From an uncultured Magnetospirillum sp. (GTDB lineage Bacteria; Pseudomonadota; Alphaproteobacteria; Rhodospirillales; Magnetospirillaceae): a stretch of DNA of 64,000 nucleotides. Location of the stretch: NCBI GenBank assembly GCA_903853455.1, contig CAINTR010000204.1, forward strand, positions 2,339 to 66,338. The letters run 5' to 3'. Positions 1 through 64,000 of this stretch are shown here, piece by piece. The notes under the pieces are model-generated. The model was given only the letters and a program-made list of their open reading frames with translations. It did not search any database and was not told where the DNA came from. Numbering within the stretch: position 1 is the first letter of the stretch; every line of letters begins with the position of its first letter. A program made the position numbers and the translations under genes.

Positions 1-675
1 CAGACGGCGCATCGCCTCGGCCATGTCGCGCAAGGGCAAGACTAGGCTGCGGAACAGCAACGCCCCCAGGCCAATGGTGATCAAGGTGGCAACCACGGCC
101 GAAGCGGCGGCGAATGTGATACTGCCGCTAAGGGCCGAGGTCAGGTTGCTGTCGGCGGCGGCAATTTCGCGCTGCAACTCGTGCCCCATCGCGCCGTAGC
201 TCTCGACAATGGCGGCTTCACCGGACTGCAGATCGGCAGCAAATTCGGGCAATTTCTCGAGGCTGGCATTGTCGACGAGGGCGCCCTCGATTCCCTTGCC
301 GCCCGCCAGCATCCTGTCGGCACTCTCCGCTGCCCTGACGTGCAGGGTGGCTCGGTCCGCTCCATCGGCGTGGCCCGCCGCCTCCTGGATCAATCGCTTC
401 AGTTCCTCGCCTGCCGCATGCATGGCGCGGAATTCGCGATCAATGTCTTTGGCGTCAGTGGCCGCCATTGCCTTGAGCGCGGCGAGTTGAACATCCTTGG
501 CTGCCTGCACCGCACCGCTGAGAATCTGCCCTTGGTGGCTGTTCTCACGCTGCAAGCGGGAGGCGCCATCCACCCGCGTCGCACTCCAATAATTGAACCC
601 TGCGATTGCCAGAAAAGCGCAGGTCATCAGCCCAACCAGGGCATAGAGCCGAGTCTTGATTGTTGCCTTTGTCAT
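1..675 (-). CDS. Methyl-accepting chemotaxis protein, N-terminal part (runs off window start)
   Basis: Manual translation from ATG at 675: MTKATIKTRLYALVGLMTCAFLAIAGFNYW (TM1), helical periplasmic region, second hydrophobic segment (ITFAAASAVVATLITIGLGALLF), then HAMP start SLVLPLRDMAEAMRRL. Open to base 1; not in the ORF track. A HAMP sensor kinase cannot be excluded. Confidence 0.75.
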   Translation of the reverse strand, partial: MTKATIKTRLYALVGLMTCAFLAIAGFNYWSATRVDGASRLQRENSHQGQILSGAVQAAKDVQLAALKAMAATDAKDIDREFRAMHAAGEELKRLIQEAAGHADGADRATLHVRAAESADRMLAGGKGIEGALVDNASLEKLPEFAADLQSGEAAIVESYGAMGHELQREIAAADSNLTSALSGSITFAAASAVVATLITIGLGALLFRSLVLPLRDMAEAMRRL

Positions 676-1321
676 TATCTGCAAACCCGAAAACAAAAAA
701 TTTGCCCGCACGCAGATCAGGGGGATCTCGCTTCCACCGCCACACACGTCCCTGCCGATAGTATTATCTCGTATGCTGGCCGGCGAGCAACCGTAACCGC
801 ACTTGGCGCGGGCGAGCGTTACGCAGTTCGCGTGGATGATCTGACCCCTGTGGCTCAACTCCAGCCCTTCGGACCATCGGCTGGTGCGTGCCAAGAGCAA
901 GCTCGGTCGATCACGGACCTTCTCTTCAACCCGTTACGGTGCTCGCTGGCGTGTTCCAACGCGTGCCCGCTATATGCGCCCCACCCCCAGTCACGCCGAC
1001 CCCAACCATCAACGCCCTGGCGAGCTTTCAGGCAAGTGCCGGGCTGACAGGCCCCCCCCCCGAGAGAGTGATCACCATCTCGGTGTGGCCCAATATTTTT
1101 CCAGGCTCAACATCATGATTGTTCGATGATGGTGGTGTGGATCTTATAGAGGCCGTTCAAGCCCCCAGGCGCTCTCTGGAAGGTGCCCTATAAGCCAGAA
1201 TCGGAAGCATCGCCGTGACGACGCAGGGTCGCTTTTCCCCGACCCAATACGGCGCTCGCTGGCGGGAGTTCTGACGCCCCACTAGTCCATTTACGCCCCT
1301 TTCAACTGATCAAAGCCTCCT

Positions 1322-1342
1322 TGTATATCCGCAGGATAAACA
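1322..1342. promoter_or_regulatory. Inverted repeat upstream of mazE, probable autoregulatory operator
   Basis: TGTATATCC-gca-GGATAAACA (1 mismatch) about 30 nt before the antitoxin start. Confidence 0.5.
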
Positions 1343-1372
1343 CTGCCCTATCTCCATAGCATGGAGGCATCA

Positions 1373-1615
1373 ATGCTGGGTCAAGTGGCGCGCTGGGGCA
1401 ACAGTCTGGGCATTCGCATTCCCAAGGACATCGCCTGTCAGGTTGGTCTGACCGAAGGTTCCAGGGTCGAGATCGAGGCGTCGGGGTCGCAGGTGGTGAT
1501 CTCGGTGGCGCGGCCACGCTATCGGCTTGCTGATCTGTTGGTGGGAATGACGCCAAAGGATGTGCATGAGTCCTTCGACTGGGGGGCCGATGTGGGTCGG
1601 GAGGCCGTCGAGTGA
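1373..1615 (+). CDS. mazE: AbrB/MazE-family antitoxin
   Basis: VARWGNSLGIRIP AbrB-fold signature; C-terminal FDWGADVGRE resembles the MazE tail; GGAGG RBS before ATG 1373. Confidence 0.9.
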   Translation: MLGQVARWGNSLGIRIPKDIACQVGLTEGSRVEIEASGSQVVISVARPRYRLADLLVGMTPKDVHESFDWGADVGREAVE

Positions 1616-1959
1616 TCGTGTCCTATGAGCCCGAGGCCGGGGACCTGATCTGGACCGATTTCGACCCCCGCACCGGGCGGGAGCAAGGCGGTCGACGCCC
1701 AGCCCTGGTGGTATCGCCGGTGGCGTTCTGGCGGGCCAGCGGCTTTGCCATCGTCTGCCCCATCACCTCGAAGATCCGTCCCTTTGGAACCAGCGTGGTG
1801 CTGCCGACCGGCCTGAAGCTGGGCGGTGAAATCCTGACCAGCCATGTGCGGAGCATCGAGACTCTGGCCCGCCCAATCCACCCGGTGGGCTAAGCCGTTC
1901 CGGGCTCCGTTCTGGACGAGGTTCGGGCCAAGCTAGCGGCACTGATCGGCCTGACCTGA
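1612..1959 (+). pseudogene. mazF: PemK/MazF-family toxin interrupted by in-frame TAA at 1891-1893
   Basis: GDLIWTDFDPRTGREQGGRRPALVVS and VCPITS motifs; after TAA the frame continues AVPGSVLDEVRAKLAALIGLT to TGA 1957-1959, matching the MazF C-terminal helix. Confidence 0.8.
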
Positions 1960-2045
1960 TCGCCGCTGTGCCGTGATCGTGCCTTGGTCGATCTGGATCA
2001 TGGGCAGGTCGGACACTGCCGTCCGTGCCGCGGGAAAAGGACAGC

Positions 2046-2957
2046 CTACGCCATCCCCGCCTTGACCCGGGGGTCGTAGCCGTGGCGCGGCCCCCACTTC
2101 TCCACCAGCTTCTTGAACTCGTCGTCGCGGTCGGGCAGCACCACCTTGAGGGTGACCAACTGGTCGCCACGGGTGCCGGTGGCGCCGGCGATGCCCTTGC
2201 CTTTGAGGCGCAGCACCGCGCCGCTGTTGGAGTCGGGCGGCACCGACAGCGACACCTTGCCGTCGATGGTGGGCACGGTGACCTTGCCGCCCAGCACCGC
2301 CTCCTGCACCGAGATGGGCAGGTCCACCAGGATGTCCAGGTCGCGCCGGGTGAAGAAGGGGTGGCTCTCCACCTTGAGGTCGATGAAGGCGTCGCCGGCA
2401 TCGCCGTCGCCGGCGTTGCCCTGGCCCTTGAGGCGCAGGGCCTGGCCGTCGATGGTGCCGGGGGGAATGCGGACCTCGACGGTGCGCCCGGAAATCAGGG
2501 TCACCCGCTTGGTGGCGCCCACCGCCGCCTCGACGAAGGGCACCGTCAGCGAATGGCGGATGTCGGCGCCCCGGAACGGCTTGCCGGCGGTCTGGGCGCG
2601 GCCGCGCTCCTTGCGCCGCAGCAGCTCCGCCAGGATGTCGTCCACATTGTCGCCGAACGGCGAGCCGGTGCCCCGACGACCGCCCCCACCGGGGCCGGCC
2701 CCCTGGGACCGCCACGGACCGCCGCGGCGCTTGGCGGCGCCGGTGGCGTCGATCTCGCCGGAATCGAACTGGGCCCGCTTGGCCGGGTCGGACAGGAAGT
2801 CGTAGGCGGCCGAGATGTCCTTGAAGCGATCCTCCGCCCGCTTGTCGCCGGGATTGAGGTCGGGGTGCAGCTCGCGGGCCAGCTTGTGATAGGCCTTCTT
2901 GATATCCTCGTCGGACGTGGTTCTCGCCACGCCCAAGACTTGATAGGGATCCTTCAC
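2046..2957 (-). CDS. DnaJ-class (CbpA-like) co-chaperone
   Basis: J-domain KDPYQVLGV...LHPD, G-rich linker, C-terminal DnaJ domains, no Cys-rich Zn finger. Confidence 0.9.
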   Translation of the reverse strand: MKDPYQVLGVARTTSDEDIKKAYHKLARELHPDLNPGDKRAEDRFKDISAAYDFLSDPAKRAQFDSGEIDATGAAKRRGGPWRSQGAGPGGGGRRGTGSPFGDNVDDILAELLRRKERGRAQTAGKPFRGADIRHSLTVPFVEAAVGATKRVTLISGRTVEVRIPPGTIDGQALRLKGQGNAGDGDAGDAFIDLKVESHPFFTRRDLDILVDLPISVQEAVLGGKVTVPTIDGKVSLSVPPDSNSGAVLRLKGKGIAGATGTRGDQLVTLKVVLPDRDDEFKKLVEKWGPRHGYDPRVKAGMA

Positions 2958-3213
2958 CGTGTCCGCTTTCCCGTTAATTTCTCATGACGGCGGTCATGGT
3001 ACGGAAAGTCGGAGAACTTAACCAGCCCTGCCTATTCCCCCCCCCTCTGCCTATCTCAGCGCCGTCCAACTGCCGTCGGGCTGGCGGCAGGCGAGCTTGG
3101 ACGTGACGGAGCGCATGGGGGACTCGCACGAATGAGAGGGGGAACGCCTATACACCTGGGCTCGAATTGAGGCATTTTTACGTTAGAGTCAAAATGCAAA
3201 GGATTGGTGAACG

Positions 3214-3801
3214 ATGTCCGCAGCCCAAGCCGATCCCCTGGCGTTGTTTCATGACTGGATGGCCGAGGCGGAGACGCACGAGACCAACGATCCCAACGCC
3301 ATGGCGCTGGCCACCGTCGACGTCGCCGGGCGGCCCAGCCTGCGCATGGTGCTGCTGAAGGCGGCCGACGCGTCCGGCTTTACCTTCTACACCAACCTGG
3401 AAAGCCGCAAGGGGTGCGAACTGGCGGGCAATCCCTTCGCGGCGCTGTGCTTCCACTGGAAAAGCCTGCGCCGCCAGATCCGGGTGGAGGGCCGCACCGA
3501 GCCGGTGGACGCGGCCGAGGCCGACGCCTATTTCGCCAGCCGGGCGCGGGCCAGCCAGATCGGCGCCTGGGCGTCGGCGCAGTCGCGGCCGCTGAGCGGG
3601 CGATTCGAGCTGGAAAAGCGGGTGGGCGAGTTCGCCGCCAAGTTCGGTCTGGGCAAGGTGCCGCGGCCGCCGCACTGGTCGGGGTTCCGGCTGGTGCCGG
3701 ACCGCATCGAGTTCTGGCATGACCGCCCCTTCCGGCTGCATGATCGGTTCGTCTATACCCAGGACAACGGCATTTGGCGGCTGGAGCACCTCTATCCATG
3801 A
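3214..3801 (+). CDS. pdxH: Pyridoxamine 5'-phosphate oxidase
   Basis: [37 protein letters not shown] motifs. Confidence 0.95.
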
Positions 3802-3811
3802 TCCCCGGGCC

Positions 3812-4720
3812 ATGACCAAGATCGACGATCCCAGCCACGGACGCCTGATGCGGTTGGCCACCTATGCCGCCACCGCCACCGCCGCCGTGCTGATCGCGGT
3901 CAAGCTGGCGGCCTGGATGGCGACCGGGTCCATGGCGCTGCTGTCGACCCTGATCGATTCGACGCTGGATCTGGCCGCCTCGGCCCTCAACCTGATGGCG
4001 GTGCACCATGCCTTGCAGCCGGCCGACGCCGAGCATCGCTTCGGCCATGGCAAGGCCGAGGCGCTGGCCGGGCTGGGGCAGGCGGCGTTCATCACCGGAT
4101 CGGGCGGGTTCCTGCTGATCGAGGCCGGCGGACGCCTGGTGCGTCCCGAGCCCATCGCCCATGGCGAATGGGGCATCGGGGTGATGGTGTTCTCCATCCT
4201 GGCCACCGTCGCCCTGGTGGCGTTCCAGCGCCACGTCATCGCCAGGACCGGGTCCATGGCCATCTCCGCCGATTCGCTGCACTATGCCGGCGACGTCATG
4301 ATCAATCTCAGCGTCATCGTCTCGCTGCTGCTGGCCATGGGGCCGGGATGGACGGCGGCCGATCCGCTGTTCGCCATCGCCATCGCCGGCTGGCTGGTGG
4401 TCAACGCGTGGCGGATCATGCGGGGCTCCCTCGATACCCTGATGGACCACGAATTGCCCGAGGCCGAGCGCGAGCGCATCCGCGCCATCGCCCGCGCCCA
4501 TCCCGAGGTGCTGAGTCATCACGACCTGCGGACCCGGACCTCGGGCCGGCAGGGGTTCATCCAGCTTCACCTGGAGCTGCCGGCCGAGTTGCCCCTGGTC
4601 CAGGCCCACCGCATCGCCGACGATGTGGAAAACGCCATCCGCGCCGAATTTCCCCGCTTCGAGGTGATCATCCACGAAGACCCGGCGGGCGTTCGCGAGG
4701 ACCACCCCAGCTTCGGCTAG
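3812..4720 (+). CDS. fieF: Cation diffusion facilitator (FieF/YiiP-like)
   Basis: DSTLD, EHRFGHGKAEALA, ADSLHYAGD, HDLRTR, IQLHLE motifs. Confidence 0.85.
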   Translation: MTKIDDPSHGRLMRLATYAATATAAVLIAVKLAAWMATGSMALLSTLIDSTLDLAASALNLMAVHHALQPADAEHRFGHGKAEALAGLGQAAFITGSGGFLLIEAGGRLVRPEPIAHGEWGIGVMVFSILATVALVAFQRHVIARTGSMAISADSLHYAGDVMINLSVIVSLLLAMGPGWTAADPLFAIAIAGWLVVNAWRIMRGSLDTLMDHELPEAERERIRAIARAHPEVLSHHDLRTRTSGRQGFIQLHLELPAELPLVQAHRIADDVENAIRAEFPRFEVIIHEDPAGVREDHPSFG

Positions 4721-4755
4721 GCGACCACGGAAAATGCTTCGCGCCCCCTTCTTGT

Positions 4756-4838
4756 CGTCACTCCCGCGAAAGCGGGAGTCCATGCCCGAGCGTACGGTCT
4801 TCGCTGAGATATGGATTCCCGCTTTCGCGGGAATGACG
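4756..4838. repeat. Inverted pair of CGTC-tagged REP-like palindromes
   Basis: CGTCACTCCCGCGAAAGCGGGAGTCCA ... TGGATTCCCGCTTTCGCGGGAATGACG between convergent genes. Confidence 0.85.
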
Positions 4839-4873
4839 ATCGGGTCTGGGCGTTTTCCAGCCTGCCGCCGGTT

Positions 4874-5335
4874 CTATTCCGCCAGATGGCTCGGAATCGT
4901 TCCCAGCGCCTTGGCCAGTTGGTGGACCCGTTTGCGGACTTCCGGGTCGTTGATGCGGTAATAGGCTCGGACCAGATCCAGGGTCTCGCGGTTGCCCATC
5001 ATGTCGGGCTGGCGCAACTCCGGCTCCTGGATGGCGCGGACCATGTGACGGGGGCTGGCCGCCACCACGTCCTCGCCGATCTCCTCATAAAAGTAATCGA
5101 TCCCGACGCCCAAGGCCCGGGCCAGATCGAAAAGACGGCTGGCGCCGATGCGGTTGGCGCCGCGTTCGTATTTCTGGACCTGCTGGAAGGTGAGCCCCAG
5201 GGCGGCGCCCAAGGCCTCTTGGCTCATCCCGAGCAGTGAACGGCGCATTCGCAGGCGAGCCCCGACATAGACGTCGATGGGGTTGGGTTGCCCAGAAGGG
5301 GTGCGGCCGCGACTTGACTGGCGAGTAGCTGGCAT
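4874..5335 (-). CDS. XRE-family HTH regulator (PraR/PhrR-like)
   Basis: NPIDVYVGARLRMRR...SQEALG..LGLTFQQVQKYERGANRIGASRL, the conserved alphaproteobacterial XRE signature. Confidence 0.9.
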   Translation of the reverse strand: MPATRQSSRGRTPSGQPNPIDVYVGARLRMRRSLLGMSQEALGAALGLTFQQVQKYERGANRIGASRLFDLARALGVGIDYFYEEIGEDVVAASPRHMVRAIQEPELRQPDMMGNRETLDLVRAYYRINDPEVRKRVHQLAKALGTIPSHLAE

Positions 5336-5490
5336 GGTTCGTATCCGCTCAAGTTGTAACAGCCCCATTTTTGCAAGTCTGAGAGTGCCGCGCAAGTAGT
5401 AATCTCAATGTTGCAGCAACTCTACTGCCCAGCGAATTTATATTTTCTCCTTTTAAGAGTCTTATTTGATTACCTTTAGGAGAAGACAAA

Positions 5491-5521
5491 AACACCCCCG
5501 GAGCGGAGCTCCGGGGGTGTT
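5491..5521 (-). terminator. Rho-independent terminator downstream of ndk
   Basis: AACACCCCCGGAGC-gga-GCTCCGGGGGTGTT hairpin followed by a U-tract on the minus strand. Confidence 0.75.
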
Positions 5522-5571
5522 GTCGAACCCGATGGTGACGATTGCTATCGACGAGCCACGCTCGTCTCATG

Positions 5572-5602
5572 GCCCTCAGGCGCCGGGTGCTTGGCGCTTG
5601 GC
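5572..5602 (+). repeat. Truncated copy of the CCCTCA-CGCCGGG structured repeat family
   Basis: GCCCTCAGGCGCCGGG identical to the start of the 29011 copy; abuts the ndk stop. Confidence 0.55.
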
Positions 5603-6025
5603 TTAGCCGGCGATCTCGCAGCCCGAGAAGAAGAAGGCGATCTCGGTGGCGGCATTCTCGGCCGAGTCGGAACCGTGCACCGAATTGGCTTCCACCGACT
5701 CGGCGAAGTCGGCGCGGATCGTGCCGGGGGCGGCGTTGGCCGGGTTGGTGGCGCCCATGATCTCGCGATTGCGGGCGACGGCGCCTTCACCTTCGAGAAC
5801 CTGGACCACGACCGGGCCGGAGATCATGAAGGCGACCAGCTCGCCAAAGAACGACCGCTCGGCATGGACCGAGTAAAACTGGCCGGCCTGTTCCTTGGTG
5901 AGGCGGACGCGCTTCTGGGCGACGATGCGCAGGCCGGCTTCTTCGAAGCGGGCGTTGATCTTGCCGGTGAGGTTGCGCCGGGTGGCGTCCGGCTTGATGA
6001 TCGAGAGGGTACGTTCGATGGCCAT
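5603..6025 (-). CDS. ndk: Nucleoside diphosphate kinase
   Basis: [24 protein letters not shown] active site; 140 aa. Confidence 0.97.
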
Positions 6026-6228
6026 TCGTGAAATTCCTTTCGGCGGTTGCTCGCGCCGCAGGGGTGCCCGGAGGAAAAGTGCTGCTCCGAAGCAAGCGGC
6101 TGCGTTCACCCTCGGCGGCCGGCGCGCGAGGGACGGCGGGTTATAACGCCAACCGCCCGCGAGAGCAACGGGGTGTTTGTGGTCGCACCGGACTGGCATG
6201 CTCCAAGTCGGCGTGCTATTGACCCGGC

Positions 6229-8121
6229 ATGCTTCATATCAACGACCTCACCTTCCGTTACGGTGGCCGCGTCCTGTTCGACCACGCCACCGTCCACATC
6301 TCCGCCGGCCAACGGGTCGGTCTGGTTGGGCGCAACGGCACCGGCAAGACCACCTTGTTCAAGCTGATGCTGGGCGAACTTCACCCCGATGGCGGCGAGA
6401 TCAACCTGCGCGCCCGCGCCCGGCTGGGCCGGCTGGCCCAGGAGGCGCCGGAGGGCGACACCAGCCTGATCGACTGCGTGCTGGCCGCCGACACCGAGCG
6501 CACCGCCCTGTTCGAGGAGGCGGAGACCTCCGCCGACGGCCATCGCATCGCCGAGATCCACGAGCGGCTGCTGGCCATCGACGCCCATACCGCGCCGTCG
6601 CGGGCGGCGGCGATCCTGTCCGGCCTGGGGTTCAACGCCGAGGCGCAAGCCCAGTCGGTGTCGGACTTTTCCGGCGGCTGGCGCATGCGCGTCGCCCTGG
6701 CGGCGGCGCTGTTCGCCTCGCCCGACCTGCTGCTGCTGGACGAGCCCACCAACCACCTGGACCTGGAAGCCACCTTGTGGCTGCAGGCCCATCTCGCCGT
6801 CTATCCCGGCACCCTGGTGGTGATCAGCCATGACCGCGAACTGCTGAACGAGGTCGCCGACCGCATCGTCCACATCGAGGCCGGCAAGCTGAACGCCTAT
6901 GGCGGCAATTACGACCGCTTCGAGGCCACGCGGCGCGCCCGCATGGAATTGCAGGGCAAGGCCTTCACCAAGCAGATGGAGCAGCGCAAGAAGATCCAGT
7001 CCTTCATCGACCGCTTCAAGGCCAAGGCCACCAAGGCCGCCCAGGCCCAAAGCCGGGTCAAGATGCTGGAGCGCATGGAGATGGTGGTGCCGGTGGTCGA
7101 GGACCGGGCCATGTCGTTCGACTTCCCCGATCCCGAGGAGTTGAGTCCGCCCATCATCGCCATCGACCACGGCGTCGCCGGCTATGGCGACAAGGTGGTG
7201 CTGCGCGGCCTCGACATCCGCATCACCATGGACGACCGCATCGCCCTGCTGGGCGCCAACGGCAACGGCAAGTCGACCCTGGCCAAGATCCTGTCGGGCC
7301 GGCTGGACCTGCTGGACGGCCAGTTCCGCAAGCCGTCCAAGCTGAAGATCGGCTACTTCGCCCAGCACCAGACCGAGGAACTGCGCCTGGACGAGACGCC
7401 GTTCGAGCACATGGCCATGCTGATGAAAGGGCTGCCCGAGGCCAAGGTCCGGGCCCAGCTCGGCCGCTTCGGCTTCGAGCAGGAGCGCGCCAACGTCAAG
7501 GTCTCCAGCCTGTCGGGCGGCGAGAAGTCGCGGCTGCTGTTCGCCCTGATGAGCCGCGAGGCGCCGCATCTGATGATCCTGGACGAACCGACCAACCATC
7601 TGGACATCGACGCCCGCGAGGCCCTGGTGGCGGCGCTCAACGCCTATGACGGGGCGGTGATCCTGATCAGCCACGATCCCCACCTGATCGAGATGACCGC
7701 CGACAATCTGTGGCTGGTGGGCGATGGTTGCGTCAAGCCGTTCGACGGCGACCTGGCCGCCTATCGCCGGCTGCTGCTGGATCTGGCCCGTGAATCCCGG
7801 CGCAGCGCCAAGCGGGATTCCTCCGTGGAGAAAAGCGGCGACGCCGCCACCCGCAAGGCCGAACGCAAGGCGGCGGCTGGGGCCCGCGCCCAGTTGGCGC
7901 CGTTGCGCAAGGTGGCCCAGACCGCCGAGAAGGCGCTGGCCGACCTGAATCGCAAGCAGGCCGAGTTGGAGCCGCGTCTGGCCGATCCCGCCCTGTATCA
8001 GGGGCCACCGGCCAAGCTGACCGAGTTGCGCCGTCAGGAAGCCGAACTGGCCCGTCAGGTGGCGGAGGCCGAGGCGATCTGGCTGGAGGCGGCCGAGGCG
8101 CTGGAAAAGGCCCAGGCCTGA
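6229..8121 (+). CDS. ABC-F family ATPase (YheS/Uup-like ribosome-associated factor)
   Basis: Two ABC cassettes ([20 protein letters not shown]; [21 protein letters not shown]), no TM segments, C-terminal coiled coil. Confidence 0.92.
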
Positions 8122-8191
8122 TCCTTCGCTTTCCCATTACAGGACGAAGGTATAGGCTGAACTCGCCAGCACTACTCATGAGCCGCACCGG

Positions 8192-9919
8192 GTGAGCGAG
8201 TCCACAGCTATTCGATTGACCCTTCCTTCCGCCCGGCCGGCCCGTCCGCCCGATCTGGTTCGCCGTGTCCTGGCGCTCATGGTCGGATGGGTGCTGCTGC
8301 TGGTGATCGGCGGCTCGCTGGCGTTCCTGCTCCATTTGCAAGACAAGGCGGTGGAGGCGGCGGCGGCCAATACGCAGGCGGTGGCGCGTCTGCTCGACGA
8401 GCATATCTCCCGGACCCTGACCACGACCAACGGGATCCTCATGCGCGCCGTGCGGGTGGCGCAGGTGCGGCTGCGCGGGCGGATCTCCACCGCCGAGGAA
8501 CTGCAAGAGCTTCTGGTTCTCCAAAGCTTGCTGACCGAGCCGGGGGCACTGCTGGTGACCGATGCCGCCGGAATCGTGATCGTCGCTGGTTTGCCGCCCG
8601 ACGGCAGGGTCGATCTCGGTGACCGGTCGTGGTTCCAGGCGCTGGCCGCCGGGCAGGAGATGGTGGTCGGGCCGCTGATTCAGGGCCGCTACAAAAGCAG
8701 GCTGGTGTTCACCATCGCCCGGCGCATCGTCGATGACGACGGCCGTTTCGCCGGCGCCGTCGTCGCCGGCCTCAACGCCGAATTCTTCACCAATTTCCAG
8801 AAGAGTCTGGTTCTGGGGCCGCGCGGCTATACCGCCGCCGATATCGACGGCATGGTGATGCTCCGCCAACCCCACCCCGAGGCCTATGTGGGCATTTCGG
8901 TTCTGGGTGGCAAGGTGGCCGCCGCCGCCGCGACCGACCCGACCGGGACGCTGCGCACCACGTCGCCGCTGGACGGGGTCGACCGCATGGTTTCGTATCG
9001 CACCGTGGCCGAGTTCGGGGCGGTGGTCAGTGCTGGCATGGCCATGGACGACGTCCTGGAGCCCTGGCGCCAGACCGCCCTGTTGGTTCTCGGCGCGGTG
9101 GTGGTGGTGACCTTGGCCCTGATCGGGTTGGCGCTGCTGGCCTTTCGCGGCCTCGCCCGCGAGGAGGCCTTCACGGCGGGGCTGGAGGCCGTGGTGCACG
9201 AGCGGACCGAGGAGGCCGAGCATCGCGCCGAGGAGGCCCGCCTCGCCAATGAGAGCAAGACCCGCTTTCTCGCCGCCGCCAGCCACGACCTGCGCCAGCC
9301 GCTCCAGGCCGCCGGCATGTTCACCGAAGTGCTGGCGACGCGGGTCACCGAGCCCGGTCAGGTCCAGGTGGTGGAAAAGCTGCGCCAGAGCATCGAGGCC
9401 ACCAATTCGCTGCTGACCACCCTGCTCGACGTTTCGGCGCTGGAAGCCGGCAAGATCAAACCCAATTTCGCCAGTTTCCAGCTGATGCCGCTGCTGGCCG
9501 GGCTGGTGGACCAGATGGAACCCGAGGCTTCGGCGCGCGGCCTGTCCATCGGCGTGGTGCCCACCTCCGCCGTGGTGTCCAGCGACCCGGTGCTGTTGGA
9601 GCGGCTGCTGCGCAACCTGCTGGTCAACGCCGTGCGCCATACCGAAACCGGCGGCATCCTGGTGGGGTGCCGCTATCGCGGCGCCAACGTGGCGATCCAG
9701 GTTTGGGACACCGGAATCGGCATTCCCCCCGACAAGATCCAGGCGGTGTTCGAGGACTTCGTCCGCCTGGACGGCCCATCGGATCGGCGGGGCGGGCGCG
9801 GCCTCGGCCTCGGCCTGGGCGTGGTCCGGCGCATGGCCATCCTGCTGGGGCACACACTGGAACTGCGCTCGATCCCCGGCAAAGGCTCGTGCTTCGGGGT
9901 GGTGGTCGGCCGGGGATAG
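8192..9919 (+). CDS. Membrane sensor histidine kinase (Cache/PDC-like sensor, HisKA, HATPase)
   Basis: Two TM segments, H-box ASHDLRQPL, N-box RNLLVNA, DTGIGI, GLGLGL; GTG start is approximate. Confidence 0.9.
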   Translation: MSESTAIRLTLPSARPARPPDLVRRVLALMVGWVLLLVIGGSLAFLLHLQDKAVEAAAANTQAVARLLDEHISRTLTTTNGILMRAVRVAQVRLRGRISTAEELQELLVLQSLLTEPGALLVTDAAGIVIVAGLPPDGRVDLGDRSWFQALAAGQEMVVGPLIQGRYKSRLVFTIARRIVDDDGRFAGAVVAGLNAEFFTNFQKSLVLGPRGYTAADIDGMVMLRQPHPEAYVGISVLGGKVAAAAATDPTGTLRTTSPLDGVDRMVSYRTVAEFGAVVSAGMAMDDVLEPWRQTALLVLGAVVVVTLALIGLALLAFRGLAREEAFTAGLEAVVHERTEEAEHRAEEARLANESKTRFLAAASHDLRQPLQAAGMFTEVLATRVTEPGQVQVVEKLRQSIEATNSLLTTLLDVSALEAGKIKPNFASFQLMPLLAGLVDQMEPEASARGLSIGVVPTSAVVSSDPVLLERLLRNLLVNAVRHTETGGILVGCRYRGANVAIQVWDTGIGIPPDKIQAVFEDFVRLDGPSDRRGGRGLGLGLGVVRRMAILLGHTLELRSIPGKGSCFGVVVGRG

Positions 9920-9928
9920 CGCGGGACG

Positions 9929-10150
9929 TCAGGCGAAGGCCGCGGCGGAACCGGTGTCGGATGCCGGGATCGGAACGAACTGGGACCGCAGGCGGGCCTT
10001 CTTGTCCATTTGGGCCAGAAGCCAGGGGACGAAGCCGCCGCTGCCGCTCTCCCGATAGGCCAGCCTGACCCTGGTGCGGACGCGGCCCATATCATGGTTG
10101 GGCAACAGGATTTCGGCCACATGCCGGTTTTTGGCGACCAGGGCCTCCAC
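9929..10150 (-). CDS. Hypothetical protein (true start uncertain)
   Basis: Frame is open to 10234 (SPDLPPPADSEFAIHCSARLGRNVDDAEVEALV...) with protein-like composition, but no ATG upstream of GTG 10150. Confidence 0.4.
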   Translation of the reverse strand: MEALVAKNRHVAEILLPNHDMGRVRTRVRLAYRESGSGGFVPWLLAQMDKKARLRSQFVPIPASDTGSAAAFA

Positions 10151-10306
10151 CTCGGCGTCATCGACGTTGCGGCCGAGCCGCGCCGAGCAGTGGATGGCGA
10201 ATTCGCTGTCGGCGGGGGGCGGGAGATCGGGCGATCACTGATGAGGGGAGGATAGCAAAACTATACGAATGGTCAATTGCTTATACGTAAGTATAGGTGC
10301 GGATAT

Positions 10307-10762
10307 TCAGCTCCGCGCCTTCTCTTCCCAGCCGCCGCGCTCGGTCTGCTGGTAGTAGACCAGCTCGAAGCCCTCGGCCTTCCACAGCTTCCAGCGCTCG
10401 CGCGCCGCCTGGACCGCTTCGTCGTCGTTGCCGTCGAACAGGTCGAGGCAGCGGGCGAAGCCGGCCACCGCCCCCGACTGGGCGCCGTCGCACATGACCA
10501 GGATGGTGGCGGCGTTGGGGTTCTCGTCGGTGGCGGTCAGCCAGATCGGCTGCAGCGCGGCGTCGCCGTCCTTGGCGGAGCCGTGCGGCAGCCACGACTC
10601 CGGCTCGTAGGTCCACAGTCGGTCACTCAGGGCCTCGACCCGCTCGGACGAGCCGGCCAGCACCACCGCCCGGTAGCCGGCGGCGAGGGCCTTGTCCAAC
10701 AGCTTGGGCAGGGCCTGTTCCAGCGGCGACCGCGTCAGGTGGTAGAAGCCGATTTGAGTCAT
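10307..10762 (-). CDS. holC: DNA polymerase III chi subunit
   Basis: FYHLTRSPLEQALPKLL, LWTYEPESWLPHG, ARERWK motifs; near pepA as is usual. Confidence 0.93.
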   Translation of the reverse strand: MTQIGFYHLTRSPLEQALPKLLDKALAAGYRAVVLAGSSERVEALSDRLWTYEPESWLPHGSAKDGDAALQPIWLTATDENPNAATILVMCDGAQSGAVAGFARCLDLFDGNDDEAVQAARERWKLWKAEGFELVYYQQTERGGWEEKARS

Positions 10763-11679
10763 CCTCCAGGGGCCTTGTAGCTCAGGTAATGCAGCCGCTT
10801 GGTCTCGCGCCGGCCATGGGTGACGGTGTCGAGGATGATGCCGGCGGTCAGGCTGAGGAAGGCCAGGATCATGATTCCGGTGGCCAGGATGGCGGTAGGG
10901 AAGCGCGGCACCAGGCCGGTTTCCATGAAGGTGACGATGATCGGCCCGGCCAGCACCGCCGCCAGGGCGGCCAGGGTGGCGCAGATGGAGCCGAACAGGG
11001 CCAGCGGCCGCTCCCGCTTCAGCAGCTTGAGGATGGTCAGCAGGATGCGCCAGCCGTCGCGATAGGTGTTGAGCTTGGAGACCGAGCCTTCGGGGCGGGC
11101 GAAATAGGGGGTCTCCATCTCGGCCACCGGCATGGACAGGCTGAGCGCGTGCACCACCAGCTCGGTCTCGGTCTCGAAGCCGGTGGACATGGCCGGGAAC
11201 GACTTGACGAAGCGGCGCGAGAACACCCGGTAGCCCGACAGCATGTCCTTGACCCGGTCGCCGAACAACCGGGCGACGAAGCCGGTCAGCAGATGGTTGC
11301 CCAGCTGATGGCCGGCGCGGAAGGCTCCGGTCTCCTCCGAGTGCAGGCGACTGCCTACCACCATGTCCAGGTTCTCCTCCACCAGCCGGGCGATCATGGC
11401 CGGCGCGCTGGCGGCGTGGTAGGTGGCGTCGCCGTCGACCATCACATAGATGTCGGCCTCGATGTCCGAGAACATGCGCCGGACCACGTTGCCTTTGCCC
11501 TGCAACGGCTCGTGACGGACGATGGCGCCGGCGGCGCGGGCCAGTTCCACGGTGCGGTCGCGCGAATTGTTGTCGTAGACGTAGATCAAGGCGTCGGGCA
11601 GCGCGGCGCGGAAATCCCCCACCACCTGCGTGATGGAGTGTTCCTCGTTATAGCAGGGGATCAGGACGGCGATGTTCAT
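10759..11679 (-). CDS. GT2 polyprenol-phosphate glycosyltransferase (GtrB/DPM-like)
   Basis: IPCYNEE, VYDNNSRD, GKG, VDGD, DMLSGYR motifs and two C-terminal TM helices. Confidence 0.88.
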   Translation of the reverse strand: MNIAVLIPCYNEEHSITQVVGDFRAALPDALIYVYDNNSRDRTVELARAAGAIVRHEPLQGKGNVVRRMFSDIEADIYVMVDGDATYHAASAPAMIARLVEENLDMVVGSRLHSEETGAFRAGHQLGNHLLTGFVARLFGDRVKDMLSGYRVFSRRFVKSFPAMSTGFETETELVVHALSLSMPVAEMETPYFARPEGSVSKLNTYRDGWRILLTILKLLKRERPLALFGSICATLAALAAVLAGPIIVTFMETGLVPRFPTAILATGIMILAFLSLTAGIILDTVTHGRRETKRLHYLSYKAPGG

Positions 11680-11730
11680 GGGGCTGCCTAGGCTGGAAGG
11701 TCCTCAGACTTTTGGAAAAGCCGGGGAATG

Positions 11731-13200
11731 TCAAGATCCCCCCGCCAGGGCGTCGAACAGCCGCACCCCGAAGCCGCTGGCGGCCTCGGGGGCCAGGGGA
11801 TCGTCTTCGTCGGCCCATTCCTTGCCCGCCATGTCGATATGGGCCCAGGCGATGCCGTCGGGCACGAAGCGGGACAGGAAGCGGGCGGCGTCGTCATTGT
11901 CGGGAACCTCGCCCCAGGCGCAGTTCTTGACGTCGGCGATGTCGGATTTGATGTCCTCGTCGCAGGACTCGGTCAGCGGCAGCCGCCACAGCGGGTCGGC
12001 CTCGGCCTTGGACAGTTTCAGTAGCCGCTTGGCCAGCTTGTCGTCATTGGCGTAGAGGCCGGCATAGGGATCGCCCAGCACCTCTTCCACCGAGCCGGTC
12101 AGGGTGGCGATGTCGATCATGGTCTTGGGGTCCAGGGTCGCCGCCGCCCAGGCCAGGGCGTCGGCCAGCACCAGACGGCCCTCGGCGTCGGTGTCGATCA
12201 CCTCGACGGTGAGGCCGGAGTAGGATTTGACCACGTCGCCCGGCCGCTGGGCGCGGCCCGACGGCATGTTCTCGGCCAGGGCCAGCACGCCGCAGACATG
12301 GGCCTTGGCTTTCCGGCCGGCGACGGCGCGCAGCGCGCCGATCACCGCCGCCGCCCCGCCCATGTCACCCTTCATGGCGTCCATCTCGTCGTCATCGAAT
12401 TTGATGGAGATGCCGCCGGTGTCGAAGGTGATGCCCTTGCCCACCAGCACCAGCGGCTTGCCCATCGCCCCGCGCCAGCGCAGCAGCACCAGCCGGGGCG
12501 GCCGGGCGCTGCCCATGCCCACCGCCGCCAGCAGGTTCAGCCCGGCCTCGGCCAGGGCGGTCTCGTCCAGCACGGTGACCTCGACCCCCAAGGCCTCCAG
12601 CAGGCGGGCGCGCTGGGCGAACTCCTCCGGCCCCAGCACGTTGCCGGGCTCGTCGGTGAGGTCGCGGGCGAGGAACACCCCCTGGGCCACCTGCTCGCGG
12701 GCGGCGTAGAGGGCGGCGGCGGCTTCGGGGTCGGGGGTGGTGACCACCACCGACTCCAGCACCGGCACCACGTCGTCCTCGTCGTCGGGATCGAGCTTGG
12801 TGCGGTATTTGCGCAAGGGGCGGTAGGCCTTGAGGCACAGGCCGTAGGCCAGTTCCGCCGCCTGGGCCGGCGGCAGGTCCAGCGCCACGGTGGCGGCGAC
12901 GGCGCGGCTGTCGTCCAACTCCTCCAGGATGCAGCCGCCGATGCGGCGCAGCCGGATGGTGTCGAGCTTCCTCGGCTTGCCCAGGCCCGCCACCACCAGG
13001 GCGGTCAGCGGCGGGGCGGGAGCGAGGAACAGCTCGGTCTCCTCTTCCTCGCCGTCGAAGCCCAGCCGCTTCAGGGTCTTTTTCAGCCGCCCATGGGGAT
13101 CGAGGGCGGCGAAAGCCTCGGTCGGCCGCCGGCCCTGCCACACCCCCACGACGACGGCGCCGTGGAGGGGGACGGACGGATGCTGGAAGGAGATTCGCAT
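11731..13200 (-). CDS. M17 leucyl-aminopeptidase paralog (divergent)
   Basis: VGKGITFDTGGISIK, MKGDMGGA, DTDAEGRL, HIDMAG; metal ligands retained. Confidence 0.88.
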   Translation of the reverse strand: MRISFQHPSVPLHGAVVVGVWQGRRPTEAFAALDPHGRLKKTLKRLGFDGEEEETELFLAPAPPLTALVVAGLGKPRKLDTIRLRRIGGCILEELDDSRAVAATVALDLPPAQAAELAYGLCLKAYRPLRKYRTKLDPDDEDDVVPVLESVVVTTPDPEAAAALYAAREQVAQGVFLARDLTDEPGNVLGPEEFAQRARLLEALGVEVTVLDETALAEAGLNLLAAVGMGSARPPRLVLLRWRGAMGKPLVLVGKGITFDTGGISIKFDDDEMDAMKGDMGGAAAVIGALRAVAGRKAKAHVCGVLALAENMPSGRAQRPGDVVKSYSGLTVEVIDTDAEGRLVLADALAWAAATLDPKTMIDIATLTGSVEEVLGDPYAGLYANDDKLAKRLLKLSKAEADPLWRLPLTESCDEDIKSDIADVKNCAWGEVPDNDDAARFLSRFVPDGIAWAHIDMAGKEWADEDDPLAPEAASGFGVRLFDALAGGS

Positions 13201-13219
13201 GCGTTGGGCGTCCTAATGA

Positions 13220-13331
13220 CTCCCTCGCCCCCCGAGAGGGGGGGAGAGGGTTGGGGTGAGGGGGCGGCAGGCAGACGAACCCTCACCCGGCTCGCTTCCG
13301 CTCGCCACCCTCTCCCGCGAGCGGGCGAGGG
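13220..13331. repeat. CCCTCTCCC/GGGAGAGGG REP-like composite palindrome
   Basis: CTCCCTCGCCCC..GGGGAGAGGGTTGGGGTGAGGGG..CCCTCACCCGG..CACCCTCTCCCGCGAGCGGGCGAGGG; near-identical right half at 26977-27029. Confidence 0.85.
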
Positions 13332-13348
13332 GCTTTGGGATCTGCGCG

Positions 13349-14854
13349 TTACTTCCCGGCCTTGTCCTCGTAGAAGTCGGCCACCAGCCGGTCGAGCAGA
13401 CGCACGCCGAAGGCGGTGGCGCCCTTGGGGCAGGTGGCGGTGTCCTTCTTGGACCAGGCCATGCCGGCGATGTCCAGATGGGCCCAGGCGACGTTGTTGG
13501 TGAAGCGCTTGAGGAACTGGGCGGCGGTGATGGAGCCGCCCTCGCGGCCGCCGGTGTTCTTCATGTCGGCGATGTCGGACTTGATCTGCTTGTCGTAGGC
13601 CTCGCCCAGGGGCAGCCGCCACAACTGCTCGCCCACCGCCTTGCCGGCGGCGGCCAGACGGTCGGCCAGGGTGTCGTCGCTGGCGAACAGGCCGGCATAT
13701 TCGCTGCCCAGCGAAATGATGATGGCGCCGGTCAGCGTGGCGAGATCGACCATGAATTTGGGCTTGAAGCGGTCCTGGGTGTACCACAGGGCGTCGGCCA
13801 GCACGAGGCGGCCTTCCGCGTCGGTATTGATGACCTCGATGGTCTGGCCCGACATGGAGGTGACCACGTCGCCGGGGCGCTGGGCGGTGCCCGACGGCAT
13901 GTTCTCCACCAGCCCGACCACGCCGATGGCGTTGACCTTGGCTTTGCGGCCGGCCAGCGCCTTCATGGCGCCGATCACCGCGCCGGCGCCGGCCATGTCC
14001 CACTTCATGTCCTCCATGCCGCCGGCCGGCTTGATGGAGATGCCGCCGGAATCGAAGGTGACGCCCTTGCCGACGAAGGCGATGGGGGCGGTATTCTTGT
14101 CGGCGGCGCCCTGCCAGCGCATGATCACCAGCTTGGATTCGCGCTCCGAGCCCTGGCCGACGCCCAGCAGCGAGCCCATGCCCAGCTTCTTCATCTGCTT
14201 CTCGCCCAGGACCTCGACCTCCACCTCCAGGTCCTTCAAGGTCTCGGCCACCGCCGCCAGACTTTCGGGATGGATGATGTTGGCCGGCTCGCTGACCACG
14301 TCGCGGGTCAGGAACACGCCGTCGGCGATCTTGTCCAGCTTGGCGAAGGCGGTCTTGGCGTCGGAGACGGCCTCGACCTGCACCGTCGTCTTCTTCAAGG
14401 AGGGCTTGTCCTCCTTCTTCTGCTTGGTCATGTACTTGTCGAAGCGGTAGGCGCGCAGCCGCGCCCCGAACCCCGCCTGGGCGGCGAATTCGGCCGGCGA
14501 CAGCGCCGAGCCCTCCACCGGATCCACCGCCACCACCACCTCGGTCTCGCCGCTGGTCAGCAATTGGGCCACGGCGGTACCGCCGAAGGCCTGCGCCCCT
14601 TGCGCGTCGATGTCCTTGGCCTTGCCCAGGCCGATCAGCAGCACCCGCGACACCGGCAGCCCGGCGGGGGCGAGGATCATCAGGGTCTGGTTCTTCTTGC
14701 CCTCGAAGCGGCTGGTGGCGATGGCGCGGCTGAGGGCGCCGTCGGCCTCGTCATCCAGCTTATGGGCCGAGGCGGACAGCACCTTGCCTTCGAGCACGGC
14801 GACGGCGATGGCGCCCTCGGTGGGGAGCGACGGCTTGGCAAAAGCGATCTTCAT
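13349..14854 (-). CDS. pepA: Cytosol leucyl aminopeptidase
   Basis: VGKGVTFDSGGISIKP, MKWDMAGA, NTDAEGRL, GGSITAAQFL, HLDIAG. Confidence 0.95.
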   Translation of the reverse strand: MKIAFAKPSLPTEGAIAVAVLEGKVLSASAHKLDDEADGALSRAIATSRFEGKKNQTLMILAPAGLPVSRVLLIGLGKAKDIDAQGAQAFGGTAVAQLLTSGETEVVVAVDPVEGSALSPAEFAAQAGFGARLRAYRFDKYMTKQKKEDKPSLKKTTVQVEAVSDAKTAFAKLDKIADGVFLTRDVVSEPANIIHPESLAAVAETLKDLEVEVEVLGEKQMKKLGMGSLLGVGQGSERESKLVIMRWQGAADKNTAPIAFVGKGVTFDSGGISIKPAGGMEDMKWDMAGAGAVIGAMKALAGRKAKVNAIGVVGLVENMPSGTAQRPGDVVTSMSGQTIEVINTDAEGRLVLADALWYTQDRFKPKFMVDLATLTGAIIISLGSEYAGLFASDDTLADRLAAAGKAVGEQLWRLPLGEAYDKQIKSDIADMKNTGGREGGSITAAQFLKRFTNNVAWAHLDIAGMAWSKKDTATCPKGATAFGVRLLDRLVADFYEDKAGK

Positions 14855-14957
14855 GGAAATCCTCGCGGGGGAAGAATGGAGACGAACCAATTCCTCCAAT
14901 GTAGCGATCTAGAGCGCGATGACAACAGCTTGAAACTTATAATGCCGATGCCGGCTG

Positions 14958-15383
14958 TTATGGCAATAAGGTGGCGACGCCCACCGCCATGCCGCTTTCG
15001 GTCAGGCGGCTGTCCAGGGTGCACAGGGTTGCCCCGGATTCGCGGGCGACGGCAAGATGCAAGGCATCGCCGGCCCGCAAGCCCAGGGCATGCTGATCGG
15101 CGAACCGGGCGGCGGTTCGGAAATGGACGCCCGATACGGGAAGGGTGACAAAGGATTCGGTCATCAGCCGAGTGAACAGGGCCAGCGCGGCAGCCCGATG
15201 CTCGGCGCCCAAATGGCCGGTTCTTACCTTGATCGACAGGGCCGAGGAAAACTCGGTCACCACCCAATCGCTGATCAGCAATCCCTCGGGATCCTGGTCG
15301 CCGAGCCACGTCTGCACGCGCGCGGTCGCCGCCTCGTTGGTCAGCGCCGCGACCAGCAGCGAGGTGTCGAGGTAGTGCTTCAA
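14958..15383 (-). CDS. VapC PIN-domain toxin
   Basis: YLDTS...TEFSS...RAGDALHLA...TLD PIN acidic residues; TTG start overlaps the antitoxin stop. Confidence 0.88.
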
Positions 15384-15622
15384 TATCGGCTCTCGTCGCG
15401 AAGCCGACGGATGAAATCGCCGGCCGGCTGGTCCTGTCGCGGCATGGCATCGGTCACCGCCCGAAGGTCAGACAGAATGATCGGGCGACGGGGAATGTCG
15501 GCGGCGCTTAACCGGGCAACCGGCTTGCCCCGCCGGGTGATGCAGACCGATTCACCCGATTGGGCCTGAGCCACCAGTTCACTAAGATGGGCCTTGGCGT
15601 CGGCGAGATTGACGGAGTTCAT
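15380..15622 (-). CDS. Phd/YefM-family antitoxin
   Basis: [29 protein letters not shown]. Confidence 0.92.
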
Positions 15623-15699
15623 GGCGCGGCCTCCTGACCAACGAACTGGTCACTTATAGCATCCTGGGGCCGCAAGCACCAGCCGGTGCAGCGGGGCCT

Positions 15700-16788
15700 T
15701 CACCGCGCCAGCCGTACCGGCTGGCGCTTGCGGCCCCAGGTGCCGGGCTTGGCCTCGAACACCCCGGCCACCGGCGTGCCGCAGGCCTTGCAGCGACCCT
15801 CCGGCGTCAGGGTCCAGGTGGACAGCTCGTACCAGTCGCGGCCGATCAGCAGGGCGCCGCAGCCGGAGCAATAGGTGCTGCCGCCGGCGGGGTCGTGGAC
15901 ATTGCCGGTATAGACGTAGCGCAGCCCGTTGCGGATCGCGATGTCACGGGCCCGGGTCAGGGTGGCCGACGGCGTGTTGGGCAGGTCGGTCATCTTCCAG
16001 TCGGGATGGAAGGCGGAAAAGTGCAGCGGCACGTCGGGGCCCAGCGCCGCGACCATCCAGCGGCTTAAGGCGTCGATCTCCTCGGGCGCGTCGTTCTGGC
16101 CGGGGATCAGCAAGGTGGTGATCTCGAACCACACCTTGGTCTGGTGCTTGAGATAGACCAGGGTCTCCTTGACCGGCTCCAGGTGGCCGCCGCACAGCGT
16201 GTGGTAGAATTCCTCGGTGAAGGCCTTGAGATCGACGTTGGCGGCGTCCATGTGGCGGTAAAACTCGGCCCGCGCCTCGGGCATGATGTAGCCGGCGGTC
16301 ACCGCCACCGTCTTCAGGCCCCGGGCGTGGCAGGCCTTGGCCACGTCGATGGCGTATTCCAGGAAGATCACCGGGTCGTTGTAGGTGAAGGCCACCGAGC
16401 GGCAGCCCAACTGCACCGCCGCCCGGGCGATGGTGTCGGGATCGGCGGCGTCGTTGAGGCGGTCGATCTCGCGCGCCTTGGAGATGTCCCAGTTCTGGCA
16501 GAACTTGCAGGTCAGGTTGCACCCCGCCGTGCCGAAGGACAGGATCGGCGTGCCCGGCAGGAAGTGGTTGAGCGGTTTCTTCTCGATGGGATCGACGCAA
16601 AAGCCCGAGGAGCGGCCATAGGTGGTCAGCACCATCTGGCCGTCGGCGCAGGCTCGCACGAAACACAGGCCGCGCTGGCCGTCATGCAGCTTGCACAGGC
16701 GCGGACAGACGTCGCACTGGATGCGGCCGTCGTCGAGGCGGTGCCAGTAGCGGCCGGGAAAATGCGAGCCTTGGATGGCGTTCTCCAT
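15700..16788 (-). CDS. amrS: AmmeMemoRadiSam system radical SAM enzyme
   Basis: N-terminal CDVCPRLC..GLC, DPIEKKPL, GCNLTCKFCQNW (CX3CX2C), YVYTGNV, CSGC. Confidence 0.92.
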   Translation of the reverse strand: MENAIQGSHFPGRYWHRLDDGRIQCDVCPRLCKLHDGQRGLCFVRACADGQMVLTTYGRSSGFCVDPIEKKPLNHFLPGTPILSFGTAGCNLTCKFCQNWDISKAREIDRLNDAADPDTIARAAVQLGCRSVAFTYNDPVIFLEYAIDVAKACHARGLKTVAVTAGYIMPEARAEFYRHMDAANVDLKAFTEEFYHTLCGGHLEPVKETLVYLKHQTKVWFEITTLLIPGQNDAPEEIDALSRWMVAALGPDVPLHFSAFHPDWKMTDLPNTPSATLTRARDIAIRNGLRYVYTGNVHDPAGGSTYCSGCGALLIGRDWYELSTWTLTPEGRCKACGTPVAGVFEAKPGTWGRKRQPVRLAR

Positions 16789-16876
16789 GGTCCGAGTGTA
16801 CCATGTTTCCTGCCATCTTTCGCGAAGAGGCTCCCATGACCAGCAGTTCTCATTATGAAGCGTGGGGCACAAACAG

Positions 16877-17076
16877 CCCCTCTCCCGTCTCACGGGAGAG
16901 GGTGCCGAGCGCAAGCGAGGCGGGTGAGGGCGCGCGCGCGCCGGCTTCGCCGGCAAACATATGGTCGCATGCCTGCGCATGCGGCGCGCCATCCGACTCA
17001 TTCGCTGGCGCGAGGCCCGCGCTATCCGCGCGTGCCGCCCTCACCCCGACCCTCTCCCGCAAGCGGGAGAGGGGGG
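16877..17076. repeat. CCCTCTCCC/GGGAGAGGG REP-like element with ~107 bp internal spacer
   Basis: CCCCTCTCCCGTCTCACGGGAGAGGG..GGGTGAGGG at left; CCCTCACCCCGACCCTCTCCCGCAAGCGGGAGAGGGG at right; lies between divergent amrS and amrBA. Confidence 0.8.
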
Positions 17077-17110
17077 AAAGCTTCTGCCAAGCCATAATGA
17101 GAACTGGCTC

Positions 17111-18508
17111 ATGACCGCGATCCGTCCCACCGCCGTGGCAGGCCAGTTCTACCCGGCCGATTTCGCCGAGGCGACCCGCCAGCTCGACGCTTTTCTCGCC
17201 GAGGCCCAGACGCAACTCCATGATTCCCGTCCGGCCGATCCGCGTGCGCCCAAGGCGCTGATCGTTCCCCATGCCGGCTGGATCTATTCCGGCCCCATTG
17301 CCGCCAGCGCCTATGTGCGGCTGCTGCCGCTCCGGGGCAGGATCGAGCGGGTGCTGCTGCTGGGGCCCAGCCATCGGGTGGCGTTTCGCGGCCTGGCTTT
17401 GTCCGGCGCCGACGAATGGGCCTCGCCGCTGGGTTCGGTGGCGCTGGACCGCGAGGGTGCCGAGCGGCTGATGGCGCTGCCCGGTGTCGGCCTGCTGGAG
17501 CAGGCCCATGCCCAGGAGCATTCGCTGGAGGTGCACGTCCCCTTCCTGCAAGCCGTTCTCGGCGATTTCAAGCTGCTGCCCATCGTGGTCGGCGACGCTC
17601 CGCCCGACATGGTGGCGGTGGTGATCGACGCCGCCTGGGGCGGGCCGGAGACCCTGATCGTGGTCTCCACCGACCTGTCCCACTTCCTCGATTACGCCGG
17701 CTGCCGCCGTCAGGACCAGGCCACCGTCGCCGCCATCGAACGCCTCGATCCCGCCGCCATCGAACGCGACGGCGCCTGTGGCCGCGTTCCGGTGGGCGGG
17801 CTGCTGACCAGCGCCCGGCGGCGCGGCTTGGAGATCGTGACCCTGGACGTGCGCAATTCCGGCGACACCGCCGGCGACAAAAGCCGGGTGGTGGGCTACG
17901 GATCCTGGGCCTTGTACGAAAAGGGGAGCGCCATGGCCACCAATGACGAAGCCGCGATCAAGGCCATCGGCCCCACCCTGACTGAACTGGCTTGGGCCTC
18001 CATCCGCCACGGCCTAGCCACCGGCGCTCCGCTGCCGCCGCCGGCCGAGCGTCCCGGCAAGCTGGCCGAACCCGGCGCGGTGTTCGTGACCCTGAACCGC
18101 CACGGCCAGTTGCGCGGCTGCATCGGCTCGCCGGTGGCGTGGCGGCTGCTGGCCGAGGATATCTGCGACAACGCCTTCAAGGCAGCCTTCCGCGATCCGC
18201 GCTTTTCGCCGCTGACCGCCGGAGAAGTGGAAGACCTTCACCTGTCGCTCTCGGTGCTGACCCCGCCGGTGCCCATGCGCTTTGCCGACGAGGCCGACCT
18301 GCTGGCCCAACTGCGGGTCCGAACCGATGGCCTGATCATCGAGGATGGCGGCCGGCGCGCCCTGTTCCTGCCCTCGGTGTGGGAGCAACTGCCCGACAAA
18401 CGCGCCTTCCTCGGACACCTCAAGGCCAAGGCCGGCATGGCGGTCACGCACTGGTCGGCCGACTTCCGGGCCAGCACCTTCCAGGCGGTGGAAATCGGCA
18501 AGGAGTGA
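17111..18508 (+). CDS. Fused AmmeMemoRadiSam protein B (MEMO-like) and protein A (AMMECR1-like)
   Basis: AVAGQFYP, PHAGWIYSG, EHSLEVHVPFLQ, STDLSH, VVGYG (MEMO), then LRGCIG, DPRF, ALFLPSVWEQLP (AMMECR1) with no stop between. Confidence 0.9.
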   Translation: MTAIRPTAVAGQFYPADFAEATRQLDAFLAEAQTQLHDSRPADPRAPKALIVPHAGWIYSGPIAASAYVRLLPLRGRIERVLLLGPSHRVAFRGLALSGADEWASPLGSVALDREGAERLMALPGVGLLEQAHAQEHSLEVHVPFLQAVLGDFKLLPIVVGDAPPDMVAVVIDAAWGGPETLIVVSTDLSHFLDYAGCRRQDQATVAAIERLDPAAIERDGACGRVPVGGLLTSARRRGLEIVTLDVRNSGDTAGDKSRVVGYGSWALYEKGSAMATNDEAAIKAIGPTLTELAWASIRHGLATGAPLPPPAERPGKLAEPGAVFVTLNRHGQLRGCIGSPVAWRLLAEDICDNAFKAAFRDPRFSPLTAGEVEDLHLSLSVLTPPVPMRFADEADLLAQLRVRTDGLIIEDGGRRALFLPSVWEQLPDKRAFLGHLKAKAGMAVTHWSADFRASTFQAVEIGKE

Positions 18509-18543
18509 CCCGAGCACGTCCACGGCAAGCGCTGGCGGGGTGA

Positions 18544-18951
18544 TCAGTCGAGCTTCGGCCGCGTGATCGTAACCGCGACGCCGATGCCGTCGGTGATGCC
18601 CAGCCAGTTCCGATCCGCCGTCAGAACCGGCTTTCCCTCGGCCAGCGCCAGGGCGAGGCAACTCCTGTCGCCAAGGGACAGCCCGGCGCCCTTGGTCGCG
18701 GGGCGCAACATGGCCGAAATCCGCGCCTGAGCGGAATTGAACGAGACCTCCTCGAGGTCGAGCGGCGCGAGCAACTGCTGCGCCATGGGGCCGTCGGCGC
18801 CCCGGTCGGCCAACTTCGCCAGCACTTCGGCCAGATTGACCGTCGAGATCAGCAGATGGTCGTCGCGGGCGATCTCGATGACGATTCCGGCCCCCGGTTC
18901 GTTGAAGATGAAGACCAGGACCGACGACGCGTCGATGACGTAGTCAGCCAT
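18544..18951 (-). CDS. VapC PIN-domain toxin
   Basis: VIDASS, STVNLAEV, LSLGDRSCLALA, LTADRNW. Confidence 0.9.
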   Translation of the reverse strand: MADYVIDASSVLVFIFNEPGAGIVIEIARDDHLLISTVNLAEVLAKLADRGADGPMAQQLLAPLDLEEVSFNSAQARISAMLRPATKGAGLSLGDRSCLALALAEGKPVLTADRNWLGITDGIGVAVTITRPKLD

Positions 18952-19195
18952 CGCCGTCTTGCCTGGCTTCGTCGCGGCGGTCGCTCAGGAATTCGTCCAC
19001 GACGCTGTCGCCGGGCTTGGCGAGCTGCCGTGCCAGGGCCTGAACGCGTCGAACCGCCGCGTCGAATGGTTCCAGCACCAGGGCGCCGTTCTGGATGGAG
19101 GCGATCAGCTTGCCCCCCTTGGCCATCCCGATCTGTTGACGAAGACTGGCCGGAACAACCAGCCGTCCGTTGTCAGCCATCATGACGCTGTCCAT
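18944..19195 (-). CDS. AbrB/MazE-fold antitoxin (VapB)
   Basis: MADNGRLVVPASLRQQIGM..GG.L; C-terminal VVDEFLSDRRDEA; GAGGTG RBS; overlaps the toxin start. Confidence 0.88.
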   Translation of the reverse strand: MDSVMMADNGRLVVPASLRQQIGMAKGGKLIASIQNGALVLEPFDAAVRRVQALARQLAKPGDSVVDEFLSDRRDEARQDGDG

Positions 19196-19251
19196 TGCCA
19201 CACCTCTATGCCACATCAAGCGTATTATGCCACTATCGCGTCAGAGTGGCA
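19196..19251. promoter_or_regulatory. Probable TA operator (TGCCAC repeats)
   Basis: TGCCAC at 19196, 19209 and 19228, and inverted GTGGCA at 19246, directly upstream of the antitoxin. Confidence 0.5.
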
Positions 19252-19371
19252 ACGGGCGCTCGGATCGGGAAGGGATGACGCGAGCGTGGGTCTTGAGCTA
19301 GGCTGACCGCCACTGGCGCCGTTCCCACTGAGACGGAAAAAGGCCTTCCCTGGTTTGGCATAGGACATTTC

Positions 19372-21594
19372 ATGCGGCGCTTCGGTTTCGGACAATCGGT
19401 CACGCGAGTGGAGGACCTGCGGTTCCTGCGCGGAGCCGGTCGCTACACCGATGATATTGGACTGACCGGTCAGGTCTATGGCTGGGTGGTGCGCAGCCTC
19501 TATCCCCATGCCGACATCGTCATCGACACGGCCGCCGCCGGCGCCATGCCCGGCGTGCTGCTGATCCTCACCGCCGCCGAACTGGCGGCCGAAGGCGTCG
19601 GCCCCATGCGGACCGGCTTCATGCCCAAGGGGCAGCCCGAGCCCATCCCCCGGCCGGTGCTGGCGGGGCCACGGGTGCGCCATGCCGGCGAGGCCGTCGC
19701 CTTCGTGGTGGCCGAGAGCGCCGACCAGGCCCGCGACGCCGCCGAGGCGGTCATGGTGGACTATACCCCGCTGCCGGCCGCCGGCTCCATCGCCACCGCC
19801 ACCGAGACGGTGGTGGACTGGCGCATGGGCGACGCGGCGCGGGCCCGCGCCGCCCTGGCCACGGCGCCGCGGGTGGTGGAACTGGAACTGGTCAACAACC
19901 GCCTCGCCCCCACCGCGCTGGAGCCGCGCGCCTGCCTGGCCAGACCCTTGGCCGGCGGCCGGCTGGAACTGATCGCCGGCAGCCAGGGCGTCCACGGGGT
20001 GCGGGACGAGCTGTGCAAGATCCTGGGACTGGCGCCGGACCGGCTCGACATGATCACCCCCGACGTGGGCGGCGGCTTCGGCCTCAAGATCAGCGCCTTC
20101 CCCGAACAGGTCATGGTTTTGGTGGCGGCGCGCATGTTAGACCGACCGGTCAGGTGGGTGGCCGACCGCAGCGAAAGCTTCCTCAGCGACACCCATGGCC
20201 GTGGTCATGTCAGCACCGCCCGGCTGGCCTTGACCGAGGATGGCCGTTTCCTCGGCCTCGACGTGGAGACGGTGGCCGATTTGGGCGCCTATGTCTCGCT
20301 TTACGGCGCCTATGTCCCCACCCTGGCCGGCACCGGCATGCTGACCGGCGTCTACGACATTCCGGCCTTTCACGCCCGGGTGCGCTGTGTCCACACCAAC
20401 ACCAGCCCGGTGGATGCCTATCGCGGCGCCGGGCGGCCGGAGGCCGCCTATCTGATCGAGCGGCTGGTGGACGTGGCGGCGCGCGACCTGGGCCTGTCGC
20501 CCGTGGAGATCCGGCGGCGCAATTTCATTCCGCCCTCGGCCTTTCCCTATGCCACGCCGGGCAAGCACACCTATGATTCCGGCGAATTCGCCCAGGTGAT
20601 GGACGCGGCCTTGCGGCGCGCCGACTGGGCCGGCTTCGAAGCCCGCCGGGCCGCAGCCAGGACCAGGGGAAAGCTGCGCGGCATCGGGCTGGCCTACTAT
20701 ATCGAGGTCTGCGGCGGCACCAGCGGCGAGGACGTCGTCCTGTCGGTCCATCCCGACGGCAGCGCCGAGATGCTGGTCGGCACCCAGTCCACCGGCCAGG
20801 GCCACGAAACCGCCTTCCCCCAGATGATGGCGGTCGAGCTGGGGCTGGACCTGGCCGCTATCCGCTTCGTCCAGGGCGACACACGGCGCATCGCCGAGGG
20901 CGGCGGCACCGGCGGCTCGCGCTCTCTGGCCCAGCAGGGCGGCGCCATCGCCCAGGCGGTGGACGCGCTGGTGGCGCAGGCGCGGCCCGTCGCCGCCGGG
21001 CTGTTGCAGGCCGAGGCGAGCGAGACCGCTTTCGCCGCCGGGGTGTTTTCCGCCGGGGCGCGCTCGGTGAGCTTCGCCGAGGTGGCGCGCGAGCATGGCC
21101 AGACCCTCACCGCCGCGCTGCGCTTCAAGCCCGAGGCCTCGACCTTCCCCAATGGCTGCCATGTCTGCGAGATCGAGGTCGATCCCGACACCGGCGAGTC
21201 CCTGATCGAGCGCTACACTATCGTTGACGATGTGGGGGTGGTGCTCAATCCGCTGCTGCTGCGGGGCCAGATCGTCGGCGGCGCCGTCCAGGGCATCGGT
21301 CAGGCGCTGCTGGAGCATGCCCTGTTCGACCCCCACAGCGCCCAGCCGCTGACCGCCAGCCTGATCGATTATGCCCTGCCCCGGGCCGAACACATCCCCG
21401 AGATCGACTTCTCCACCATCGAGATCCCCTGCCGTACCCATCCGCTGGGCATCAAGGGGGCCGGCGAGGCCGGCACCATCGGCGCGGCGCCGGCGGTGAT
21501 CAACGCCCTGGCCGATGCCCTGGATGTACGCCACCTCGACATGCCGGCGACGCCGCTGGCCCTGTGGACCCTGCTTCGAAAGAGCGCCGAATGA
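19372..21594 (+). CDS. Xanthine dehydrogenase/CoxL-like molybdopterin-binding subunit
   Basis: RVEDLRFLRGAGRYTDD, VGGGFGLK, AYRGAGRPE, GQGHET, GIKGAGEAG. Confidence 0.9.
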   Translation: MRRFGFGQSVTRVEDLRFLRGAGRYTDDIGLTGQVYGWVVRSLYPHADIVIDTAAAGAMPGVLLILTAAELAAEGVGPMRTGFMPKGQPEPIPRPVLAGPRVRHAGEAVAFVVAESADQARDAAEAVMVDYTPLPAAGSIATATETVVDWRMGDAARARAALATAPRVVELELVNNRLAPTALEPRACLARPLAGGRLELIAGSQGVHGVRDELCKILGLAPDRLDMITPDVGGGFGLKISAFPEQVMVLVAARMLDRPVRWVADRSESFLSDTHGRGHVSTARLALTEDGRFLGLDVETVADLGAYVSLYGAYVPTLAGTGMLTGVYDIPAFHARVRCVHTNTSPVDAYRGAGRPEAAYLIERLVDVAARDLGLSPVEIRRRNFIPPSAFPYATPGKHTYDSGEFAQVMDAALRRADWAGFEARRAAARTRGKLRGIGLAYYIEVCGGTSGEDVVLSVHPDGSAEMLVGTQSTGQGHETAFPQMMAVELGLDLAAIRFVQGDTRRIAEGGGTGGSRSLAQQGGAIAQAVDALVAQARPVAAGLLQAEASETAFAAGVFSAGARSVSFAEVAREHGQTLTAALRFKPEASTFPNGCHVCEIEVDPDTGESLIERYTIVDDVGVVLNPLLLRGQIVGGAVQGIGQALLEHALFDPHSAQPLTASLIDYALPRAEHIPEIDFSTIEIPCRTHPLGIKGAGEAGTIGAAPAVINALADALDVRHLDMPATPLALWTLLRKSAE

Positions 21595-22367
21595 CCCTTC
21601 CCGCCGACCTGTCCTCGCTGCTTCCCGCCCTGGAGGATCTGGCGCGGCAAGCCGGCGCCGCCATCATGGAGGTCTATCACTCCGACTTCGCGGTCAAGAC
21701 CAAGGGCGATGCCTCGCCGGTCACGGCGGCCGACGAAAAGGCCGAGGCGATCATCCTGCCCGGCCTGGCGGCGTTGACCCCCGGCATTCCCATCGTCGCC
21801 GAGGAGCAGGTGGCGGCCGGCCACATCCCCGATGTGGGCGACGGGCCGTTCTGGCTGGTCGACCCGCTGGACGGCACCAAGGAGTTCGTCAAGCGCAACG
21901 GCGAGTTCACCGTCAATATCGGCCTGATCGTCAACGGCGTGCCCTCGGCCGGGGTGGTGCTGGCGCCGGCCCAGACCCTGCTGTGGTCGGGCGCCGACGG
22001 CAAGGCGTTCAAGGTGGACGCGGCCGGCGCCCGCCATGCCATCGCCTGCCGCAAGCTGCCGGCCCACGGCGCGGTGGTGCTGACGTCGCGCTCGCACAAC
22101 AGTCCCGATGCCTTGAAGACCTGGATGGCGCAATTCCCCGGCGCCAGTCTCGATTTCGCCGGCTCGTCGCTGAAGTTCTGCAAGGTGGCGGAGGGCTCGG
22201 CCGACCTCTATCCCCGCTTCGGCCCCACCTGCGAATGGGATACCGCCGCCGCCAGCGCGGTTCTGCTTGCCGCCGGCGGCTTGGTCACGACCTTCGATGG
22301 CCGGGCCTTGGCCTATGCCAAGCCCAAATTCCTCAACCCCGACTTCATTGCGCGCGGATGGGCGTAG
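21591..22367 (+). CDS. cysQ: 3'(2'),5'-bisphosphate nucleotidase
   Basis: SPVTAAD, EE, DPLDGTKEF, GSSLKFC, EWDTAA. Confidence 0.93.
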   Translation: MTLPADLSSLLPALEDLARQAGAAIMEVYHSDFAVKTKGDASPVTAADEKAEAIILPGLAALTPGIPIVAEEQVAAGHIPDVGDGPFWLVDPLDGTKEFVKRNGEFTVNIGLIVNGVPSAGVVLAPAQTLLWSGADGKAFKVDAAGARHAIACRKLPAHGAVVLTSRSHNSPDALKTWMAQFPGASLDFAGSSLKFCKVAEGSADLYPRFGPTCEWDTAAASAVLLAAGGLVTTFDGRALAYAKPKFLNPDFIARGWA

Positions 22368-22425
22368 TCTCGCATTGAGAGTGATATGGGGGCTGCCGCC
22401 GGCCTTGGCGCGGTGGTGATTCCAC

Positions 22426-22454
22426 TTGCCAATTCCGATGAAATCAGCCACTAT
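22426..22454 (+). promoter_or_regulatory. Sigma70-type promoter for the putative sRNA
   Basis: TTGCCA-N17-CACTAT. Confidence 0.6.
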
Positions 22455-22457
22455 TTT

Positions 22458-22625
22458 CCGGTGGCCGAGCATTCGGCCACGTCAACAGCCGCCGTAATGC
22501 ACGTACGGCGACTCAGGGAAGGCTCGCAACTCCTGGTGGGTTGTTGTGGCGTGCGGCACCGCCCCACGGGGTCTTCTCCGGATCACGCGTCAAAAAGGCC
22601 GCCGGCTCAATTCCGGCGGCCTTTT
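22458..22625 (+). ncRNA. Putative structured small RNA (~165 nt)
   Basis: Own promoter; hairpins GTGGCCGA/TCGGCCAC, CGCCGTA/TACGGCG, CAGG/CCTG, GTGGG/CCCAC; ends in an intrinsic terminator; no credible ORF. Confidence 0.7.
22592..22625. terminator. Bidirectional intrinsic terminator
   Basis: AAAAAGGCCGCCGG-ctcaatt-CCGGCGGCCTTTT. Confidence 0.85.
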
Positions 22626-22753
22626 CGTGTCTGTATGGGAGGGTGTCCGGGGCGTTGCGCACGGCAAAACGCCTCGCTCGCCGCCAGTCGATGGCTGGCG
22701 GCGCGGGCGACTCCCGACCCTGTTCCGGCCGGCGCGTCAGGCGCCGACGGACG

Positions 22754-22975
22754 TCAAGCCGACAGGTCGAGCACCTGTCCGACGCTGGACTTGGCGATTT
22801 CGTCGGGCGAGGGGGGCTCTGGTGGTTTCGGTAGCGCGTTTTGAGCGACGACTTGCGGGAACACTTGAGCGACCTGCTCCTCCTGCTTGGTGGCAGTGAG
22901 GGGGCCTTGGAGGCTGGCTTGTGCGCGCGGCAAGTATTGCGCCGAATTCGCGACGCCGACGGATGATACGTCCAT
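22754..22975 (-). CDS. Small hypothetical protein (YjfB/putative motility protein-like)
   Basis: 73 aa: MDVSSVG..., Q/A-rich middle, Pro linker, C-terminal VGQVLDLSA; RBS present. Confidence 0.6.
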   Translation of the reverse strand: MDVSSVGVANSAQYLPRAQASLQGPLTATKQEEQVAQVFPQVVAQNALPKPPEPPSPDEIAKSSVGQVLDLSA

Positions 22976-23060
22976 GGTCCTGCCTTTCTGGCTGAACATA
23001 AGTATCGTTAGATTAACTTAATTTTCATTCCTTGTCATGGACTCAATGCGCCTCGCCCGC

Positions 23061-23603
23061 TCAGGGCGGCTCGCCCATCAGCTCTCTCGCGATCTGGTTG
23101 ATCAGGAGGCGGAAGCGGCGGTCGTCGACGCCGTCGATCTTGGCGACCCACCCCCGCACCGACGACAGCAGCGACTCGCCGTCGCAGAAGGTGGCGATCA
23201 GGTCGATCCGCCCGGCCGCCTCGATTCTGGCGGTCTCCATGGTGGCGCGGCCGGCGCAGATGGCGCGTTCGTCCAGGTTCGGGGCGGCGCCCACCACCAC
23301 CACGATGCGGAAATTGGGTTTCGCCGCGGCGGCGGCGTTGGTGGTCAGGGTGAAGGGGCGGGCGGGAATGCCGGCGGCCAGGGCCTCGGCGATGGCGCGG
23401 GCCAATCTGGCCGGGCTGGCGGTGTCGAGGGAGGCGCCCCGCACCTCCAGCAGCAAGGGGCCGGGACTGGTGGCGTAGATGAAGGAGCTCCAGGCGGCGG
23501 GGCTGCGCGTGCCGCCCGGCACGGTGGAGGGGCCGTCGCCACAGCCGCCGACCAGGGTGGCGAGGGCGGCGGCGCCGAGGGAGAGCAGGCGTTTCATCAT
23601 CAT
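23061..23603 (-). CDS. Hypothetical lipoprotein
   Basis: Signal peptide MKRLLSLGAAALATLVGG-C with lipobox. Confidence 0.75.
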   Translation of the reverse strand: MMMKRLLSLGAAALATLVGGCGDGPSTVPGGTRSPAAWSSFIYATSPGPLLLEVRGASLDTASPARLARAIAEALAAGIPARPFTLTTNAAAAAKPNFRIVVVVGAAPNLDERAICAGRATMETARIEAAGRIDLIATFCDGESLLSSVRGWVAKIDGVDDRRFRLLINQIARELMGEPP

Positions 23604-23727
23604 GAGCCATGGTCGCCCGCCCTCGGGCAGCCTGTCAACCGGGGCGGCGAATCTCTCCTTGCACCCCTGGTCTCCCGCCGCTAGTGTTAATCACACTAAT
23701 GCTTCGTATTTTCATGGGGGCAATACA

Positions 23728-24941
23728 GTGCTCGACGGCCGGCGCGTTCTGCTCATCATTTCCGGCGGCATCGCCGCGTACAAATCCCTGGAGCTGATTC
23801 GCCGGTTGAAGGACCGGGGCTGCGCCGTGCGCTGCATCCTCACCAAGGGCGGGGCGAATTTCGTCACGCCGTTGGCGGTGGCGGCGCTGTCGGGCGACAA
23901 GGTCTATCAGGAGACGTTCTCGCTGACCGACGAAGCCGAGATGGGCCATATCCGCCTGTCGCGCGAGGCCGACCTGGTGGTGGTGGCGCCGGCCACCGCC
24001 AATCTGCTGGCCAAGATGGCGGCGGGGATCGCCGACGACCTGGCCTCCACCGCCCTGCTGGCCACCGACAAGCCGGTGCTGGTGGCGCCGGCCATGAACA
24101 CCATGATGTGGGAACACGCCGCCACGAGGGCCAATCTGGCCACCCTGGAAGGGCGCGGCATCCGGCGGGTCGGGCCCGGCTCCGGCGATCTCGCCTGCGG
24201 CGAGGTGGGCGCCGGCCGCATGGCCGAGCCGGCCGAGATCCTGGCCGCCATTGAGGCGCTGCTGGCCGGCGCCCAACTTGGCCCCCTCAAGGGGGTCAAG
24301 GCCATCGTCACCAGCGGCCCGACGCACGAGGCCATCGATCCGGTGCGCTATATCGCCAACCGTTCCTCGGGCAAGCAGGGCCACGCCATCGCCGCCGCCC
24401 TGGCGGCGCTGGGGGCTGAAGTCACCCTGGTCAGCGGTCCGGTCGCCCTGGCCGATCCGCCGGGCCTGCGCGTCGTCCATGTGGAAAGCGCCATGGCCAT
24501 GCTGAACGCGGTGCGGGTCGCTCTGCCGGCCGACGTGGTGGTCTGCGCCGCCGCCGTGGCCGACTGGACCGTCGCCAACCGCACCACCGAGAAACGCAAG
24601 AAGAAGGTGGGCGCGCCGCCGCCGGTGATCGAACTGGCGCCCAATCCCGATATCCTGATGACGGTGGCCAAGGCGGAAGGCGGCTTGCGCCCGCGTCTGG
24701 TGGTGGGGTTCGCCGCCGAAACCGAAGCGCTGCTGGACAATGCCCGCGACAAGCTGGCGCGCAAGGGCTGCGACTGGATCGTCGCCAACGACGTGTCCGA
24801 GGACAGCGGCACCTTCGGCGGCGACGCCAATGCCGTCTATGTGCTGGACGCCAAGGGGGTCGAAAGCTGGCCCAAGATGGACAAGGCCGAGGTCGCCGCC
24901 CGTCTGGCCGGGCGCATCGCCGCCACGCTGGGGGAGGGGGT

Positions 24942-24945
<4 letters not shown>
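23728..24945 (+). CDS. coaBC: Phosphopantothenoylcysteine decarboxylase/ligase
   Basis: [40 protein letters not shown]. Confidence 0.96.
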
Positions 24946-25406
<461 letters not shown>

Positions 25407-25411
25407 CGACG

Positions 25412-25867
25412 ATGCTGCGCCCGTCCAAGAAGATGCTGTTCGCCATCGAGGCGGTGCTGGACATCGCCTACCACGCCGGCGGCGAACCGGTGCAAAGCCG
25501 CGAGATCACGCGCCGCCAGGGCATTCCGCGCCGCTATCTGGAACAGACCCTCCAGCAGCTGGTGCGGGCCGGGGTTCTGGTGGGCGTGCGTGGTCCCCGT
25601 GGCGGCTATCGGCTGGCGCGTGAACGCCGCCGCATCTCGGTGGGCGAGATCGTCCGGGTGGTCCGCGCCCTGGAGACCGCCGAGGATCCCTATCAGGACA
25701 TGCCGGCGTCCGAACTGGGCCGGCTGGTCATCCGCCCCATGTGGGGCGACCTGTCCGAGGAGATCATGGCCCAGCTGGACGGCATCACCATCGACGACCT
25801 GTGCATGCGCGCCTACAAGGGCGGCATCCCCAGCGAGGCCCACCAGAAGTTGGACTTCATCATCTGA
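25412..25867 (+). CDS. Rrf2-family regulator (CymR-like, no Fe-S Cys triad)
   Basis: YLEQTLQQLVRAGVLVGVRGPRGGYRLA winged HTH; single Cys. Confidence 0.9.
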   Translation: MLRPSKKMLFAIEAVLDIAYHAGGEPVQSREITRRQGIPRRYLEQTLQQLVRAGVLVGVRGPRGGYRLARERRRISVGEIVRVVRALETAEDPYQDMPASELGRLVIRPMWGDLSEEIMAQLDGITIDDLCMRAYKGGIPSEAHQKLDFII

Positions 25868-25939
25868 TCTTGTCCTTGGTGGTCTAGTAATGTAGTGTGG
25901 TTATCAGATGAACTACAATTTTCTCATGGAGAATCTAGG

Positions 25940-26908
<969 letters not shown>

Positions 26909-26915
26909 GCTGGTT

Positions 26916-27030
26916 TCCCTCGCCCGCTTGCGGGAGAGGGAGGGGCCCGCCGCCGCAGGCGGGGGGAGGGTGAGGGCCCTCACCCGGCTCGGCTATGCCT
27001 CGCCACCCTCTCCCGCAAGCGGGAGAGGGG
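26916..27030. repeat. CCCTCTCCC/GGGAGAGGG REP-like composite palindrome
   Basis: CCCTCGCCCGCTTGCGGGAGAGGG...GGGTGAGGGCCCTCACCCGG...CACCCTCTCCCGCAAGCGGGAGAGGGG. Confidence 0.85.
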
Positions 27031-27056
27031 CTTTGCGGCGATCTTTCGAGGATTCC

Positions 27057-27857
27057 ATGGACTTCACCGAGGAGCAGATCCACCGCTACGCCCGCCACAT
27101 CATCCTGCCGGAGGTGGGCGGCGTGGGCCAAGAAAAGCTCCTGGGGTCCAGCGCTCTGGTGATCGGGGCCGGCGGGCTGGGCTCGCCGGTGATCCTCTAT
27201 CTCGCCGCCGCCGGGGTGGGCACCATCGGCGTGGTGGACGACGACGACGTGGAACTGTCCAACCTCCAGCGCCAGATCATCCACACCACGTCCTCCATCG
27301 GCACCGCCAAGGTCGACAGCGCGGCGCGCGCCGTCGCCGAGGTCAATCCCGATGTGCGGCTGGTGCCCATCCGCCACCGTCTCGACAAGGACAACGCCCG
27401 CGCCATCATCCGCGATTTCCAGGTGGTGGCCGACGGCTCCGACAACTTCCCCACCCGCTTCCTGGTCAACGATGCTTGCCGGTTGGAGGGCAAGATTCTG
27501 GTCTCGGCCGCCATCCTGCGCTTCGACGGCCAACTCGCCACCTACAAGCCGGGAGGGCCGTGTTATCGCTGCATCTACCGCGAGCCGCCGCCCGAAGGCC
27601 ATGTGCCCACCTGCTCCAGCGCCGGGGTGCTGGGCGCCATCGCCGGCACCATGGGTGCCATGCAGGCCACCGAGGTGCTGAAGGAGCTGCTGGGCATCGG
27701 CGAGTCGCTGGCCGGCAAGCTGGTGATCTACGACGCCCTGGCGGTGGCTTTCCGCACCGTGCGGGTGCCGCGCGATCCCGGCTGTCCGCTGTGCGGCGAC
27801 CATCCCACCATCACCGACCTGTCGGGCCATGGAAGCACCGCCAATGTCTGCGGATGA
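27057..27857 (+). CDS. moeB: MoeB/ThiF-family adenylyltransferase
   Basis: RYARHIIL, GAGGLG, SNLQRQ, DGSDNF, CYRC and CPLC Zn sites, TC..AGVLG. Confidence 0.85.
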   Translation: MDFTEEQIHRYARHIILPEVGGVGQEKLLGSSALVIGAGGLGSPVILYLAAAGVGTIGVVDDDDVELSNLQRQIIHTTSSIGTAKVDSAARAVAEVNPDVRLVPIRHRLDKDNARAIIRDFQVVADGSDNFPTRFLVNDACRLEGKILVSAAILRFDGQLATYKPGGPCYRCIYREPPPEGHVPTCSSAGVLGAIAGTMGAMQATEVLKELLGIGESLAGKLVIYDALAVAFRTVRVPRDPGCPLCGDHPTITDLSGHGSTANVCG

Positions 27858-28308
27858 CAAGACCAGCCCCGACAAACTTTCCCCCGATAAACTTTCTATC
27901 GTGGTGTTTTCCGGCGATTTCGACCGCGTCCACTACGCCCTGGTGATGGCGGCGGCGGCGGTGGCCTCCAATACGCCGGTGACCTTGTTCTTCACCATGT
28001 GGGCCGGCCGCGCCCTGGAGAAGCCGCTGCCCGACGGCTCGCCGGCCTGGACCCGTCTCAGGGTTTCCGACGGTGGCATGACCGCCGCCGAGATGGATGC
28101 CGGCTTCAAGGCCAAGGGCATCGGCAGTTTCGAGGAATTGCTGGAGGCCTGCGTGGCGCTGGGCGTCACCGTCATGGTGTGCGAGATGGGCCTGAAGGCG
28201 CTGGGCATGGACCCGGACGGGTTGCGGCCCGACGTGCCGGTGGCCAAGGGCGGCGTCGTCACCTTCCTGGCGGACGCCTCCCGGACCGGGGCGATGGTGT
28301 TCGTTTAG
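27844..28308 (+). CDS. DsrE/DsrF-like sulfur relay protein
   Basis: SIVVFSGDFDR..YAL..AAAAVA...VTLFFTMW, VMVCEMGL conserved Cys. Confidence 0.8.
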   Translation: MSADDKTSPDKLSPDKLSIVVFSGDFDRVHYALVMAAAAVASNTPVTLFFTMWAGRALEKPLPDGSPAWTRLRVSDGGMTAAEMDAGFKAKGIGSFEELLEACVALGVTVMVCEMGLKALGMDPDGLRPDVPVAKGGVVTFLADASRTGAMVFV

Positions 28309-28324
28309 CGCCGTTCGAATCGCT

Positions 28325-28339
28325 GTTACCCGTTGTTAC
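28325..28339. promoter_or_regulatory. OmpR/CpxR-like direct repeat upstream of the Spy-like gene
   Basis: GTTAC-N5-GTTAC (GTAAC-N5-GTAAC on the minus strand). Confidence 0.45.
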
Positions 28340-28413
28340 CAATGGACCCGTAACGCCGTTACAGCCCAGGCGTATAACGGACGTCATCACAACCCGTCCG
28401 ACGAGGTGACGCC

Positions 28414-28941
28414 ATGACATTCCTTTCCCGCATGACCATCGGCACCGTTCTGGCGCTCGCCATCGCCGGCCTGTTCGGCGCCGTCCGCGCCGCCGAGCCC
28501 GCCGCTCCCGCCGCCCATCATGGTCCCGCCCAGATGTGTGGCGACATGGATGCCCGCATGGCCGGCCGTCTGGCCTATGCCGAGGCCAAGCTGGGGCTGA
28601 ACGATGCCCAGAAGGCTCAATTCAAGACGCTGAGCGAGACCATGAAGGCCGCCAACGAGCCGGTGCGCAAGGCCTGTGCCGACCTGACCGCCCAGCCGGC
28701 GGCGACCACCCTGCCGGCCCGTCTGGAGAGCATGCAGAAGATGATGACCGCCCGCACCGAAGCGCTGGGCAAGGTGGTGCCGGCCGTGACCCAGTTCTAC
28801 AAGGGCCTGACGCCGGACCAGCAGAAGATCGCCGACACCACCTTGATGGGTGGTCATCGTGGCGCCATGGGCCATCGCGCCTCCAAGGGCCATTGGAACC
28901 ATGACGGCGGCGGCCACGACGGCTCCATGATGCAGCACTAA
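28414..28941 (+). CDS. Spy/CpxP-family (LTXXQ) periplasmic protein
   Basis: Signal peptide, LGLNDAQK and LTPDQQ motifs, His/Met-rich tail. Confidence 0.85.
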   Translation: MTFLSRMTIGTVLALAIAGLFGAVRAAEPAAPAAHHGPAQMCGDMDARMAGRLAYAEAKLGLNDAQKAQFKTLSETMKAANEPVRKACADLTAQPAATTLPARLESMQKMMTARTEALGKVVPAVTQFYKGLTPDQQKIADTTLMGGHRGAMGHRASKGHWNHDGGGHDGSMMQH

Positions 28942-28964
28942 GCCCCGTCCTCTCTGCCCAAGAA

Positions 28965-28997
28965 AAAGCCCCCCGGAGCGTCGCTCCGGGGGGCTTT
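28965..28997. terminator. Intrinsic terminator
   Basis: AAAGCCCCCCGGAGC-gtc-GCTCCGGGGGGCTTT between convergent genes. Confidence 0.85.
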
Positions 28998-29010
28998 GTC
29001 GTATATCAGC

Positions 29011-29121
29011 GCCCTCAGGCGCCGGGCGGGGCACCTCCGTGCCCCTTGGCTTTCGCCGCATGGGCGGCGGCGGCCCTTGGCCTTGCCGACGAGCGAATGA
29101 ATGGCTCCATTCGCTCGTCGG
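29011..29121 (+). repeat. CCCTCA-CGCCGGG structured repeat, full copy
   Basis: GCCCTCAGGCGCCGGGC-GGGGCACctccGTGCCCC-TTGGCTTTC-GCCGCatggGCGGC...CGACGAGCGAATG..CATTCGCTCGTCG. Confidence 0.85.
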
Positions 29122-29123
29122 TC

Positions 29124-30110
29124 TCAGAACATGGAGGCGAGGACGCGATCCGGCGGTTGGTGGCCGTCGGCGAAGGTCTTGATGTTGATCAGCACCTTCT
29201 CGCCCATGTCGACGCGGCTTTCCAGCGTGGCGGAGCCGAGATGGGGCAGCAGCATCACATTGTCCAGCGCCAGCAGCTTGGGGTTGACCGCCGGCTCGTG
29301 CTCGAACACGTCCAGACCGGCACCGGCCAGATCGCCCCGGATCAGCATGCGGGTCAGGGCGTTCTCGTCGACGATCTCGCCACGGGCGGTGTTGACCACA
29401 TAGGCGTGCTTGGGCAGCAGTTCCAGGCGGCGGGCCGACAGCAGATGGAAGGTGGCGGGGGTATGCGGGCAGTGGACGGTCACCACGTCCATGCGGGCCA
29501 GCATCTGGTCCAGGCTCTCCCAGTAGGTGGCTTCCAGCTCGGTCTCGATGTCCGGGTGGACCTTCTTGCGATTGTGGTAGTGGATCGACATGCCGAAGGC
29601 CTTGGCGCGCCGCGCCACCGCTTGGCCGATGCGGCCCATGCCGATGATGCCGAGGCGCTTGCCCCAAATCCGGTGGCCCAGCATGAAGGTGGGGCCCCAG
29701 CCCTTCCAGTCGCCCGAGCGGATCAGGCGCTCGCCCTCGGACAGGCGGCGCGGCACCGCCAGGATCAGGGCCATGGCCATGTCGGCGGTGTCCTCGGTCA
29801 GGACGCCGGGGGTGTTGGTGATGGTGATGCCGCGCTGGCGGGCGCTGGCGAGGTCGATGTGATCGACGCCGGTGCCGAAATTGGCGATCAGCTTGAGGTT
29901 GGGGCCGGCCTGGGCCATGACGGCGGCGTCGATGCGATCGGTCACGGTGGGGACCAGGACGTCGGCGGTCTTGACCGCCTCGATCAGCTCGGCCTTGGTC
30001 ATGGGATGATCGTCGACGTTCAACCTGGTGTCGAACAGTTCCATCATCCGGGTTTCGATGGCGTCGGGCAGCTTGCGGCTGACCACGACGACCGGCTTCT
30101 TATGTGGCAT
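29124..30110 (-). CDS. D-2-hydroxyacid dehydrogenase (glyoxylate/hydroxypyruvate reductase-like)
   Basis: FGTGVDHID, NTPGVLT, GMGRIG, VNTARG, GLDVFEHEP, LPHLGSAT. Confidence 0.93.
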   Translation of the reverse strand: MPHKKPVVVVSRKLPDAIETRMMELFDTRLNVDDHPMTKAELIEAVKTADVLVPTVTDRIDAAVMAQAGPNLKLIANFGTGVDHIDLASARQRGITITNTPGVLTEDTADMAMALILAVPRRLSEGERLIRSGDWKGWGPTFMLGHRIWGKRLGIIGMGRIGQAVARRAKAFGMSIHYHNRKKVHPDIETELEATYWESLDQMLARMDVVTVHCPHTPATFHLLSARRLELLPKHAYVVNTARGEIVDENALTRMLIRGDLAGAGLDVFEHEPAVNPKLLALDNVMLLPHLGSATLESRVDMGEKVLINIKTFADGHQPPDRVLASMF

Positions 30111-30258
30111 TCCTGTACTCCTCCCGGTGCCCGTCATCACGACCTAGCAACTCGGCGAGGCCTTGTCCAGGGCCGTGTTGGGCCTTCTTGAAAGTGGTGG
30201 CTTCCACCCGCCTTGACCAGTGGGTCGAAGCCACCCCTATAATGCCGTCGGAGGGACG

Positions 30259-30774
30259 ATGAATTCGAGTCTGTTCGGGGGAATTTTCAAGCGGGTGTCG
30301 GTGCTGGTCGTCTGGATGGCGATCTCGGCGACGCCTGCCTTGGCCGGGGAGACCAGCGGCTTGCCGTTGCCGCGCTTCGTTTCGCTTCGTTCGGACGAAG
30401 TCAACCTGCGCACCGGCCCCGGACAGCGCTATCCCATCGACTGGATCTACGCCCGCAAGGATCTGCCGGTGGAGGTCATCGCCGAGTTCGAGGCCTGGCG
30501 CAAGATTCGCGACTGGCAGGGAACCGAGGGCTGGGTCCATCAAAGCATGCTGTCGGGCCGCCGCATGATGGTGGTGATCGGGGGTCAGCGGCAGTTGCGC
30601 GGTTCCGATTCCGAATCGGCCGACACCGTGGCGGTGGTGGAGCCGGGCGTGCTGGGGCGGCTGCTGCAATGCCCGCGCAACCGCGACTATTGCCGGGTCG
30701 AGGTGGGCCAGACTCAAGGATGGTTCAAGCGCGACGAGATCTGGGGCGTCTACAAGGGCGAGTGGATCGAATAG
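30259..30774 (+). CDS. Exported SH3-domain protein (DUF1058-like)
   Basis: Signal peptide; SGLPLPRFVSL..DEVNLRTGPG..YPIDW, WRKIRD, GWVHQSMLSG. Confidence 0.85.
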   Translation: MNSSLFGGIFKRVSVLVVWMAISATPALAGETSGLPLPRFVSLRSDEVNLRTGPGQRYPIDWIYARKDLPVEVIAEFEAWRKIRDWQGTEGWVHQSMLSGRRMMVVIGGQRQLRGSDSESADTVAVVEPGVLGRLLQCPRNRDYCRVEVGQTQGWFKRDEIWGVYKGEWIE

Positions 30775-30870
30775 CTCCCGAGGCATTTGCATAAAATTTT
30801 ATGAAATTGCTCGGCAAATTAAACTAAAGTATCGAGCAAATGCCGCCAAACATACTCATCGCTAATACTG

Positions 30871-30900
30871 TTTCACTTTAAAATTAACCTGACGTATAAT
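30871..30900 (+). promoter_or_regulatory. Sigma70-type promoter in an AT-rich island
   Basis: TTTCAC-N18-TATAAT, preceded by palindrome CATAAAATTTTATG (30790-30803) and inverted repeat GGCATTTGC/GCAAATGCC. Confidence 0.55.
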
Positions 30901-30992
30901 GATGTCCGTGGATATTCGCGGGCAGAAGCTCCGCGATCCGATTGTCGATAGGCCGTCCGGCAAAGTCCGGCGGCGAGTATAGCGAGACGTCG

Positions 30993-31211
30993 ATGTCGCT
31001 TGGGACTGACCAGTGTAACTTCCGAATGGTGTCGGAAACCGGGCGAGAGCTCATGGAAGGCGACGACTCCCGAGCCTTGGTGGACTTTACCCGCAAGACG
31101 CTGTCTTGCCCGCGTCTGCGCAGTTGCCCCTATTGTGACTGCTGCACCATCTTCACCGCGTCCCTGCTGTCCGAACGCGGACGCCATCCCCGGGAATGCC
31201 GGGATCGATAA
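30993..31211 (+). CDS. Small Cys-rich hypothetical protein
   Basis: 72 aa containing CPRLRSCPYCDCC; fills the gap downstream of the promoter; RBS weak. Confidence 0.45.
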   Translation: MSLGTDQCNFRMVSETGRELMEGDDSRALVDFTRKTLSCPRLRSCPYCDCCTIFTASLLSERGRHPRECRDR

Positions 31212-31216
31212 GGTTT

Positions 31217-31792
31217 TCAGCGATCCATGGCGTGGTAGTCGGGATTGGGCATCATGTCCAGGCCGTGGGCCATGCGGTTGGTGTAGTTGAAGAAGGCGGC
31301 GACGTCGCAGAGGTCGAAGATGTCGTTGTCGGCGAAGCCCACCTCCCGCAAGCCCTGACGATCGGCTTCGGCGACGTCGTGGGGGGCGGTGGTCAGCTTC
31401 CAGGCGAAGTCGAGCATGGCGCGGTGGCGGGGCGACAATTCGGCGACGCGGTAATTCATCACCATCATCTCGCCCAACTGGAGATCGCCCGACAGCGCCC
31501 GGACCGCTTGGCCGTGCGCCACCAGGCAGTAATAGCAGCGGTTGGCCGAGGACACGACCACGGCGACCATCTCCCGCTCCAGCTTGGACAGGGCGCAGTC
31601 GTCGGACAGCATCAGCTGGTTGTAGAAGCGCGTGAAGGTGCGGAACTTCTCGGGACGTCCGGTATAGGCCAGCAGCACATTGGGCCGCATCCCCAGTTTC
31701 TCGTCGCATTTGGCGAAATAGGCGGCGACGTCTTCGGGATAGTCCTCGGCGGCGGGCAGGGCGACGCGGACGATGTGATCGGGTTGCGGCAT
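31217..31792 (-). CDS. Peroxidase-related AhpD/CMD-family protein
   Basis: LSKLEREMVAVVVSSANRCYYCLVAHG (CXXC), AAFFNYTNR. Confidence 0.9.
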   Translation of the reverse strand: MPQPDHIVRVALPAAEDYPEDVAAYFAKCDEKLGMRPNVLLAYTGRPEKFRTFTRFYNQLMLSDDCALSKLEREMVAVVVSSANRCYYCLVAHGQAVRALSGDLQLGEMMVMNYRVAELSPRHRAMLDFAWKLTTAPHDVAEADRQGLREVGFADNDIFDLCDVAAFFNYTNRMAHGLDMMPNPDYHAMDR

Positions 31793-31843
31793 GGGGGAAT
31801 ATCTCCTTATTATACCGGCGAGCCACTGTCGTTGCTCGCCTCA

Positions 31844-31952
31844 TTGTCCCTCAATCGCCGGGCGGGGCCTCGCGGCCCCTTGGCTTTCGCGGCATGAGCC
31901 GCGCCGGGCCTTGCCCGCAACTTCGAGCCGATGGATTCATCGGCTCGTCGGG
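31844..31952 (+). repeat. CCCTCA-CGCCGGG structured repeat, full copy
   Basis: 80/86 nt identical to 42597-42682 by manual alignment; hairpins GGGGCC/GGCCCC, GCGGC/GCCGC, CGAGCCGATG/CATCGGCTCG. Confidence 0.9.
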
Positions 31953-31954
31953 AT

Positions 31955-32105
31955 TTAAAGACTCATCATGGTCGCCAGCATGGTGGCGACCGGCTTTTCC
32001 CGGTCAGCCGGACCCCCAGGGTTCGCATGAAGAGACCTGGCGGGCGAAGCTGGCGGCCACCCGCTCGCGCCATCCCGCGTCCTTGGGGGTGAAACCCTTG
32101 GGCAT
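31955..32105 (-). pseudogene. Internally deleted PaaI-family thioesterase remnant
   Basis: ATG overlaps the usp stop: MPKGFTPKDAGWRERVAASFARQ, frameshift, GLFMRTLGVRLT, junction, then EKPVATMLATMMSL-TAA, i.e. both termini of a hotdog thioesterase. Confidence 0.65.
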
Positions 32106-32920
32106 CAGTTGGACATCAGCACCGGCACGGTCATGTGGCTCAGCACATAGCGGGTGCCGGAGCCGCGCTTGAGCGACAGGCCGTACTGGCCGTGCGCTCC
32201 CATGACCACCAGATCGGCCCCCAGGTCGCACAGCCGCGACAGCAGCATGTCCATCTTGCCGATGGCTTCGCCGGCCAGCCGCTCGCCCTCGGCCTTGATG
32301 CCGCAGGTGGCGAGGTGGTCGAGGATGTCCACCCGGGGAACCTCGCCCATGGCGCTGGGGTTGGTTTCCTGCTGGCCGTGCATGGACAGCACCGTCACCG
32401 ATTTGGCCGCCGCCATCAGCGGCTTGGCGTCGTTCAGCGCCCGGACGGCCTCCTTGCCGGCGTTCCAGGCCACGGCGATGCGCTCGCCGACGGTGGGGAA
32501 GCTGCCGGTATGGGGGATCACCAGCACCGGCCGGCCGCAATTGAGAATGGTGTGTTCCACCAGATCCTCGGGGACCTGCTTGGCCTTGGGCACGATCTGG
32601 CCCATCACCACCAGATCGGCGTAGCGGGCGCAGAACATGGTTTCGGACAGGACATGGCTGGGTTCGCCATGGGCCAACTGCCACCAGCGCCCGTTGACGC
32701 CGGCGGCCTTGACGCGCTCGGCGAACAGGGCGCTGGCGGCGTCGCGGATCGTCGTCAGCGATTCGCTGGCCTGATGGGCGACGGCGCTGGGCTTGTGGCT
32801 TTCGTTGCGGGCGAACAGGCCGGTCAGGCGGGCGCCGTGCTGCTTGGCGAGACCGATGGCGATATCGAGGCGAGTGGCGCAACGATCGCCGTCGTCCATG
32901 TGAACGAGGATGTCCTTCAT
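32105..32920 (-). CDS. Universal stress protein (tandem Usp domains)
   Basis: KDILVHMD, ADLVVMGQ, GRPVLVIP, IAVAWN..KEA.RAL, DLVVMGAHG, VPVLMSN. Confidence 0.9.
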   Translation of the reverse strand: MKDILVHMDDGDRCATRLDIAIGLAKQHGARLTGLFARNESHKPSAVAHQASESLTTIRDAASALFAERVKAAGVNGRWWQLAHGEPSHVLSETMFCARYADLVVMGQIVPKAKQVPEDLVEHTILNCGRPVLVIPHTGSFPTVGERIAVAWNAGKEAVRALNDAKPLMAAAKSVTVLSMHGQQETNPSAMGEVPRVDILDHLATCGIKAEGERLAGEAIGKMDMLLSRLCDLGADLVVMGAHGQYGLSLKRGSGTRYVLSHMTVPVLMSN

Positions 32921-32967
32921 GTCAAAATCCCCCAACCATTGCTATTGCCCAATCCTGGCGATCCGTT

Positions 32968-33087
32968 CGCCAAGGCACGCGCGACCACCAGCCTTTGGAT
33001 GGCTGGTGTCTCCGTAAATCTGACAGACCCTGACGTCGCGGTAAATGCGCTCGACCCGCCATCGACGAGATAACCGTTGCCGCCCAT
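32968..33087 (-). pseudogene. 3' remnant of an acyl-CoA dehydrogenase gene
   Basis: Across two frameshifts: GGNGYLVD / VERIYRDVRVCQIYG / IQRLVVARALA, the ACAD C-terminal consensus. Confidence 0.8.
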
Positions 33088-33133
33088 GGAGGTCCTTTGT
33101 GGACGACCAGGGATTTTGGTAGGATGAGCCATC

Positions 33134-33448
33134 ATGGGACGCGCGCAAACCATCGACGATGTCATCTCCATCCTGAAAAGCCATGAAGGCTTCTTTCGGG
33201 AGCAGGGCGTGACGCGCCTTGCCGTGTTCGGCTCCATGGCGCGTGGCGATGCCCGGCCCGACAGCGACGTGGATCTGGTGATCGATCTCGATCCCGACGC
33301 CAAGTTCAGTCTTCTCGACTTGGTTCATGTGAAAAATGAAACGTCGGATGTTCTTGGCTGCAAGGTCGATGTCGTTCTGCGTCGGTCGGTCAAGCCGCGC
33401 CTGTTGGGGGCCATAGAGCGAGATGGCGTCGATGTCTTCACCGTTTGA
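33134..33448 (+). CDS. Minimal nucleotidyltransferase (MntA-type antitoxin)
   Basis: VFGSMARGDARPDSDVDL (GSX10DXD), KVDVV. Confidence 0.92.
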   Translation: MGRAQTIDDVISILKSHEGFFREQGVTRLAVFGSMARGDARPDSDVDLVIDLDPDAKFSLLDLVHVKNETSDVLGCKVDVVLRRSVKPRLLGAIERDGVDVFTV

Positions 33449-33794
33449 CCTCGAAAAATGGGTGGGGCGAATAGAAGACATTCTTGCCGCTATTGACCGG
33501 ATCGAAGCCTTTCTTGACCGCCGCTCCGAGGCGGTTTTCATCAAGGATGAAATTCTGGTCAGCGCTGTCACGTACCAGCTTTTCATCATCGGAGAAGCTT
33601 CGACGCATCTCCCGCCAGACATCGCGGAACGCCACCCGTCGGTTCCCTGGAAAGAGATGCGTGGGATGCGCAACGTAATCGCGCACGAATACGGTTCCGT
33701 CGATGCTCGCATCGTCTGGCAAGTCGCCACCACCAATCTCGCTCCTCTCCGTCTCGCCCTGCTGGCTGAACGCGACTGGCTCACTTCATGTTGA
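33432..33794 (+). CDS. HEPN (DUF86/HepT-like) ribonuclease toxin
   Basis: IEDILAAI..IE.F, IIGEA, PWKEMRGMRNVIAHEY (RX4H); overlaps the convergent aldehyde dehydrogenase gene by 14 nt. Confidence 0.92.
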   Translation: MSSPFDLEKWVGRIEDILAAIDRIEAFLDRRSEAVFIKDEILVSAVTYQLFIIGEASTHLPPDIAERHPSVPWKEMRGMRNVIAHEYGSVDARIVWQVATTNLAPLRLALLAERDWLTSC

Positions 33795-35271
33795 AGATGA
33801 TGGTCTTCTTGTGGGTGAAGTGCTCCAGCATGGATTCCAGCGAGGCTTCGCGGCCCAGGCCCGAGGTCTTGACGCCGCCGTAGGACAGGCCCGGCTGCAC
33901 CACCAGGTTCTGGTTGACCTGGACGAAACCGGCTTCCAGCCGCCGCGTGGCGTCCATGGCGGTCTTGATGTCGCGGGTCCAGATGGAGGCGGCGAGGCCG
34001 TATTCGCTGTCGTTGGCCTGGGCGATGACCTCCTCGTAATCGCTCCATTTGATGACGGCGCAGACCGGGCCGAAGATCTCTTCCTGGCAGATGCGGTCGC
34101 TGTTCTTCAGCCCGGTAAAGATCACCGGCTGGACGAAGCGGCCCTTGGCCAGCTTGGGGTCGGTGGGCATGGCCGAGCAGGTGTGCTTGGTGGCGCCCTT
34201 GGTTTCCTCGCCCAGCTTGATGTAGGAGCGGACCCGCTCCAACTGGCCGTCGGAGACGATGGTGCCGATGTCGGTCTTCTCGTCCAGCGGATCGCCCATC
34301 ACCATGGCATCGACCTTGGCCTTGACCCGAGCGACGAACTCGTCGTGGATGGCCTCGTGGACGAACAGCCGCGAGCTGGCGGTGCAGCTCTGGCCCTGGC
34401 GGGTGAAGCGCATGCCGGCCAGGGCGCCGGCCACCGCCTGGTCCATGTCGGCGTCGGCGCAGACGATCATGGGGCTCTTGCCGCCCAGCTCCAGCGTCAC
34501 CGGGATCAGCTTCTCGGCGGCGGCGCGATAGACGATGCGCCCCGTTTCGACGCTGCCGGTGAAGCTCACCTTCTTGACGTCGGGATGTTCCACCAGCGGC
34601 GCGCCGCATTCGGGGCCGAAGCCCGACAGCATGTTGAACAATCCGTGGGGCAGGACGGTGTTCATGATCTCGGCGACGCGCAGCACGGTCAGCGGCGCCT
34701 CCTCCGCCGACTTCACCACCACCGCGTTGCCGGCGACCAGGGCGGCGGCGGCCTTCATGGCCATCAGCAGCAGCGGCACGTTCCACGGAATGATGCAGGC
34801 GACCACGCCCACCGGCTCGCGCACGGTGACGGTCAGCATGTCGGGGTTGAAGGGGATGGTCTCGCCCTTCAACTCGCTGCCCAGGCCACCGAAGAAGGTG
34901 AACATGTCGGCCAGCACCCCGGCCTCGATCCGGCTTTCGGTGCGCAGCGCCTTGCCGGTTTCGAGAGCCACCAGCCGACCCAACTCCTCCACATGGCTGG
35001 CCAGCACCCGGCCGCACTCGGCCACCAGCTTGCCGCGTTGCCGCGCCGCCAGCTTGGCCCAGTCCTTCTGGGCCGCCTTGGCGGCGGCCACGGCGGCATC
35101 CACGTCGGGCTTGGTGCCGAAGGCGGCGGTGCCGATCACCGCGCCGGTGGCGGGGTTATCGACGTCGAAGGTCTCGCCGCCGGCGGCGGCGACGAACTTG
35201 CCGGCGATCAGGTGCTTGCCGGACAGGGTCTGGGCGAGCTTGAAGGGGTCGAGTTCCGGGGTGATCGACAT
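33781..35271 (-). CDS. NAD-dependent aldehyde dehydrogenase
   Basis: PWNVP, FTGSVETG, LELGGKSP, GQSCTA, EEIFGP. Confidence 0.95.
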   Translation of the reverse strand: MSITPELDPFKLAQTLSGKHLIAGKFVAAAGGETFDVDNPATGAVIGTAAFGTKPDVDAAVAAAKAAQKDWAKLAARQRGKLVAECGRVLASHVEELGRLVALETGKALRTESRIEAGVLADMFTFFGGLGSELKGETIPFNPDMLTVTVREPVGVVACIIPWNVPLLLMAMKAAAALVAGNAVVVKSAEEAPLTVLRVAEIMNTVLPHGLFNMLSGFGPECGAPLVEHPDVKKVSFTGSVETGRIVYRAAAEKLIPVTLELGGKSPMIVCADADMDQAVAGALAGMRFTRQGQSCTASSRLFVHEAIHDEFVARVKAKVDAMVMGDPLDEKTDIGTIVSDGQLERVRSYIKLGEETKGATKHTCSAMPTDPKLAKGRFVQPVIFTGLKNSDRICQEEIFGPVCAVIKWSDYEEVIAQANDSEYGLAASIWTRDIKTAMDATRRLEAGFVQVNQNLVVQPGLSYGGVKTSGLGREASLESMLEHFTHKKTIIFNMK

Positions 35272-35275
35272 GGGG

Positions 35276-36504
35276 CTAGACTCTCTTGTCTTGGATGACG
35301 ATGCCGTCGTTGGGCAGGCCGCCGACCGGATGGAACACCACCTCGGTCTTCAGCTTGCACAGCGACTGGAAGGTGTCGCGGATGGCGGCGGCCAGGGCCG
35401 GATCGGCCGAAGCGCTTTCCACGTTCAGGATCAGGGCGTCGCCCTCGCCGGCCTTGTCCACCACCAGCCGGGCGCGGAGGATGTCCGGGTGGCGCTTGGA
35501 GACATCGGCCACCTGACGCGGATGGACGAACATGCCCTTGACCTTGGTGGTCTGGTCGGCGCGGCCCATCCAGCCCTTGAGGCGCAGATTGGTACGGCCG
35601 CACGGGCTTGCCCCCGCCAGCACCGCCGACAGGTCGCCGGTGGCGAAGCGGATCAGGGGATAGTCGGGATTGAAGCTGGTCACCACCACCTCGCCGACTT
35701 CGCCGTCCGGCACCGGGTCGCCGGTGCCGGGCCGGACGATCTCGACGATGACGCCCTCATCGACCACCAGACCCTGCTGGGCTTGGGTCTCGTAGGCGAT
35801 CAGGCCGAGATCGGCGGTGGCGTAGCACTGGGTGACGGCGACGCCGAGATCCTTGAGACTCTGGCGCAGGGGCGGCAGCAGCGCCTCGCCCGAGACGCAG
35901 GCCTTGGTCAGCGAGGAATGGTCGAGGCCCATCTCCTCGGCCTTCTCCAGGATGATCTTGAGGAAGGAGGGGGTGCCGCCATAGCCGGCGGGCTTGAGGT
36001 CGGCGACCGCCTGGGCCTGTTGCTCGGTGTTGCCGACGCCGGCGGGGAACACCGGGCAGCCGAGGGCATGGGCGCCGCTCTCGAACATCACGCCGCCGGG
36101 GGTAAAGTGGTAGGAGAAGCAGTTGTGCATGAGGTCGCCCCGGCGGAAGCCGGCGGCGAACAGGGCGCGGCCGATGCGCCACCAGTCGTTGTCCCAGCCT
36201 TCGGGGTCGTAGATCGGTCCCGGCGAGGCGAAGACCCGGCGCAGCTCGCCCTTGGGGACCGCGATCAGCGAGGCGAAGGGCGGGTCGGCCTGTTGCAGGT
36301 CGATCAGCTCGGACTTGCGCACCACCGGCAGGCGGGCGAGGGCGGCGCGGTCGGTCACCGATGCCGGATCGATGCCGGCCAGCAACTTGGTAAAAGCCGG
36401 CGCGTCGGCCTGGGCCAGCGCCACCTGCTCGGGCAGCGCCGCGAACAGGGCGGAGTCGCGCTCGTCGGGAGAGCGGGTCTCCAGGGAGTCGAAGAATTCG
36501 GTCA

Positions 36505-36505
<1 letters not shown>
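35276..36505 (-). CDS. Phenylacetate-CoA ligase-like (PaaK family) adenylating enzyme
   Basis: RLPVVRKSEL, VFASPGP, YATADLG, IRFATGD, GRADQTTKVKG. Confidence 0.85.
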
Positions 36506-37329
<824 letters not shown>

Positions 37330-37388
37330 GGGACTCTCCGGAAAGAAAAGGTGCGGGAGGCGGCAGCCGCCCCCCGCCATGCGAACGC

Positions 37389-38627
37389 TTACCAGCCCAG
37401 CCATTCCTTACGGCGGGGGATGTCGGCGGTGTAGACCTGCTTCATGCTGATGGCGCCGCCCTTGGTGGAGGCCTGGTAGATCTTGACCATGCCGGTGCCG
37501 CGATGGTCCTCATTGGTCCAATGGGAGGGGAGGCAGACGCCTTCCAGGCCGGCCGGCACCCAATCCTTCTTGCCGCTTTCCATGGCCTTCTTGATGTTGG
37601 GGCCGGTGATGCCGCCGGCCATCGTGTCGGCCGCCTCCATGGCTTCCTTCATGTAGTAGACCGAGCAGATGGCGCGGATGTAGTGCGCCGGCCGGGCCTC
37701 GGTGCCGGAGGCGTCGGAGACCTTGGAGATCTCGCGCACCAGCTTCATGCCGGGCACGTCGTCGGCCCAGGTGGCGGCGCCCACCACCCAGACCAGCTTG
37801 TCGGCGGCGTCGCCGGCGGTCTTGAGCGAACCCTCGTCGGTGCCCCAGATGTTGGCGAGGAACTGGACGTTGACGCCGACCGTCTCGCACGACTTCAGCA
37901 GCGAGATGGTCGAGCCGGAGGTGTTGGCGAGATAGGCGTAGTTGGCGCCGGATTCCTTCAAGGACAGGCACTGGGCCTTGAAGTCGCCGGGCTTGAGCGA
38001 GTACTGGATCTCGTTCAGGACTTCGAGGCCCATTTCCTTGGCATAGGCGCCGCAGGCGGCCTTGGGCGAGTTGGGATAGGGGTGGTTGTCGCCCATATGG
38101 ACGAACTTGGCGGCACCCTTGCCGCCCTTCTTCTTCCAGTCGTCGGCGGCCCACTGGACCAAGCCGCGGCAGGCGTCGGAATAGCTGGGGCCGTAGAAGA
38201 AGTTGTAGGGCGCGCCCTTCACCGAGGTGGCGCCTTGCGGGTCGGTGAGATGGCCGGAATACGAGCCCGAAATATAGGGGATCTCGTCCTTGGTCACGTT
38301 GTTGATCAGGGCCTCGGTGTCGCCGGTGCCCCAGCCCTGGATGGCCACCGCCTTGTCCGAGCCGGTCAGCTTCTTGTAGGCGGCCATGGCGCGCGGCACC
38401 TCATAGGCGTAGTCCACCGTCTCGAAGATGATCTTCTTGCCGGCGATGCCGCCATGGGCGTTGATGTAGTTCATGGCGTCGGCGATGCCTTGGCCGTAGG
38501 GCTTGCCCACCGACGAGGTGGCGCCGGTGATGTCGGCGATGTGACCGACCAGGATGCCGTCGGCGGCCATGGCGCTGCCCGAGGCCATGGCGACCAGAGC
38601 CGCGCCGGTAATCAGGATCTGCTTCAT
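37389..38627 (-). CDS. ABC transporter substrate-binding protein (LivJ/type I fold)
   Basis: Signal peptide, ADITGATS.VG.PY, QGWGTGDT; located in the liv-type operon. Confidence 0.9.
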   Translation of the reverse strand: MKQILITGAALVAMASGSAMAADGILVGHIADITGATSSVGKPYGQGIADAMNYINAHGGIAGKKIIFETVDYAYEVPRAMAAYKKLTGSDKAVAIQGWGTGDTEALINNVTKDEIPYISGSYSGHLTDPQGATSVKGAPYNFFYGPSYSDACRGLVQWAADDWKKKGGKGAAKFVHMGDNHPYPNSPKAACGAYAKEMGLEVLNEIQYSLKPGDFKAQCLSLKESGANYAYLANTSGSTISLLKSCETVGVNVQFLANIWGTDEGSLKTAGDAADKLVWVVGAATWADDVPGMKLVREISKVSDASGTEARPAHYIRAICSVYYMKEAMEAADTMAGGITGPNIKKAMESGKKDWVPAGLEGVCLPSHWTNEDHRGTGMVKIYQASTKGGAISMKQVYTADIPRRKEWLGW

Positions 38628-38679
38628 TGCTGTTACCTCCCTTGACGGTGTGTGAGCGATTTTTTGTTGTTGCTCTTGG

Positions 38680-39750
38680 TCAGTACGAGAATGGATACAG
38701 CTTCCAGTAAGACTTGATCAGACGCCAGCGATGGACCAGCCCGTCGGGCTCGAACATCAGGAACAGCACGATGGCCAGTCCGATACTCGCTTCCTTGATA
38801 TAGGCCAGGGCGTTGGTCAGGGCCGGGATGTCGCCGGTGACATGCTTGATGGCGCTGACCGCGGCCTCGGTGGCTTCCGGCAGCAGGACCATGAAGGCGG
38901 TGCCCATCAGGGTCCCCATCACCGAGCCCATGCCGCCGATGATGATCATGCCGAGGAACTGGATCGACAGCAGGATGGTGAAGCCCTCGGCCGAGACATA
39001 GCCGAGATAGTGGCCGTACAGCGCGCCGCCCACTCCGGCGTAGAACGACGAGATGCCGAACGACAGGATGCGGTATTTGGTGAGGTTGATGCCCATCACC
39101 TCGGCCGACAGGTAGTGGTCGCGCACCGCCACGAAGGCGCGGCCGTCGCGGGTCCGCAGCAGGTTGACCCCCAGCAGGTACATCACCACCAGGAAGGCCA
39201 GCACCACGTAGAAGAAGCCCTTGTCGCCGCCGACCTCGTAGCCGAACAGGCTGATGGGGGCGGCCTGGGCGCCGCCCGATCCGCCGGTGAACCAGGTGGC
39301 GCGCGAAAAGAAGTCTTCCAGGATGAACTGCGAGGCGAAGGTGGCGATGGCCAGATACAGCCCCTTCAGCCGTCCCGCCGGAATGCCGAACAGCAGCCCC
39401 AGCAGGGTGGTCATCACCCCGGCCAGCGGAATGGCCAGCAGCACCGGCACCCCGAACTTGTTGTTGAGCCAGGCCGAGGCGAAGGCGCCGAAGCCGAAGA
39501 AGGCGGCATGGCCCAGCGAGATCTGGCCGGTGGAGCCCACCAGGATGTTGAGGCCGAGGGCGGCGATGCCGAAATAGCCGATCTGGATCAACAGGGCGAT
39601 CAGGTAGTTGCTGAGCACCAGCGGCGCCGCCACCGCCACCAGCAGGCCGAGGATGCAGAAGTTCCGCGACGCCGGCGTCAGGAAGATGGTGGTGTCGGCC
39701 CCGTAGCTGGTCTTGAACTGGCCGCAGGGAACGAGGCTGCTGGAGATCAT
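38680..39750 (-). CDS. ABC permease (LivM-like)
   Basis: GLNILVGSTGQISLGHAAF, GRAFVAVRD, IIGGMGS. Confidence 0.92.
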   Translation of the reverse strand: MISSSLVPCGQFKTSYGADTTIFLTPASRNFCILGLLVAVAAPLVLSNYLIALLIQIGYFGIAALGLNILVGSTGQISLGHAAFFGFGAFASAWLNNKFGVPVLLAIPLAGVMTTLLGLLFGIPAGRLKGLYLAIATFASQFILEDFFSRATWFTGGSGGAQAAPISLFGYEVGGDKGFFYVVLAFLVVMYLLGVNLLRTRDGRAFVAVRDHYLSAEVMGINLTKYRILSFGISSFYAGVGGALYGHYLGYVSAEGFTILLSIQFLGMIIIGGMGSVMGTLMGTAFMVLLPEATEAAVSAIKHVTGDIPALTNALAYIKEASIGLAIVLFLMFEPDGLVHRWRLIKSYWKLYPFSY

Positions 39751-39754
39751 CGCC

Positions 39755-40648
39755 TTAGACCCTTTCGATGGTCTTGGTGCCGAACAGGCCGTAGGGCTTG
39801 ATCATCAGGATGACGACCAGCACGTAGAACGGCGCCACGGTGTAGAGGTTGCCGAGATGGAGGTACTGGCCGTCCACATACTCGGCCAGATTCTCCAGCA
39901 GGCCGATGATCAACCCGCCGATGACGGCGCCGATGATGGAGTCCAGACCGCCGACGATCACCGCCGGGAACACCTTGATGCCGAAGAAGGACAGCGCCGA
40001 GGACACGCCGTTGACCATGCCCACCACCACGCCGGCCAGGGCTGAGACCATGGCGGAGATCGCCCAGGCCATGGCGAAGACGTTCTTGACCGAGATGCCG
40101 AGGCTTTGCGCCACCTGCTGGTTGAAGGCGGTGGCCCGCATGGCGAGGCCCATGCGCGAGTATTTGAAGAACCAGGCGAAGGCGACCATGATCACCACCG
40201 ACACCACCAGGCTCATCAGATAGGCCGGCTGGACCTGAAGCCCCAGGACGTTGACCGACTTGACCGGGAAGATCTCGGGGAAGGGCTGGGCCCAGACGCC
40301 GAAAATGGACTTCACCACCGCCTGGAAGAAGATGGACAGGCCGATGGTGACCATGATCACCGAGATCACCGGCTCGCCGATCATCGGGCGCAGCACCAGC
40401 ATCTGAATGGCGATGCCGAACACCATCATGAAGACGAAGGTCAGCGGGAAGGCGACCCAGAACGGCAGGGCCATGCTGGTAACCAGCCACCAGCAGGTCC
40501 AGGCGCCGATCAGCAGGAATTCGCCCTGGGCGAAGTTCACCACCTGGGTCGACTTGTAGATCAGCACGAAGCACATGGCGACGACGCCGTACAGGGTGCC
40601 GACGATCAGGCCGTTGACGATGAGCTGGAACAGCAGGCTCGATTCCAT
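39755..40648 (-). CDS. ABC permease (LivH-like)
   Basis: QLIVNGL..G..YG, VNFAQGE, GLAMRA, VIVGGLDS. Confidence 0.92.
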   Translation of the reverse strand: MESSLLFQLIVNGLIVGTLYGVVAMCFVLIYKSTQVVNFAQGEFLLIGAWTCWWLVTSMALPFWVAFPLTFVFMMVFGIAIQMLVLRPMIGEPVISVIMVTIGLSIFFQAVVKSIFGVWAQPFPEIFPVKSVNVLGLQVQPAYLMSLVVSVVIMVAFAWFFKYSRMGLAMRATAFNQQVAQSLGISVKNVFAMAWAISAMVSALAGVVVGMVNGVSSALSFFGIKVFPAVIVGGLDSIIGAVIGGLIIGLLENLAEYVDGQYLHLGNLYTVAPFYVLVVILMIKPYGLFGTKTIERV

Positions 40649-40659
40649 GTCCGGTTCTC

Positions 40660-42591
40660 CTACTCGGCGGCCATCTGGCGGGCGGGCGGCGGCAACAGGG
40701 TCACCACCTTCAGCTCGGTCTTGACCCTTGTGGTGGTGCCGTCCTGGAAGGTGATGACGGCGTCCACCGGCACCATCTCGCGGTCGCCGTAGACCGAATC
40801 GATGATGTCGCCGTATTTGTCGTTGATGACGCCGCGCCGCACCTTGCGGGTGCGGGTCAGCTCGCCGTCGTCGGCGTCCAACTCCTTGTAGAGCAGCAGG
40901 AATTTGCGGATGCGCTGGGGCTCGGGCAGGGTCTGGTTGACCTTTTCGACCTCGGCGGTCAGCAGGTCGTAGACCTGCGGCTGGGCCGACAGGTTGGTGT
41001 AGTTGGTGAACGAGATGCCCTTGCTCTCCGCCCATTTGGACACGATGGAAAAGCGGATGCAGATGATGGCCGACAGATAGGGCTTGGTGTCGCCCAGGAT
41101 CACCGCCTCGGCGATGAAGGGCGAGAATTTCAGCTTGTTCTCGATGAATTGCGGCGAGAAGCGCACCCCCAGGGCGGTGGTGGCCAGATCCTTGATACGG
41201 TCGATCACCACCAGATGACCGTTCTCGGGCTTGATGTAGCCGGCGTCGCCGGTCTTCAGCCAGCCGCCCGGCAGCATGTCGACCTGACTGGTTTCCGGGC
41301 TCTTGTAATAGCCGCAGAACATGCCGTCGGTCTGGGCCACGATCTCGCCGACCCCGTTGACGTCGGGGTTGTCGATGCGGATCTTGGCGTCGTCGAACGG
41401 GATGCCGACGCTGTCGAAGTCGATGTCGCCGGCACGGTGGACGGTGTAGGCGCCGGCCAGTTCGGTCTGGCCGTAGATCTGGCGCAGCGGCACCCCCATG
41501 GCCAGGAAGAAGCGGAAGGTCTCCGGCCCCAGCGCCGCGCCGCCGGTGGCGGCCGAGCGCAGGAACGAAAAGCCGATGCGGTCGCGCAGCGCCGCGAACA
41601 GGATGATGTCGGCCAGCTTCGACCGCTTGCCCCGGTCCAGCGCCTTCATGCCCAGCTTCATGCCCAGGTCGAACATCGCCTGCTTGAAGCGGGTGGAGTC
41701 CATCATGCGCGAGCGCACGTCGGCGGCGATGCTTTCCCACATGCGCGGCGCCAGCAGGACGAAATTGGGGCCGATTTCCCGCATGTCGGCCATCATCGTC
41801 TCGGGCTCCTCGACGAAGTTGACGATGTTGCGGCAGATCAGCGGCTGGGTGACGGCGTAGATCTGCTCCATGATCCAGGGCAGCGGCAGCACCGAGACGT
41901 AGTCGTCGCCGGCCTGCTTGGGATCGGCGCGCAAGTAAGCGGTGGCGTGGCGCAGGAACGGCCCGGCCTGGAGCATGGCCAGCTTGGGATGGGAGGTGGT
42001 GCCCGAGGTGGTGCACAGGATGGCGACGTCGTCGCCCTTGCCCAGGGCGACCTCGGCCTCGAACAGGCCGGGCTGACGCTCGGCCAGTTCCACCGCCTTG
42101 ACCTTCAGATCCTCATAGCTGATCAGCCGGTCGTCTTGGTATTTGCGCATGCCGCGCGGATCGAAATAGACGATGTGGCGCAAGCTGGGGACCTCGGCGG
42201 AAATCTCCAGCAGCTTGTCCACCTGCTCCTCGTCCTCGGCCAGCACGGTAGTGGCGCCGGTATAGGTCAGCAGATAGGCCACTTCCTTGTTCATGGAATC
42301 GTGGTAGACGCCCAGCGACAGCGCTCCCAGGGCATGGGTCGCCACCTCGCCCCAGACGCATTCGGGGCGGTTCTTGCCCAGGATGGCCACCACGTCGCCG
42401 CGCTTGACCCCGAGCGCGTGCATGCCGAGCGCCAGCATCTTCACCCGCTCCAGGTAGTCGGCCCAACTGAAGCTGTTCCAGATGCCGAATTCCTTCTCCC
42501 GCATGGCGATGTCGCCGGGCCAGGTCCGGGCGTTGTGCATCAGCGCCTTGGGGAAGGTGTCGTGGATGGCGGAGTCGAGATACTCGGTCAT
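40660..42591 (-). CDS. Long-chain acyl-CoA synthetase (FadD-like)
   Basis: TSGTTSHPK, YGQTE, GWLKTGD, IDRIKD. Confidence 0.9.
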   Translation of the reverse strand: MTEYLDSAIHDTFPKALMHNARTWPGDIAMREKEFGIWNSFSWADYLERVKMLALGMHALGVKRGDVVAILGKNRPECVWGEVATHALGALSLGVYHDSMNKEVAYLLTYTGATTVLAEDEEQVDKLLEISAEVPSLRHIVYFDPRGMRKYQDDRLISYEDLKVKAVELAERQPGLFEAEVALGKGDDVAILCTTSGTTSHPKLAMLQAGPFLRHATAYLRADPKQAGDDYVSVLPLPWIMEQIYAVTQPLICRNIVNFVEEPETMMADMREIGPNFVLLAPRMWESIAADVRSRMMDSTRFKQAMFDLGMKLGMKALDRGKRSKLADIILFAALRDRIGFSFLRSAATGGAALGPETFRFFLAMGVPLRQIYGQTELAGAYTVHRAGDIDFDSVGIPFDDAKIRIDNPDVNGVGEIVAQTDGMFCGYYKSPETSQVDMLPGGWLKTGDAGYIKPENGHLVVIDRIKDLATTALGVRFSPQFIENKLKFSPFIAEAVILGDTKPYLSAIICIRFSIVSKWAESKGISFTNYTNLSAQPQVYDLLTAEVEKVNQTLPEPQRIRKFLLLYKELDADDGELTRTRKVRRGVINDKYGDIIDSVYGDREMVPVDAVITFQDGTTTRVKTELKVVTLLPPPARQMAAE

Positions 42592-42596
42592 TTGTA

Positions 42597-42697
42597 TTGT
42601 CCCTCAAGCGCCGGGCGGGGCCTCACGGCCCCTTGGCTTTCGCCGCACGAGCGGCGCCGGGCCTTGCCCGCAACTCCGAGCCCGTCGGCTCGTCGGG
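42597..42697 (+). repeat. CCCTCA-CGCCGGG structured repeat, full copy (inside the operon)
   Basis: GGGGCCtcacGGCCCC, GCCGCacgaGCGGC, CGAGCccgtcgGCTCG; between livG and fadD. Confidence 0.9.
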
Positions 42698-42730
42698 CTT
42701 CGTGCATCTCGATGACGCTTCGCTTGCTCA

Positions 42731-43555
<825 letters not shown>

Positions 43556-43686
43556 CCGCCTTGCTCCTGGACGGGCCGGCCCAGCGGCCGACCGCACTTT
43601 CTACCCTGTTGGCGGGCCCCCGTTGAACCGGAGTGCCCCGTATTGCGAAACGAGCATACGTTTTTTTAATTGGCGTGCAAGGGAGT

Positions 43687-44577
43687 TTACGCCTTGCCCC
43701 GCAACATGTGGATGATGCCGGAGAAATCCAGGCCGCCGTCGCCGGCTCCGACCATCATGGCGTAGAGTTGGGCTGCCTCGGCGCCCAGCGGCACGGCGGC
43801 GCCTGCCGCGCCTGCCGCTTCCACCGCCAGCTTGAGGTCCTTCAGCATCATGGCGGCGGCGAAGCCGGCCTTGTAGTCGCGGTTGGCCGGCGAGGTCGCC
43901 ACCGGACCCGGCACCGGGCAATAGGTGGTCATGGACCAGTTTTGCCCCGACGACTTGGAGGCGATGTCGAACAGCTTCTGATGCTCGAGCCCCAGCTTCT
44001 CGGCCAGGGCGAAGGCCTCGCAGGTGCCGATCATGGAGATGCCCAGCAGCATGTTGTTGCAGATCTTGGCGGCCTGGCCGTTGCCGGGGCCGCCGGCATG
44101 GACGATGGTCTTGCCCATGACGTCGAGGAACGGCTTGGCGCGGGCGAAGGCGGCATCGGGGCCGCCGACCATGAAGGTGAGCGTCCCGGCCTCGGCGCCG
44201 CCGACCCCGCCGGAGACCGGGGCGTCGATCATGACGTGACCGGCCTCGGCCGCCGCGGTGGCGACCAGACGGGCGGTGGCCACGTCGATGGTGGAGGAAT
44301 CGATGAACAGGGTGCCGGGAGCGGCGGCGGCGAACAGGCCGTCCTCGCCCAGCATCACCGACTTCACATGGGCGCCGGCCGGCAGCATGGTCACCACCAC
44401 ATCGACGCCCCCGGCCGCCTCGCGGGCGCTGTCCACGGCAGTGGCGCCGGCATCGGCGGCGTGACGGCGAGCGAGGTCCGACAGGTCGAAGGCCCTGACC
44501 GCATGTCCCGCCTTCAGCAGGTTGCGCATCATGGGCGCCCCCATATTGCCCAGACCGATGAATCCGACGCTCGCCAT
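43687..44577 (-). CDS. mmsB: 3-hydroxyisobutyrate dehydrogenase
   Basis: FIGLGNMG, DAPVSGG, AKICNN, KDLKLA. Confidence 0.95.
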   Translation of the reverse strand: MASVGFIGLGNMGAPMMRNLLKAGHAVRAFDLSDLARRHAADAGATAVDSAREAAGGVDVVVTMLPAGAHVKSVMLGEDGLFAAAAPGTLFIDSSTIDVATARLVATAAAEAGHVMIDAPVSGGVGGAEAGTLTFMVGGPDAAFARAKPFLDVMGKTIVHAGGPGNGQAAKICNNMLLGISMIGTCEAFALAEKLGLEHQKLFDIASKSSGQNWSMTTYCPVPGPVATSPANRDYKAGFAAAMMLKDLKLAVEAAGAAGAAVPLGAEAAQLYAMMVGAGDGGLDFSGIIHMLRGKA

Positions 44578-44626
44578 GGTGTCCTCCCTTTCTAAGCCCG
44601 AGCCTTGCGGCTCGTCGATTCCCGAC

Positions 44627-45763
44627 CTATTCCGTCAGCGCCCTGCCGATGATCACCCGCATGATCTCGTTGGAGCCTTCCAGGATCTGGTGCACCCGCA
44701 GGTCGCGCAGATAGCGTTCGATCGGGTATTCCTTGATGTAGCCGTAGCCGCCGTGCAGTTGCAGCGCCGCGTCCACCACCTGGAAGCCCATGTCGGTGGC
44801 GATGCGCTTGGCCATGGCGCAGTGCACCGTCGCCTGCGGCGACTTGCGGTCCAACGAGTCGGCGGCGCGGTGGATCATCAACCGCGCCGCGTCCAATTCG
44901 CTGGCCATGTCGGCGAGGCGGAACTGGGTGGCCTGGAAGCCGGCGATGGGCTGGCCGAACTGCTGGCGCTGCTTGGTGTAGTCGACAGCCAGCTCCAGGC
45001 AGCGCCGGGCGCCCCCTAAGGAACAGGCGCCGATATTGATGCGGCCGCCGTCCAGGCCCTTCATGGCGATCTTGAAGCCGTCGCCCTCGGCGCCGATGCG
45101 GTTGGCGACCGGGATGCGGCAATCCTCGAAGATCACCGAGGCGGTGGGCTGGCTCTTCCAGCCCAGCTTGTTCTCCTGCTTGCCGAAGGACAGGCCGGGG
45201 GTTCCGGCCTCCACCACCACGCAGGAGATGCCCTTGGGGCCGGGGGCGCCGGTGCGGACCATCACCACATAGATGTCCGAGCGGCCGCCGCCGGAGATGA
45301 AGGCCTTGGTGCCGTTCAGGACGTAATGGTCGCCGTCGCGCTCGGCCTTGGTGCGCAAGCTGGCGGCGTCGGAGCCGGCATTGGGCTCGGTCAGGCAATA
45401 GCTGGCGAAGCGGCGCATGGTGGTCAGATCGGGCAGCCAGCGGTGGCGCTGGGCCGCGTCGCCGAAGCTGTCGATCATCCACGACGCCATGTTGTGGATG
45501 GAGATATAGGCGGCGGTGGACGGGCAGGCGGCGGCCAGTTCCTCGAAGATCAGGGCGGCGTCGAGCCGCGACAGCGCCGAGCCGCCCACGTCGTCGCGCA
45601 CATAGATGCCGGCGAAGCCCAACGCGGCCGCCTTGCGCAGGGCGTCTTCCGGGAAGACGCTGTCTTCGTCCCAGCGCGCGGCATGGGGCGCCATCTCGCC
45701 CTCGGCGAAATCGTGGGCCGCACGGCGAAAGGCTTCCTGGTCCTCGGAAAGGCCGAAATCCAT
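44627..45763 (-). CDS. Acyl-CoA dehydrogenase (isobutyryl-CoA type)
   Basis: [43 protein letters not shown]; adjacent to mmsB. Confidence 0.9.
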
Positions 45764-45982
45764 ACGTTTCTGTCCCTGTGCCGAAGTCTGCGCCTCGGTT
45801 GTGCCCAAAGAGGGTATCGATCATTGCGACCGATGGGTAAGGAATTATCACAAGGGATGCGATCGGTCCATATCCTGTATACGGAAACACCTAAATTTGT
45901 GTGCAAGAAAGCGATGCGGCTTAGACATGTTCCCCGGAGCATGTATATTGATGCGGTGACGAGCAGGGGTGCGGGAGACGCC

Positions 45983-46642
45983 ATGACCGAGCAGAAACGG
46001 CCGGCAACACGAGCGGAGGAAATCCGCCAGGCCATCGAGAAAGAGATTTTCCAGGGCGTCCTCCGCCCCGGAACCCGGCTGGACGAGGAGAGTCTCGCCA
46101 CCCGGTTCGGCCTGTCGCGCACCCCGGTGCGGGAAGCCATCCTGCAACTGGTCCATTCCGGCTTGGTGGTCAAGAAACCGCGTCAGGGCGCGGTGGTGGC
46201 GCCGCTGGACCTGCACCGCATGGTCCAGATGTTCGAGGTGATGAGCGAGGTCGAGGGCCTGTGCGCCCGCTTCGCCGCACGCCGCATGTCGCCTGACGAA
46301 AAGGCCCATCTGACCGGCTTGCACGCCACCGCCGCCCGCATGTGCGAGGCCCGCGACCTGGACGAATACTATGCCGTCAACCGTGCCTTCCACGAGGCCA
46401 TCTACGACGGCAGCCACAACGAGGTGCTGCAGGAGATGGCGCGCTCGCTGTTCGCCCGGCTGGCGCCCTATCGGCGCTACCAGCTCAACCACCCCCAGCG
46501 GGTCGAGGGCAGCTTCCACGAACATGGCGAGGTGGTCGCCGCCATCGCCGCCGCCGACCCCGACCGGGCCCAGATGGCCATGCGCAAGCACGTCACCATC
46601 CAGGCGGATATCTTCGCCGAATTCGTGTCCATCATGTCGTAG
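45983..46642 (+). CDS. GntR/FadR-family regulator (MatR-like context)
   Basis: LRPGTRLDE..LA.RFGLSRTPVREA wHTH plus FCD domain. Confidence 0.92.
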   Translation: MTEQKRPATRAEEIRQAIEKEIFQGVLRPGTRLDEESLATRFGLSRTPVREAILQLVHSGLVVKKPRQGAVVAPLDLHRMVQMFEVMSEVEGLCARFAARRMSPDEKAHLTGLHATAARMCEARDLDEYYAVNRAFHEAIYDGSHNEVLQEMARSLFARLAPYRRYQLNHPQRVEGSFHEHGEVVAAIAAADPDRAQMAMRKHVTIQADIFAEFVSIMS

Positions 46643-46644
46643 GA

Positions 46645-46676
46645 TTGTATCCAGAAAATAGTACATCTGGATACAA
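46645..46676. promoter_or_regulatory. Inverted repeat upstream of matB, probable GntR operator
   Basis: TTGTATCCAGA-N10-TCTGGATACAA. Confidence 0.55.
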
Positions 46677-46776
46677 AGCGATGGAATCGTGGCGGCGTGT
46701 GTGCTATCGCGGTTGACAGCAATTGCAAAACGCCGTCATGGCCGGGCATGGCGATGAGGGAAGGAGAGGCGCACCA

Positions 46777-48303
46777 ATGCAGTCCAATCTGTTCGAACTG
46801 TTCCGCTCGCGCTTTCCCGCCGACCGGTCGCGTCCGTTCATCGAGGTTCCCGGTGGCGCCACGCTCAGCTATGGCGAGTTGGAGGCGGCCTCCGCCCGCT
46901 ACGCCCATGTGCTGACCGGCGCCGGGGTCAAGCCGGGCGACCGGGTGGCGGTGCAGGTGGACAAGTCGGCCGAGGCGGTGGTGCTGTATCTGGCCTGCGT
47001 GCGGGCCGGCGCCATCCTGCTGCCGCTCAACACCGCCTATCAGTCCGACGAGTTGGAATACTTTCTGTCCGACGCCGTTCCCGCCGCCGTGGTGTGCCAG
47101 CCCCATCGCCTGTCCGAGTTGGAGGCGCTGGCGGTCAAGGCCGGCATCGTCACCTGCGTGCTGACCCTGGGGGCGAAGGGCGACGGCACCCTGCCCGAGC
47201 GGGCCAAGGGCCAGAGCCCGGAGTTTCCCACCACCAGCCGGGGTGGCGACGACATCGCCGCCATCCTCTATTCCTCGGGCACCACCGGGCGGCCCAAGGG
47301 CGCCATGATGAGCCATACCAATCTGGCCAGCAATTCCCTGACCTTGCACCGGCTGTGGGGGTTCCGGCCCGACGACGTGCTGCTGCATTGCCTGCCCATC
47401 TTCCACACCCACGGGCTGTTCGTGGCGATCAACTGCGTGCTGCTGAACGGCACCGCCATGATCTTCTGTCCCAAATTCGACGCCGAGCAGGCCATCGGAC
47501 TGTTGGAGCGCGCCACCGTGTTCATGGGGGTGCCGACCTTCTACACCCGTCTGGTCGCCAGTTCCCGCCTGACGCCCTCGGCCTGTCGCCATATGCGGCT
47601 GTTCATCTCGGGCTCGGCACCGCTGCTGGAGGAGACCTTCAACACCTTTGCCGCCAAGACCGGCCACACCATCCTGGAACGCTACGGCATGACCGAGGGC
47701 GGCATGTTCACCTCCAACCCGCTGATTGGGGACCGCCGCGCCGGCACGGTCGGCTTTCCCCTGCCGGACGTGGATCTCCGCATCACCGGCGAGGAGGGCC
47801 AGGTGCTGCCTGACGGAGAGGTCGGCATCATCGAGGTCAAGGGGCCCAACATCTTCAAGGGCTACTGGAACATGCCGGAGAAGACCAAGGCCGAGTTCAC
47901 CGAGGACGGCTTCTTCAAGTCCGGCGATGTGGGGGTGATCGACGACCGGGGCTATGTCTCCATCGTCGGCCGCGCCAAGGACCTGATCATCTCGGGCGGC
48001 TACAACGTCTATCCTAAGGAGGTGGAGGACGCCATCGACCGCATGGACGGCGTGGTCGAATCCGCCGTGGTCGGCATGCCGCACCCGGATTTCGGTGAGG
48101 CCGGCCTCGCCGTCGTGGTGGCGCCGACCGATTCCGGCCTGACCCCCGACGGGGTGATCGCCGACCTGCGCGGCCGGCTGGCCAATTACAAGGTGCCCAA
48201 GCAGGTGGTGCTGGTCAGCGACCTGCCGCGCAACGCCATGGGCAAGGTGCAAAAGAACGTGCTGCGCGAGACTTATGCCGCCATGTGGAAAAATGGTCTT
48301 TAG
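46777..48303 (+). CDS. matB: Malonyl-CoA synthetase
   Basis: YSSGTTGRPKG, LPIFHTHGL, ERYGMTE, FKSGD, GRAKDLIISGGYNVYP, PRNAMGKVQK. Confidence 0.88.
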   Translation: MQSNLFELFRSRFPADRSRPFIEVPGGATLSYGELEAASARYAHVLTGAGVKPGDRVAVQVDKSAEAVVLYLACVRAGAILLPLNTAYQSDELEYFLSDAVPAAVVCQPHRLSELEALAVKAGIVTCVLTLGAKGDGTLPERAKGQSPEFPTTSRGGDDIAAILYSSGTTGRPKGAMMSHTNLASNSLTLHRLWGFRPDDVLLHCLPIFHTHGLFVAINCVLLNGTAMIFCPKFDAEQAIGLLERATVFMGVPTFYTRLVASSRLTPSACRHMRLFISGSAPLLEETFNTFAAKTGHTILERYGMTEGGMFTSNPLIGDRRAGTVGFPLPDVDLRITGEEGQVLPDGEVGIIEVKGPNIFKGYWNMPEKTKAEFTEDGFFKSGDVGVIDDRGYVSIVGRAKDLIISGGYNVYPKEVEDAIDRMDGVVESAVVGMPHPDFGEAGLAVVVAPTDSGLTPDGVIADLRGRLANYKVPKQVVLVSDLPRNAMGKVQKNVLRETYAAMWKNGL

Positions 48304-48326
48304 CAAAGGTATTTGGACACGAATGA

Positions 48327-48435
48327 ACACGAATAAGGTCGAATAAGGCTCTCTCCACCGCGTGAATGGCCGGGACGAGCCCGGCCATGACGATAATTAG
48401 GTTAAGCCCCCCTCATCATTCGATCTTATTCGTGT
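48327..48435. repeat. Composite palindrome: 18-bp inverted repeats flanking a CGTC-tagged REP hairpin
   Basis: ACACGAATAAGGTCGAAT (48327) / ATTCGATCTTATTCGTGT (48418) around ATGGCCGGGACGAGCCCGGCCATGACG. Confidence 0.7.
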
Positions 48436-48479
48436 CTCCTTGACCGGCGACCGCCGCGAGGAAAGAAGGAAAGTCGGAA

Positions 48480-49514
48480 ATGCATCAGGACATTCATTTC
48501 GAGCGTACTGGAACTCTGGGCCGCATCGTTCTCGACCGGCCCAAGGCGCTCAACGCCCTGACCCTGGACCAAGTCCACGTCATCCATCCGCAGTTGGACG
48601 CCTGGGCCGCCGATCCGGCCGTCACCGCCGTGGTGATCGAAGGGGCGGGCGAGAAGGCGTTCTGCGCCGGCGGCGACATCAAGCTGCTGTTCGAAGCCTG
48701 CAAGGCCGGCGACCGCGAATTCGTCGCCGCCTTCTACCGTGACGAATACCGGCTGAACCGCCGCATCAAGACCATGCCCAAGCCCTATGTGGCCCTGCTC
48801 GACGGCATCGTCATGGGCGGCGGCGTCGGCGTGTCGGTGCATGGCCGCTTCCGCGTCGCCACCGAGCGCACCCTGTTCGCCATGCCGGAAACCGGCATCG
48901 GCTTCTTCCCCGACGTGGGCGGCAGCCATTTCCTGCCCCATCTGCCCGGCGACATCGGCATGTATCTCGGCCTGACCGGGGCACGGCTGAAGGCGGCCGA
49001 CACCCTGCATGTGGGCGTCGCCACCCATTATGTGGAAAGCGAGCGGTTGCCGGCCCTGCGCGAAGCCCTGTCCGAGGCCCGCGACGCCGCCGAGGTCGAG
49101 GCGACGCTGGCCGGCTTCGCCAGCGATCCCGGCCCCGCCGCAATCGACGACAAGCGCGCCCTGATCGACCGCTGCTTCGGCAAGGCCTCCCTGGCGGAGG
49201 TGCTGGCGGCGCTGGCGGCGGAGTCCGACCCTTGGGCGGCCGAGACCCTGGCCGGTCTCGTCAAGAAGTCGCCCCATCTGGTGGCGGTCAGCTTCGAGAT
49301 GATCCGGCGCGGCCGGACCATGAGCTTCGACGACTGCATGAAAATGGAATTCCGCCTCGCCATGGAACTGGCGCCGGCCCACGATTTCGTCGAGGGGGTG
49401 CGCGCCCTGCTGATCGACCGCGACAACACGCCCGACTGGCGCAAGGCGGGCGCCGCCGCCGAGGTGCTGGCACCGTTCGACACGGTGCCGGCCTGCGGCG
49501 ACCTGACGTTCTAG
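48480..49514 (+). CDS. 3-hydroxyisobutyryl-CoA hydrolase-like enoyl-CoA hydratase family protein
   Basis: LDRPKALNAL, FCAGGD, MGGGVG, FAMPETGIGFFPDVG, DFVEGVRA.LID. Confidence 0.92.
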   Translation: MHQDIHFERTGTLGRIVLDRPKALNALTLDQVHVIHPQLDAWAADPAVTAVVIEGAGEKAFCAGGDIKLLFEACKAGDREFVAAFYRDEYRLNRRIKTMPKPYVALLDGIVMGGGVGVSVHGRFRVATERTLFAMPETGIGFFPDVGGSHFLPHLPGDIGMYLGLTGARLKAADTLHVGVATHYVESERLPALREALSEARDAAEVEATLAGFASDPGPAAIDDKRALIDRCFGKASLAEVLAALAAESDPWAAETLAGLVKKSPHLVAVSFEMIRRGRTMSFDDCMKMEFRLAMELAPAHDFVEGVRALLIDRDNTPDWRKAGAAAEVLAPFDTVPACGDLTF

Positions 49515-49530
49515 AAAGCCGGACGCGACT

Positions 49531-49620
49531 GCGGCCGCGCGCCTCGTGGCGCGGGAGCCAAGGGCCACGGAGGTGGCCCGCCCGGCGCATGAGGGCGTCG
49601 CTGATCGGTTGCGATCAGCG
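49531..49620 (-). repeat. CCCTCA-CGCCGGG structured repeat (reverse orientation)
   Basis: Reverse complement: CGCTGATCGCAACCGATCAGCG..CCCTCATGCGCCGGGC-GGGCCACctccGTGGCCC-TTGGCTCCC-GCGCCacgaGGCGC. Confidence 0.85.
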
Positions 49621-49630
49621 AAATATGGTA

Positions 49631-49951
49631 TCAGTTGTCGCGCGGGCCGCAGCGGCGCGAGCGGTGGTGGCGGTGCTCCTCTTCCGCGGCGCAGCAGCTG
49701 CACAGCCGGGCCTTGGGATTGGCCCGCAGGCGTTCGGGTTCGATGGTGTCGGTGCACGACCGGCACACCCCCGACGACGGCGCTCCGGCCATGCGGCCGA
49801 GAACGGACCTGAGGGCGGCTTCGGTGAAAACTTCAGACCGTTCGGCGGCGTAATCAAGATCGTCCAACCAATCCTCCTCGCGCTTTTGGCGGCTGGAGAG
49901 TGGCAGGCTCGGGCGCCGAGGAACAATGAAGAGTTCGTGTCGGTCGGCCAT
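49631..49951 (-). CDS. TraR/DksA-family C4 zinc-finger protein
   Basis: DDLDYA (DxxDxA) followed by a helix and CRSC-X17-CSCC; 106 aa. Confidence 0.8.
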   Translation of the reverse strand: MADRHELFIVPRRPSLPLSSRQKREEDWLDDLDYAAERSEVFTEAALRSVLGRMAGAPSSGVCRSCTDTIEPERLRANPKARLCSCCAAEEEHRHHRSRRCGPRDN

Positions 49952-50015
49952 GGTGTCGCCATATTTCCGTGGAGAATACAAAGCCCGGACGTTGAAGACG
50001 TCACGGAAGCTTCGC

Positions 50016-50029
50016 TTGAAGGCTTTCAA
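50016..50029. promoter_or_regulatory. FNR/Crp-like palindrome in the divergent promoter
   Basis: TTGAA-GGCT-TTCAA. Confidence 0.4.
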
Positions 50030-50077
50030 CCCGGGGATTAAGCAATGCCCACCGTTCACCGCCGAGATTCTCAGACG

Positions 50078-50287
50078 ATGAGCCCCGCTCACGACGATTT
50101 CCGCCATTGCCCCCATTGCGGCCGCCGCACCCGCCACTCCATCGTGAGCGAGCGGGTCCTGGCGCCGGTTCTGTGGTGCCTGGGCTGCTTCCACACCCGG
50201 GTCGGCGACGACGAGACGTCGGGCCATGCCGCGCCGGCTCCCGTGGCGCGGACCGGCGCAAAGCAGGTCTTCCGCCTGGCGGGTTGA
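50078..50287 (+). CDS. Small zinc-ribbon protein
   Basis: CPHC-X19-CLGC in 69 aa. Confidence 0.6.
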   Translation: MSPAHDDFRHCPHCGRRTRHSIVSERVLAPVLWCLGCFHTRVGDDETSGHAAPAPVARTGAKQVFRLAG

Positions 50288-50352
50288 GGGATGGCGCCGG
50301 CGGCACTACACTTGGCCTCGCCGCCACCGCCCACATCTCAGGATGCCCACAT

Positions 50353-50550
50353 ATGAGCGACGTCGAAGCCCTCAAGGCCGAGGTCAAGAAGCTGAGCGCC
50401 CAGGCGATTCAGTCCAAGATGGACCTGCATGATCTGTCCGAGGAACTTCCCATCAACTGGGAGCGCATTCCCGAGGTGGCCAAGGCCTGCCACGACCTCT
50501 ACGCCCGCCTGACCGACGCCCGCGCCCGCCTGAAGCAAGCGGGGGGATGA
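50353..50550 (+). CDS. CCE_0567-family (Rop-like, nif-associated) small protein
   Basis: LKAEVKKL...A...KMDLHDLSEELP.NW..I...A. Confidence 0.85.
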   Translation: MSDVEALKAEVKKLSAQAIQSKMDLHDLSEELPINWERIPEVAKACHDLYARLTDARARLKQAGG

Positions 50551-50562
50551 GGCCGGTATTTC

Positions 50563-50583
50563 TCTCTCCCTTGAGGGAGAGGG
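50563..50583. repeat. Single CTCTCCC/GGGAGAG REP half
   Basis: CTCTCCCTTGAGGGAGAG hairpin of the same family as 13220 and 26916. Confidence 0.5.
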
Positions 50584-50593
50584 GGCATCGATC

Positions 50594-51415
50594 CTAAAGA
50601 TCGATGGTCTCGATCTCCGACGCCGCGATGGCCCACGGCACGAAGACGCGGGCCACCCGGGCGAAGCGCTCCGGCGCGTCGGTGGCCAGGTAGCGGATGG
50701 TTCCCTGGCCGTCGGCGGGGGCTTTCAGATGCCTCAGCGACAACAGGTCCTCGATCACCATGGCGGTGGTCGAGGCCGAGTCCACCACCGCCACCTCCGG
50801 TCCCAGCAGGCGATGGAACAGCGGCGCCAGCGCCGGAAAATGGGTGCAGCCCAGCAACAGGCAATCGGCGGAATCCGGCCCGGTGAACAACGGGTCGAGG
50901 TAATGCCGGGCGATCTGCTCGGCGATGGGGCCGTCCACCATGCCCTCTTCCACCATGGAGACGAACAGCGGGCAGGCCAGCTGTGTCACCTGGGCGCCGG
51001 GGCGGGAATGCAGGATGGCGCGGGGATAGGTTCCCGCCTGGACGGCGCTTTCGGTGGCGACCACCACGATGCGGCCGCGCGCCGAGGCCGCCGCCGCCGC
51101 CGCCGCGCCGGGCTCCACCACGCCGATCACCGGCAGGCCGGGGAACTCGGCTCTGAGGGCTTCCAGCGCATGGGCCGACGAGGTGTTGTCGGCCACCAGC
51201 AGGGCCTTGATGCCGTAGGAGACCAGCCGGCGCGAGGCTTCCAGCGCATAGGCGGCCACGGTCTGGGCGCTTTTGGTGCCGTAGGGCAGGCGGGCGGTGT
51301 CGCCGAGATAGATCAGCGATTCGGCGGGCAGGCGCTCGCGCACCGCTTTCAGCACGGTCAAGCCCCCGACGCCCGAATCGAAGATGCCGATGGGCAGACG
51401 CGATGCCTTGTTCAT
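50594..51415 (-). CDS. murI: Glutamate racemase with atypical active site (first Cys replaced by Asp)
   Basis: IGIFDSGVGGLTV, YLGDTARLPYG, LVADNTSS (normally ACNTA), LGCTHFP. Confidence 0.9.
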   Translation of the reverse strand: MNKASRLPIGIFDSGVGGLTVLKAVRERLPAESLIYLGDTARLPYGTKSAQTVAAYALEASRRLVSYGIKALLVADNTSSAHALEALRAEFPGLPVIGVVEPGAAAAAAASARGRIVVVATESAVQAGTYPRAILHSRPGAQVTQLACPLFVSMVEEGMVDGPIAEQIARHYLDPLFTGPDSADCLLLGCTHFPALAPLFHRLLGPEVAVVDSASTTAMVIEDLLSLRHLKAPADGQGTIRYLATDAPERFARVARVFVPWAIAASEIETIDL

Positions 51416-51544
51416 GACCCGATCCTTCGGTAACCCTGGGTCTTCTTATCCGGTCCGGCCGGTCCGGGGCAACCCATAAAGGACTGGCCCCGCTGCTGGC
51501 TTCGTCGTACCGTTCCCGGCTCGAATCATCGGCAAGGACATGGC

Positions 51545-52243
51545 ATGACGCCGGCGCTGGACAGGGAAATCCTGCTGCAACTGCAATTCGCCCCCCTGTT
51601 CACCGGGGTGGTGGAAAAGGACATGCGGGGCCTGCTGGAGGGCGCCGAAATCCTGTCGCTGCCGCCCGAGCGTCAGCTCTATCGGGAAGGCGAGCCGGTG
51701 GACTGCTTCTATGTGGTGCTGGACGGTCATGTGGAGCTGTCGCTGGAGTCCGGCGGGCGCAAGAGCGTGGTCGAGGTGGCGCGCCGCTCCGCCGTGCTGG
51801 GCGACGCCGCCATGTTCGGCTCCGGCCGCTACATCATGTCGGCGCGGGTGCTGACCCAGGCGAGCCTGCTGGCCATTCCGGCGGCGGCGTTCCGCGCCCG
51901 CCTGGAAGGCCGCATGGACATCCTGCTGCACATGCTGACCACCATGTCGCTGCGGCTGCGCATGCTGGTGCGCCAGATCGCCGAGCTGAAGCTGAAGACC
52001 ACCGCCCAGCGGCTGGGCAGCTTCCTGCTGACCATGGTGGAGACCGATGAGGGCCGTGCCGAGCTGCGCTTTCCCTACGACAAGAAGCTGGTGGCCGACC
52101 AGTTGGGCATGAAGCCGGAAAGCCTGTCGCGCGCTCTGGGCAAGCTGGCGCGGCTGGGGGTCGAATCGCGGCCCGACAATTCGGTGGTCGTCGCCGACGT
52201 GGCGCGGCTGCGCGACTTCTGCGCCGAAGACGAGGTGGGATGA
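51545..52243 (+). CDS. Crp/Fnr-family regulator (no FNR Cys cluster)
   Basis: cNMP-type beta-barrel, TTAQRLGSFL, LGMKPESLSR recognition helix. Confidence 0.92.
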   Translation: MTPALDREILLQLQFAPLFTGVVEKDMRGLLEGAEILSLPPERQLYREGEPVDCFYVVLDGHVELSLESGGRKSVVEVARRSAVLGDAAMFGSGRYIMSARVLTQASLLAIPAAAFRARLEGRMDILLHMLTTMSLRLRMLVRQIAELKLKTTAQRLGSFLLTMVETDEGRAELRFPYDKKLVADQLGMKPESLSRALGKLARLGVESRPDNSVVVADVARLRDFCAEDEVG

Positions 52244-52947
52244 TGGGCACCCTGGCATCCTCCGATCTCGACCTCGTCGCCCAGGCTCCCCTGCTGGCCG
52301 GGCTTGGCACCGGCGAGCTGGCGGTGCTGCTGGACGGCGCCCATGTGCAGGCCTATCCCGAGGTGGAACTGCTGTTCAGCCAGGGCGACAAGGCCGACCG
52401 CTTCTTCGTGGTGCTGGAAGGCCGGGTCAACCTGTTCGCCCTGACCGAGACCGGCGACCAGTCCATCATCGAGGTGTTCGATCCCATCTGCACCTTCGCC
52501 GAGGCGGCCATCTTCTCGTCGGGCATTTTCCCGCTCAACTGCGAGGTGGCGGCCGGGTCGCGGCTGGTCCACATCCCGGCGGCGCTGTTCCTCAAACGGT
52601 TGGCCGACAACCCGGCCATGGGGCTGACCCTGCTGTCCGGCCTGTCGCGCTGGCAGACCCGTCTGGTCCACGAGATCAGCGAGTTGAAAAGCAAATCGCC
52701 CAGCCAGCGTCTCGCCACCTTCCTGCTGGCCCTGGCGGCGAAGGAGGTCGGGAGCGGCAATTCCGAACGGGTGCGCCTGCCGCTGACCAAGTCGGTGCTG
52801 GCCAGCCGTATCGGCATCGCGCCGGAAAGCCTGTCGCGGGCGCTGAACCGCCTCAAGGCGGTGGGCGTGGAAACCCACGGCCGCGAGGTCGAGATCACCG
52901 ACATCGAGGCGCTGCGCCGCCTGGTCCGCGACGGCGGCGGCGACTAA
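52240..52947 (+). CDS. Second Crp/Fnr-family regulator (tandem, ATGA overlap)
   Basis: FSQGDKADRFFVVLEG, FAEAA, SPSQRLATFL, IGIAPESLSR. Confidence 0.92.
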   Translation: MMGTLASSDLDLVAQAPLLAGLGTGELAVLLDGAHVQAYPEVELLFSQGDKADRFFVVLEGRVNLFALTETGDQSIIEVFDPICTFAEAAIFSSGIFPLNCEVAAGSRLVHIPAALFLKRLADNPAMGLTLLSGLSRWQTRLVHEISELKSKSPSQRLATFLLALAAKEVGSGNSERVRLPLTKSVLASRIGIAPESLSRALNRLKAVGVETHGREVEITDIEALRRLVRDGGGD

Positions 52948-52972
52948 GAAATATGCAGTCGCCGCGACCTGC

Positions 52973-52986
52973 TTAACAAACGTCAA
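52973..52986 (+). promoter_or_regulatory. NNR/DNR-type Crp/Fnr box
   Basis: TTAAC-AAAC-GTCAA centred about 60 nt upstream of the DUF2249 gene. Confidence 0.7.
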
Positions 52987-53039
52987 GGCGGCTGCCCGGA
53001 CGGGTGGGCAGGGTTGGGTCAGACTTGAGGATACAAGTG

Positions 53040-53618
53040 ATGGCTGAAAACCCGTCGATGGAAGCTAACACGAAAGCGGGCGGCCCGCCGGAATGGCTGG
53101 CCTTGGCGCTGGATCGTCCGCCGGTCGATGTGCGCGGCATCCTGGCGGGCGGCGAGGACCCTTTCGCCGCCATCATGGAGGCGGCGGCCCCGATCGCCTT
53201 CGGCGGCTTCCTGGTGATCGACGCCCCGTTCAACCCGTCGCCGTTGCGCCGCATCCTGGCGGGACGCGGCTTCTCCTCCTACGGCCGTAAGCTGTCCGAG
53301 GGCCATTGGCGGGTGTTCTTCCACCTGGACGGCGGCGCCGACTGGGAAGCCGGCGCCGAGGTCGAGGTCCTGCCCGAGGGCGCCATGACCTGGCGCGAGG
53401 ATGACGGCATCCATATCGACGTGCGCAAACTGAGCCCGCCCAATCCGCTGTTGGCCATCATCCGCCTGATCGAAGGCATCGACGGCGACGAGACCGTGGT
53501 GGTTCATCACGACCGCGAGCCGCAATTGCTCGCCCCCGAATTGGCCGAGCGCGGCTGGCACATCGCCCGCATGGCCAGCGAGGTCGTCAACATCCGCCTG
53601 TGGCTGGAGCGCATCTGA
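53040..53618 (+). CDS. Tandem DUF2249-domain protein
   Basis: VDVRGILAGGEDPFAAIM..APFNPSPL and IDVRKLSPPNPL..HDREP.LL.PEL.ERG; alternative start 53058. Confidence 0.85.
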   Translation: MAENPSMEANTKAGGPPEWLALALDRPPVDVRGILAGGEDPFAAIMEAAAPIAFGGFLVIDAPFNPSPLRRILAGRGFSSYGRKLSEGHWRVFFHLDGGADWEAGAEVEVLPEGAMTWREDDGIHIDVRKLSPPNPLLAIIRLIEGIDGDETVVVHHDREPQLLAPELAERGWHIARMASEVVNIRLWLERI

Positions 53619-54916
53619 TGTTTCCCGGCAGCCTGATGATGGGGGCCAAGGAGCGTCTGCTTCCGCCCTCGCTTCCCTATCGCTTCTTCATCGCCGCCGT
53701 GGTGTTCCACATGGCCGCCTGGGCCACCCTGCTGGCGGCGGGGCCGGAGGCGGTGCTGGGTTTCATGGGCGGGCAGGGGCTGGTGCTGGCGGCCCTGCAC
53801 ATGATCACGCTGGGCACCTTGGCCATGTCCGCCATGGGGGCCTCGATCCAATTGTTGCCGGTGGCGACCCGCCGGCCGCTGGGGCCGCTATGGGCGATCC
53901 GGCTGATGTTCTGGCTCTACGCCCCCGGCGTGGCGGTGTTCGTCGCCGGCCTCGGTCTGGCGATCCCCGGGGCGCAGCATCTGGGCGGCGCTCTGGCGGT
54001 GGCGGGGCTGACGGTGTTCGGCGGACTGGTGGCGGCCAATCTGCGCCAGGTCGGCGACCTGCCCGGCGTCACCCGCTACACCTGGATGGCGGTGGTGTCG
54101 CTGGCGGCGCTGGCGGTGCTGGGGCTGGGCCTGGTGGTGGACTTCACAAAGGGTTTTCTGCCCGATCACGGCGCTGTCGCCGTCACCCATGCGGTGCTGG
54201 CCGGCTATGGCTTCATGGGCATGCTGGCGCTGGGCTTTTCCACCGTGCTGATTCCCATGTTCGTGCTGGGCTCGGCGGTGCCGGACAAGCTGGCCAAGCG
54301 CTCGGCGCTGGCCTCCGGCATCGCCCTGACGGTGGCGGTGGTCGGCGTGGCGTCGGGAATCGGCGCCGTCGCCGCCTTGGGGGCGGTGCTGGGATTGGTC
54401 GCGGTGGGGCTGCACGCCCATGCCCTCAGCGGCACCATCAAGAGCCGCATGAAGAAGCGGTTCGAGCCGTTCTTCCGGCTGGTCTGGGTGGCGGTGGTCC
54501 TGCTGCCGCTGGGATTGCTGGTCGGGCTGGCCCTGGCCCTGGGGGCGCCGGCCGATCCGTGGGCGACCCTGTGGGGGTTCCTGCTGATTTTCGGCTGGCT
54601 GTTGACCTTCGTCACGGCCCTGCTGCAACGGATCATGCCATTCCTGGCCTCCATGCATTCGTCGTCGCTGGGCGGCAAGCCGGCGCTGCTGTCCCGGCTG
54701 GCCCCCAAGCTGCCGGTCGATATCCACCTCGCCTGCCATACGGCGGCGCTGGTTCTGATCGCCGCCGCCATCATCGGCGGCTGGACCTGGCCGCTGTGGC
54801 TGGGGCTGGTCGCCGGCCTGGCCGGTTCCATCGCTTTCGGCGGGTTCGCCATCGAGGTGATCCGCCGCTACCGCACCCACATGAATGCGGCCGCCGCCGC
54901 CAACCACGAAGGATAG
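53618..54916 (+). CDS. Polytopic membrane protein (~12 TM) associated with DUF2249
   Basis: HMITLG..AMSAMGA..QLLPV, HAVLAGYGF, RIMPFL; coupled to the upstream gene by TGATG. Confidence 0.8.
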   Translation: MFPGSLMMGAKERLLPPSLPYRFFIAAVVFHMAAWATLLAAGPEAVLGFMGGQGLVLAALHMITLGTLAMSAMGASIQLLPVATRRPLGPLWAIRLMFWLYAPGVAVFVAGLGLAIPGAQHLGGALAVAGLTVFGGLVAANLRQVGDLPGVTRYTWMAVVSLAALAVLGLGLVVDFTKGFLPDHGAVAVTHAVLAGYGFMGMLALGFSTVLIPMFVLGSAVPDKLAKRSALASGIALTVAVVGVASGIGAVAALGAVLGLVAVGLHAHALSGTIKSRMKKRFEPFFRLVWVAVVLLPLGLLVGLALALGAPADPWATLWGFLLIFGWLLTFVTALLQRIMPFLASMHSSSLGGKPALLSRLAPKLPVDIHLACHTAALVLIAAAIIGGWTWPLWLGLVAGLAGSIAFGGFAIEVIRRYRTHMNAAAAANHEG

Positions 54917-54921
54917 CCCCC

Positions 54922-55413
54922 ATGCAGACCCAGACCGGCGCCCTGTTGCATCAGGCCCACATGACCACCATCGAGGCCCTGCAGTCGCTGGAGGAATTCC
55001 TCGGCGCCAACCGCAAGTCGCCCCAGGTGGACGATCTGGTGGCGCGCAAGCTGAAGCAGCTGTCGCGCACGCTCCGTTCCGAGGTGGAAAGTCATTTCAG
55101 CTTCGAGGAGAACCACCTGTTCAAGGCGTTTGTCGAACAGGGCGAGACCGGCATCGTCACCATGCTGACCCACGAACACCGCTCGATCCTGCCGCTGGCG
55201 ATCCAGGTGGCCGACCTGGCGGTCGCCGCCGCCGATGCCGGCTTCACCGATGCGAGCTGGGGCGAGTTCAAGGATGCCGGCGCCGAACTGATCGAGCGCG
55301 AGATCTTCCACATCCAGAAGGAGGAGATGGGCCTGCTGGCCGCCATTTCCGCCCTGCTCGACCCCGAGGCCGACGCGGCGATGGCCGACACCTACCGCAG
55401 CGAAGTGGGGTGA
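54922..55413 (+). CDS. Hemerythrin/HHE di-iron domain protein
   Basis: H..H, HFSFEE..LF, HEH, HIQKEE..L. Confidence 0.88.
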   Translation: MQTQTGALLHQAHMTTIEALQSLEEFLGANRKSPQVDDLVARKLKQLSRTLRSEVESHFSFEENHLFKAFVEQGETGIVTMLTHEHRSILPLAIQVADLAVAAADAGFTDASWGEFKDAGAELIEREIFHIQKEEMGLLAAISALLDPEADAAMADTYRSEVG

Positions 55414-55429
55414 CACCCGCTTCGCGAAC

Positions 55430-55453
55430 CCCTCGCCCGTAACCGGGCGAGGG
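55430..55453. terminator. Hairpin between convergent genes
   Basis: CCCTCGCCCG-taac-CGGGCGAGGG. Confidence 0.55.
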
Positions 55454-55801
55454 TTACGACTCTTCTTCGTCGATGGCGTTGGCCGGGAGCACGGTGACGC
55501 CCGAGCCGTCTTCTTCCTCGATCAGGACGATGTCGCCCTCGATCCGGTCGTCGCCTTCGGCCAGATGATTGAAATAGTGCCAGATGAACGACACGGCGAT
55601 GGTCTGGTCGATCTCGTCTTCCTCGTCCATCTCGTCTTCGTCCATGGCGGAGATGTCGCGCAGGATGTCCAGCGAGTCGTCGAACATTTCGGTCAGGTCG
55701 GGGCTGTCTTCCAGCACGTTCTTGATGATGTAGTCGTGTTCGGCATCTTCCAGCTCGTACTTCCACTGGGCGGTGCCCGACTTGTAGTAGACGGTGATCA
55801 T
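55454..55801 (-). CDS. Very acidic small hypothetical protein
   Basis: 115 aa, 36 D/E versus 5 K/R by manual count; GGAGAGG RBS; strong GC3 bias. Confidence 0.8.
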   Translation of the reverse strand: MITVYYKSGTAQWKYELEDAEHDYIIKNVLEDSPDLTEMFDDSLDILRDISAMDEDEMDEEDEIDQTIAVSFIWHYFNHLAEGDDRIEGDIVLIEEEDGSGVTVLPANAIDEEES

Positions 55802-55939
55802 CGGGCCTCTCCTTGGTCGAAACGGATTGGCGGGACCTTCGGCGATTTGCGGAAAAAAGGCAAGGGGACGATTGCCGGCTTGGCGCATCGCCCCATGTCG
55901 GATAAGACCGGCGAGGGTTTCGTTGGGAGATAGAGAGAC

Positions 55940-56800
55940 ATGGCTGACAAGCAGGTTTGGATTCTGACCATCACCTGTCCCGACACGGTGGGGATCGTGG
56001 CGGCGGTCTCGGGCTTTCTCAGCCAGCACGATTGCTTCATCACCGAAGCGGCCCAGTACGGCGACCCGCTGTCGTCGCGGTTCTTCATGCGCATCGTGTT
56101 CGGATCGGGGGCCATGACGCCGGCCAAGCCCGAATTCGAGAAGCTGTTCACCGCCATCGCCCAGCGTTTTCAGATGATCTGGAAGCTGCACGACGCCAAC
56201 CGCAAGCCGCGGGTGGTGATCCTAGTCTCCAAGTTCGGCCACTGCCTCAACGACCTGCTGCACCGCTACCACACCGGATCGCTGGCGGTGGAGATTCCGG
56301 CGGTGATCTCCAACCACCCGGAGATGCGCTCCATCGTCGAATGGCACGGCATTCCCTATCACTACCTGGCGGTGGACAAGCACGACAAGGCGGACCAGGA
56401 AGCGCGCGTGATGGAGGCCATCGCCCGCGCCGATTCCGATCTGGTGGTGCTGGCCCGTTACATGCAGATCCTGTCGGCGGACATGTGCCGGCAATTGCAG
56501 GGCAAGGCCATCAACATCCACCACTCGTTCCTACCCAGCTTCAAGGGGGCCAAGCCGTATCACCAGGCCCATGCGCGGGGCGTCAAGATCATCGGCGCCA
56601 CCGCCCATTACGTGACGCCCGACCTGGACGAAGGCCCCATCATCGAGCAGGGCGTCGAGCGCGTCGACCACACCCACACCCCCGAGGATCTGGTGGCCAT
56701 CGGCCGCGACATCGAGAACGTGGTGCTGGCCCGCGCCGTGCGCTGGCACACCGAGCAGCGGGTGCTGCTCAACGGCTCCAAGACGGTGGTGTTCCGATAG
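55940..56800 (+). CDS. purU: Formyltetrahydrofolate deformylase
   Basis: ACT domain, VSKFGHCL, LARYMQIL, INIHHSFLP.FKGAKPY, LDEGPII. Confidence 0.96.
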   Translation: MADKQVWILTITCPDTVGIVAAVSGFLSQHDCFITEAAQYGDPLSSRFFMRIVFGSGAMTPAKPEFEKLFTAIAQRFQMIWKLHDANRKPRVVILVSKFGHCLNDLLHRYHTGSLAVEIPAVISNHPEMRSIVEWHGIPYHYLAVDKHDKADQEARVMEAIARADSDLVVLARYMQILSADMCRQLQGKAINIHHSFLPSFKGAKPYHQAHARGVKIIGATAHYVTPDLDEGPIIEQGVERVDHTHTPEDLVAIGRDIENVVLARAVRWHTEQRVLLNGSKTVVFR

Positions 56801-56839
56801 GTTTGTGACCGGCAAGCCGAGAAATCGGCTTGCCTCGTG

Positions 56840-56890
56840 CCCCTCAATCGCCGGGCCTTGCTCGCGGCTCCGAGCGAAATTCGCTCGTCG
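56840..56890 (+). repeat. CCCTCA-CGCCGGG structured repeat, internally deleted copy
   Basis: CCCTCAATCGCCGGGCCTTGC..CGAGCGAAATTCGCTCGTCG; lacks the module between the two CGCCGGGC direct repeats. Confidence 0.75.
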
Positions 56891-56893
56891 CTC

Positions 56894-57532
56894 CTACTTC
56901 TCGAAACTGACCGTGGCGAAGGCGCGGCCGATGCGCTCGGCCTCCCATGCCGACGGCGGCATGGGGGCGGCGCCGACGGCGGTGACGCCGGTGCCCTGGC
57001 CGGGGGAGAGTTCGACGCTGCCGCTGGGGGTGGTGACGACGACGCGGCCCTCCAGAAGCAGCACGTTCAGCAAGGCGTCGAGCGGGCCGCCCCAGAAGCG
57101 GGTGCCGCGCACCCCCACCGAGGCCACCGGCGTCTTCACCACCAGCGGATGGTCGGGCAGCTTGCCCACCTGACCGGTCTCCAGCAGGAACGATCCCTGG
57201 ATCAGGCTTAGGCCCGCCTTGCCCTCGGCGGTGGCAGGAGCCCAGGCGAACTCGTCCACCACCATCTCGGCGCCGTCGCTGAGTGTCAGTTCCATGCCGT
57301 CGGCGAAGCGCAGTTGCAGACGCGAGGCCGGGCCGGTGCGCAGGCGGTCGCCCCGGTGGACCGGGTCGCCCGCCGCCAGAATCCGGCTGCCGGCGGCCTC
57401 GACCGCCTGGGCGCTGCCTTGCAGGCGGGTGACGGTGGCGGCGTTCGCCGGCGCGGAGTCTTGGGCGAAGGCCGGCGACCAGGCCAGCCCGGCCAGCAGA
57501 AGGATAAGGATGACTCCCGGTCGGACCGCCAT
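56894..57532 (-). CDS. Exported FecR-domain protein
   Basis: Signal peptide, GDRLRTGPASRLQLRFADG, TP.ASVGVRGT. Confidence 0.85.
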   Translation of the reverse strand: MAVRPGVILILLLAGLAWSPAFAQDSAPANAATVTRLQGSAQAVEAAGSRILAAGDPVHRGDRLRTGPASRLQLRFADGMELTLSDGAEMVVDEFAWAPATAEGKAGLSLIQGSFLLETGQVGKLPDHPLVVKTPVASVGVRGTRFWGGPLDALLNVLLLEGRVVVTTPSGSVELSPGQGTGVTAVGAAPMPPSAWEAERIGRAFATVSFEK

Positions 57533-57608
57533 AATCCCCCCTCGCCCTCTGCTTGTTGTATCGCCATTATCTCGGGAAGGATTGCCGTCAGGTCAAGGAG
57601 TTAGATGC

Positions 57609-57977
57609 ATGCGCCCGTGGATATTGTTGGCCGGACTCAACGGGGCCATGGCCATCGGCCTGGCCGCCTATGGCGCCCATGGCGTGGATGCGGCGGTGGC
57701 GCCGCTGATGGAGCGGGCCAGCCTGTTCCAGCTGATCCATGCCGTGGCGCTGCTGTCCATCGACCGGCTGGCCGGCGAGGGCCGCCGAAGCGCCCGGCTC
57801 GGCGGCGTTTTGATTGCGGTCGGGATTGCCATGTTCTCCGGTTCTTTGTACATTAAGGCTATGTTCGGGCCGTTGCCGTTGCCGCTGGTGACGCCGGCCG
57901 GGGGGATTTCGCTGATATTGGGCTGGATCATGATTGCGGGGGCGGCCATCGGCCGCGGCAGGCGTCCTGCGGTTTGA
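57609..57977 (+). CDS. DUF423 (YgdD/TMEM256) membrane protein
   Basis: [31 protein letters not shown]. Confidence 0.85.
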
Positions 57978-58074
57978 CTCGGGCTGGCGAATTGGTAATG
58001 ATGCCTATAGGGTAACTGTTGGATTTCCGGTTTCGCCTCCCGGCACCGGGCTGTGGTTTTTGTTGGGGTATGTC

Positions 58075-58440
58075 ATGACCAAGTCTGTACTGATCGTCGA
58101 AGACAACGAGTTGAACATGAAATTGTTCAACGACCTGCTTCAAGCCAACGGCTACACGACGCTCCAGACCAAGGATGGCCGCGAGGCCATGGACATCGCC
58201 CGCAAGCACCGCCCCGACCTGATCCTGATGGACATCCAACTGCCGGAAATCTCCGGCCTTGAGATCACCAAGATGCTCAAGGAAGACGCCGAACTGAAAA
58301 ACATCCCGGTCATCGCGGTGACCGCCTTCGCCATGAAGGGCGACGAGGAGAAGATTCGCGAAGGCGGCTGCGAGGGCTATATCGCCAAGCCCATCTCGGT
58401 CTCCAGCTTCCTTCAGACCGTCTCCCGCTTTCTCGACTGA
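58075..58440 (+). CDS. divK: DivK-like single-domain response regulator
   Basis: [59 protein letters not shown]. Confidence 0.88.
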
Positions 58441-58447
58441 TCCTCCC

Positions 58448-60715
58448 ATGCGCGCGGTCTGGTCGATTGGACTGGCCGTCATCGCTCTTACGGCGATCCT
58501 GCTGGGGATCGACGTCTTCGCCCTTCGGCATGTGGCGGTCGAACCGGACGAGCGGCCCGGCGCCTTCCTGGCGCCGCAGCGGGTGCTGACGCGTATTCAA
58601 GCCGATCTGGAGCGGGTGGCGGTGGGGCGCTCGCCCCTGCGGCTGCCCGAGGGCGTGGTTCGCGACCCGCTGGAGCATCTGGTGGATGCGGTCGATGCCT
58701 TGCTGCGGGGGCGCGACAACCTGTTCCACGATCATCTGGCGCTGGTGCGGGCCGAGGCGTTGCGGCGGTTGGCCCATCAGGACGAGGTGATCCGGGGGCA
58801 GCGTTATCAGACCGACCTGGACAAGGTGGTGCTGCCGACCGCCTATGGCCAAAGCCTCGCCCTGCTGCGCAACCTGTCGCCGCTGCTGGCCCTGGTCCAG
58901 ACCATGCGGCTGGTGGACGCGGTGCTGGTGCTGGAAACCGCCGAGACCGCCGCGCACCAGATGCGCTACGACCTGTCGGCCCGGCGCAATCTTTGGATCT
59001 ATACCGCCGGCGACGCCGTTCTCGACGAAATCTGGCTGCGGCTGCCTTGTCCGGTGGTGGTGGGCCGCCGCGACGCTTTCGAGGATGTGGCCAAGCGGCT
59101 CGGTCCTTTGGGCGGGCCGTTGCTGTCCTGTCCGGTATTCGACGACCAGCGGCAGGATTTCGCCTTGATGGAGCGTCTGGCCCAGGATCCCAAGGGGTTC
59201 GGCGGGTTGGCCGTTCCGCCGCCGCCGCCTGTGCCCCGCTATGACGGGACCCAGCCGGCGCCGCCATGGAACCGGGATGCCGCCATCCGCTTCATGGCCG
59301 ACAATCCCGACGCCGCCGAGGCGCCGCTGCGGCTGGCGACCCTCGAAGATCCGCTGGCCCGGCTGGACCTCGCCCTGTTCCTGCATGCCTTCCGCGAGCC
59401 CTCGGCGGCGCGGGACGACGAGATCCGCTCGCTGATGGCCGGCATCGACCGCTCGGCCCTGCCCAGGGCCACGCCTTCATCGCTCCGCTTCGCCGGCCAG
59501 CCGCGCCCTTATGACGGCACCGACGCCTCGCTGTTGCCCAGTCTGCGGCTGGCGGCGTTCACCGGGATCGTCGAGGTGGCGTCGGGGAGCTACCGCTATC
59601 CCTATGTGGTTCCCTGCGCCGTGATGCAGCGCCGCCCGGCCCTGGCGGCGGCCGTGACCCCCGAGACGCTTCCCGTCGAGGGCGACGGCAAGGTCGATCT
59701 GCGCTTGCCGGTCTCGGGTTGCCTGGCCGGGTGCGGCAAGGTGGAGGGCTTCCCCGAGGCCGACTTCGCCGCCTTCCTGATCGCCACCGCCGCCGCCGAT
59801 GGGGGCGGCAATGTCAGCCGGGGCAAGATGCCGCGCTATCCCCTGCCGGTGGCGGATCTGGGGCGCATGGAGCGGATTTTGTCGGACCCGCGCGCCCTGC
59901 TGGCCGAGCCGGCGCCGGTGTTGGATTATCCGTATCAGACCTGGGGCTATGCCTCGCTGACCAACCACGCCACCGCGTTGGAACTGCGCCGTCTGTTCGA
60001 GGCGGCCAAGGCCAGCCTCGGCCAGTGGTTTCGCGGCAAGGGCCTGGACGAGACCGAAGCGGCCGCCGCCGCCGAGCGGGCGTTGTTCGCCTCGGCCACC
60101 GGTTCCGGCTGCGGCGACGGGCGGCCGCCGCGGTCGCTGCGCCGGCTGCTGGTGGACGTGGCGCCGGTGGAGGAGATCGCCGCCTTCCTCAAGGAGCCGG
60201 CGACCGAGGACCTGAAGCCGTTCGGCACCTGCGCCGTCTTCGCGCCGTCTGATCCGATCCTGCATGTGGCGGTCGGCCATCCGGCGGCGCTGCCCCCGCT
60301 TTGGGAGGCGGCGGCATCCATTTCGGGCGAGATGGATCAGGAAGGGCTGCGGGCGGTGCGCCAGGTCAACGCCCGCAACCATTTCGGCAAGACCGCCCTG
60401 ATGGCGGCGGCCCAGGCCAATCGGCTCGACGCGGTTCGCTTCCTGCTCGACCATGGCGCGCGGGTCAACGCCGACACCTGGCAGACCGCCAAGCAGCGGA
60501 GCCTGGCCCACGATTCCCGCACCGCCTTGATGTATGCCGCCGGCAACGGCTCGTTGCCGCTGATCACCTTGCTGCTGGATGCCGGCGCCGACCGCTTCCA
60601 TACCGACAGCAAGGGGCGCCGCGCCATCGACTACCTGCTGGGCACAGGCCCCGGCCCGGCCAACCCGCTTCTGACCCCGGCCGAACGGCTGCGGGCGGCG
60701 CGGCTTTTGTACTGA
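58448..60715 (+). CDS. Large exported/membrane-anchored protein with C-terminal ankyrin repeats
   Basis: N-terminal hydrophobic segment; NHFGKTALMAAA...LLDHGARVN and SRTALMYAAGNG...LLDAGAD. Confidence 0.8.
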   Translation: MRAVWSIGLAVIALTAILLGIDVFALRHVAVEPDERPGAFLAPQRVLTRIQADLERVAVGRSPLRLPEGVVRDPLEHLVDAVDALLRGRDNLFHDHLALVRAEALRRLAHQDEVIRGQRYQTDLDKVVLPTAYGQSLALLRNLSPLLALVQTMRLVDAVLVLETAETAAHQMRYDLSARRNLWIYTAGDAVLDEIWLRLPCPVVVGRRDAFEDVAKRLGPLGGPLLSCPVFDDQRQDFALMERLAQDPKGFGGLAVPPPPPVPRYDGTQPAPPWNRDAAIRFMADNPDAAEAPLRLATLEDPLARLDLALFLHAFREPSAARDDEIRSLMAGIDRSALPRATPSSLRFAGQPRPYDGTDASLLPSLRLAAFTGIVEVASGSYRYPYVVPCAVMQRRPALAAAVTPETLPVEGDGKVDLRLPVSGCLAGCGKVEGFPEADFAAFLIATAAADGGGNVSRGKMPRYPLPVADLGRMERILSDPRALLAEPAPVLDYPYQTWGYASLTNHATALELRRLFEAAKASLGQWFRGKGLDETEAAAAAERALFASATGSGCGDGRPPRSLRRLLVDVAPVEEIAAFLKEPATEDLKPFGTCAVFAPSDPILHVAVGHPAALPPLWEAAASISGEMDQEGLRAVRQVNARNHFGKTALMAAAQANRLDAVRFLLDHGARVNADTWQTAKQRSLAHDSRTALMYAAGNGSLPLITLLLDAGADRFHTDSKGRRAIDYLLGTGPGPANPLLTPAERLRAARLLY

Positions 60716-60737
60716 CCGAAGCCGGTCATCAAAGGCC

Positions 60738-60756
60738 TATGTTGCGATGCAGCATA
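60738..60756. promoter_or_regulatory. PhaR-like palindrome upstream of the GNAT gene
   Basis: TATGTTGC-GAT-GCAGCATA (TGC-N3-GCA core). Confidence 0.45.
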
Positions 60757-60795
60757 AACACCCCATCTCATGAGGAGCACACCAGGAGGCTCGCC

Positions 60796-61410
60796 ATGCA
60801 GATCCGCCGGCTCTACGCCCACGAACGCCCGCTTTACGCCGAACATCTCAAGCGGCTGGCGGAGAACGACCGTCGGCTGCGCTTCGCTCGCGGCGGCGTC
60901 ACCGACGGCTGGATCGACACCCATGTGGCCGGCATCGCCGAGGACGACCTGGTTCTGGGGGCCGTGGAGCGGGACCGGGTGATCGGCGCCGCCCATGTCG
61001 CCCTCAGCGGCGAGTTGGCGGAGGTGGGAGTCAGCGTCGACAGCGACAACCGCACCGGCGGCATCGGCTCCGACCTGCTGCGTCAGGCGGTGACCTTCGC
61101 CCGCAACCGCCGTGCCGAGAAGCTGTACACCCTCTGTCTGTCGGACAATCGCTCCATGGTGGCGCTGGCCCGGCGCAGCGGCATGGTGGTGCATTATCAG
61201 GGCAGCGAGGCCGAAGCCTATCTCGACCTGCCGCCCCCCGATTCGGTGACGGTCGGCCAGGAAGTATCCATCGGACTGTTCGCGGTGTTCCACGACTGGG
61301 CCGAAGTGATGGATTCCTACAGCGAGGTTCTGGTCAACGCCATGCCGCCCATATCGCTGGACGGGCTGCCCTTGCCGCTGCCCGAGTGGCTGGGCGGCGC
61401 CAAGAGGTAG
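60796..61410 (+). CDS. GNAT-family acetyltransferase
   Basis: IRRL...HLKRL..DRRLRF, IGAAH, AEVGVSV....RTGGIGSDL, CLSDNRSM.ALAR. Confidence 0.85.
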   Translation: MQIRRLYAHERPLYAEHLKRLAENDRRLRFARGGVTDGWIDTHVAGIAEDDLVLGAVERDRVIGAAHVALSGELAEVGVSVDSDNRTGGIGSDLLRQAVTFARNRRAEKLYTLCLSDNRSMVALARRSGMVVHYQGSEAEAYLDLPPPDSVTVGQEVSIGLFAVFHDWAEVMDSYSEVLVNAMPPISLDGLPLPLPEWLGGAKR

Positions 61411-61427
61411 GGACTCGTACCAAAATG

Positions 61428-61502
61428 CGTTGATCGAAACCGATCAACGCCGCCCTCAGCGGCGGGCGGGCGCGAGCGCCCTTGCCTCCCGCGCCATGAG
61501 GC
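61428..61502 (+). repeat. CCCTCA-CG(C/G)CGGG structured repeat, divergent copy
   Basis: CGTTGATCGAAACCGATCAACG..CCCTCAGCGGCGGGC-GGGCGCgaGCGCCC-TTGCCTCCC-GCGCCatgaGGC. Confidence 0.75.
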
Positions 61503-61503
61503 T

Positions 61504-62163
61504 TCACGACTCCAGCCCGGCGATCAGGTTGATGGTCATGGCCAGGATGACCGCGTTGAAGAAGAACGACAGCACGCTGTGCGCCAGGGCCAGCCGCCGT
61601 AGCGACCTGCGCGAGATGGTGACGTCCGAGACCTGGCTGGTCATGCCCAGGACGAGGGAGAAATAGAGAAAGTCCCAGTAATCGGGCGGCTCGTCGCCCA
61701 GGAAATCCAGGCCGCCCTTGTCGTTGCCGCCCTTCGCCGCGCCGTAATAGGCATGGGCGTAGTGGATGGCGAAGGTGGTGTGCATGACCAGCCAGCCGCT
61801 GAGGATGGCGCCGATGGCCAGCGTCAGGTGGGCGGCCAGGCCGAGGTGGCTGAGGCTTTTGGCGTCGTTCATCTCGATGACGGTGGCGATCAGCGCGAAG
61901 AACGCCACCCCGACGGTCAGCACCAGGAAGGCCCATTTGCCATGGTCCATCTGCCGCGAGCGCAGCCGCATCTGGCTGGGGGTCGAGCGCACCATCATCG
62001 ACCAGGTCAGGACCAGGAACACGACGCAGCCCATGTCGCACGACGCGACGACGCGGCTGGGCAGGGGCAATTCGGTCAGCAGGGCATAACCGAGGATGAT
62101 GGTCGTGAAGGCCAGCAAGGATCGTGGCCGCGAGTTCAGGCTTCTGAAGGCTCTGGTCACCAT
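61504..62163 (-). CDS. DUF1345 membrane protein
   Basis: HTTFAIHYAHAYY, GLDFLGDEPPDYWDFLYFS..LGMTSQVSDV, LAHSVLSFFFN. Confidence 0.9.
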   Translation of the reverse strand: MVTRAFRSLNSRPRSLLAFTTIILGYALLTELPLPSRVVASCDMGCVVFLVLTWSMMVRSTPSQMRLRSRQMDHGKWAFLVLTVGVAFFALIATVIEMNDAKSLSHLGLAAHLTLAIGAILSGWLVMHTTFAIHYAHAYYGAAKGGNDKGGLDFLGDEPPDYWDFLYFSLVLGMTSQVSDVTISRRSLRRLALAHSVLSFFFNAVILAMTINLIAGLES

Positions 62164-62249
62164 CGTCCCCTCTCCGACATGTTCCCGCCGACGCGTCGGA
62201 TCTCAGTGTAGCTCAAAGCATTGCGCCGGTGAATGCCGGGAAAGCCTCC

Positions 62250-63641
62250 CTATCGCCGCCCTTTCTCCCGCACGAAGGCGACGAAGCGGGGCGCCCAGGG
62301 ATTGGCGCCGACGCTGCGCAGATGGGCGTAGCAGGCCAGGGTGTTGTGGACCATCAGCCCGTCCTGCTTTTCGGCGATGCCGGCGCCGCGCACCACCTGA
62401 TAGGCGAAGCGGGGGCTGCCCTCGATGTTCTCCAGGCGGGAATGGTGGAATTCGTGGGCCGGCACGATGCCGGGGCCGTCTTCCAGCCGGGGCCAGGGAA
62501 AGTCGGCGGTCTCGCGCAGCCGCACATAGCCGCGCCCCTGCGGCGCCTTGTGCATGACTGCGTCGCCGGGAACCAGCCCCACCATGGCGCGCCGTTCGCC
62601 CCCCCAGACGATGGCGCGCGACAGATACATCAGCCCGCCGCATTCGGCGTAGATGGGCATTCCGGCCTCGCCCCTGGCCTTGATCTCGGCCCGTAGCGAG
62701 GCATTGGCCTCCAGTGCCGCCATATGGGCCTCGGGGAAGCCGCCGCCGATGAATAGCCCGTCGAGATCGGGCGGCAGATGCGGATCGGCCAGGGGGTCGA
62801 ACGGCACCGGCTCGGCTCCGGCTTGGCGCAGGGCGTCGAGATCGTCGGGATAATAGAAGCCGAAGGCGGCGTCGCGGGCGATGCCGATGCGCAAGCTGGG
62901 GGCGGGGACGGCCGGAAGCGGGGCGTCGAACACCTCCGTTTCCGGCGCCCGATTCGCCAGGGCCAGCAGGGCGTCGAGATCCACCTGGGCCGCCACCGCT
63001 CCGGCGAGGCGGGCGATGGCCTCGCTGGCGGCTTCGGCTTCGTTGGCTGGGACCAACCCCAGATGCCGCTCCAGGATCTCCATGGCGGGGCCGCGATGGA
63101 CGGCGCCCAGCACCGGGATGCGGGTGTAATGGGCCACCACGTCGCGCAGCTTCTTCTCGTGGCGGGGGCCGCTGACCTTGTTGAGGATGACCCCGGCGAT
63201 GTGCAAGGTGGGGTCGAAGGCCTGATAGCCGATCAGCAGCGGCGCGACGCCCCTTGTCATGCCGGCGCAATCGACCACCAGCACCACCGGCGCGTCCAGC
63301 CAGTTGGCCAGCATGGCCGACGAATTGGCGCCTTCCAGGTCGACGCCGTCATAGAGGCCCTTGTTGCCCTCGATCAGGCTGAGATCGGCGCCGCGCGACT
63401 GCCGCTCGAAGGTCTCGCGGATCAGCAGCGGCGGCTGGGTGTGGAAGTCGAGGTTGCGGCAGGCCCGCCCGGTGGCGGCGGACAGCCACAGCGGGTCGAT
63501 GTAGTCCGGCCCCTTCTTGAACGGCTGCACCACCAGCCCGCGCGCCGAAAGCGCGGCGGCGAGGCCCACCGTTACCGTGGTCTTGCCGGAGGATTTGTGG
63601 GCCGCCGAGATCAGCAGGCGCGGGGCCGGACGCGTGCTCAC
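62250..63641 (-). CDS. Cobyrinate a,c-diamide synthase family amidase, DsrN (siroamide synthase)-like
   Basis: ISAAHKSSGKTT, FKKGPDYIDP, IEGNKGLYDG, ERHLGL, AFGFYY, AECGGLMYL, HEFH. Confidence 0.8.
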   Translation of the reverse strand: MSTRPAPRLLISAAHKSSGKTTVTVGLAAALSARGLVVQPFKKGPDYIDPLWLSAATGRACRNLDFHTQPPLLIRETFERQSRGADLSLIEGNKGLYDGVDLEGANSSAMLANWLDAPVVLVVDCAGMTRGVAPLLIGYQAFDPTLHIAGVILNKVSGPRHEKKLRDVVAHYTRIPVLGAVHRGPAMEILERHLGLVPANEAEAASEAIARLAGAVAAQVDLDALLALANRAPETEVFDAPLPAVPAPSLRIGIARDAAFGFYYPDDLDALRQAGAEPVPFDPLADPHLPPDLDGLFIGGGFPEAHMAALEANASLRAEIKARGEAGMPIYAECGGLMYLSRAIVWGGERRAMVGLVPGDAVMHKAPQGRGYVRLRETADFPWPRLEDGPGIVPAHEFHHSRLENIEGSPRFAYQVVRGAGIAEKQDGLMVHNTLACYAHLRSVGANPWAPRFVAFVREKGRR

Positions 63642-64000
63642 GCCCCCGGAACCTTGGTCCGCACCCGGTCGCGCCACATGGCGAGCGCCATGCCCTCGGC
63701 CTCGTCGATGCTGGCGGCGCGGCCCATGGCCTTCAGCGCGATGGCGGCGGTGCCGCTGATGACGGCGGCGGCGGTCTCGTCGGACTCCGCGCCGCTCCAC
63801 AGCGCCTGGAGGCGGCCGAGGTCGAGGCTGTCCTCATGGGGGCGGGTGCCGGTGATCAGTGCCGGCCAGTCCTCGGCCAGCGGTTGGCCATCCACCAGCG
63901 ACAGCACCTCGCAGGCCTTTTCCGGCCGGCGCTCCACCTCGCCGCCCTCGCCCTTGAACACCGCCATGCGGCTCTCGCCCAGCAGGCGCGCCGCCTCCTG
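63638..64000 (-). CDS. YbiB-like glycosyltransferase family 3 / anthranilate PRTase-like protein, C-terminal part
   Basis: MAVFKGEGGEVERRP and LWSG....TAAAVISGTAAIAL; open to the window end; GTGA overlap with the next gene. Confidence 0.65.
   Translation of the reverse strand, partial: QEAARLLGESRMAVFKGEGGEVERRPEKACEVLSLVDGQPLAEDWPALITGTRPHEDSLDLGRLQALWSGAESDETAAAVISGTAAIALKAMGRAASIDEAEGMALAMWRDRVRTKVPGA

Follow-up and report, generated by a model that had tools for sequence, protein, structure and literature searches.

What is the structured repeat that occurs seven times, each time just behind a stop codon, in a 64,000-nucleotide window of an uncultured Magnetospirillum genome? The original prediction described its hairpins, noted that their stems vary in a compensated way, and proposed either a selected RNA structure or a non-autonomous mobile unit. 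Our analysis indicates that the repeat is probably a MITE family built on a conserved multi-hairpin core, with IS630-type ends, many decayed or rearranged derivatives, and copies at gene junctions that preserve coupling. It is another member of an ordinary kind of element and, as far as we found, not a previously described family.

Family size and architecture of the repeat

When the window was scanned with a covariance model trained on other copies of the same genome, the top seven matches were exactly the seven copies noted before, and the next match scored 13.9 bits (Table 1). Sequence and model ranking thus bear out the seven positions, the names given to the neighbouring genes were correct, and the layout and stem variants were as first described, with the addition of a fourth short hairpin (CGGGC-CTT-GCCCG) that had been taken for a "second CGCCGGGC-CTTG". 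The pattern CGCCGGGC-N-TTGGCTTTC occurred 3 times against 0.00 expected. Four of the seven copies are full length and three are truncated, those matched at 5573 and 61453 being remnants. The 5.18 Mb genome contains the head motif 211 times and about 245 instances of the repeat in all. On the usual mRNA-sense strand the core reads H3, H2, GAAAGCCAAG, H1, GCCCGGCG-NN-TGAGGG and an AT-rich tail of about 9 nt; H1 ranges from 15 to 19 nt across copies, and complete elements are 130-200 nt long. Much of the intergenic repeat content of the genus, and many of its assembly breaks, are explained by the repeat, and its model will help annotators with the about 245 loci in each genome that otherwise invite small RNA or small-protein calls.

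Table 1. Copies of the repeat in the window, with the covariance-model score and match position of each
Position	Strand	Feature	Details
5546..5602	-	Remnant: linker fragment, head (GCGCCTGAGGG) and hairpin GACGAGCGTGGCTCGTC-GATAG	15.9 bits (5573), E 0.036; between ndk stop (5603-5605) and intrinsic terminator (5521-5491)
29003..29123	-	Type A copy, degenerate 5' TIR (GACCGACGAGCG), no 3' TIR	66.8 bits (29012); flanked by 2-hydroxyacid dehydrogenase stop (29124-29126) and GC-rich hairpin with T-run (about 28958-28999, -)
31812..31954	-	Complete type A element, 143 nt, both TIRs: ATCCCGACGAGC (5' TIR and hairpin H4), H3, H2, GAAAGCCAAG, H1, GCCCGGCG-AT-TGAGGG, tail, hairpin H5, GCTCGCCGGTAT (3' TIR)	Sequence and 95.3 bits (31848); TIRs align with IS-A ends
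42592..42730	-	TIR-less copy, intercistronic (livG-like ABC ATPase gene / AMP-binding enzyme gene)	94.5 bits (42601)
42588..42731	-	Mini-ORF of 47 codons through the livG/AMP-binding element	ATG overlaps livG stop (TGATG); TGA overlaps downstream ATG (ATGA)
49515..49631	+	Type B-like copy right behind enoyl-CoA hydratase stop (49512-49514)	52.5 bits (49525); 3' module CGTCGCTGATCGGTTGCGATCAGCGA-AATATGGTAT, listed among type B 3' ends
56806..56893	-	Short form, head fused to H4; H1 to H3 deleted between two GCCGGGC direct repeats	21.8 bits (56841); among H5-bearing copies; 3' hairpin GGCAAGCCGATTTCTCGGCTTGCC-GGTCAC
61418..61503	-	Type B copy, 5' side truncated by DUF1345 gene stop (61504-61506)	26.7 bits (61453); 3' module GCGTTGATCGGTTTCGATCAACGC-ATTTTGGTAC

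Terminal inverted repeats, proposed IS630 parents and probable mobility

Complete copies end in terminal inverted repeats (TIRs), ATACCGACGAGC…GCTCGYCGGTAT or ATACCAAATCCCG…GGTAT, which also form the termini of IS630-family insertion sequences that this genome contains. The parent insertion sequences were located with the DDE_3 Pfam model, and their transposases score as IS630 family (NCBIfam NF033545, Pfam DDE_3). Type A and C copies have ATACCGRCGAGC in common with a 1187-bp insertion sequence (IS-A; C223, also G019), and type B and B' copies have ATACCAAnTCCCG, up to 27 nt, in common with one of 1171 bp (IS-B); the end alignments cover 12 nt for type A against IS-A, and 26/30 and 18/20 nt for B' against IS-B. 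The boundaries of IS-A were confirmed by a copy with 98% identity in the congener G019. Homologues of IS-A occur in only 7 of 21 congeners and the elements in 20, a difference that speaks against the MITE explanation. The core of the element has no relation to the interior of the IS.

Also against it stands the fact that most copies are without one or both TIRs: 13 copies each of type A and type B had both (26 complete), 60 type A copies had the 5' TIR only, and 88 type A heads had none. Among the 3' hairpins, 10 of 20 were followed directly by exactly GGTAT. A TA target-site duplication is typical of IS630. TA/TA flanks were seen at the IS copy in C223 and were absent at the G019 copy, so that they are clean at one IS copy only; the flanks of the elements are A/T-rich, and a genome-wide flank comparison gave no excess of direct repeats and no target-site duplication signal. 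Inverted head pairs were considered as a parent element and rejected, as they bracket ordinary genes, and a loose TIR-pair scan for long parents returned noise only.

Four loci had empty orthologous sites in congeners. The 42592..42730 locus corresponds to the empty site GTGGCGTGATGAGCGAG in 12 congeners, the 29003..29123 copy was missing from all 14 orthologous congener sites, and the 31812..31954 element was missing from the orthologous site of G016; moreover, the same junctions were independently filled in separate lineages. Eight identical B' copies lie at contig ends, where they break contigs. A 43-nt two-hairpin module was nested inside elements, in hairpin loops, in 22 of 23 cases and always in a single orientation. 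The suggestion of a non-autonomous mobile unit is supported by the IS630-type TIRs, by orthologous sites that are empty, by recent copies that are identical and by the nesting of inserts. The share of intergenic regions occupied by the repeat is 20% where the flanking genes converge, 8.7% where they are co-directional and 2.1% where they diverge. The system occurs in relatives that are non-pathogenic and tractable in the laboratory, such as Magnetospirillum and Phaeospirillum, and a plasmid collection contained no match to the repeat.

We propose that the element ends would serve as recognition sites for an IS630 transposase provided in trans, that copies would spread to intergenic DNA, chiefly gene 3' ends and operon interiors, and that many would later be left without one or both ends, or without some internal modules, the stems holding their pairing as their sequences change. 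The nearest counterpart of this kind is RUP of Streptococcus pneumoniae, which a review, as far as its account goes, presents as an IS630-derived MITE linked to IS630-Spn1 and thought to be mobilised in trans. Both are non-coding intergenic repeats of about 100-200 nt that number about 100 copies or more and have termini matching an IS630-family element; the present repeat differs in its conserved four-hairpin core common to two TIR types, in being mostly one-ended or TIR-less, and in flanks without a TA duplication signal.

Stem covariation and alternative explanations

The compensated stem variation reported at the outset is real. Across 129 copies from other Alphaproteobacteria there is strong covariation in all three core stems; stem cells were paired in 94% of cases versus 63.6% in shuffles, both sides change in 15 of 16 pairs, and the covariation score was 0.508 versus 0.107, with 0 of 500 shuffles scoring as high as the real stems. 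Compensatory covariation of this kind is also seen in palindromic DNA elements. The stems are about 99% Watson-Crick, and across taxa G.U (18) and A.C (20) each make up about 1% of cells; wobble pairs without strand preference across taxa give no positive sign of RNA-level selection. The polarity held within the window, where every copy follows a stop codon in the reverse-complement sense, but genome-wide it was a bias of 90 sense to 38 antisense copies (70:30) in co-directional intergenic regions, and strict polarity is a window effect only. The argument that covariation plus strict polarity implies a selected RNA structure is therefore unsupported. A long-range helix of GUUGCGGGC with GCCCGGCG, which appeared in the minimum-free-energy fold, was rejected; the head is invariant and H3 covaries locally.

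Could the copies nevertheless be kept mainly as cis-acting RNA, a multi-hairpin stabiliser of 3'-UTRs or intercistronic mRNA, a processing signal or a terminator? The strong covariation and the excess of sense copies favour this, as do folds that beat shuffles in stability (z -2.2 to -5.9), the 9 of 10 wobble-type mismatches in the own genome that favour the sense strand, and H1 followed by CUUGGCUUUC, which in the opposite orientation passes a loose terminator scan; the window copies, moreover, are placed behind a stop codon and ahead of an intrinsic terminator and would therefore be transcribed. However, G.U about equals A.C across taxa, unlike in typical structured RNAs, fold stability is about equal on both strands, 30% of the informative copies are antisense, zero Rfam families match, and it is DNA elements that show presence/absence polymorphism, carry IS-type TIRs and contain nested inserts. 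We regard this explanation as improbable. It is also compatible with the MITE explanation, because REP and ERIC elements do both, and the element may have an additional role at the RNA level in 3' UTRs.

Repeats of the REP type were weighed as well. The REP/BIME of enterobacteria and the REPINs of Pseudomonas, moved by a REP-associated tyrosine transposase (RAYT), resemble the repeat as GC-rich palindromic mosaics with compensated stems, extragenic and in hundreds of copies, over-represented at 3' ends and where genes converge, and for the most part cotranscribed with the gene upstream. However, no match to RAYT (Y1_Tnp, PF01797) turned up in the genome under study, rated 100% complete, while 6 of 14 control genomes were positive, so that the RAYT gene flanked by the repeat, envisaged in the original prediction, was not there; DUF559 genes, also envisaged as partners, exist and have another repeat on their flanks. 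The unit is not built as an inverted REP doublet, and its termini match DDE-type IS630 elements instead, which makes membership of a REP/BIME or REPIN family extremely unlikely. The CcrM-associated intergenic repeat (CIR) of Caulobacter and Brucella was reportedly described by Chen and Shapiro in 2003. As far as reviews describe them, CIRs are alphaproteobacterial, about 110 bp long, intergenic and conserved between species and across genera, as is the present repeat, and GANTC is mildly enriched right behind its tail (25 in 20 nt versus about 8.6 expected). However, only 27 of 203 copies (13%) have GANTC in the 30 nt that follow the tail, and it has no conserved position in core or loop; a CIR is described as two long arms with stops in all six frames, whereas here four short hairpins form a different architecture with open reading frames; and there was no Caulobacter or Brucella record among the 80 loci, out of 107 in a collection scan, that were listed by name. 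We consider it very unlikely that the repeat is a CIR, as judged by the descriptions of that family, or a Rhizobium-specific intergenic mosaic element (RIME).

That the repeat was not recognised as a named family in the original prediction agrees with these comparisons: no Rfam family matched at its gathering threshold, and a literature search on Magnetospirillum and relatives found no described family. The best sub-threshold match was Pseudomon-groES RNA (RF01721), which resembles the repeat in its run of short GC-rich hairpins with similar spacing and aligned weakly over its full length to 31840-31944 (+ strand), where it scored 28.7 bits (gathering score 50) with E of about 0.4 at window scale; the repeat is a non-member.

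Copies at operon junctions

A set of 24 junction copies was defined by an ATG or GTG overlapping the upstream stop codon. The mini-ORF ended exactly at the downstream ATGA in 21 of the 24 and at the TGA of TGAGGG in the other 3, and none entered the gene. These mini-ORFs have 11-58 codons, with more than 12 different lengths and unrelated 5' parts. In other taxa, 6 of 9 junction copies had a mini-ORF overlapping both the upstream stop and the downstream start. The coupled configuration is a minority, about 10% of copies. Junction insertions are not at TA and have no TIR, which weighs against the MITE explanation; therefore, a second insertion route, or recombination, must exist for these TIR-less copies.

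At such overlapping stop/start junctions, the TIR-less derivatives open with ATGAGCGAGG over the stop codon upstream, keep their frame clear across the core and close at the ATGA where the next gene begins. TGAGGG brings with it a stop in frame as well as GAGGG, which resembles a Shine-Dalgarno sequence and lies 9 nt ahead of that ATG. From the frame statistics we infer that ribosomes can move on from one gene to the next and that the insertion would be non-polar. By their sequences, the elements can apparently sit within operons as short bridges, predicted to be translated, that keep neighbouring genes coupled. That the mini-ORFs ("MSE…SQG…RPxPALEGQKQ") are themselves genes for a functional small protein is scarcely credible: the frame is kept in 21 of the 24 junction copies, but the ORF context exists in about 10% of copies only, H1 length varies, ORF lengths and 5' parts differ as given above, and conservation tracks nucleotide palindromes rather than codons. 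A coding function for the whole family was likewise rejected, with H1 length not a multiple of three and most copies outside ORFs.

Conservation across orders concerns the core rather than the TIRs. This is not accounted for by simple parasitism, and a hairpin core conserved across orders on two IS630 end types prompts one to ask what keeps the interiors of MITEs conserved. One possible, though rather doubtful, answer is that the core (linker, H1, GCCCGGCG-NN-TGAGGG and 9-nt tail) is a selected "polarity-neutralising cassette" with stops in two frames, the third frame open and GAGGG at a fixed distance from the next ATG. Such a cassette would let its carrier element colonise translationally coupled operons harmlessly, and would explain why a core with compensated stems, rather than transposon ends, is conserved across several alphaproteobacterial orders, why one core has two different IS630-type vehicles, and why it can spread without vehicles via an ATGA-targeted route. 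The core would then be the alphaproteobacterial counterpart of MIRUs, the mycobacterial interspersed repetitive units, which were reportedly described by Supply et al. in 1997.

MIRUs lie inside operons, with ORF ends that overlap the flanking stop and start codons, as far as two articles describe them (PMC12548453, PMC3184786). According to the same accounts they are GC-rich units of 40-100 nt that can form tandem arrays, their ORF overlaps the upstream stop and the downstream start with -4 spacing, insertion is at start codons, and empty and filled orthologous sites occur, as they do here. The likeness is one of layout. The present repeat belongs to another phylum, has coupled copies as a minority, and bears IS630 TIRs on its complete copies. 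Besides MIRUs, it would be a second, independent system for repeat insertion at overlapping stop/start codons with coupling preserved. Tandem arrays of the present repeat were also found.

Structure of the repeat and its stems

A covariance model (R1; 78 positions, 16 base pairs) was built from 30 copies outside the window in the same genome and run unfiltered on the window, where its top seven matches (95, 94.5, 66.8, 52.5, 26.7, 21.8 and 15.9 bits, with noise beginning at 13.9 bits) were exactly the seven copies noticed earlier. Sequence and ranking thus confirmed all seven positions, and the flanking genes had been named correctly. Four of the seven are full-length, the copy at 56841 is a short form without hairpins 1-3, and those at 5573 and 61453 are remnants. 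The whole assembly (5.18 Mb, 65% G+C, 223 contigs), in which the window is C204:2339-66338, holds 211 exact head motifs (CCCTCA-N1-4-CGSCGGGC; TGAGGG on the usual mRNA sense strand) and, with nhmmer matches, about 245 instances of the family.

In the S orientation, the reverse complement of that used originally, the common form (type A) consists of ATA-CCGAC, H4 (a long variable hairpin, GAGCGAATGA…TCATTCGCTC), GGAGTTGC, H3 (CGGSC-AAG-GSCCG), H2 (GCGCC-WCRT-GGCGC), GAAAGCCAAG, H1 (6-8 bp and very variable, with 43 variants in 80 copies), GCCCGGCG-NN-TGAGGG, and an AT-rich tail of about 9 nt (RCAnnAAnA). Type B has a long hairpin ACCAAATCCCGATGAG…CTCATCGGGATTTGGT in place of the type A 5' part and an extra 3' hairpin followed by GGATACGGTAT. 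Deletion between two GCCGGGC direct repeats accounts for the short forms. A 43-nt two-hairpin module (GCACGC-GCAG-GCGTGC, AATCATATGTTT, GCCAGC-GAA-GCTGGC) was found 23 times, 22 of them within an element, always in a single orientation, either in an H2 or H3 loop or in the stretch that separates the head from H1. Tandem arrays of the element have a period of 96-115 nt.

Among 80 parsed copies, the stem pairs were nearly all Watson-Crick (H1: 533, with 4 A.C and 0 G.T; H2: 400 of 400; H4: 475, with 5 A.C and 1 G.T). When the genome collection was scanned by pattern, at least 107 loci in other taxa matched, and cmsearch on 100 gave 129 matches. In this alignment 94% of paired cells were complementary; shuffles gave 63.6%, and sliding the partners by 1-3 columns no more than 50%. 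Of the base pairs, 15 of 16 changed on both sides, and the covariation score was 0.508 versus 0.107. The compensated stem variation is therefore real, which bears out the covarying stems originally claimed. No strand preference was found in the wobble pairs across taxa (G.T plus T.G = 18 versus A.C plus C.A = 20, of about 1800 cells), and fold stability was about equal on either strand. Such a pattern characterises DNA palindromes, or else points to a very strict demand for pairing, and differs from that of typical structured RNA; a putative added RNA-level role in 3' UTRs is possible.

IS630-type ends and evidence of mobility

The 3' hairpin H5 (GACGAGC…GCTCGTC) is present in 20 type A copies and is followed by exactly GGTAT in ten; therefore, complete elements read ATACCGACGAGC…GCTCGYCGGTAT, with a 12-nt terminal inverted repeat (TIR). 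The genome also carries DDE_3 genes, and inverted repeats bound insertion sequences (IS) around three of them (Table), each with two overlapping ORFs scoring as IS630-family transposase (NF033545). Type A ends align with the IS ends over 12 nt, and those of form B' are alike at 26 of 30 nt (5') and 18 of 20 nt (3'), and we therefore regard complete copies as miniature non-autonomous transposable elements (MITEs) with IS630-type ends. Both ends are present in 13 type A and 13 type B copies, the 5' end alone in 60 type A copies. IS-A recurs in the congener G019 at 98% identity with the same boundaries, ATACCGACGAGC…GCTCGCCGGTAT. Two more DDE_3 (IS630-like) genes lie 1 kb apart on C8, with candidate ends CTAAAGCGGTTTGC unrelated to the element.

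Table. Coordinates of insertion sequences, other repeats and associated features (C-numbers, contigs of the same genome)
Feature	Location	Description
IS-A	C223:310-1497	1187 bp; ends TTAATACCGACGAGCG and ATAATACCGGCGAGCC
IS-B pair	C152:17869-19041, C71:7646-8817	~1171 bp, 91% mutual identity; ends TAATACCAAGTCCCGGTGA and TTATACCAAATCCCAATGAG
Further DDE_3 genes	C8:45232-46657	two genes
Terminator-like H1	window 29028-29054 (+)	H1 then CTTGGCTTTC
Stop codon near a head	C73:2713-2715	
CCCTCTCCCGCAAGCGGGAGAGGG repeats, window	13280-13337, 16889-16930, 17026-17079, 26917-27035	
CCCTCTCCCGCAAGCGGGAGAGGG family, genome	C19:18630-18938, C96:302-601, C38:5757-6077	
Third repeat, inverted pair	window 4755-4839	TCGTCACTCCCGCGAAAGCGGGAGTCCAT / ATGGATTCCCGCTTTCGCGGGAATGACGA; 38-nt arms, 84% complementary
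Third repeat, recurrence	C206:15115	after main-element tandem array
Direct repeats D1 and D5	window 11907-12391 and 13540-14024	78% identical, 1633 nt apart

The livG/AMP-ligase junction is a bare overlap (GTGGCGTGATGAGCGAG) in 12 congeners and is empty in the closer relatives G012, G016 and G003, and its insertions differ: type A in our genome, G007 and G008, type D in G014 and G015, and a solo head in G002. Likewise, the lrgA/lrgB-like junction is a plain ATGA overlap in 15 congeners and was filled independently in our genome and G019. Copy 29012 is missing at 14 of 14 orthologous sites and copy 31848 in the single syntenic relative. Moreover, eight identical B' copies at contig ends point to a recent burst. 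IS630-type ends, empty orthologous sites and identical copies all favour the non-autonomous mobile unit, one of the options first proposed. Nevertheless, no target-site duplication of the element could be demonstrated in the genome, IS-A homologues are limited to 7 of 21 congeners, no TIR could be recognised for 88 type A heads, and the junction insertions lie at sites other than TA and without a TIR. Therefore, a second route of spread, by recombination or another mechanism, must exist.

At the lrgA/lrgB-like junction of G019 (L163), the product of the upstream gene has the C-terminus …DEGQKQ*. The coding sequence of this end, GAGGGGCAAAAGCAATGA, is near-identical to the head and tail of the element 100 nt downstream. 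An older copy seems to have left a remnant that became the protein C-terminus.

Genomic context and probable translational coupling

On a codon-bias gene map (4682 genes, one entry per intergenic region), the element occupied 61 convergent, 128 co-directional and 13 divergent regions, that is 20%, 8.7% and 2.1% of each class (chi-square p 4e-19). Co-directional regions held 90 sense versus 38 antisense copies (p 5e-6), which reduces the "strict polarity" of the original prediction to a 70:30 bias. The head/tail end abuts coding sequence, with a start codon 5-9 nt past TGAGGG in 35 copies and the stop codon of an opposite-strand gene 0-19 nt away in 64. Stop codons adjoining the head were TAG (28), TAA (19) and TGA (11); their genome-wide shares are 25%, 18% and 57%. 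Two window copies, 5573 and 29012, are preceded by a stop codon and followed by a terminator hairpin, which puts them within 3' UTRs.

Among 58 genes with a stop codon at most 25 nt from a head, 81% end in TAG/TAA versus 43% genome-wide, often within a recurring TAGAGTCTTTT motif, which contains GANTC. In its last three codons the C73 gene differs from the closest relative at three synonymous/stop positions, each time in the A/T direction. Either the element itself or a preference in its targeting may reshape the 3' ends of genes. A loose intrinsic-terminator scan accepts H1 plus the following CTTGGCTTTC in every type A copy, on the strand opposite the usual mRNA sense; this predicted terminator-like H1 could be relevant to the 38 antisense copies and to those in the 61 convergent regions, whose head lies about 11 nt past a stop codon.

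For 36 elements, an ATGA lay 6-11 nt past TGAGGG and a co-directional stop at most 260 nt upstream. In 24 of these, ATG/GTG overlapped the upstream stop (ATGA or TGATG), usually as ATGAGCGAGG, and the resulting ORF (11 to 58 codons, more than 12 distinct lengths) ended exactly at the downstream ATGA in 21, at the TGA of TGAGGG in three, and ran into the downstream gene in none; with one third expected at ATGA under random phase, p is about 1e-8. The same end point was seen for 6 of 9 such ORFs in other taxa. The fixed 9-nt tail puts the TGA of TGAGGG and the next ATG in one frame and sets GAGGG at Shine-Dalgarno distance. Start-codon insertion, an ORF coupled at -4 spacing and tetranucleotide direct repeats are described for mycobacterial MIRUs (PMC12548453, PMC3184786), and the behaviour of the element at operon junctions is of this kind, a MIRU-like capacity to live within operons.

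Classification, distribution and neighbouring repeats

A REP/RAYT system was largely ruled out, as the cognate transposase suggested originally is absent (the genome has no Y1/RAYT gene), and the published criteria of the CIR description set the element apart from CIR. The element belongs to no Rfam family, and our literature search found no description of it. We conclude that it is a new family of IS630-linked MITE, itself a known kind. The strict pattern gave 109 copies in our genome, and 19 of 20 congeners also carried it, with 2-46 copies each; the matches listed include Paramagnetospirillum, Magnetospirillum fulvum, Phaeospirillum, Caenispirillum, Niveispirillum, Roseomonas/Roseococcus, Erythrobacter/Altererythrobacter/Sphingomonas and Stellaceae. 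R1 was also run on an evenly drawn set of 301 genomes from the class, representing 254 genera; 22 of the genomes and 20 of the genera matched at E ≤ 1e-5. PLSDB plasmids gave no match.

A second, unrelated repeat family is based on the hairpin CCCTCTCCCGCAAGCGGGAGAGGG. Each of the genome's three DUF559 (Vsr-like endonuclease) genes has it on both sides, so that the DUF559 association proposed for the seven-copy repeat belongs to this family instead. A third repeat forms an inverted pair in the window, and the direct repeats D1 and D5 probably represent neighbouring paralogous genes, both on the - strand.

What the first reader, a model, noticed from the sequence alone, without database searches (positions are those of the whole stretch)
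50594..51415. Glutamate racemase with Asp in place of the first catalytic cysteine
DNA near 51175-51200 encodes LLVADNTSSAH where MurI has ACNTA; the second site GCTH is intact. In the two-Cys mechanism the first Cys deprotonates D-Glu and the second deprotonates L-Glu. A Cys-to-Thr change at the equivalent site makes E. coli YgeA (EcL-DER) an L-to-D unidirectional enzyme. An Asp/Cys pair would be an unusual catalytic dyad: a one-way racemase, a different substrate, or a non-catalytic paralog.
Basis: partly seen in the sequence, partly recalled or inferred. Interest (0 to 1): 0.6.

Follow-up and report, generated by a model that had tools for sequence, protein, structure and literature searches.

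The report
Conserved Asp-for-Cys glutamate racemase paralog
Magnetospirillum-type bacteria keep a normal glutamate racemase plus a second, even better conserved copy in which one of the two catalytic cysteines is always aspartate; it cannot use the textbook two-thiol mechanism, and its real job has never been tested.

Summary
Window 50594-51415 (-) encodes a 273-aa MurI-family protein with VADNTSS (Asp76, codon GAC at 51190-51188) where every other MurI examined has xACNTA; GCTH (Cys190) is intact.

It is neither an error nor strain-private:
- Asp76 and a coupled Ala79-to-Ser change are fixed in 110 of 121 nearest protein clusters.
- Both are present in all 39 species genomes checked by motif, across 11 genera of one family, including the model strains AMB-1, MS-1 and MSR-1. 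All annotate it as "glutamate racemase".

In 51 of 52 genomes a canonical Cys/Cys paralog lies elsewhere (own genome: contig C213, 56% identical).

The Asp copy forms one clade, sits at what looks like the ancestral murI locus, keeps every other glutamate-pocket residue and evolves more slowly than the canonical copy (dN/dS about 0.15).

A subclade has also lost Cys190 (to Ala) yet stays under similar purifying selection.

Best reading (0.4): a non-redundant, glutamate-binding paralog that no longer works as a two-base racemase and has a regulatory or partner role. Main rival (0.3): an active Asp/Cys racemase with altered kinetics.

No paper describing it was found. It is a new variant of a known kind. 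The scan has noted other cysteine-less MurI homologs elsewhere, but not this one.

The parts
50594..51415 (-). MurI-family gene (273 aa, P0001), the Asp76/Cys190 'D-type' paralog
   Evidence: ORF and translation. PF01177 scores 60 bits. TIGR00067 scores 209.7 bits against a cut-off of 146.65, but equivalog NF002035 scores 217.7 against a cut-off of 328. AlphaFold2 mean pLDDT is 94.4. Foldseek best hits are solved MurI structures with TM about 0.9.
51188..51190 (-). Codon GAC = Asp76, at the position of the first (D-face) catalytic cysteine
   Evidence: Aligned to the Cys of the CNT motif in PDB MurI chains. All 150 diverse representatives have Cys here. Asp is present in 110 of 111 D-type clusters, with one Gly, and in 39 of 39 genomes checked. 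In the model it is the residue just before helix 77-90, the N-cap position.
51179..51181 (-). Codon TCG = Ser79, a change coupled to Asp76 (Ala in all Cys/Cys relatives of this lineage)
   Evidence: Ser in 48 of 48 D-type sequences; Ala in 36 of 36 Cys/Cys sequences. Among the 150 representatives the column reads A 121, V 18, S 6, I 4, G 1. In the model it is position N3 of helix 77-90.
50846..50848 (-). Codon TGC = Cys190, the retained second (L-face) catalytic cysteine in GCTH
   Evidence: Cys in about 95% of D-type clusters. Replaced by Ala (GCC) in P0024, P0061, P0065, P0071, P0078, L024 and L075.
51416..51544 (.). Divergent intergenic region between the D-type murI and the first Crp/Fnr gene
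   Evidence: Alignment of 19 orthologous spacers shows a conserved TGGAAC-N17-TACGGT-like box facing the Crp gene. No FNR/NNR-type TTGAT-N4-ATCAA box was found here.
51545..52947 (+). Two tandem Crp/Fnr-family regulator genes; a frequent divergent neighbour, not shown to be functionally linked
   Evidence: Pfam cNMP_binding plus HTH_Crp_2 in both. Adjacent to the D-type gene in most loci of genera g1 and g24, in g2, and in several metagenome contigs.
50356..50550 (+). Rop-like (PF05082) 64-aa gene, convergent with the D-type murI; a recurrent neighbour of unknown relevance
   Evidence: Pfam 99.8 bits. Found tail-to-tail with the D-type gene in many g1 and g24 loci.

Best explanation
This is a functionally diverged, non-redundant paralog of glutamate racemase ('D-type MurI'). 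It arose once in an ancestor of the Magnetospirillum/Paramagnetospirillum group. It appears to sit at the ancestral murI locus, while a second Cys/Cys copy elsewhere most likely supplies D-glutamate for the cell wall. The D-type protein keeps the MurI fold and the whole glutamate pocket. It has replaced the D-face thiol with Asp76, together with Ala79-to-Ser; in the model these two occupy the N-cap and N3 positions of the active-site helix, like a helix capping box. I infer that it still binds glutamate or a close analogue but no longer runs the two-thiol racemisation at a useful rate. I infer that its selected function is binding-based: sensing D/L-glutamate and acting on a partner. Candidate partners are the canonical MurI, in a prozyme-like heterodimer, or another target, as in the racemisation-independent DNA gyrase inhibition known for some MurI proteins. 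Shown: conservation, single origin, purifying selection, an intact pocket, co-occurrence with a canonical copy, and tolerance of losing Cys190. Inferred: loss of racemase activity, ligand binding, and the identity of any partner.
For: (1) Asp76 lies at the catalytic Cys position, and 150 of 150 diverse MurI representatives have Cys there. (2) The D-type forms one clade (SH-aLRT 99). It is present in 52 genomes of 11 genera, and 51 of these also carry a Cys/Cys paralog. Both copies being retained argues against redundancy. (3) Purifying selection: dN/dS has a median of 0.146, against 0.177 for the canonical copy. Mean pairwise identity is 0.749 against 0.640, higher in 152 of 153 genome pairs. 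There are 112 invariant sites against 67, with extra conservation in segments 85-95, 216-226 and 246-260, which would fit an added interaction surface. (4) Only four positions separate the D-type from all Cys/Cys relatives: D76, S79, R228 and V259. D13, S14, D39, P44-Y45-G46, N77, T78, T121, E156, T191 and H192 are unchanged. (5) A subclade (six sequences from five protein clusters; two DNA loci) has also replaced Cys190 with Ala. It keeps all other motifs and shows dN/dS of 0.23, within the 0.14-0.27 seen for neighbouring D/C pairs. The selected function therefore survives without either thiol. (6) In the AlphaFold2 model (pLDDT 94.4), helix 77-90 starts right after Asp76. (7) Precedent: gyrase inhibition by MurI is reported to be uncoupled from racemisation (review PMC10886550).
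Against: Cys190 is kept in about 95% of D-type clusters over long divergence. That is expected for a working catalytic residue and less so for a pure binding protein. Asp76 is essentially never replaced by Ser, Ala or Asn (one Gly in 111 clusters), which suggests the carboxylate itself matters and could be a general acid/base. The D-type copy evolves more slowly than the canonical one, resembles single-copy outgroup MurI more closely (62% against 56-57%) and shares cytochrome c/DUF4383 synteny with a single-copy Cys/Cys murI; this is the pattern expected of the copy that kept the ancestral job. One MAG (G003, 99% complete, 340 contigs) has only the D-type copy. No partner is encoded next to the gene, and no interaction could be tested.
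Confidence: 0.4

Rival explanations
1. It is still a glutamate racemase that uses a carboxylate/thiol pair. Cys190 deprotonates L-Glu, and pre-activates the substrate by protonating its alpha-carboxylate. Asp76, with its pKa raised by the neighbouring Asp13 and tuned by Ser79, delivers or removes the proton on the D face. This would be an isozyme with altered, strongly asymmetric kinetics or regulation; it might even be the main D-Glu source, kept at the ancestral locus.
For: The complete pocket and Cys190 are retained and Asp76 is invariant. It evolves more slowly and lies closer to single-copy MurI than the Cys/Cys paralog does. It shares synteny with the single-copy murI of G007. G003 lacks the canonical copy. 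Asp and Glu are used as racemase or epimerase bases in other families (PMC8142540). Pre-activation by the second Cys is computed to lower the C-alpha pKa from 22.8 to 14.4 (PMC9169614), which could bring proton abstraction within reach of a carboxylate.
Against: D/A variants lacking Cys190 persist under purifying selection. No natural or engineered Asp/Cys amino-acid racemase was found in the searched literature. A desolvated carboxylate is a poorer pKa match than a thiolate for the C-alpha proton of an amino acid. A plain isozyme would be redundant, yet both copies are kept in 51 of 52 genomes. G003 is a fragmented MAG and carries a Dat-like class IV aminotransferase (226 bits) that could supply D-Glu.
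Confidence: 0.3
2. It is an enzyme with new chemistry on glutamate or a glutamate-like dicarboxylate. One option is a one-base reaction (elimination, isomerisation or tautomerisation of a more acidic C-H), in which Asp76 is the key base and Cys190 is auxiliary. This would be analogous to Cys-to-Thr turning a proline-racemase-like epimerase into a dehydratase.
For: A precise, invariant Asp76/Ser79 pair replaces Cys/Ala. Losing Cys190 is tolerated. Precedents exist for catalytic-Cys substitutions that change reaction type in cofactor-independent racemase folds: trans-3-hydroxy-L-proline dehydratase, and elimination reactions by MurI itself (PMC8142540).
Against: Apart from residues 76 and 79 the pocket is unchanged from genuine MurI, so there is no sign of re-tooling for a different substrate. 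No pathway genes are consistently adjacent; the neighbours are regulators, or cytochrome c/DUF4383 genes that predate the change.
Confidence: 0.15
3. It is a sequencing error, a strain-private mutation or a decaying pseudogene.
For: None, beyond the presence of a canonical murI elsewhere.
Against: The same codon is present in 39 genomes and 14 metagenome contigs. The ORFs are intact, dN/dS is about 0.15, and the gene is more conserved than the canonical copy.
Confidence: 0.01

Closest known systems
Glutamate racemase MurI/RacE (EC 5.1.1.3; TIGR00067; e.g. PDB 2gzm, 1zuw, 2jfu, 5w16)
   Same: Same fold (TM about 0.9, rmsd 1.7-2.4 A) and 33-40% identity to solved structures. All glutamate-contacting motifs are present (DSGVGG, PYG, NT, T121, E156, GCTH). 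It scores over the TIGR00067 cut-off.
   Different: The first catalytic Cys is Asp and the Ala three residues later is Ser. It misses the NF002035 equivalog cut-off (217.7 against 328). It co-exists with a true Cys/Cys paralog, and a subclade lacks both thiols.
EcL-DER (E. coli O157 L-Asp/Glu racemase, Thr83/Cys197) and MMP0739 (Cys/Thr)
   Same: [quoted passage not shown]
   Different: They belong to a different subfamily: TIGR00035 asp_race scores only 16.8 bits here against a cut-off of 93.1. The substituting residue is Thr, not Asp. They are not MurI-type.
MurI proteins that moonlight as DNA gyrase inhibitors (E. coli, B. subtilis YrpC, M. tuberculosis, M. smegmatis)
   Same: They show that a MurI fold can have a binding-based function uncoupled from racemisation (PMC10886550).
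   Different: Those proteins keep both cysteines and remain racemases. No gyrase link was tested or is indicated here.
Dead-paralog partner subunits (prozyme-type pseudoenzymes), and other cysteine-less MurI homologs noted earlier in this scan (e1-2251354, e1-5041789, e1-2391782)
   Same: A catalytic residue has been lost, purifying selection is strong, and the protein co-occurs with an active paralog.
   Different: Here only one thiol is replaced, always by Asp, and the ligand pocket is fully kept. No interaction has been shown. The earlier notes concern other lineages with Ser/Ser or fully degenerate sites, and I did not check them.

Membership tests
Glutamate racemase MurI (EC 5.1.1.3) | Asp/Glu racemase fold and a family HMM score over the curated cut-off | tested here: met
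   PF01177 scores 60 bits against a cut-off of 31. TIGR00067 scores 209.7 against 146.65. Foldseek best hits are all MurI, with TM 0.86-0.91.
Glutamate racemase MurI (EC 5.1.1.3) | Two catalytic cysteines (Cys74 and Cys185 in B. subtilis numbering) | tested here: not met
   The first is Asp76; the second, Cys190, is present. All 150 representatives have Cys at the first site.
Glutamate racemase MurI (EC 5.1.1.3) | Conserved substrate-binding and auxiliary residues (DS of DSGVGG, Asp39, PYG, NT, Thr121, Glu156, TH of CTH) | tested here: met
   These are invariant in alignment A1 and in the 150 representatives.
Glutamate racemase MurI (EC 5.1.1.3) | Stricter equivalog models (NF002035, NF002034) | tested here: not met
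   217.7 against a cut-off of 328, and 103.2 against 408.
Glutamate racemase MurI (EC 5.1.1.3) | Interconverts L- and D-glutamate and supplies D-Glu for peptidoglycan | not testable with these tools
   This needs an enzyme assay, complementation or a knockout. The AMB-1 RB-TnSeq and MSR-1 Tn5 supplements held here contain no entry for either murI gene.
Aspartate/amino-acid racemase subfamily (EcL-DER/YgeA/RacX type, TIGR00035) | Family HMM score over the cut-off | tested here: not met
   16.8 bits against a cut-off of 93.1.
Pseudoenzyme or regulatory paralog of an active enzyme | Catalytic residue lost, purifying selection retained, active paralog in the same genome | tested here: met
   Asp76; dN/dS about 0.15; a Cys/Cys paralog in 51 of 52 genomes.
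Pseudoenzyme or regulatory paralog of an active enzyme | Lack of catalytic activity, and physical or functional interaction with a partner | not testable with these tools
   No multimer prediction or experiment was available. The D/A subclade under selection is indirect support only.

The most novel reading that the evidence does not exclude
The D-type protein is a catalytically competent glutamate racemase that uses an Asp/Cys (carboxylate/thiol) dyad. That would be the first such pair in a cofactor-independent amino-acid racemase. It may also be the main D-glutamate source, kept at the ancestral murI locus in magnetotactic spirilla, with kinetic or redox properties that a two-thiol enzyme cannot offer.
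Probability: 0.3. Interest if true: 0.7.

Novelty: new variant of a known kind. Interest (0 to 1): 0.55.

Why it matters
Glutamate racemase is a textbook two-thiol enzyme and an antibacterial target, and every genome annotation pipeline names this protein "glutamate racemase". Here a whole bacterial family, including three genetically tractable model magnetotactic strains, keeps a copy that cannot use that mechanism, and this copy is more constrained than the orthodox one.

If it is active, it defines a new catalytic dyad for carbon-acid deprotonation without a cofactor. If it is inactive, it is a clean natural case of an enzyme turned into a ligand-binding regulator while its substrate pocket stays intact.

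Either way the annotation is probably wrong for one of the two genes. The question can be settled with simple assays in existing strains.

Tried and rejected
- **Regulation by the adjacent Crp/Fnr pair.** I looked for an FNR/NNR box in the 129-bp spacer and found none. The conserved spacer element looks like a sigma-70-type promoter for the Crp gene, not for murI.
- **Redox or NO-linked function inferred from neighbours.** Candidate neighbours were the Crp pair, DUF2249, an oxidase-like membrane protein and hemerythrin, or cytochrome c plus DUF4383. I do not count this as evidence, because the cytochrome c/DUF4383 synteny is also found beside a single-copy Cys/Cys murI (G007). It therefore predates the Cys-to-Asp change.
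- **Genetic data.** The AMB-1 RB-TnSeq data set and the MSR-1 Tn5 supplements held here contain no glutamate racemase entry. The AMB-1 table holds only a subset of genes, so this is uninformative.
- **Literature.** Searches for glutamate racemase with Magnetospirillum, or with catalytic cysteine and paralog, gave no papers. Two reviews or structure papers I wanted were not held.
I obtained contexts through the genome search, the fetch from genomes and the search for related loci instead.
- **Phylogeny.** The careful IQ-TREE search did not finish on one CPU in two runs. The statements rest on the quick tree with SH-aLRT supports.
- **Active-site geometry.** Model coordinates are not exposed to scripts, so Asp76-Ser79, Asp76-Asp13 and Asp76-Cys190 distances could not be measured.
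- **Alternative D-Glu source in the window's own genome.** None was found: only an IlvE-like class IV aminotransferase (108 bits against a cut-off of 277) and no other PF01177 member.

Full report
**What is in the window.** The ORF at 50594-51415 (minus strand) is real. It encodes 273 aa (P0001), has third-position GC of 0.89 like its neighbours, and has a plausible ribosome-binding site. It matches Pfam Asp_Glu_race (60 bits). It scores 209.7 bits on NCBIfam TIGR00067 glut_race (cut-off 146.65), but stays below the stricter equivalog NF002035 (217.7 against 328).

Counted from Met1, the aspartate is Asp76 (GAC, 51190-51188), the retained cysteine is Cys190 (TGC, 50848-50846), and Ser79 is TCG at 51181-51179. 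HMMER alignments to 23 distinct solved MurI sequences put Asp76 opposite the first catalytic cysteine of the CNT motif.

**Not an error and not strain-private.**
- Among the 121 nearest 90%-identity protein clusters, 110 carry VADNTSS. These are 64-92% identical to the query.
- One cluster has Gly at this position. The Cys/Cys forms begin at about 63% identity.
- In a family-wide search of 83 species genomes, 52 have a hit of D-type identity (65% or more). These include all 21 genomes of the window's genus and 21 of 22 of a second genus, and span 11 genera in total.
- All 39 loci I fetched read VADNTSS, as do 14 metagenome contigs, with codon GAC or GAT.
- Exact-sequence look-up names the carriers: Paramagnetospirillum magneticum AMB-1, P. 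magnetotacticum MS-1, P. caucaseum, P. kuznetsovii, strains ME-1 and XM-1, and Magnetospirillum gryphiswaldense MSR-1. All are annotated "glutamate racemase".
- Outside this clade the substitution was not seen. All 150 of the best 50%-cluster representatives from 1.84 billion proteins have Cys in that column.
- In 251 genomes sampled across the order, this MurI lineage occurs only in the window's own family.

**A canonical copy exists.**
- The window's genome (100% complete) has exactly two PF01177/TIGR00067 genes. The second, on contig C213, reads VVACNTAS and LGCTHFP and is 56% identical to the D-type copy.
- The same pairing holds in 51 of the 52 D-type genomes.
- The exception is G003, a 340-contig MAG. 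There neither the family model nor the canonical protein finds a second copy. It does carry a Dat-like class IV aminotransferase (226 bits; cut-off 277).
- The window's own genome has no such alternative source of D-glutamate.

**Evolution.**
- In a maximum-likelihood tree (quick search), the D-type sequences form one clade (SH-aLRT 99) and the co-resident Cys/Cys paralogs form another (SH-aLRT 100).
- Both join a polytomy with single-copy Cys/Cys genes from related genera, for example Telmatospirillum. One Cys-to-Asp event after a duplication, or after acquisition of a second copy, is the simplest reading.
- Across 18 genomes with both copies, the D-type copy is the slower one. Mean pairwise identity is 0.749 against 0.640, higher in 152 of 153 pairs. 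There are 112 invariant sites against 67. The D-type copy is 62% identical to the single-copy outgroups, against 56-57% for the canonical copy.
- Pairwise dN/dS within the genus has a median of 0.146 for the D-type and 0.177 for the canonical copy.

**Gene neighbourhood.** The D-type gene has two recurrent divergent neighbours:
- a Crp/Fnr pair followed by DUF2249, a membrane protein and hemerythrin, as in this window;
- a cytochrome c plus DUF4383 pair.

One contig has both arrangements in series (L081). The cytochrome c/DUF4383 arrangement also flanks the single-copy Cys/Cys murI of G007. The D-type gene therefore appears to occupy the ancestral murI locus. For the same reason, its neighbours say little about its new function.

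**What changed and what did not.**
- Only four alignment positions separate all D-type from all Cys/Cys sequences: D76, S79, R228 and V259.
- Every residue that the MurI literature and structures place around glutamate is unchanged: D13-S14, D39, P44-Y45-G46, N77-T78, T121, E156 and T191-H192. The assignment of these residues to the pocket rests on my own knowledge plus the PDB alignments.
- The AlphaFold2 model is confident (pLDDT 94.4) and superposes on solved MurI structures at TM about 0.9.
- In the model, helix 77-90 starts directly after Asp76. This makes Asp76 the N-cap and Ser79 the N3 residue, which is the geometry of a helix capping box. That is an inference, because the coordinates could not be inspected.
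- Segments 85-95, 216-226 and 246-260 are much more conserved in the D-type than in the canonical copy. This would fit an added interaction surface.

**The double-loss subclade.**
- Six D-type sequences (five protein clusters with about 24 member sequences; two with DNA in hand, L024 and L075) also replace Cys190 with Ala (GCC).
- They are 79-97% identical to one another and keep every other motif.
- They occur in both neighbourhood types.
- They show dN/dS of 0.23, the same range as neighbouring D/C pairs (0.14-0.27).

Whatever is selected in these proteins needs neither thiol.

**Interpretation.** The canonical mechanism has the first Cys abstracting the C-alpha proton of D-Glu. The second Cys does the same for L-Glu and also pre-activates the substrate (PMC8142540; PMC9169614). 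The known exceptions in the superfamily are Thr/Cys (EcL-DER) and Cys/Thr (MMP0739). The review lists no Asp/Cys pair, and my searches found no paper on this protein.

I rank the readings as follows.
1. **A glutamate-binding, non-racemase paralog with a regulatory or partner role (0.4).** It is favoured by the D/A subclade, by the retention of both copies and by the extra conserved surfaces. MurI's racemisation-independent gyrase inhibition is a precedent (PMC10886550).
2. **An active Asp/Cys racemase with altered kinetics (0.3).** It is favoured by the invariance of Asp76, the retention of Cys190 in about 95% of clusters, the slow rate, the ancestral locus and the G003 case.
3. **New one-base chemistry on a glutamate-like substrate (0.15).**
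4. **Artefact or pseudogene (0.01 or less).**

A strictly one-way racemase is constrained by the Haldane relation; this is my inference.

**Earlier scan notes.** A note on the adjacent Crp/DUF2249/hemerythrin module (e1-5256773) agrees with my Pfam results for those genes. Notes on cysteine-less MurI homologs in other lineages show that such variants recur, but none concerns this clade. I did not check them.

**Verdict.** This is a new variant of a known enzyme family, it occurs in model organisms, and its function is unresolved but directly testable.

Noticed in passing
G000 contig C213 (L002:1396-2277, minus strand): This is the canonical Cys/Cys murI of the same genome. It lies next to a GT4 glycosyltransferase gene. 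It evolves faster than the Asp copy in 152 of 153 genome pairs, which is unusual for the presumed housekeeping enzyme.
   Followed up: partly
G003 (L033/L074) in the same family: This 99%-complete MAG has only the Asp-type murI. It also carries a class IV aminotransferase scoring 226 bits on the D-amino-acid aminotransferase model (cut-off 277). This is either an assembly gap or a genome that makes D-Glu in another way.
   Followed up: partly
L064-L069: Other genera of the family, and all other sampled families of the order, carry only a MurI about 35% identical to this one. The whole lineage, Asp type plus its Cys/Cys sisters, therefore looks like a replacement or acquisition specific to part of this family.
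   Followed up: partly
window 50356-50550 (+): A 64-aa Rop-like protein (PF05082, a family seen in nitrogen-fixation clusters) lies tail-to-tail with the Asp-type murI. The adjacency recurs in several genera.
   Followed up: partly
L033, L035, L038, L031, L043, L076, L081: A cytochrome c (about 180 aa) plus DUF4383 gene pair is divergently linked to murI across many genera. It is found beside both the Asp-type gene and a single-copy Cys/Cys gene. The reason for the linkage is unknown.
   Followed up: partly
window 51416-51544 and orthologous spacers: A conserved TGGAAC-N17-TACGGT-like element lies upstream of the first Crp/Fnr gene in 19 aligned spacers. No FNR-type palindrome is present.
   Followed up: partly
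window 43687-49514: A valine and branched-chain catabolism cluster: 3-hydroxyisobutyrate dehydrogenase, acyl-CoA dehydrogenase, an AMP-binding ligase and an ECH_2 hydrolase.
   Followed up: no
window 49631-50227 (-): A DksA/TraR-type C4 zinc-finger protein (PF01258, 31.5 bits) lies beside the Rop-like gene.
   Followed up: no
G047 (genus g24): A 2.6-Mb genome, 97% complete, has no match to either murI copy at E <= 1e-20.
   Followed up: no
P0069 (metagenome cluster): This is the single D-type relative with Gly instead of Asp at position 76 (VAGNTSS). It also has several other changes in conserved blocks and may be decaying.
   Followed up: no
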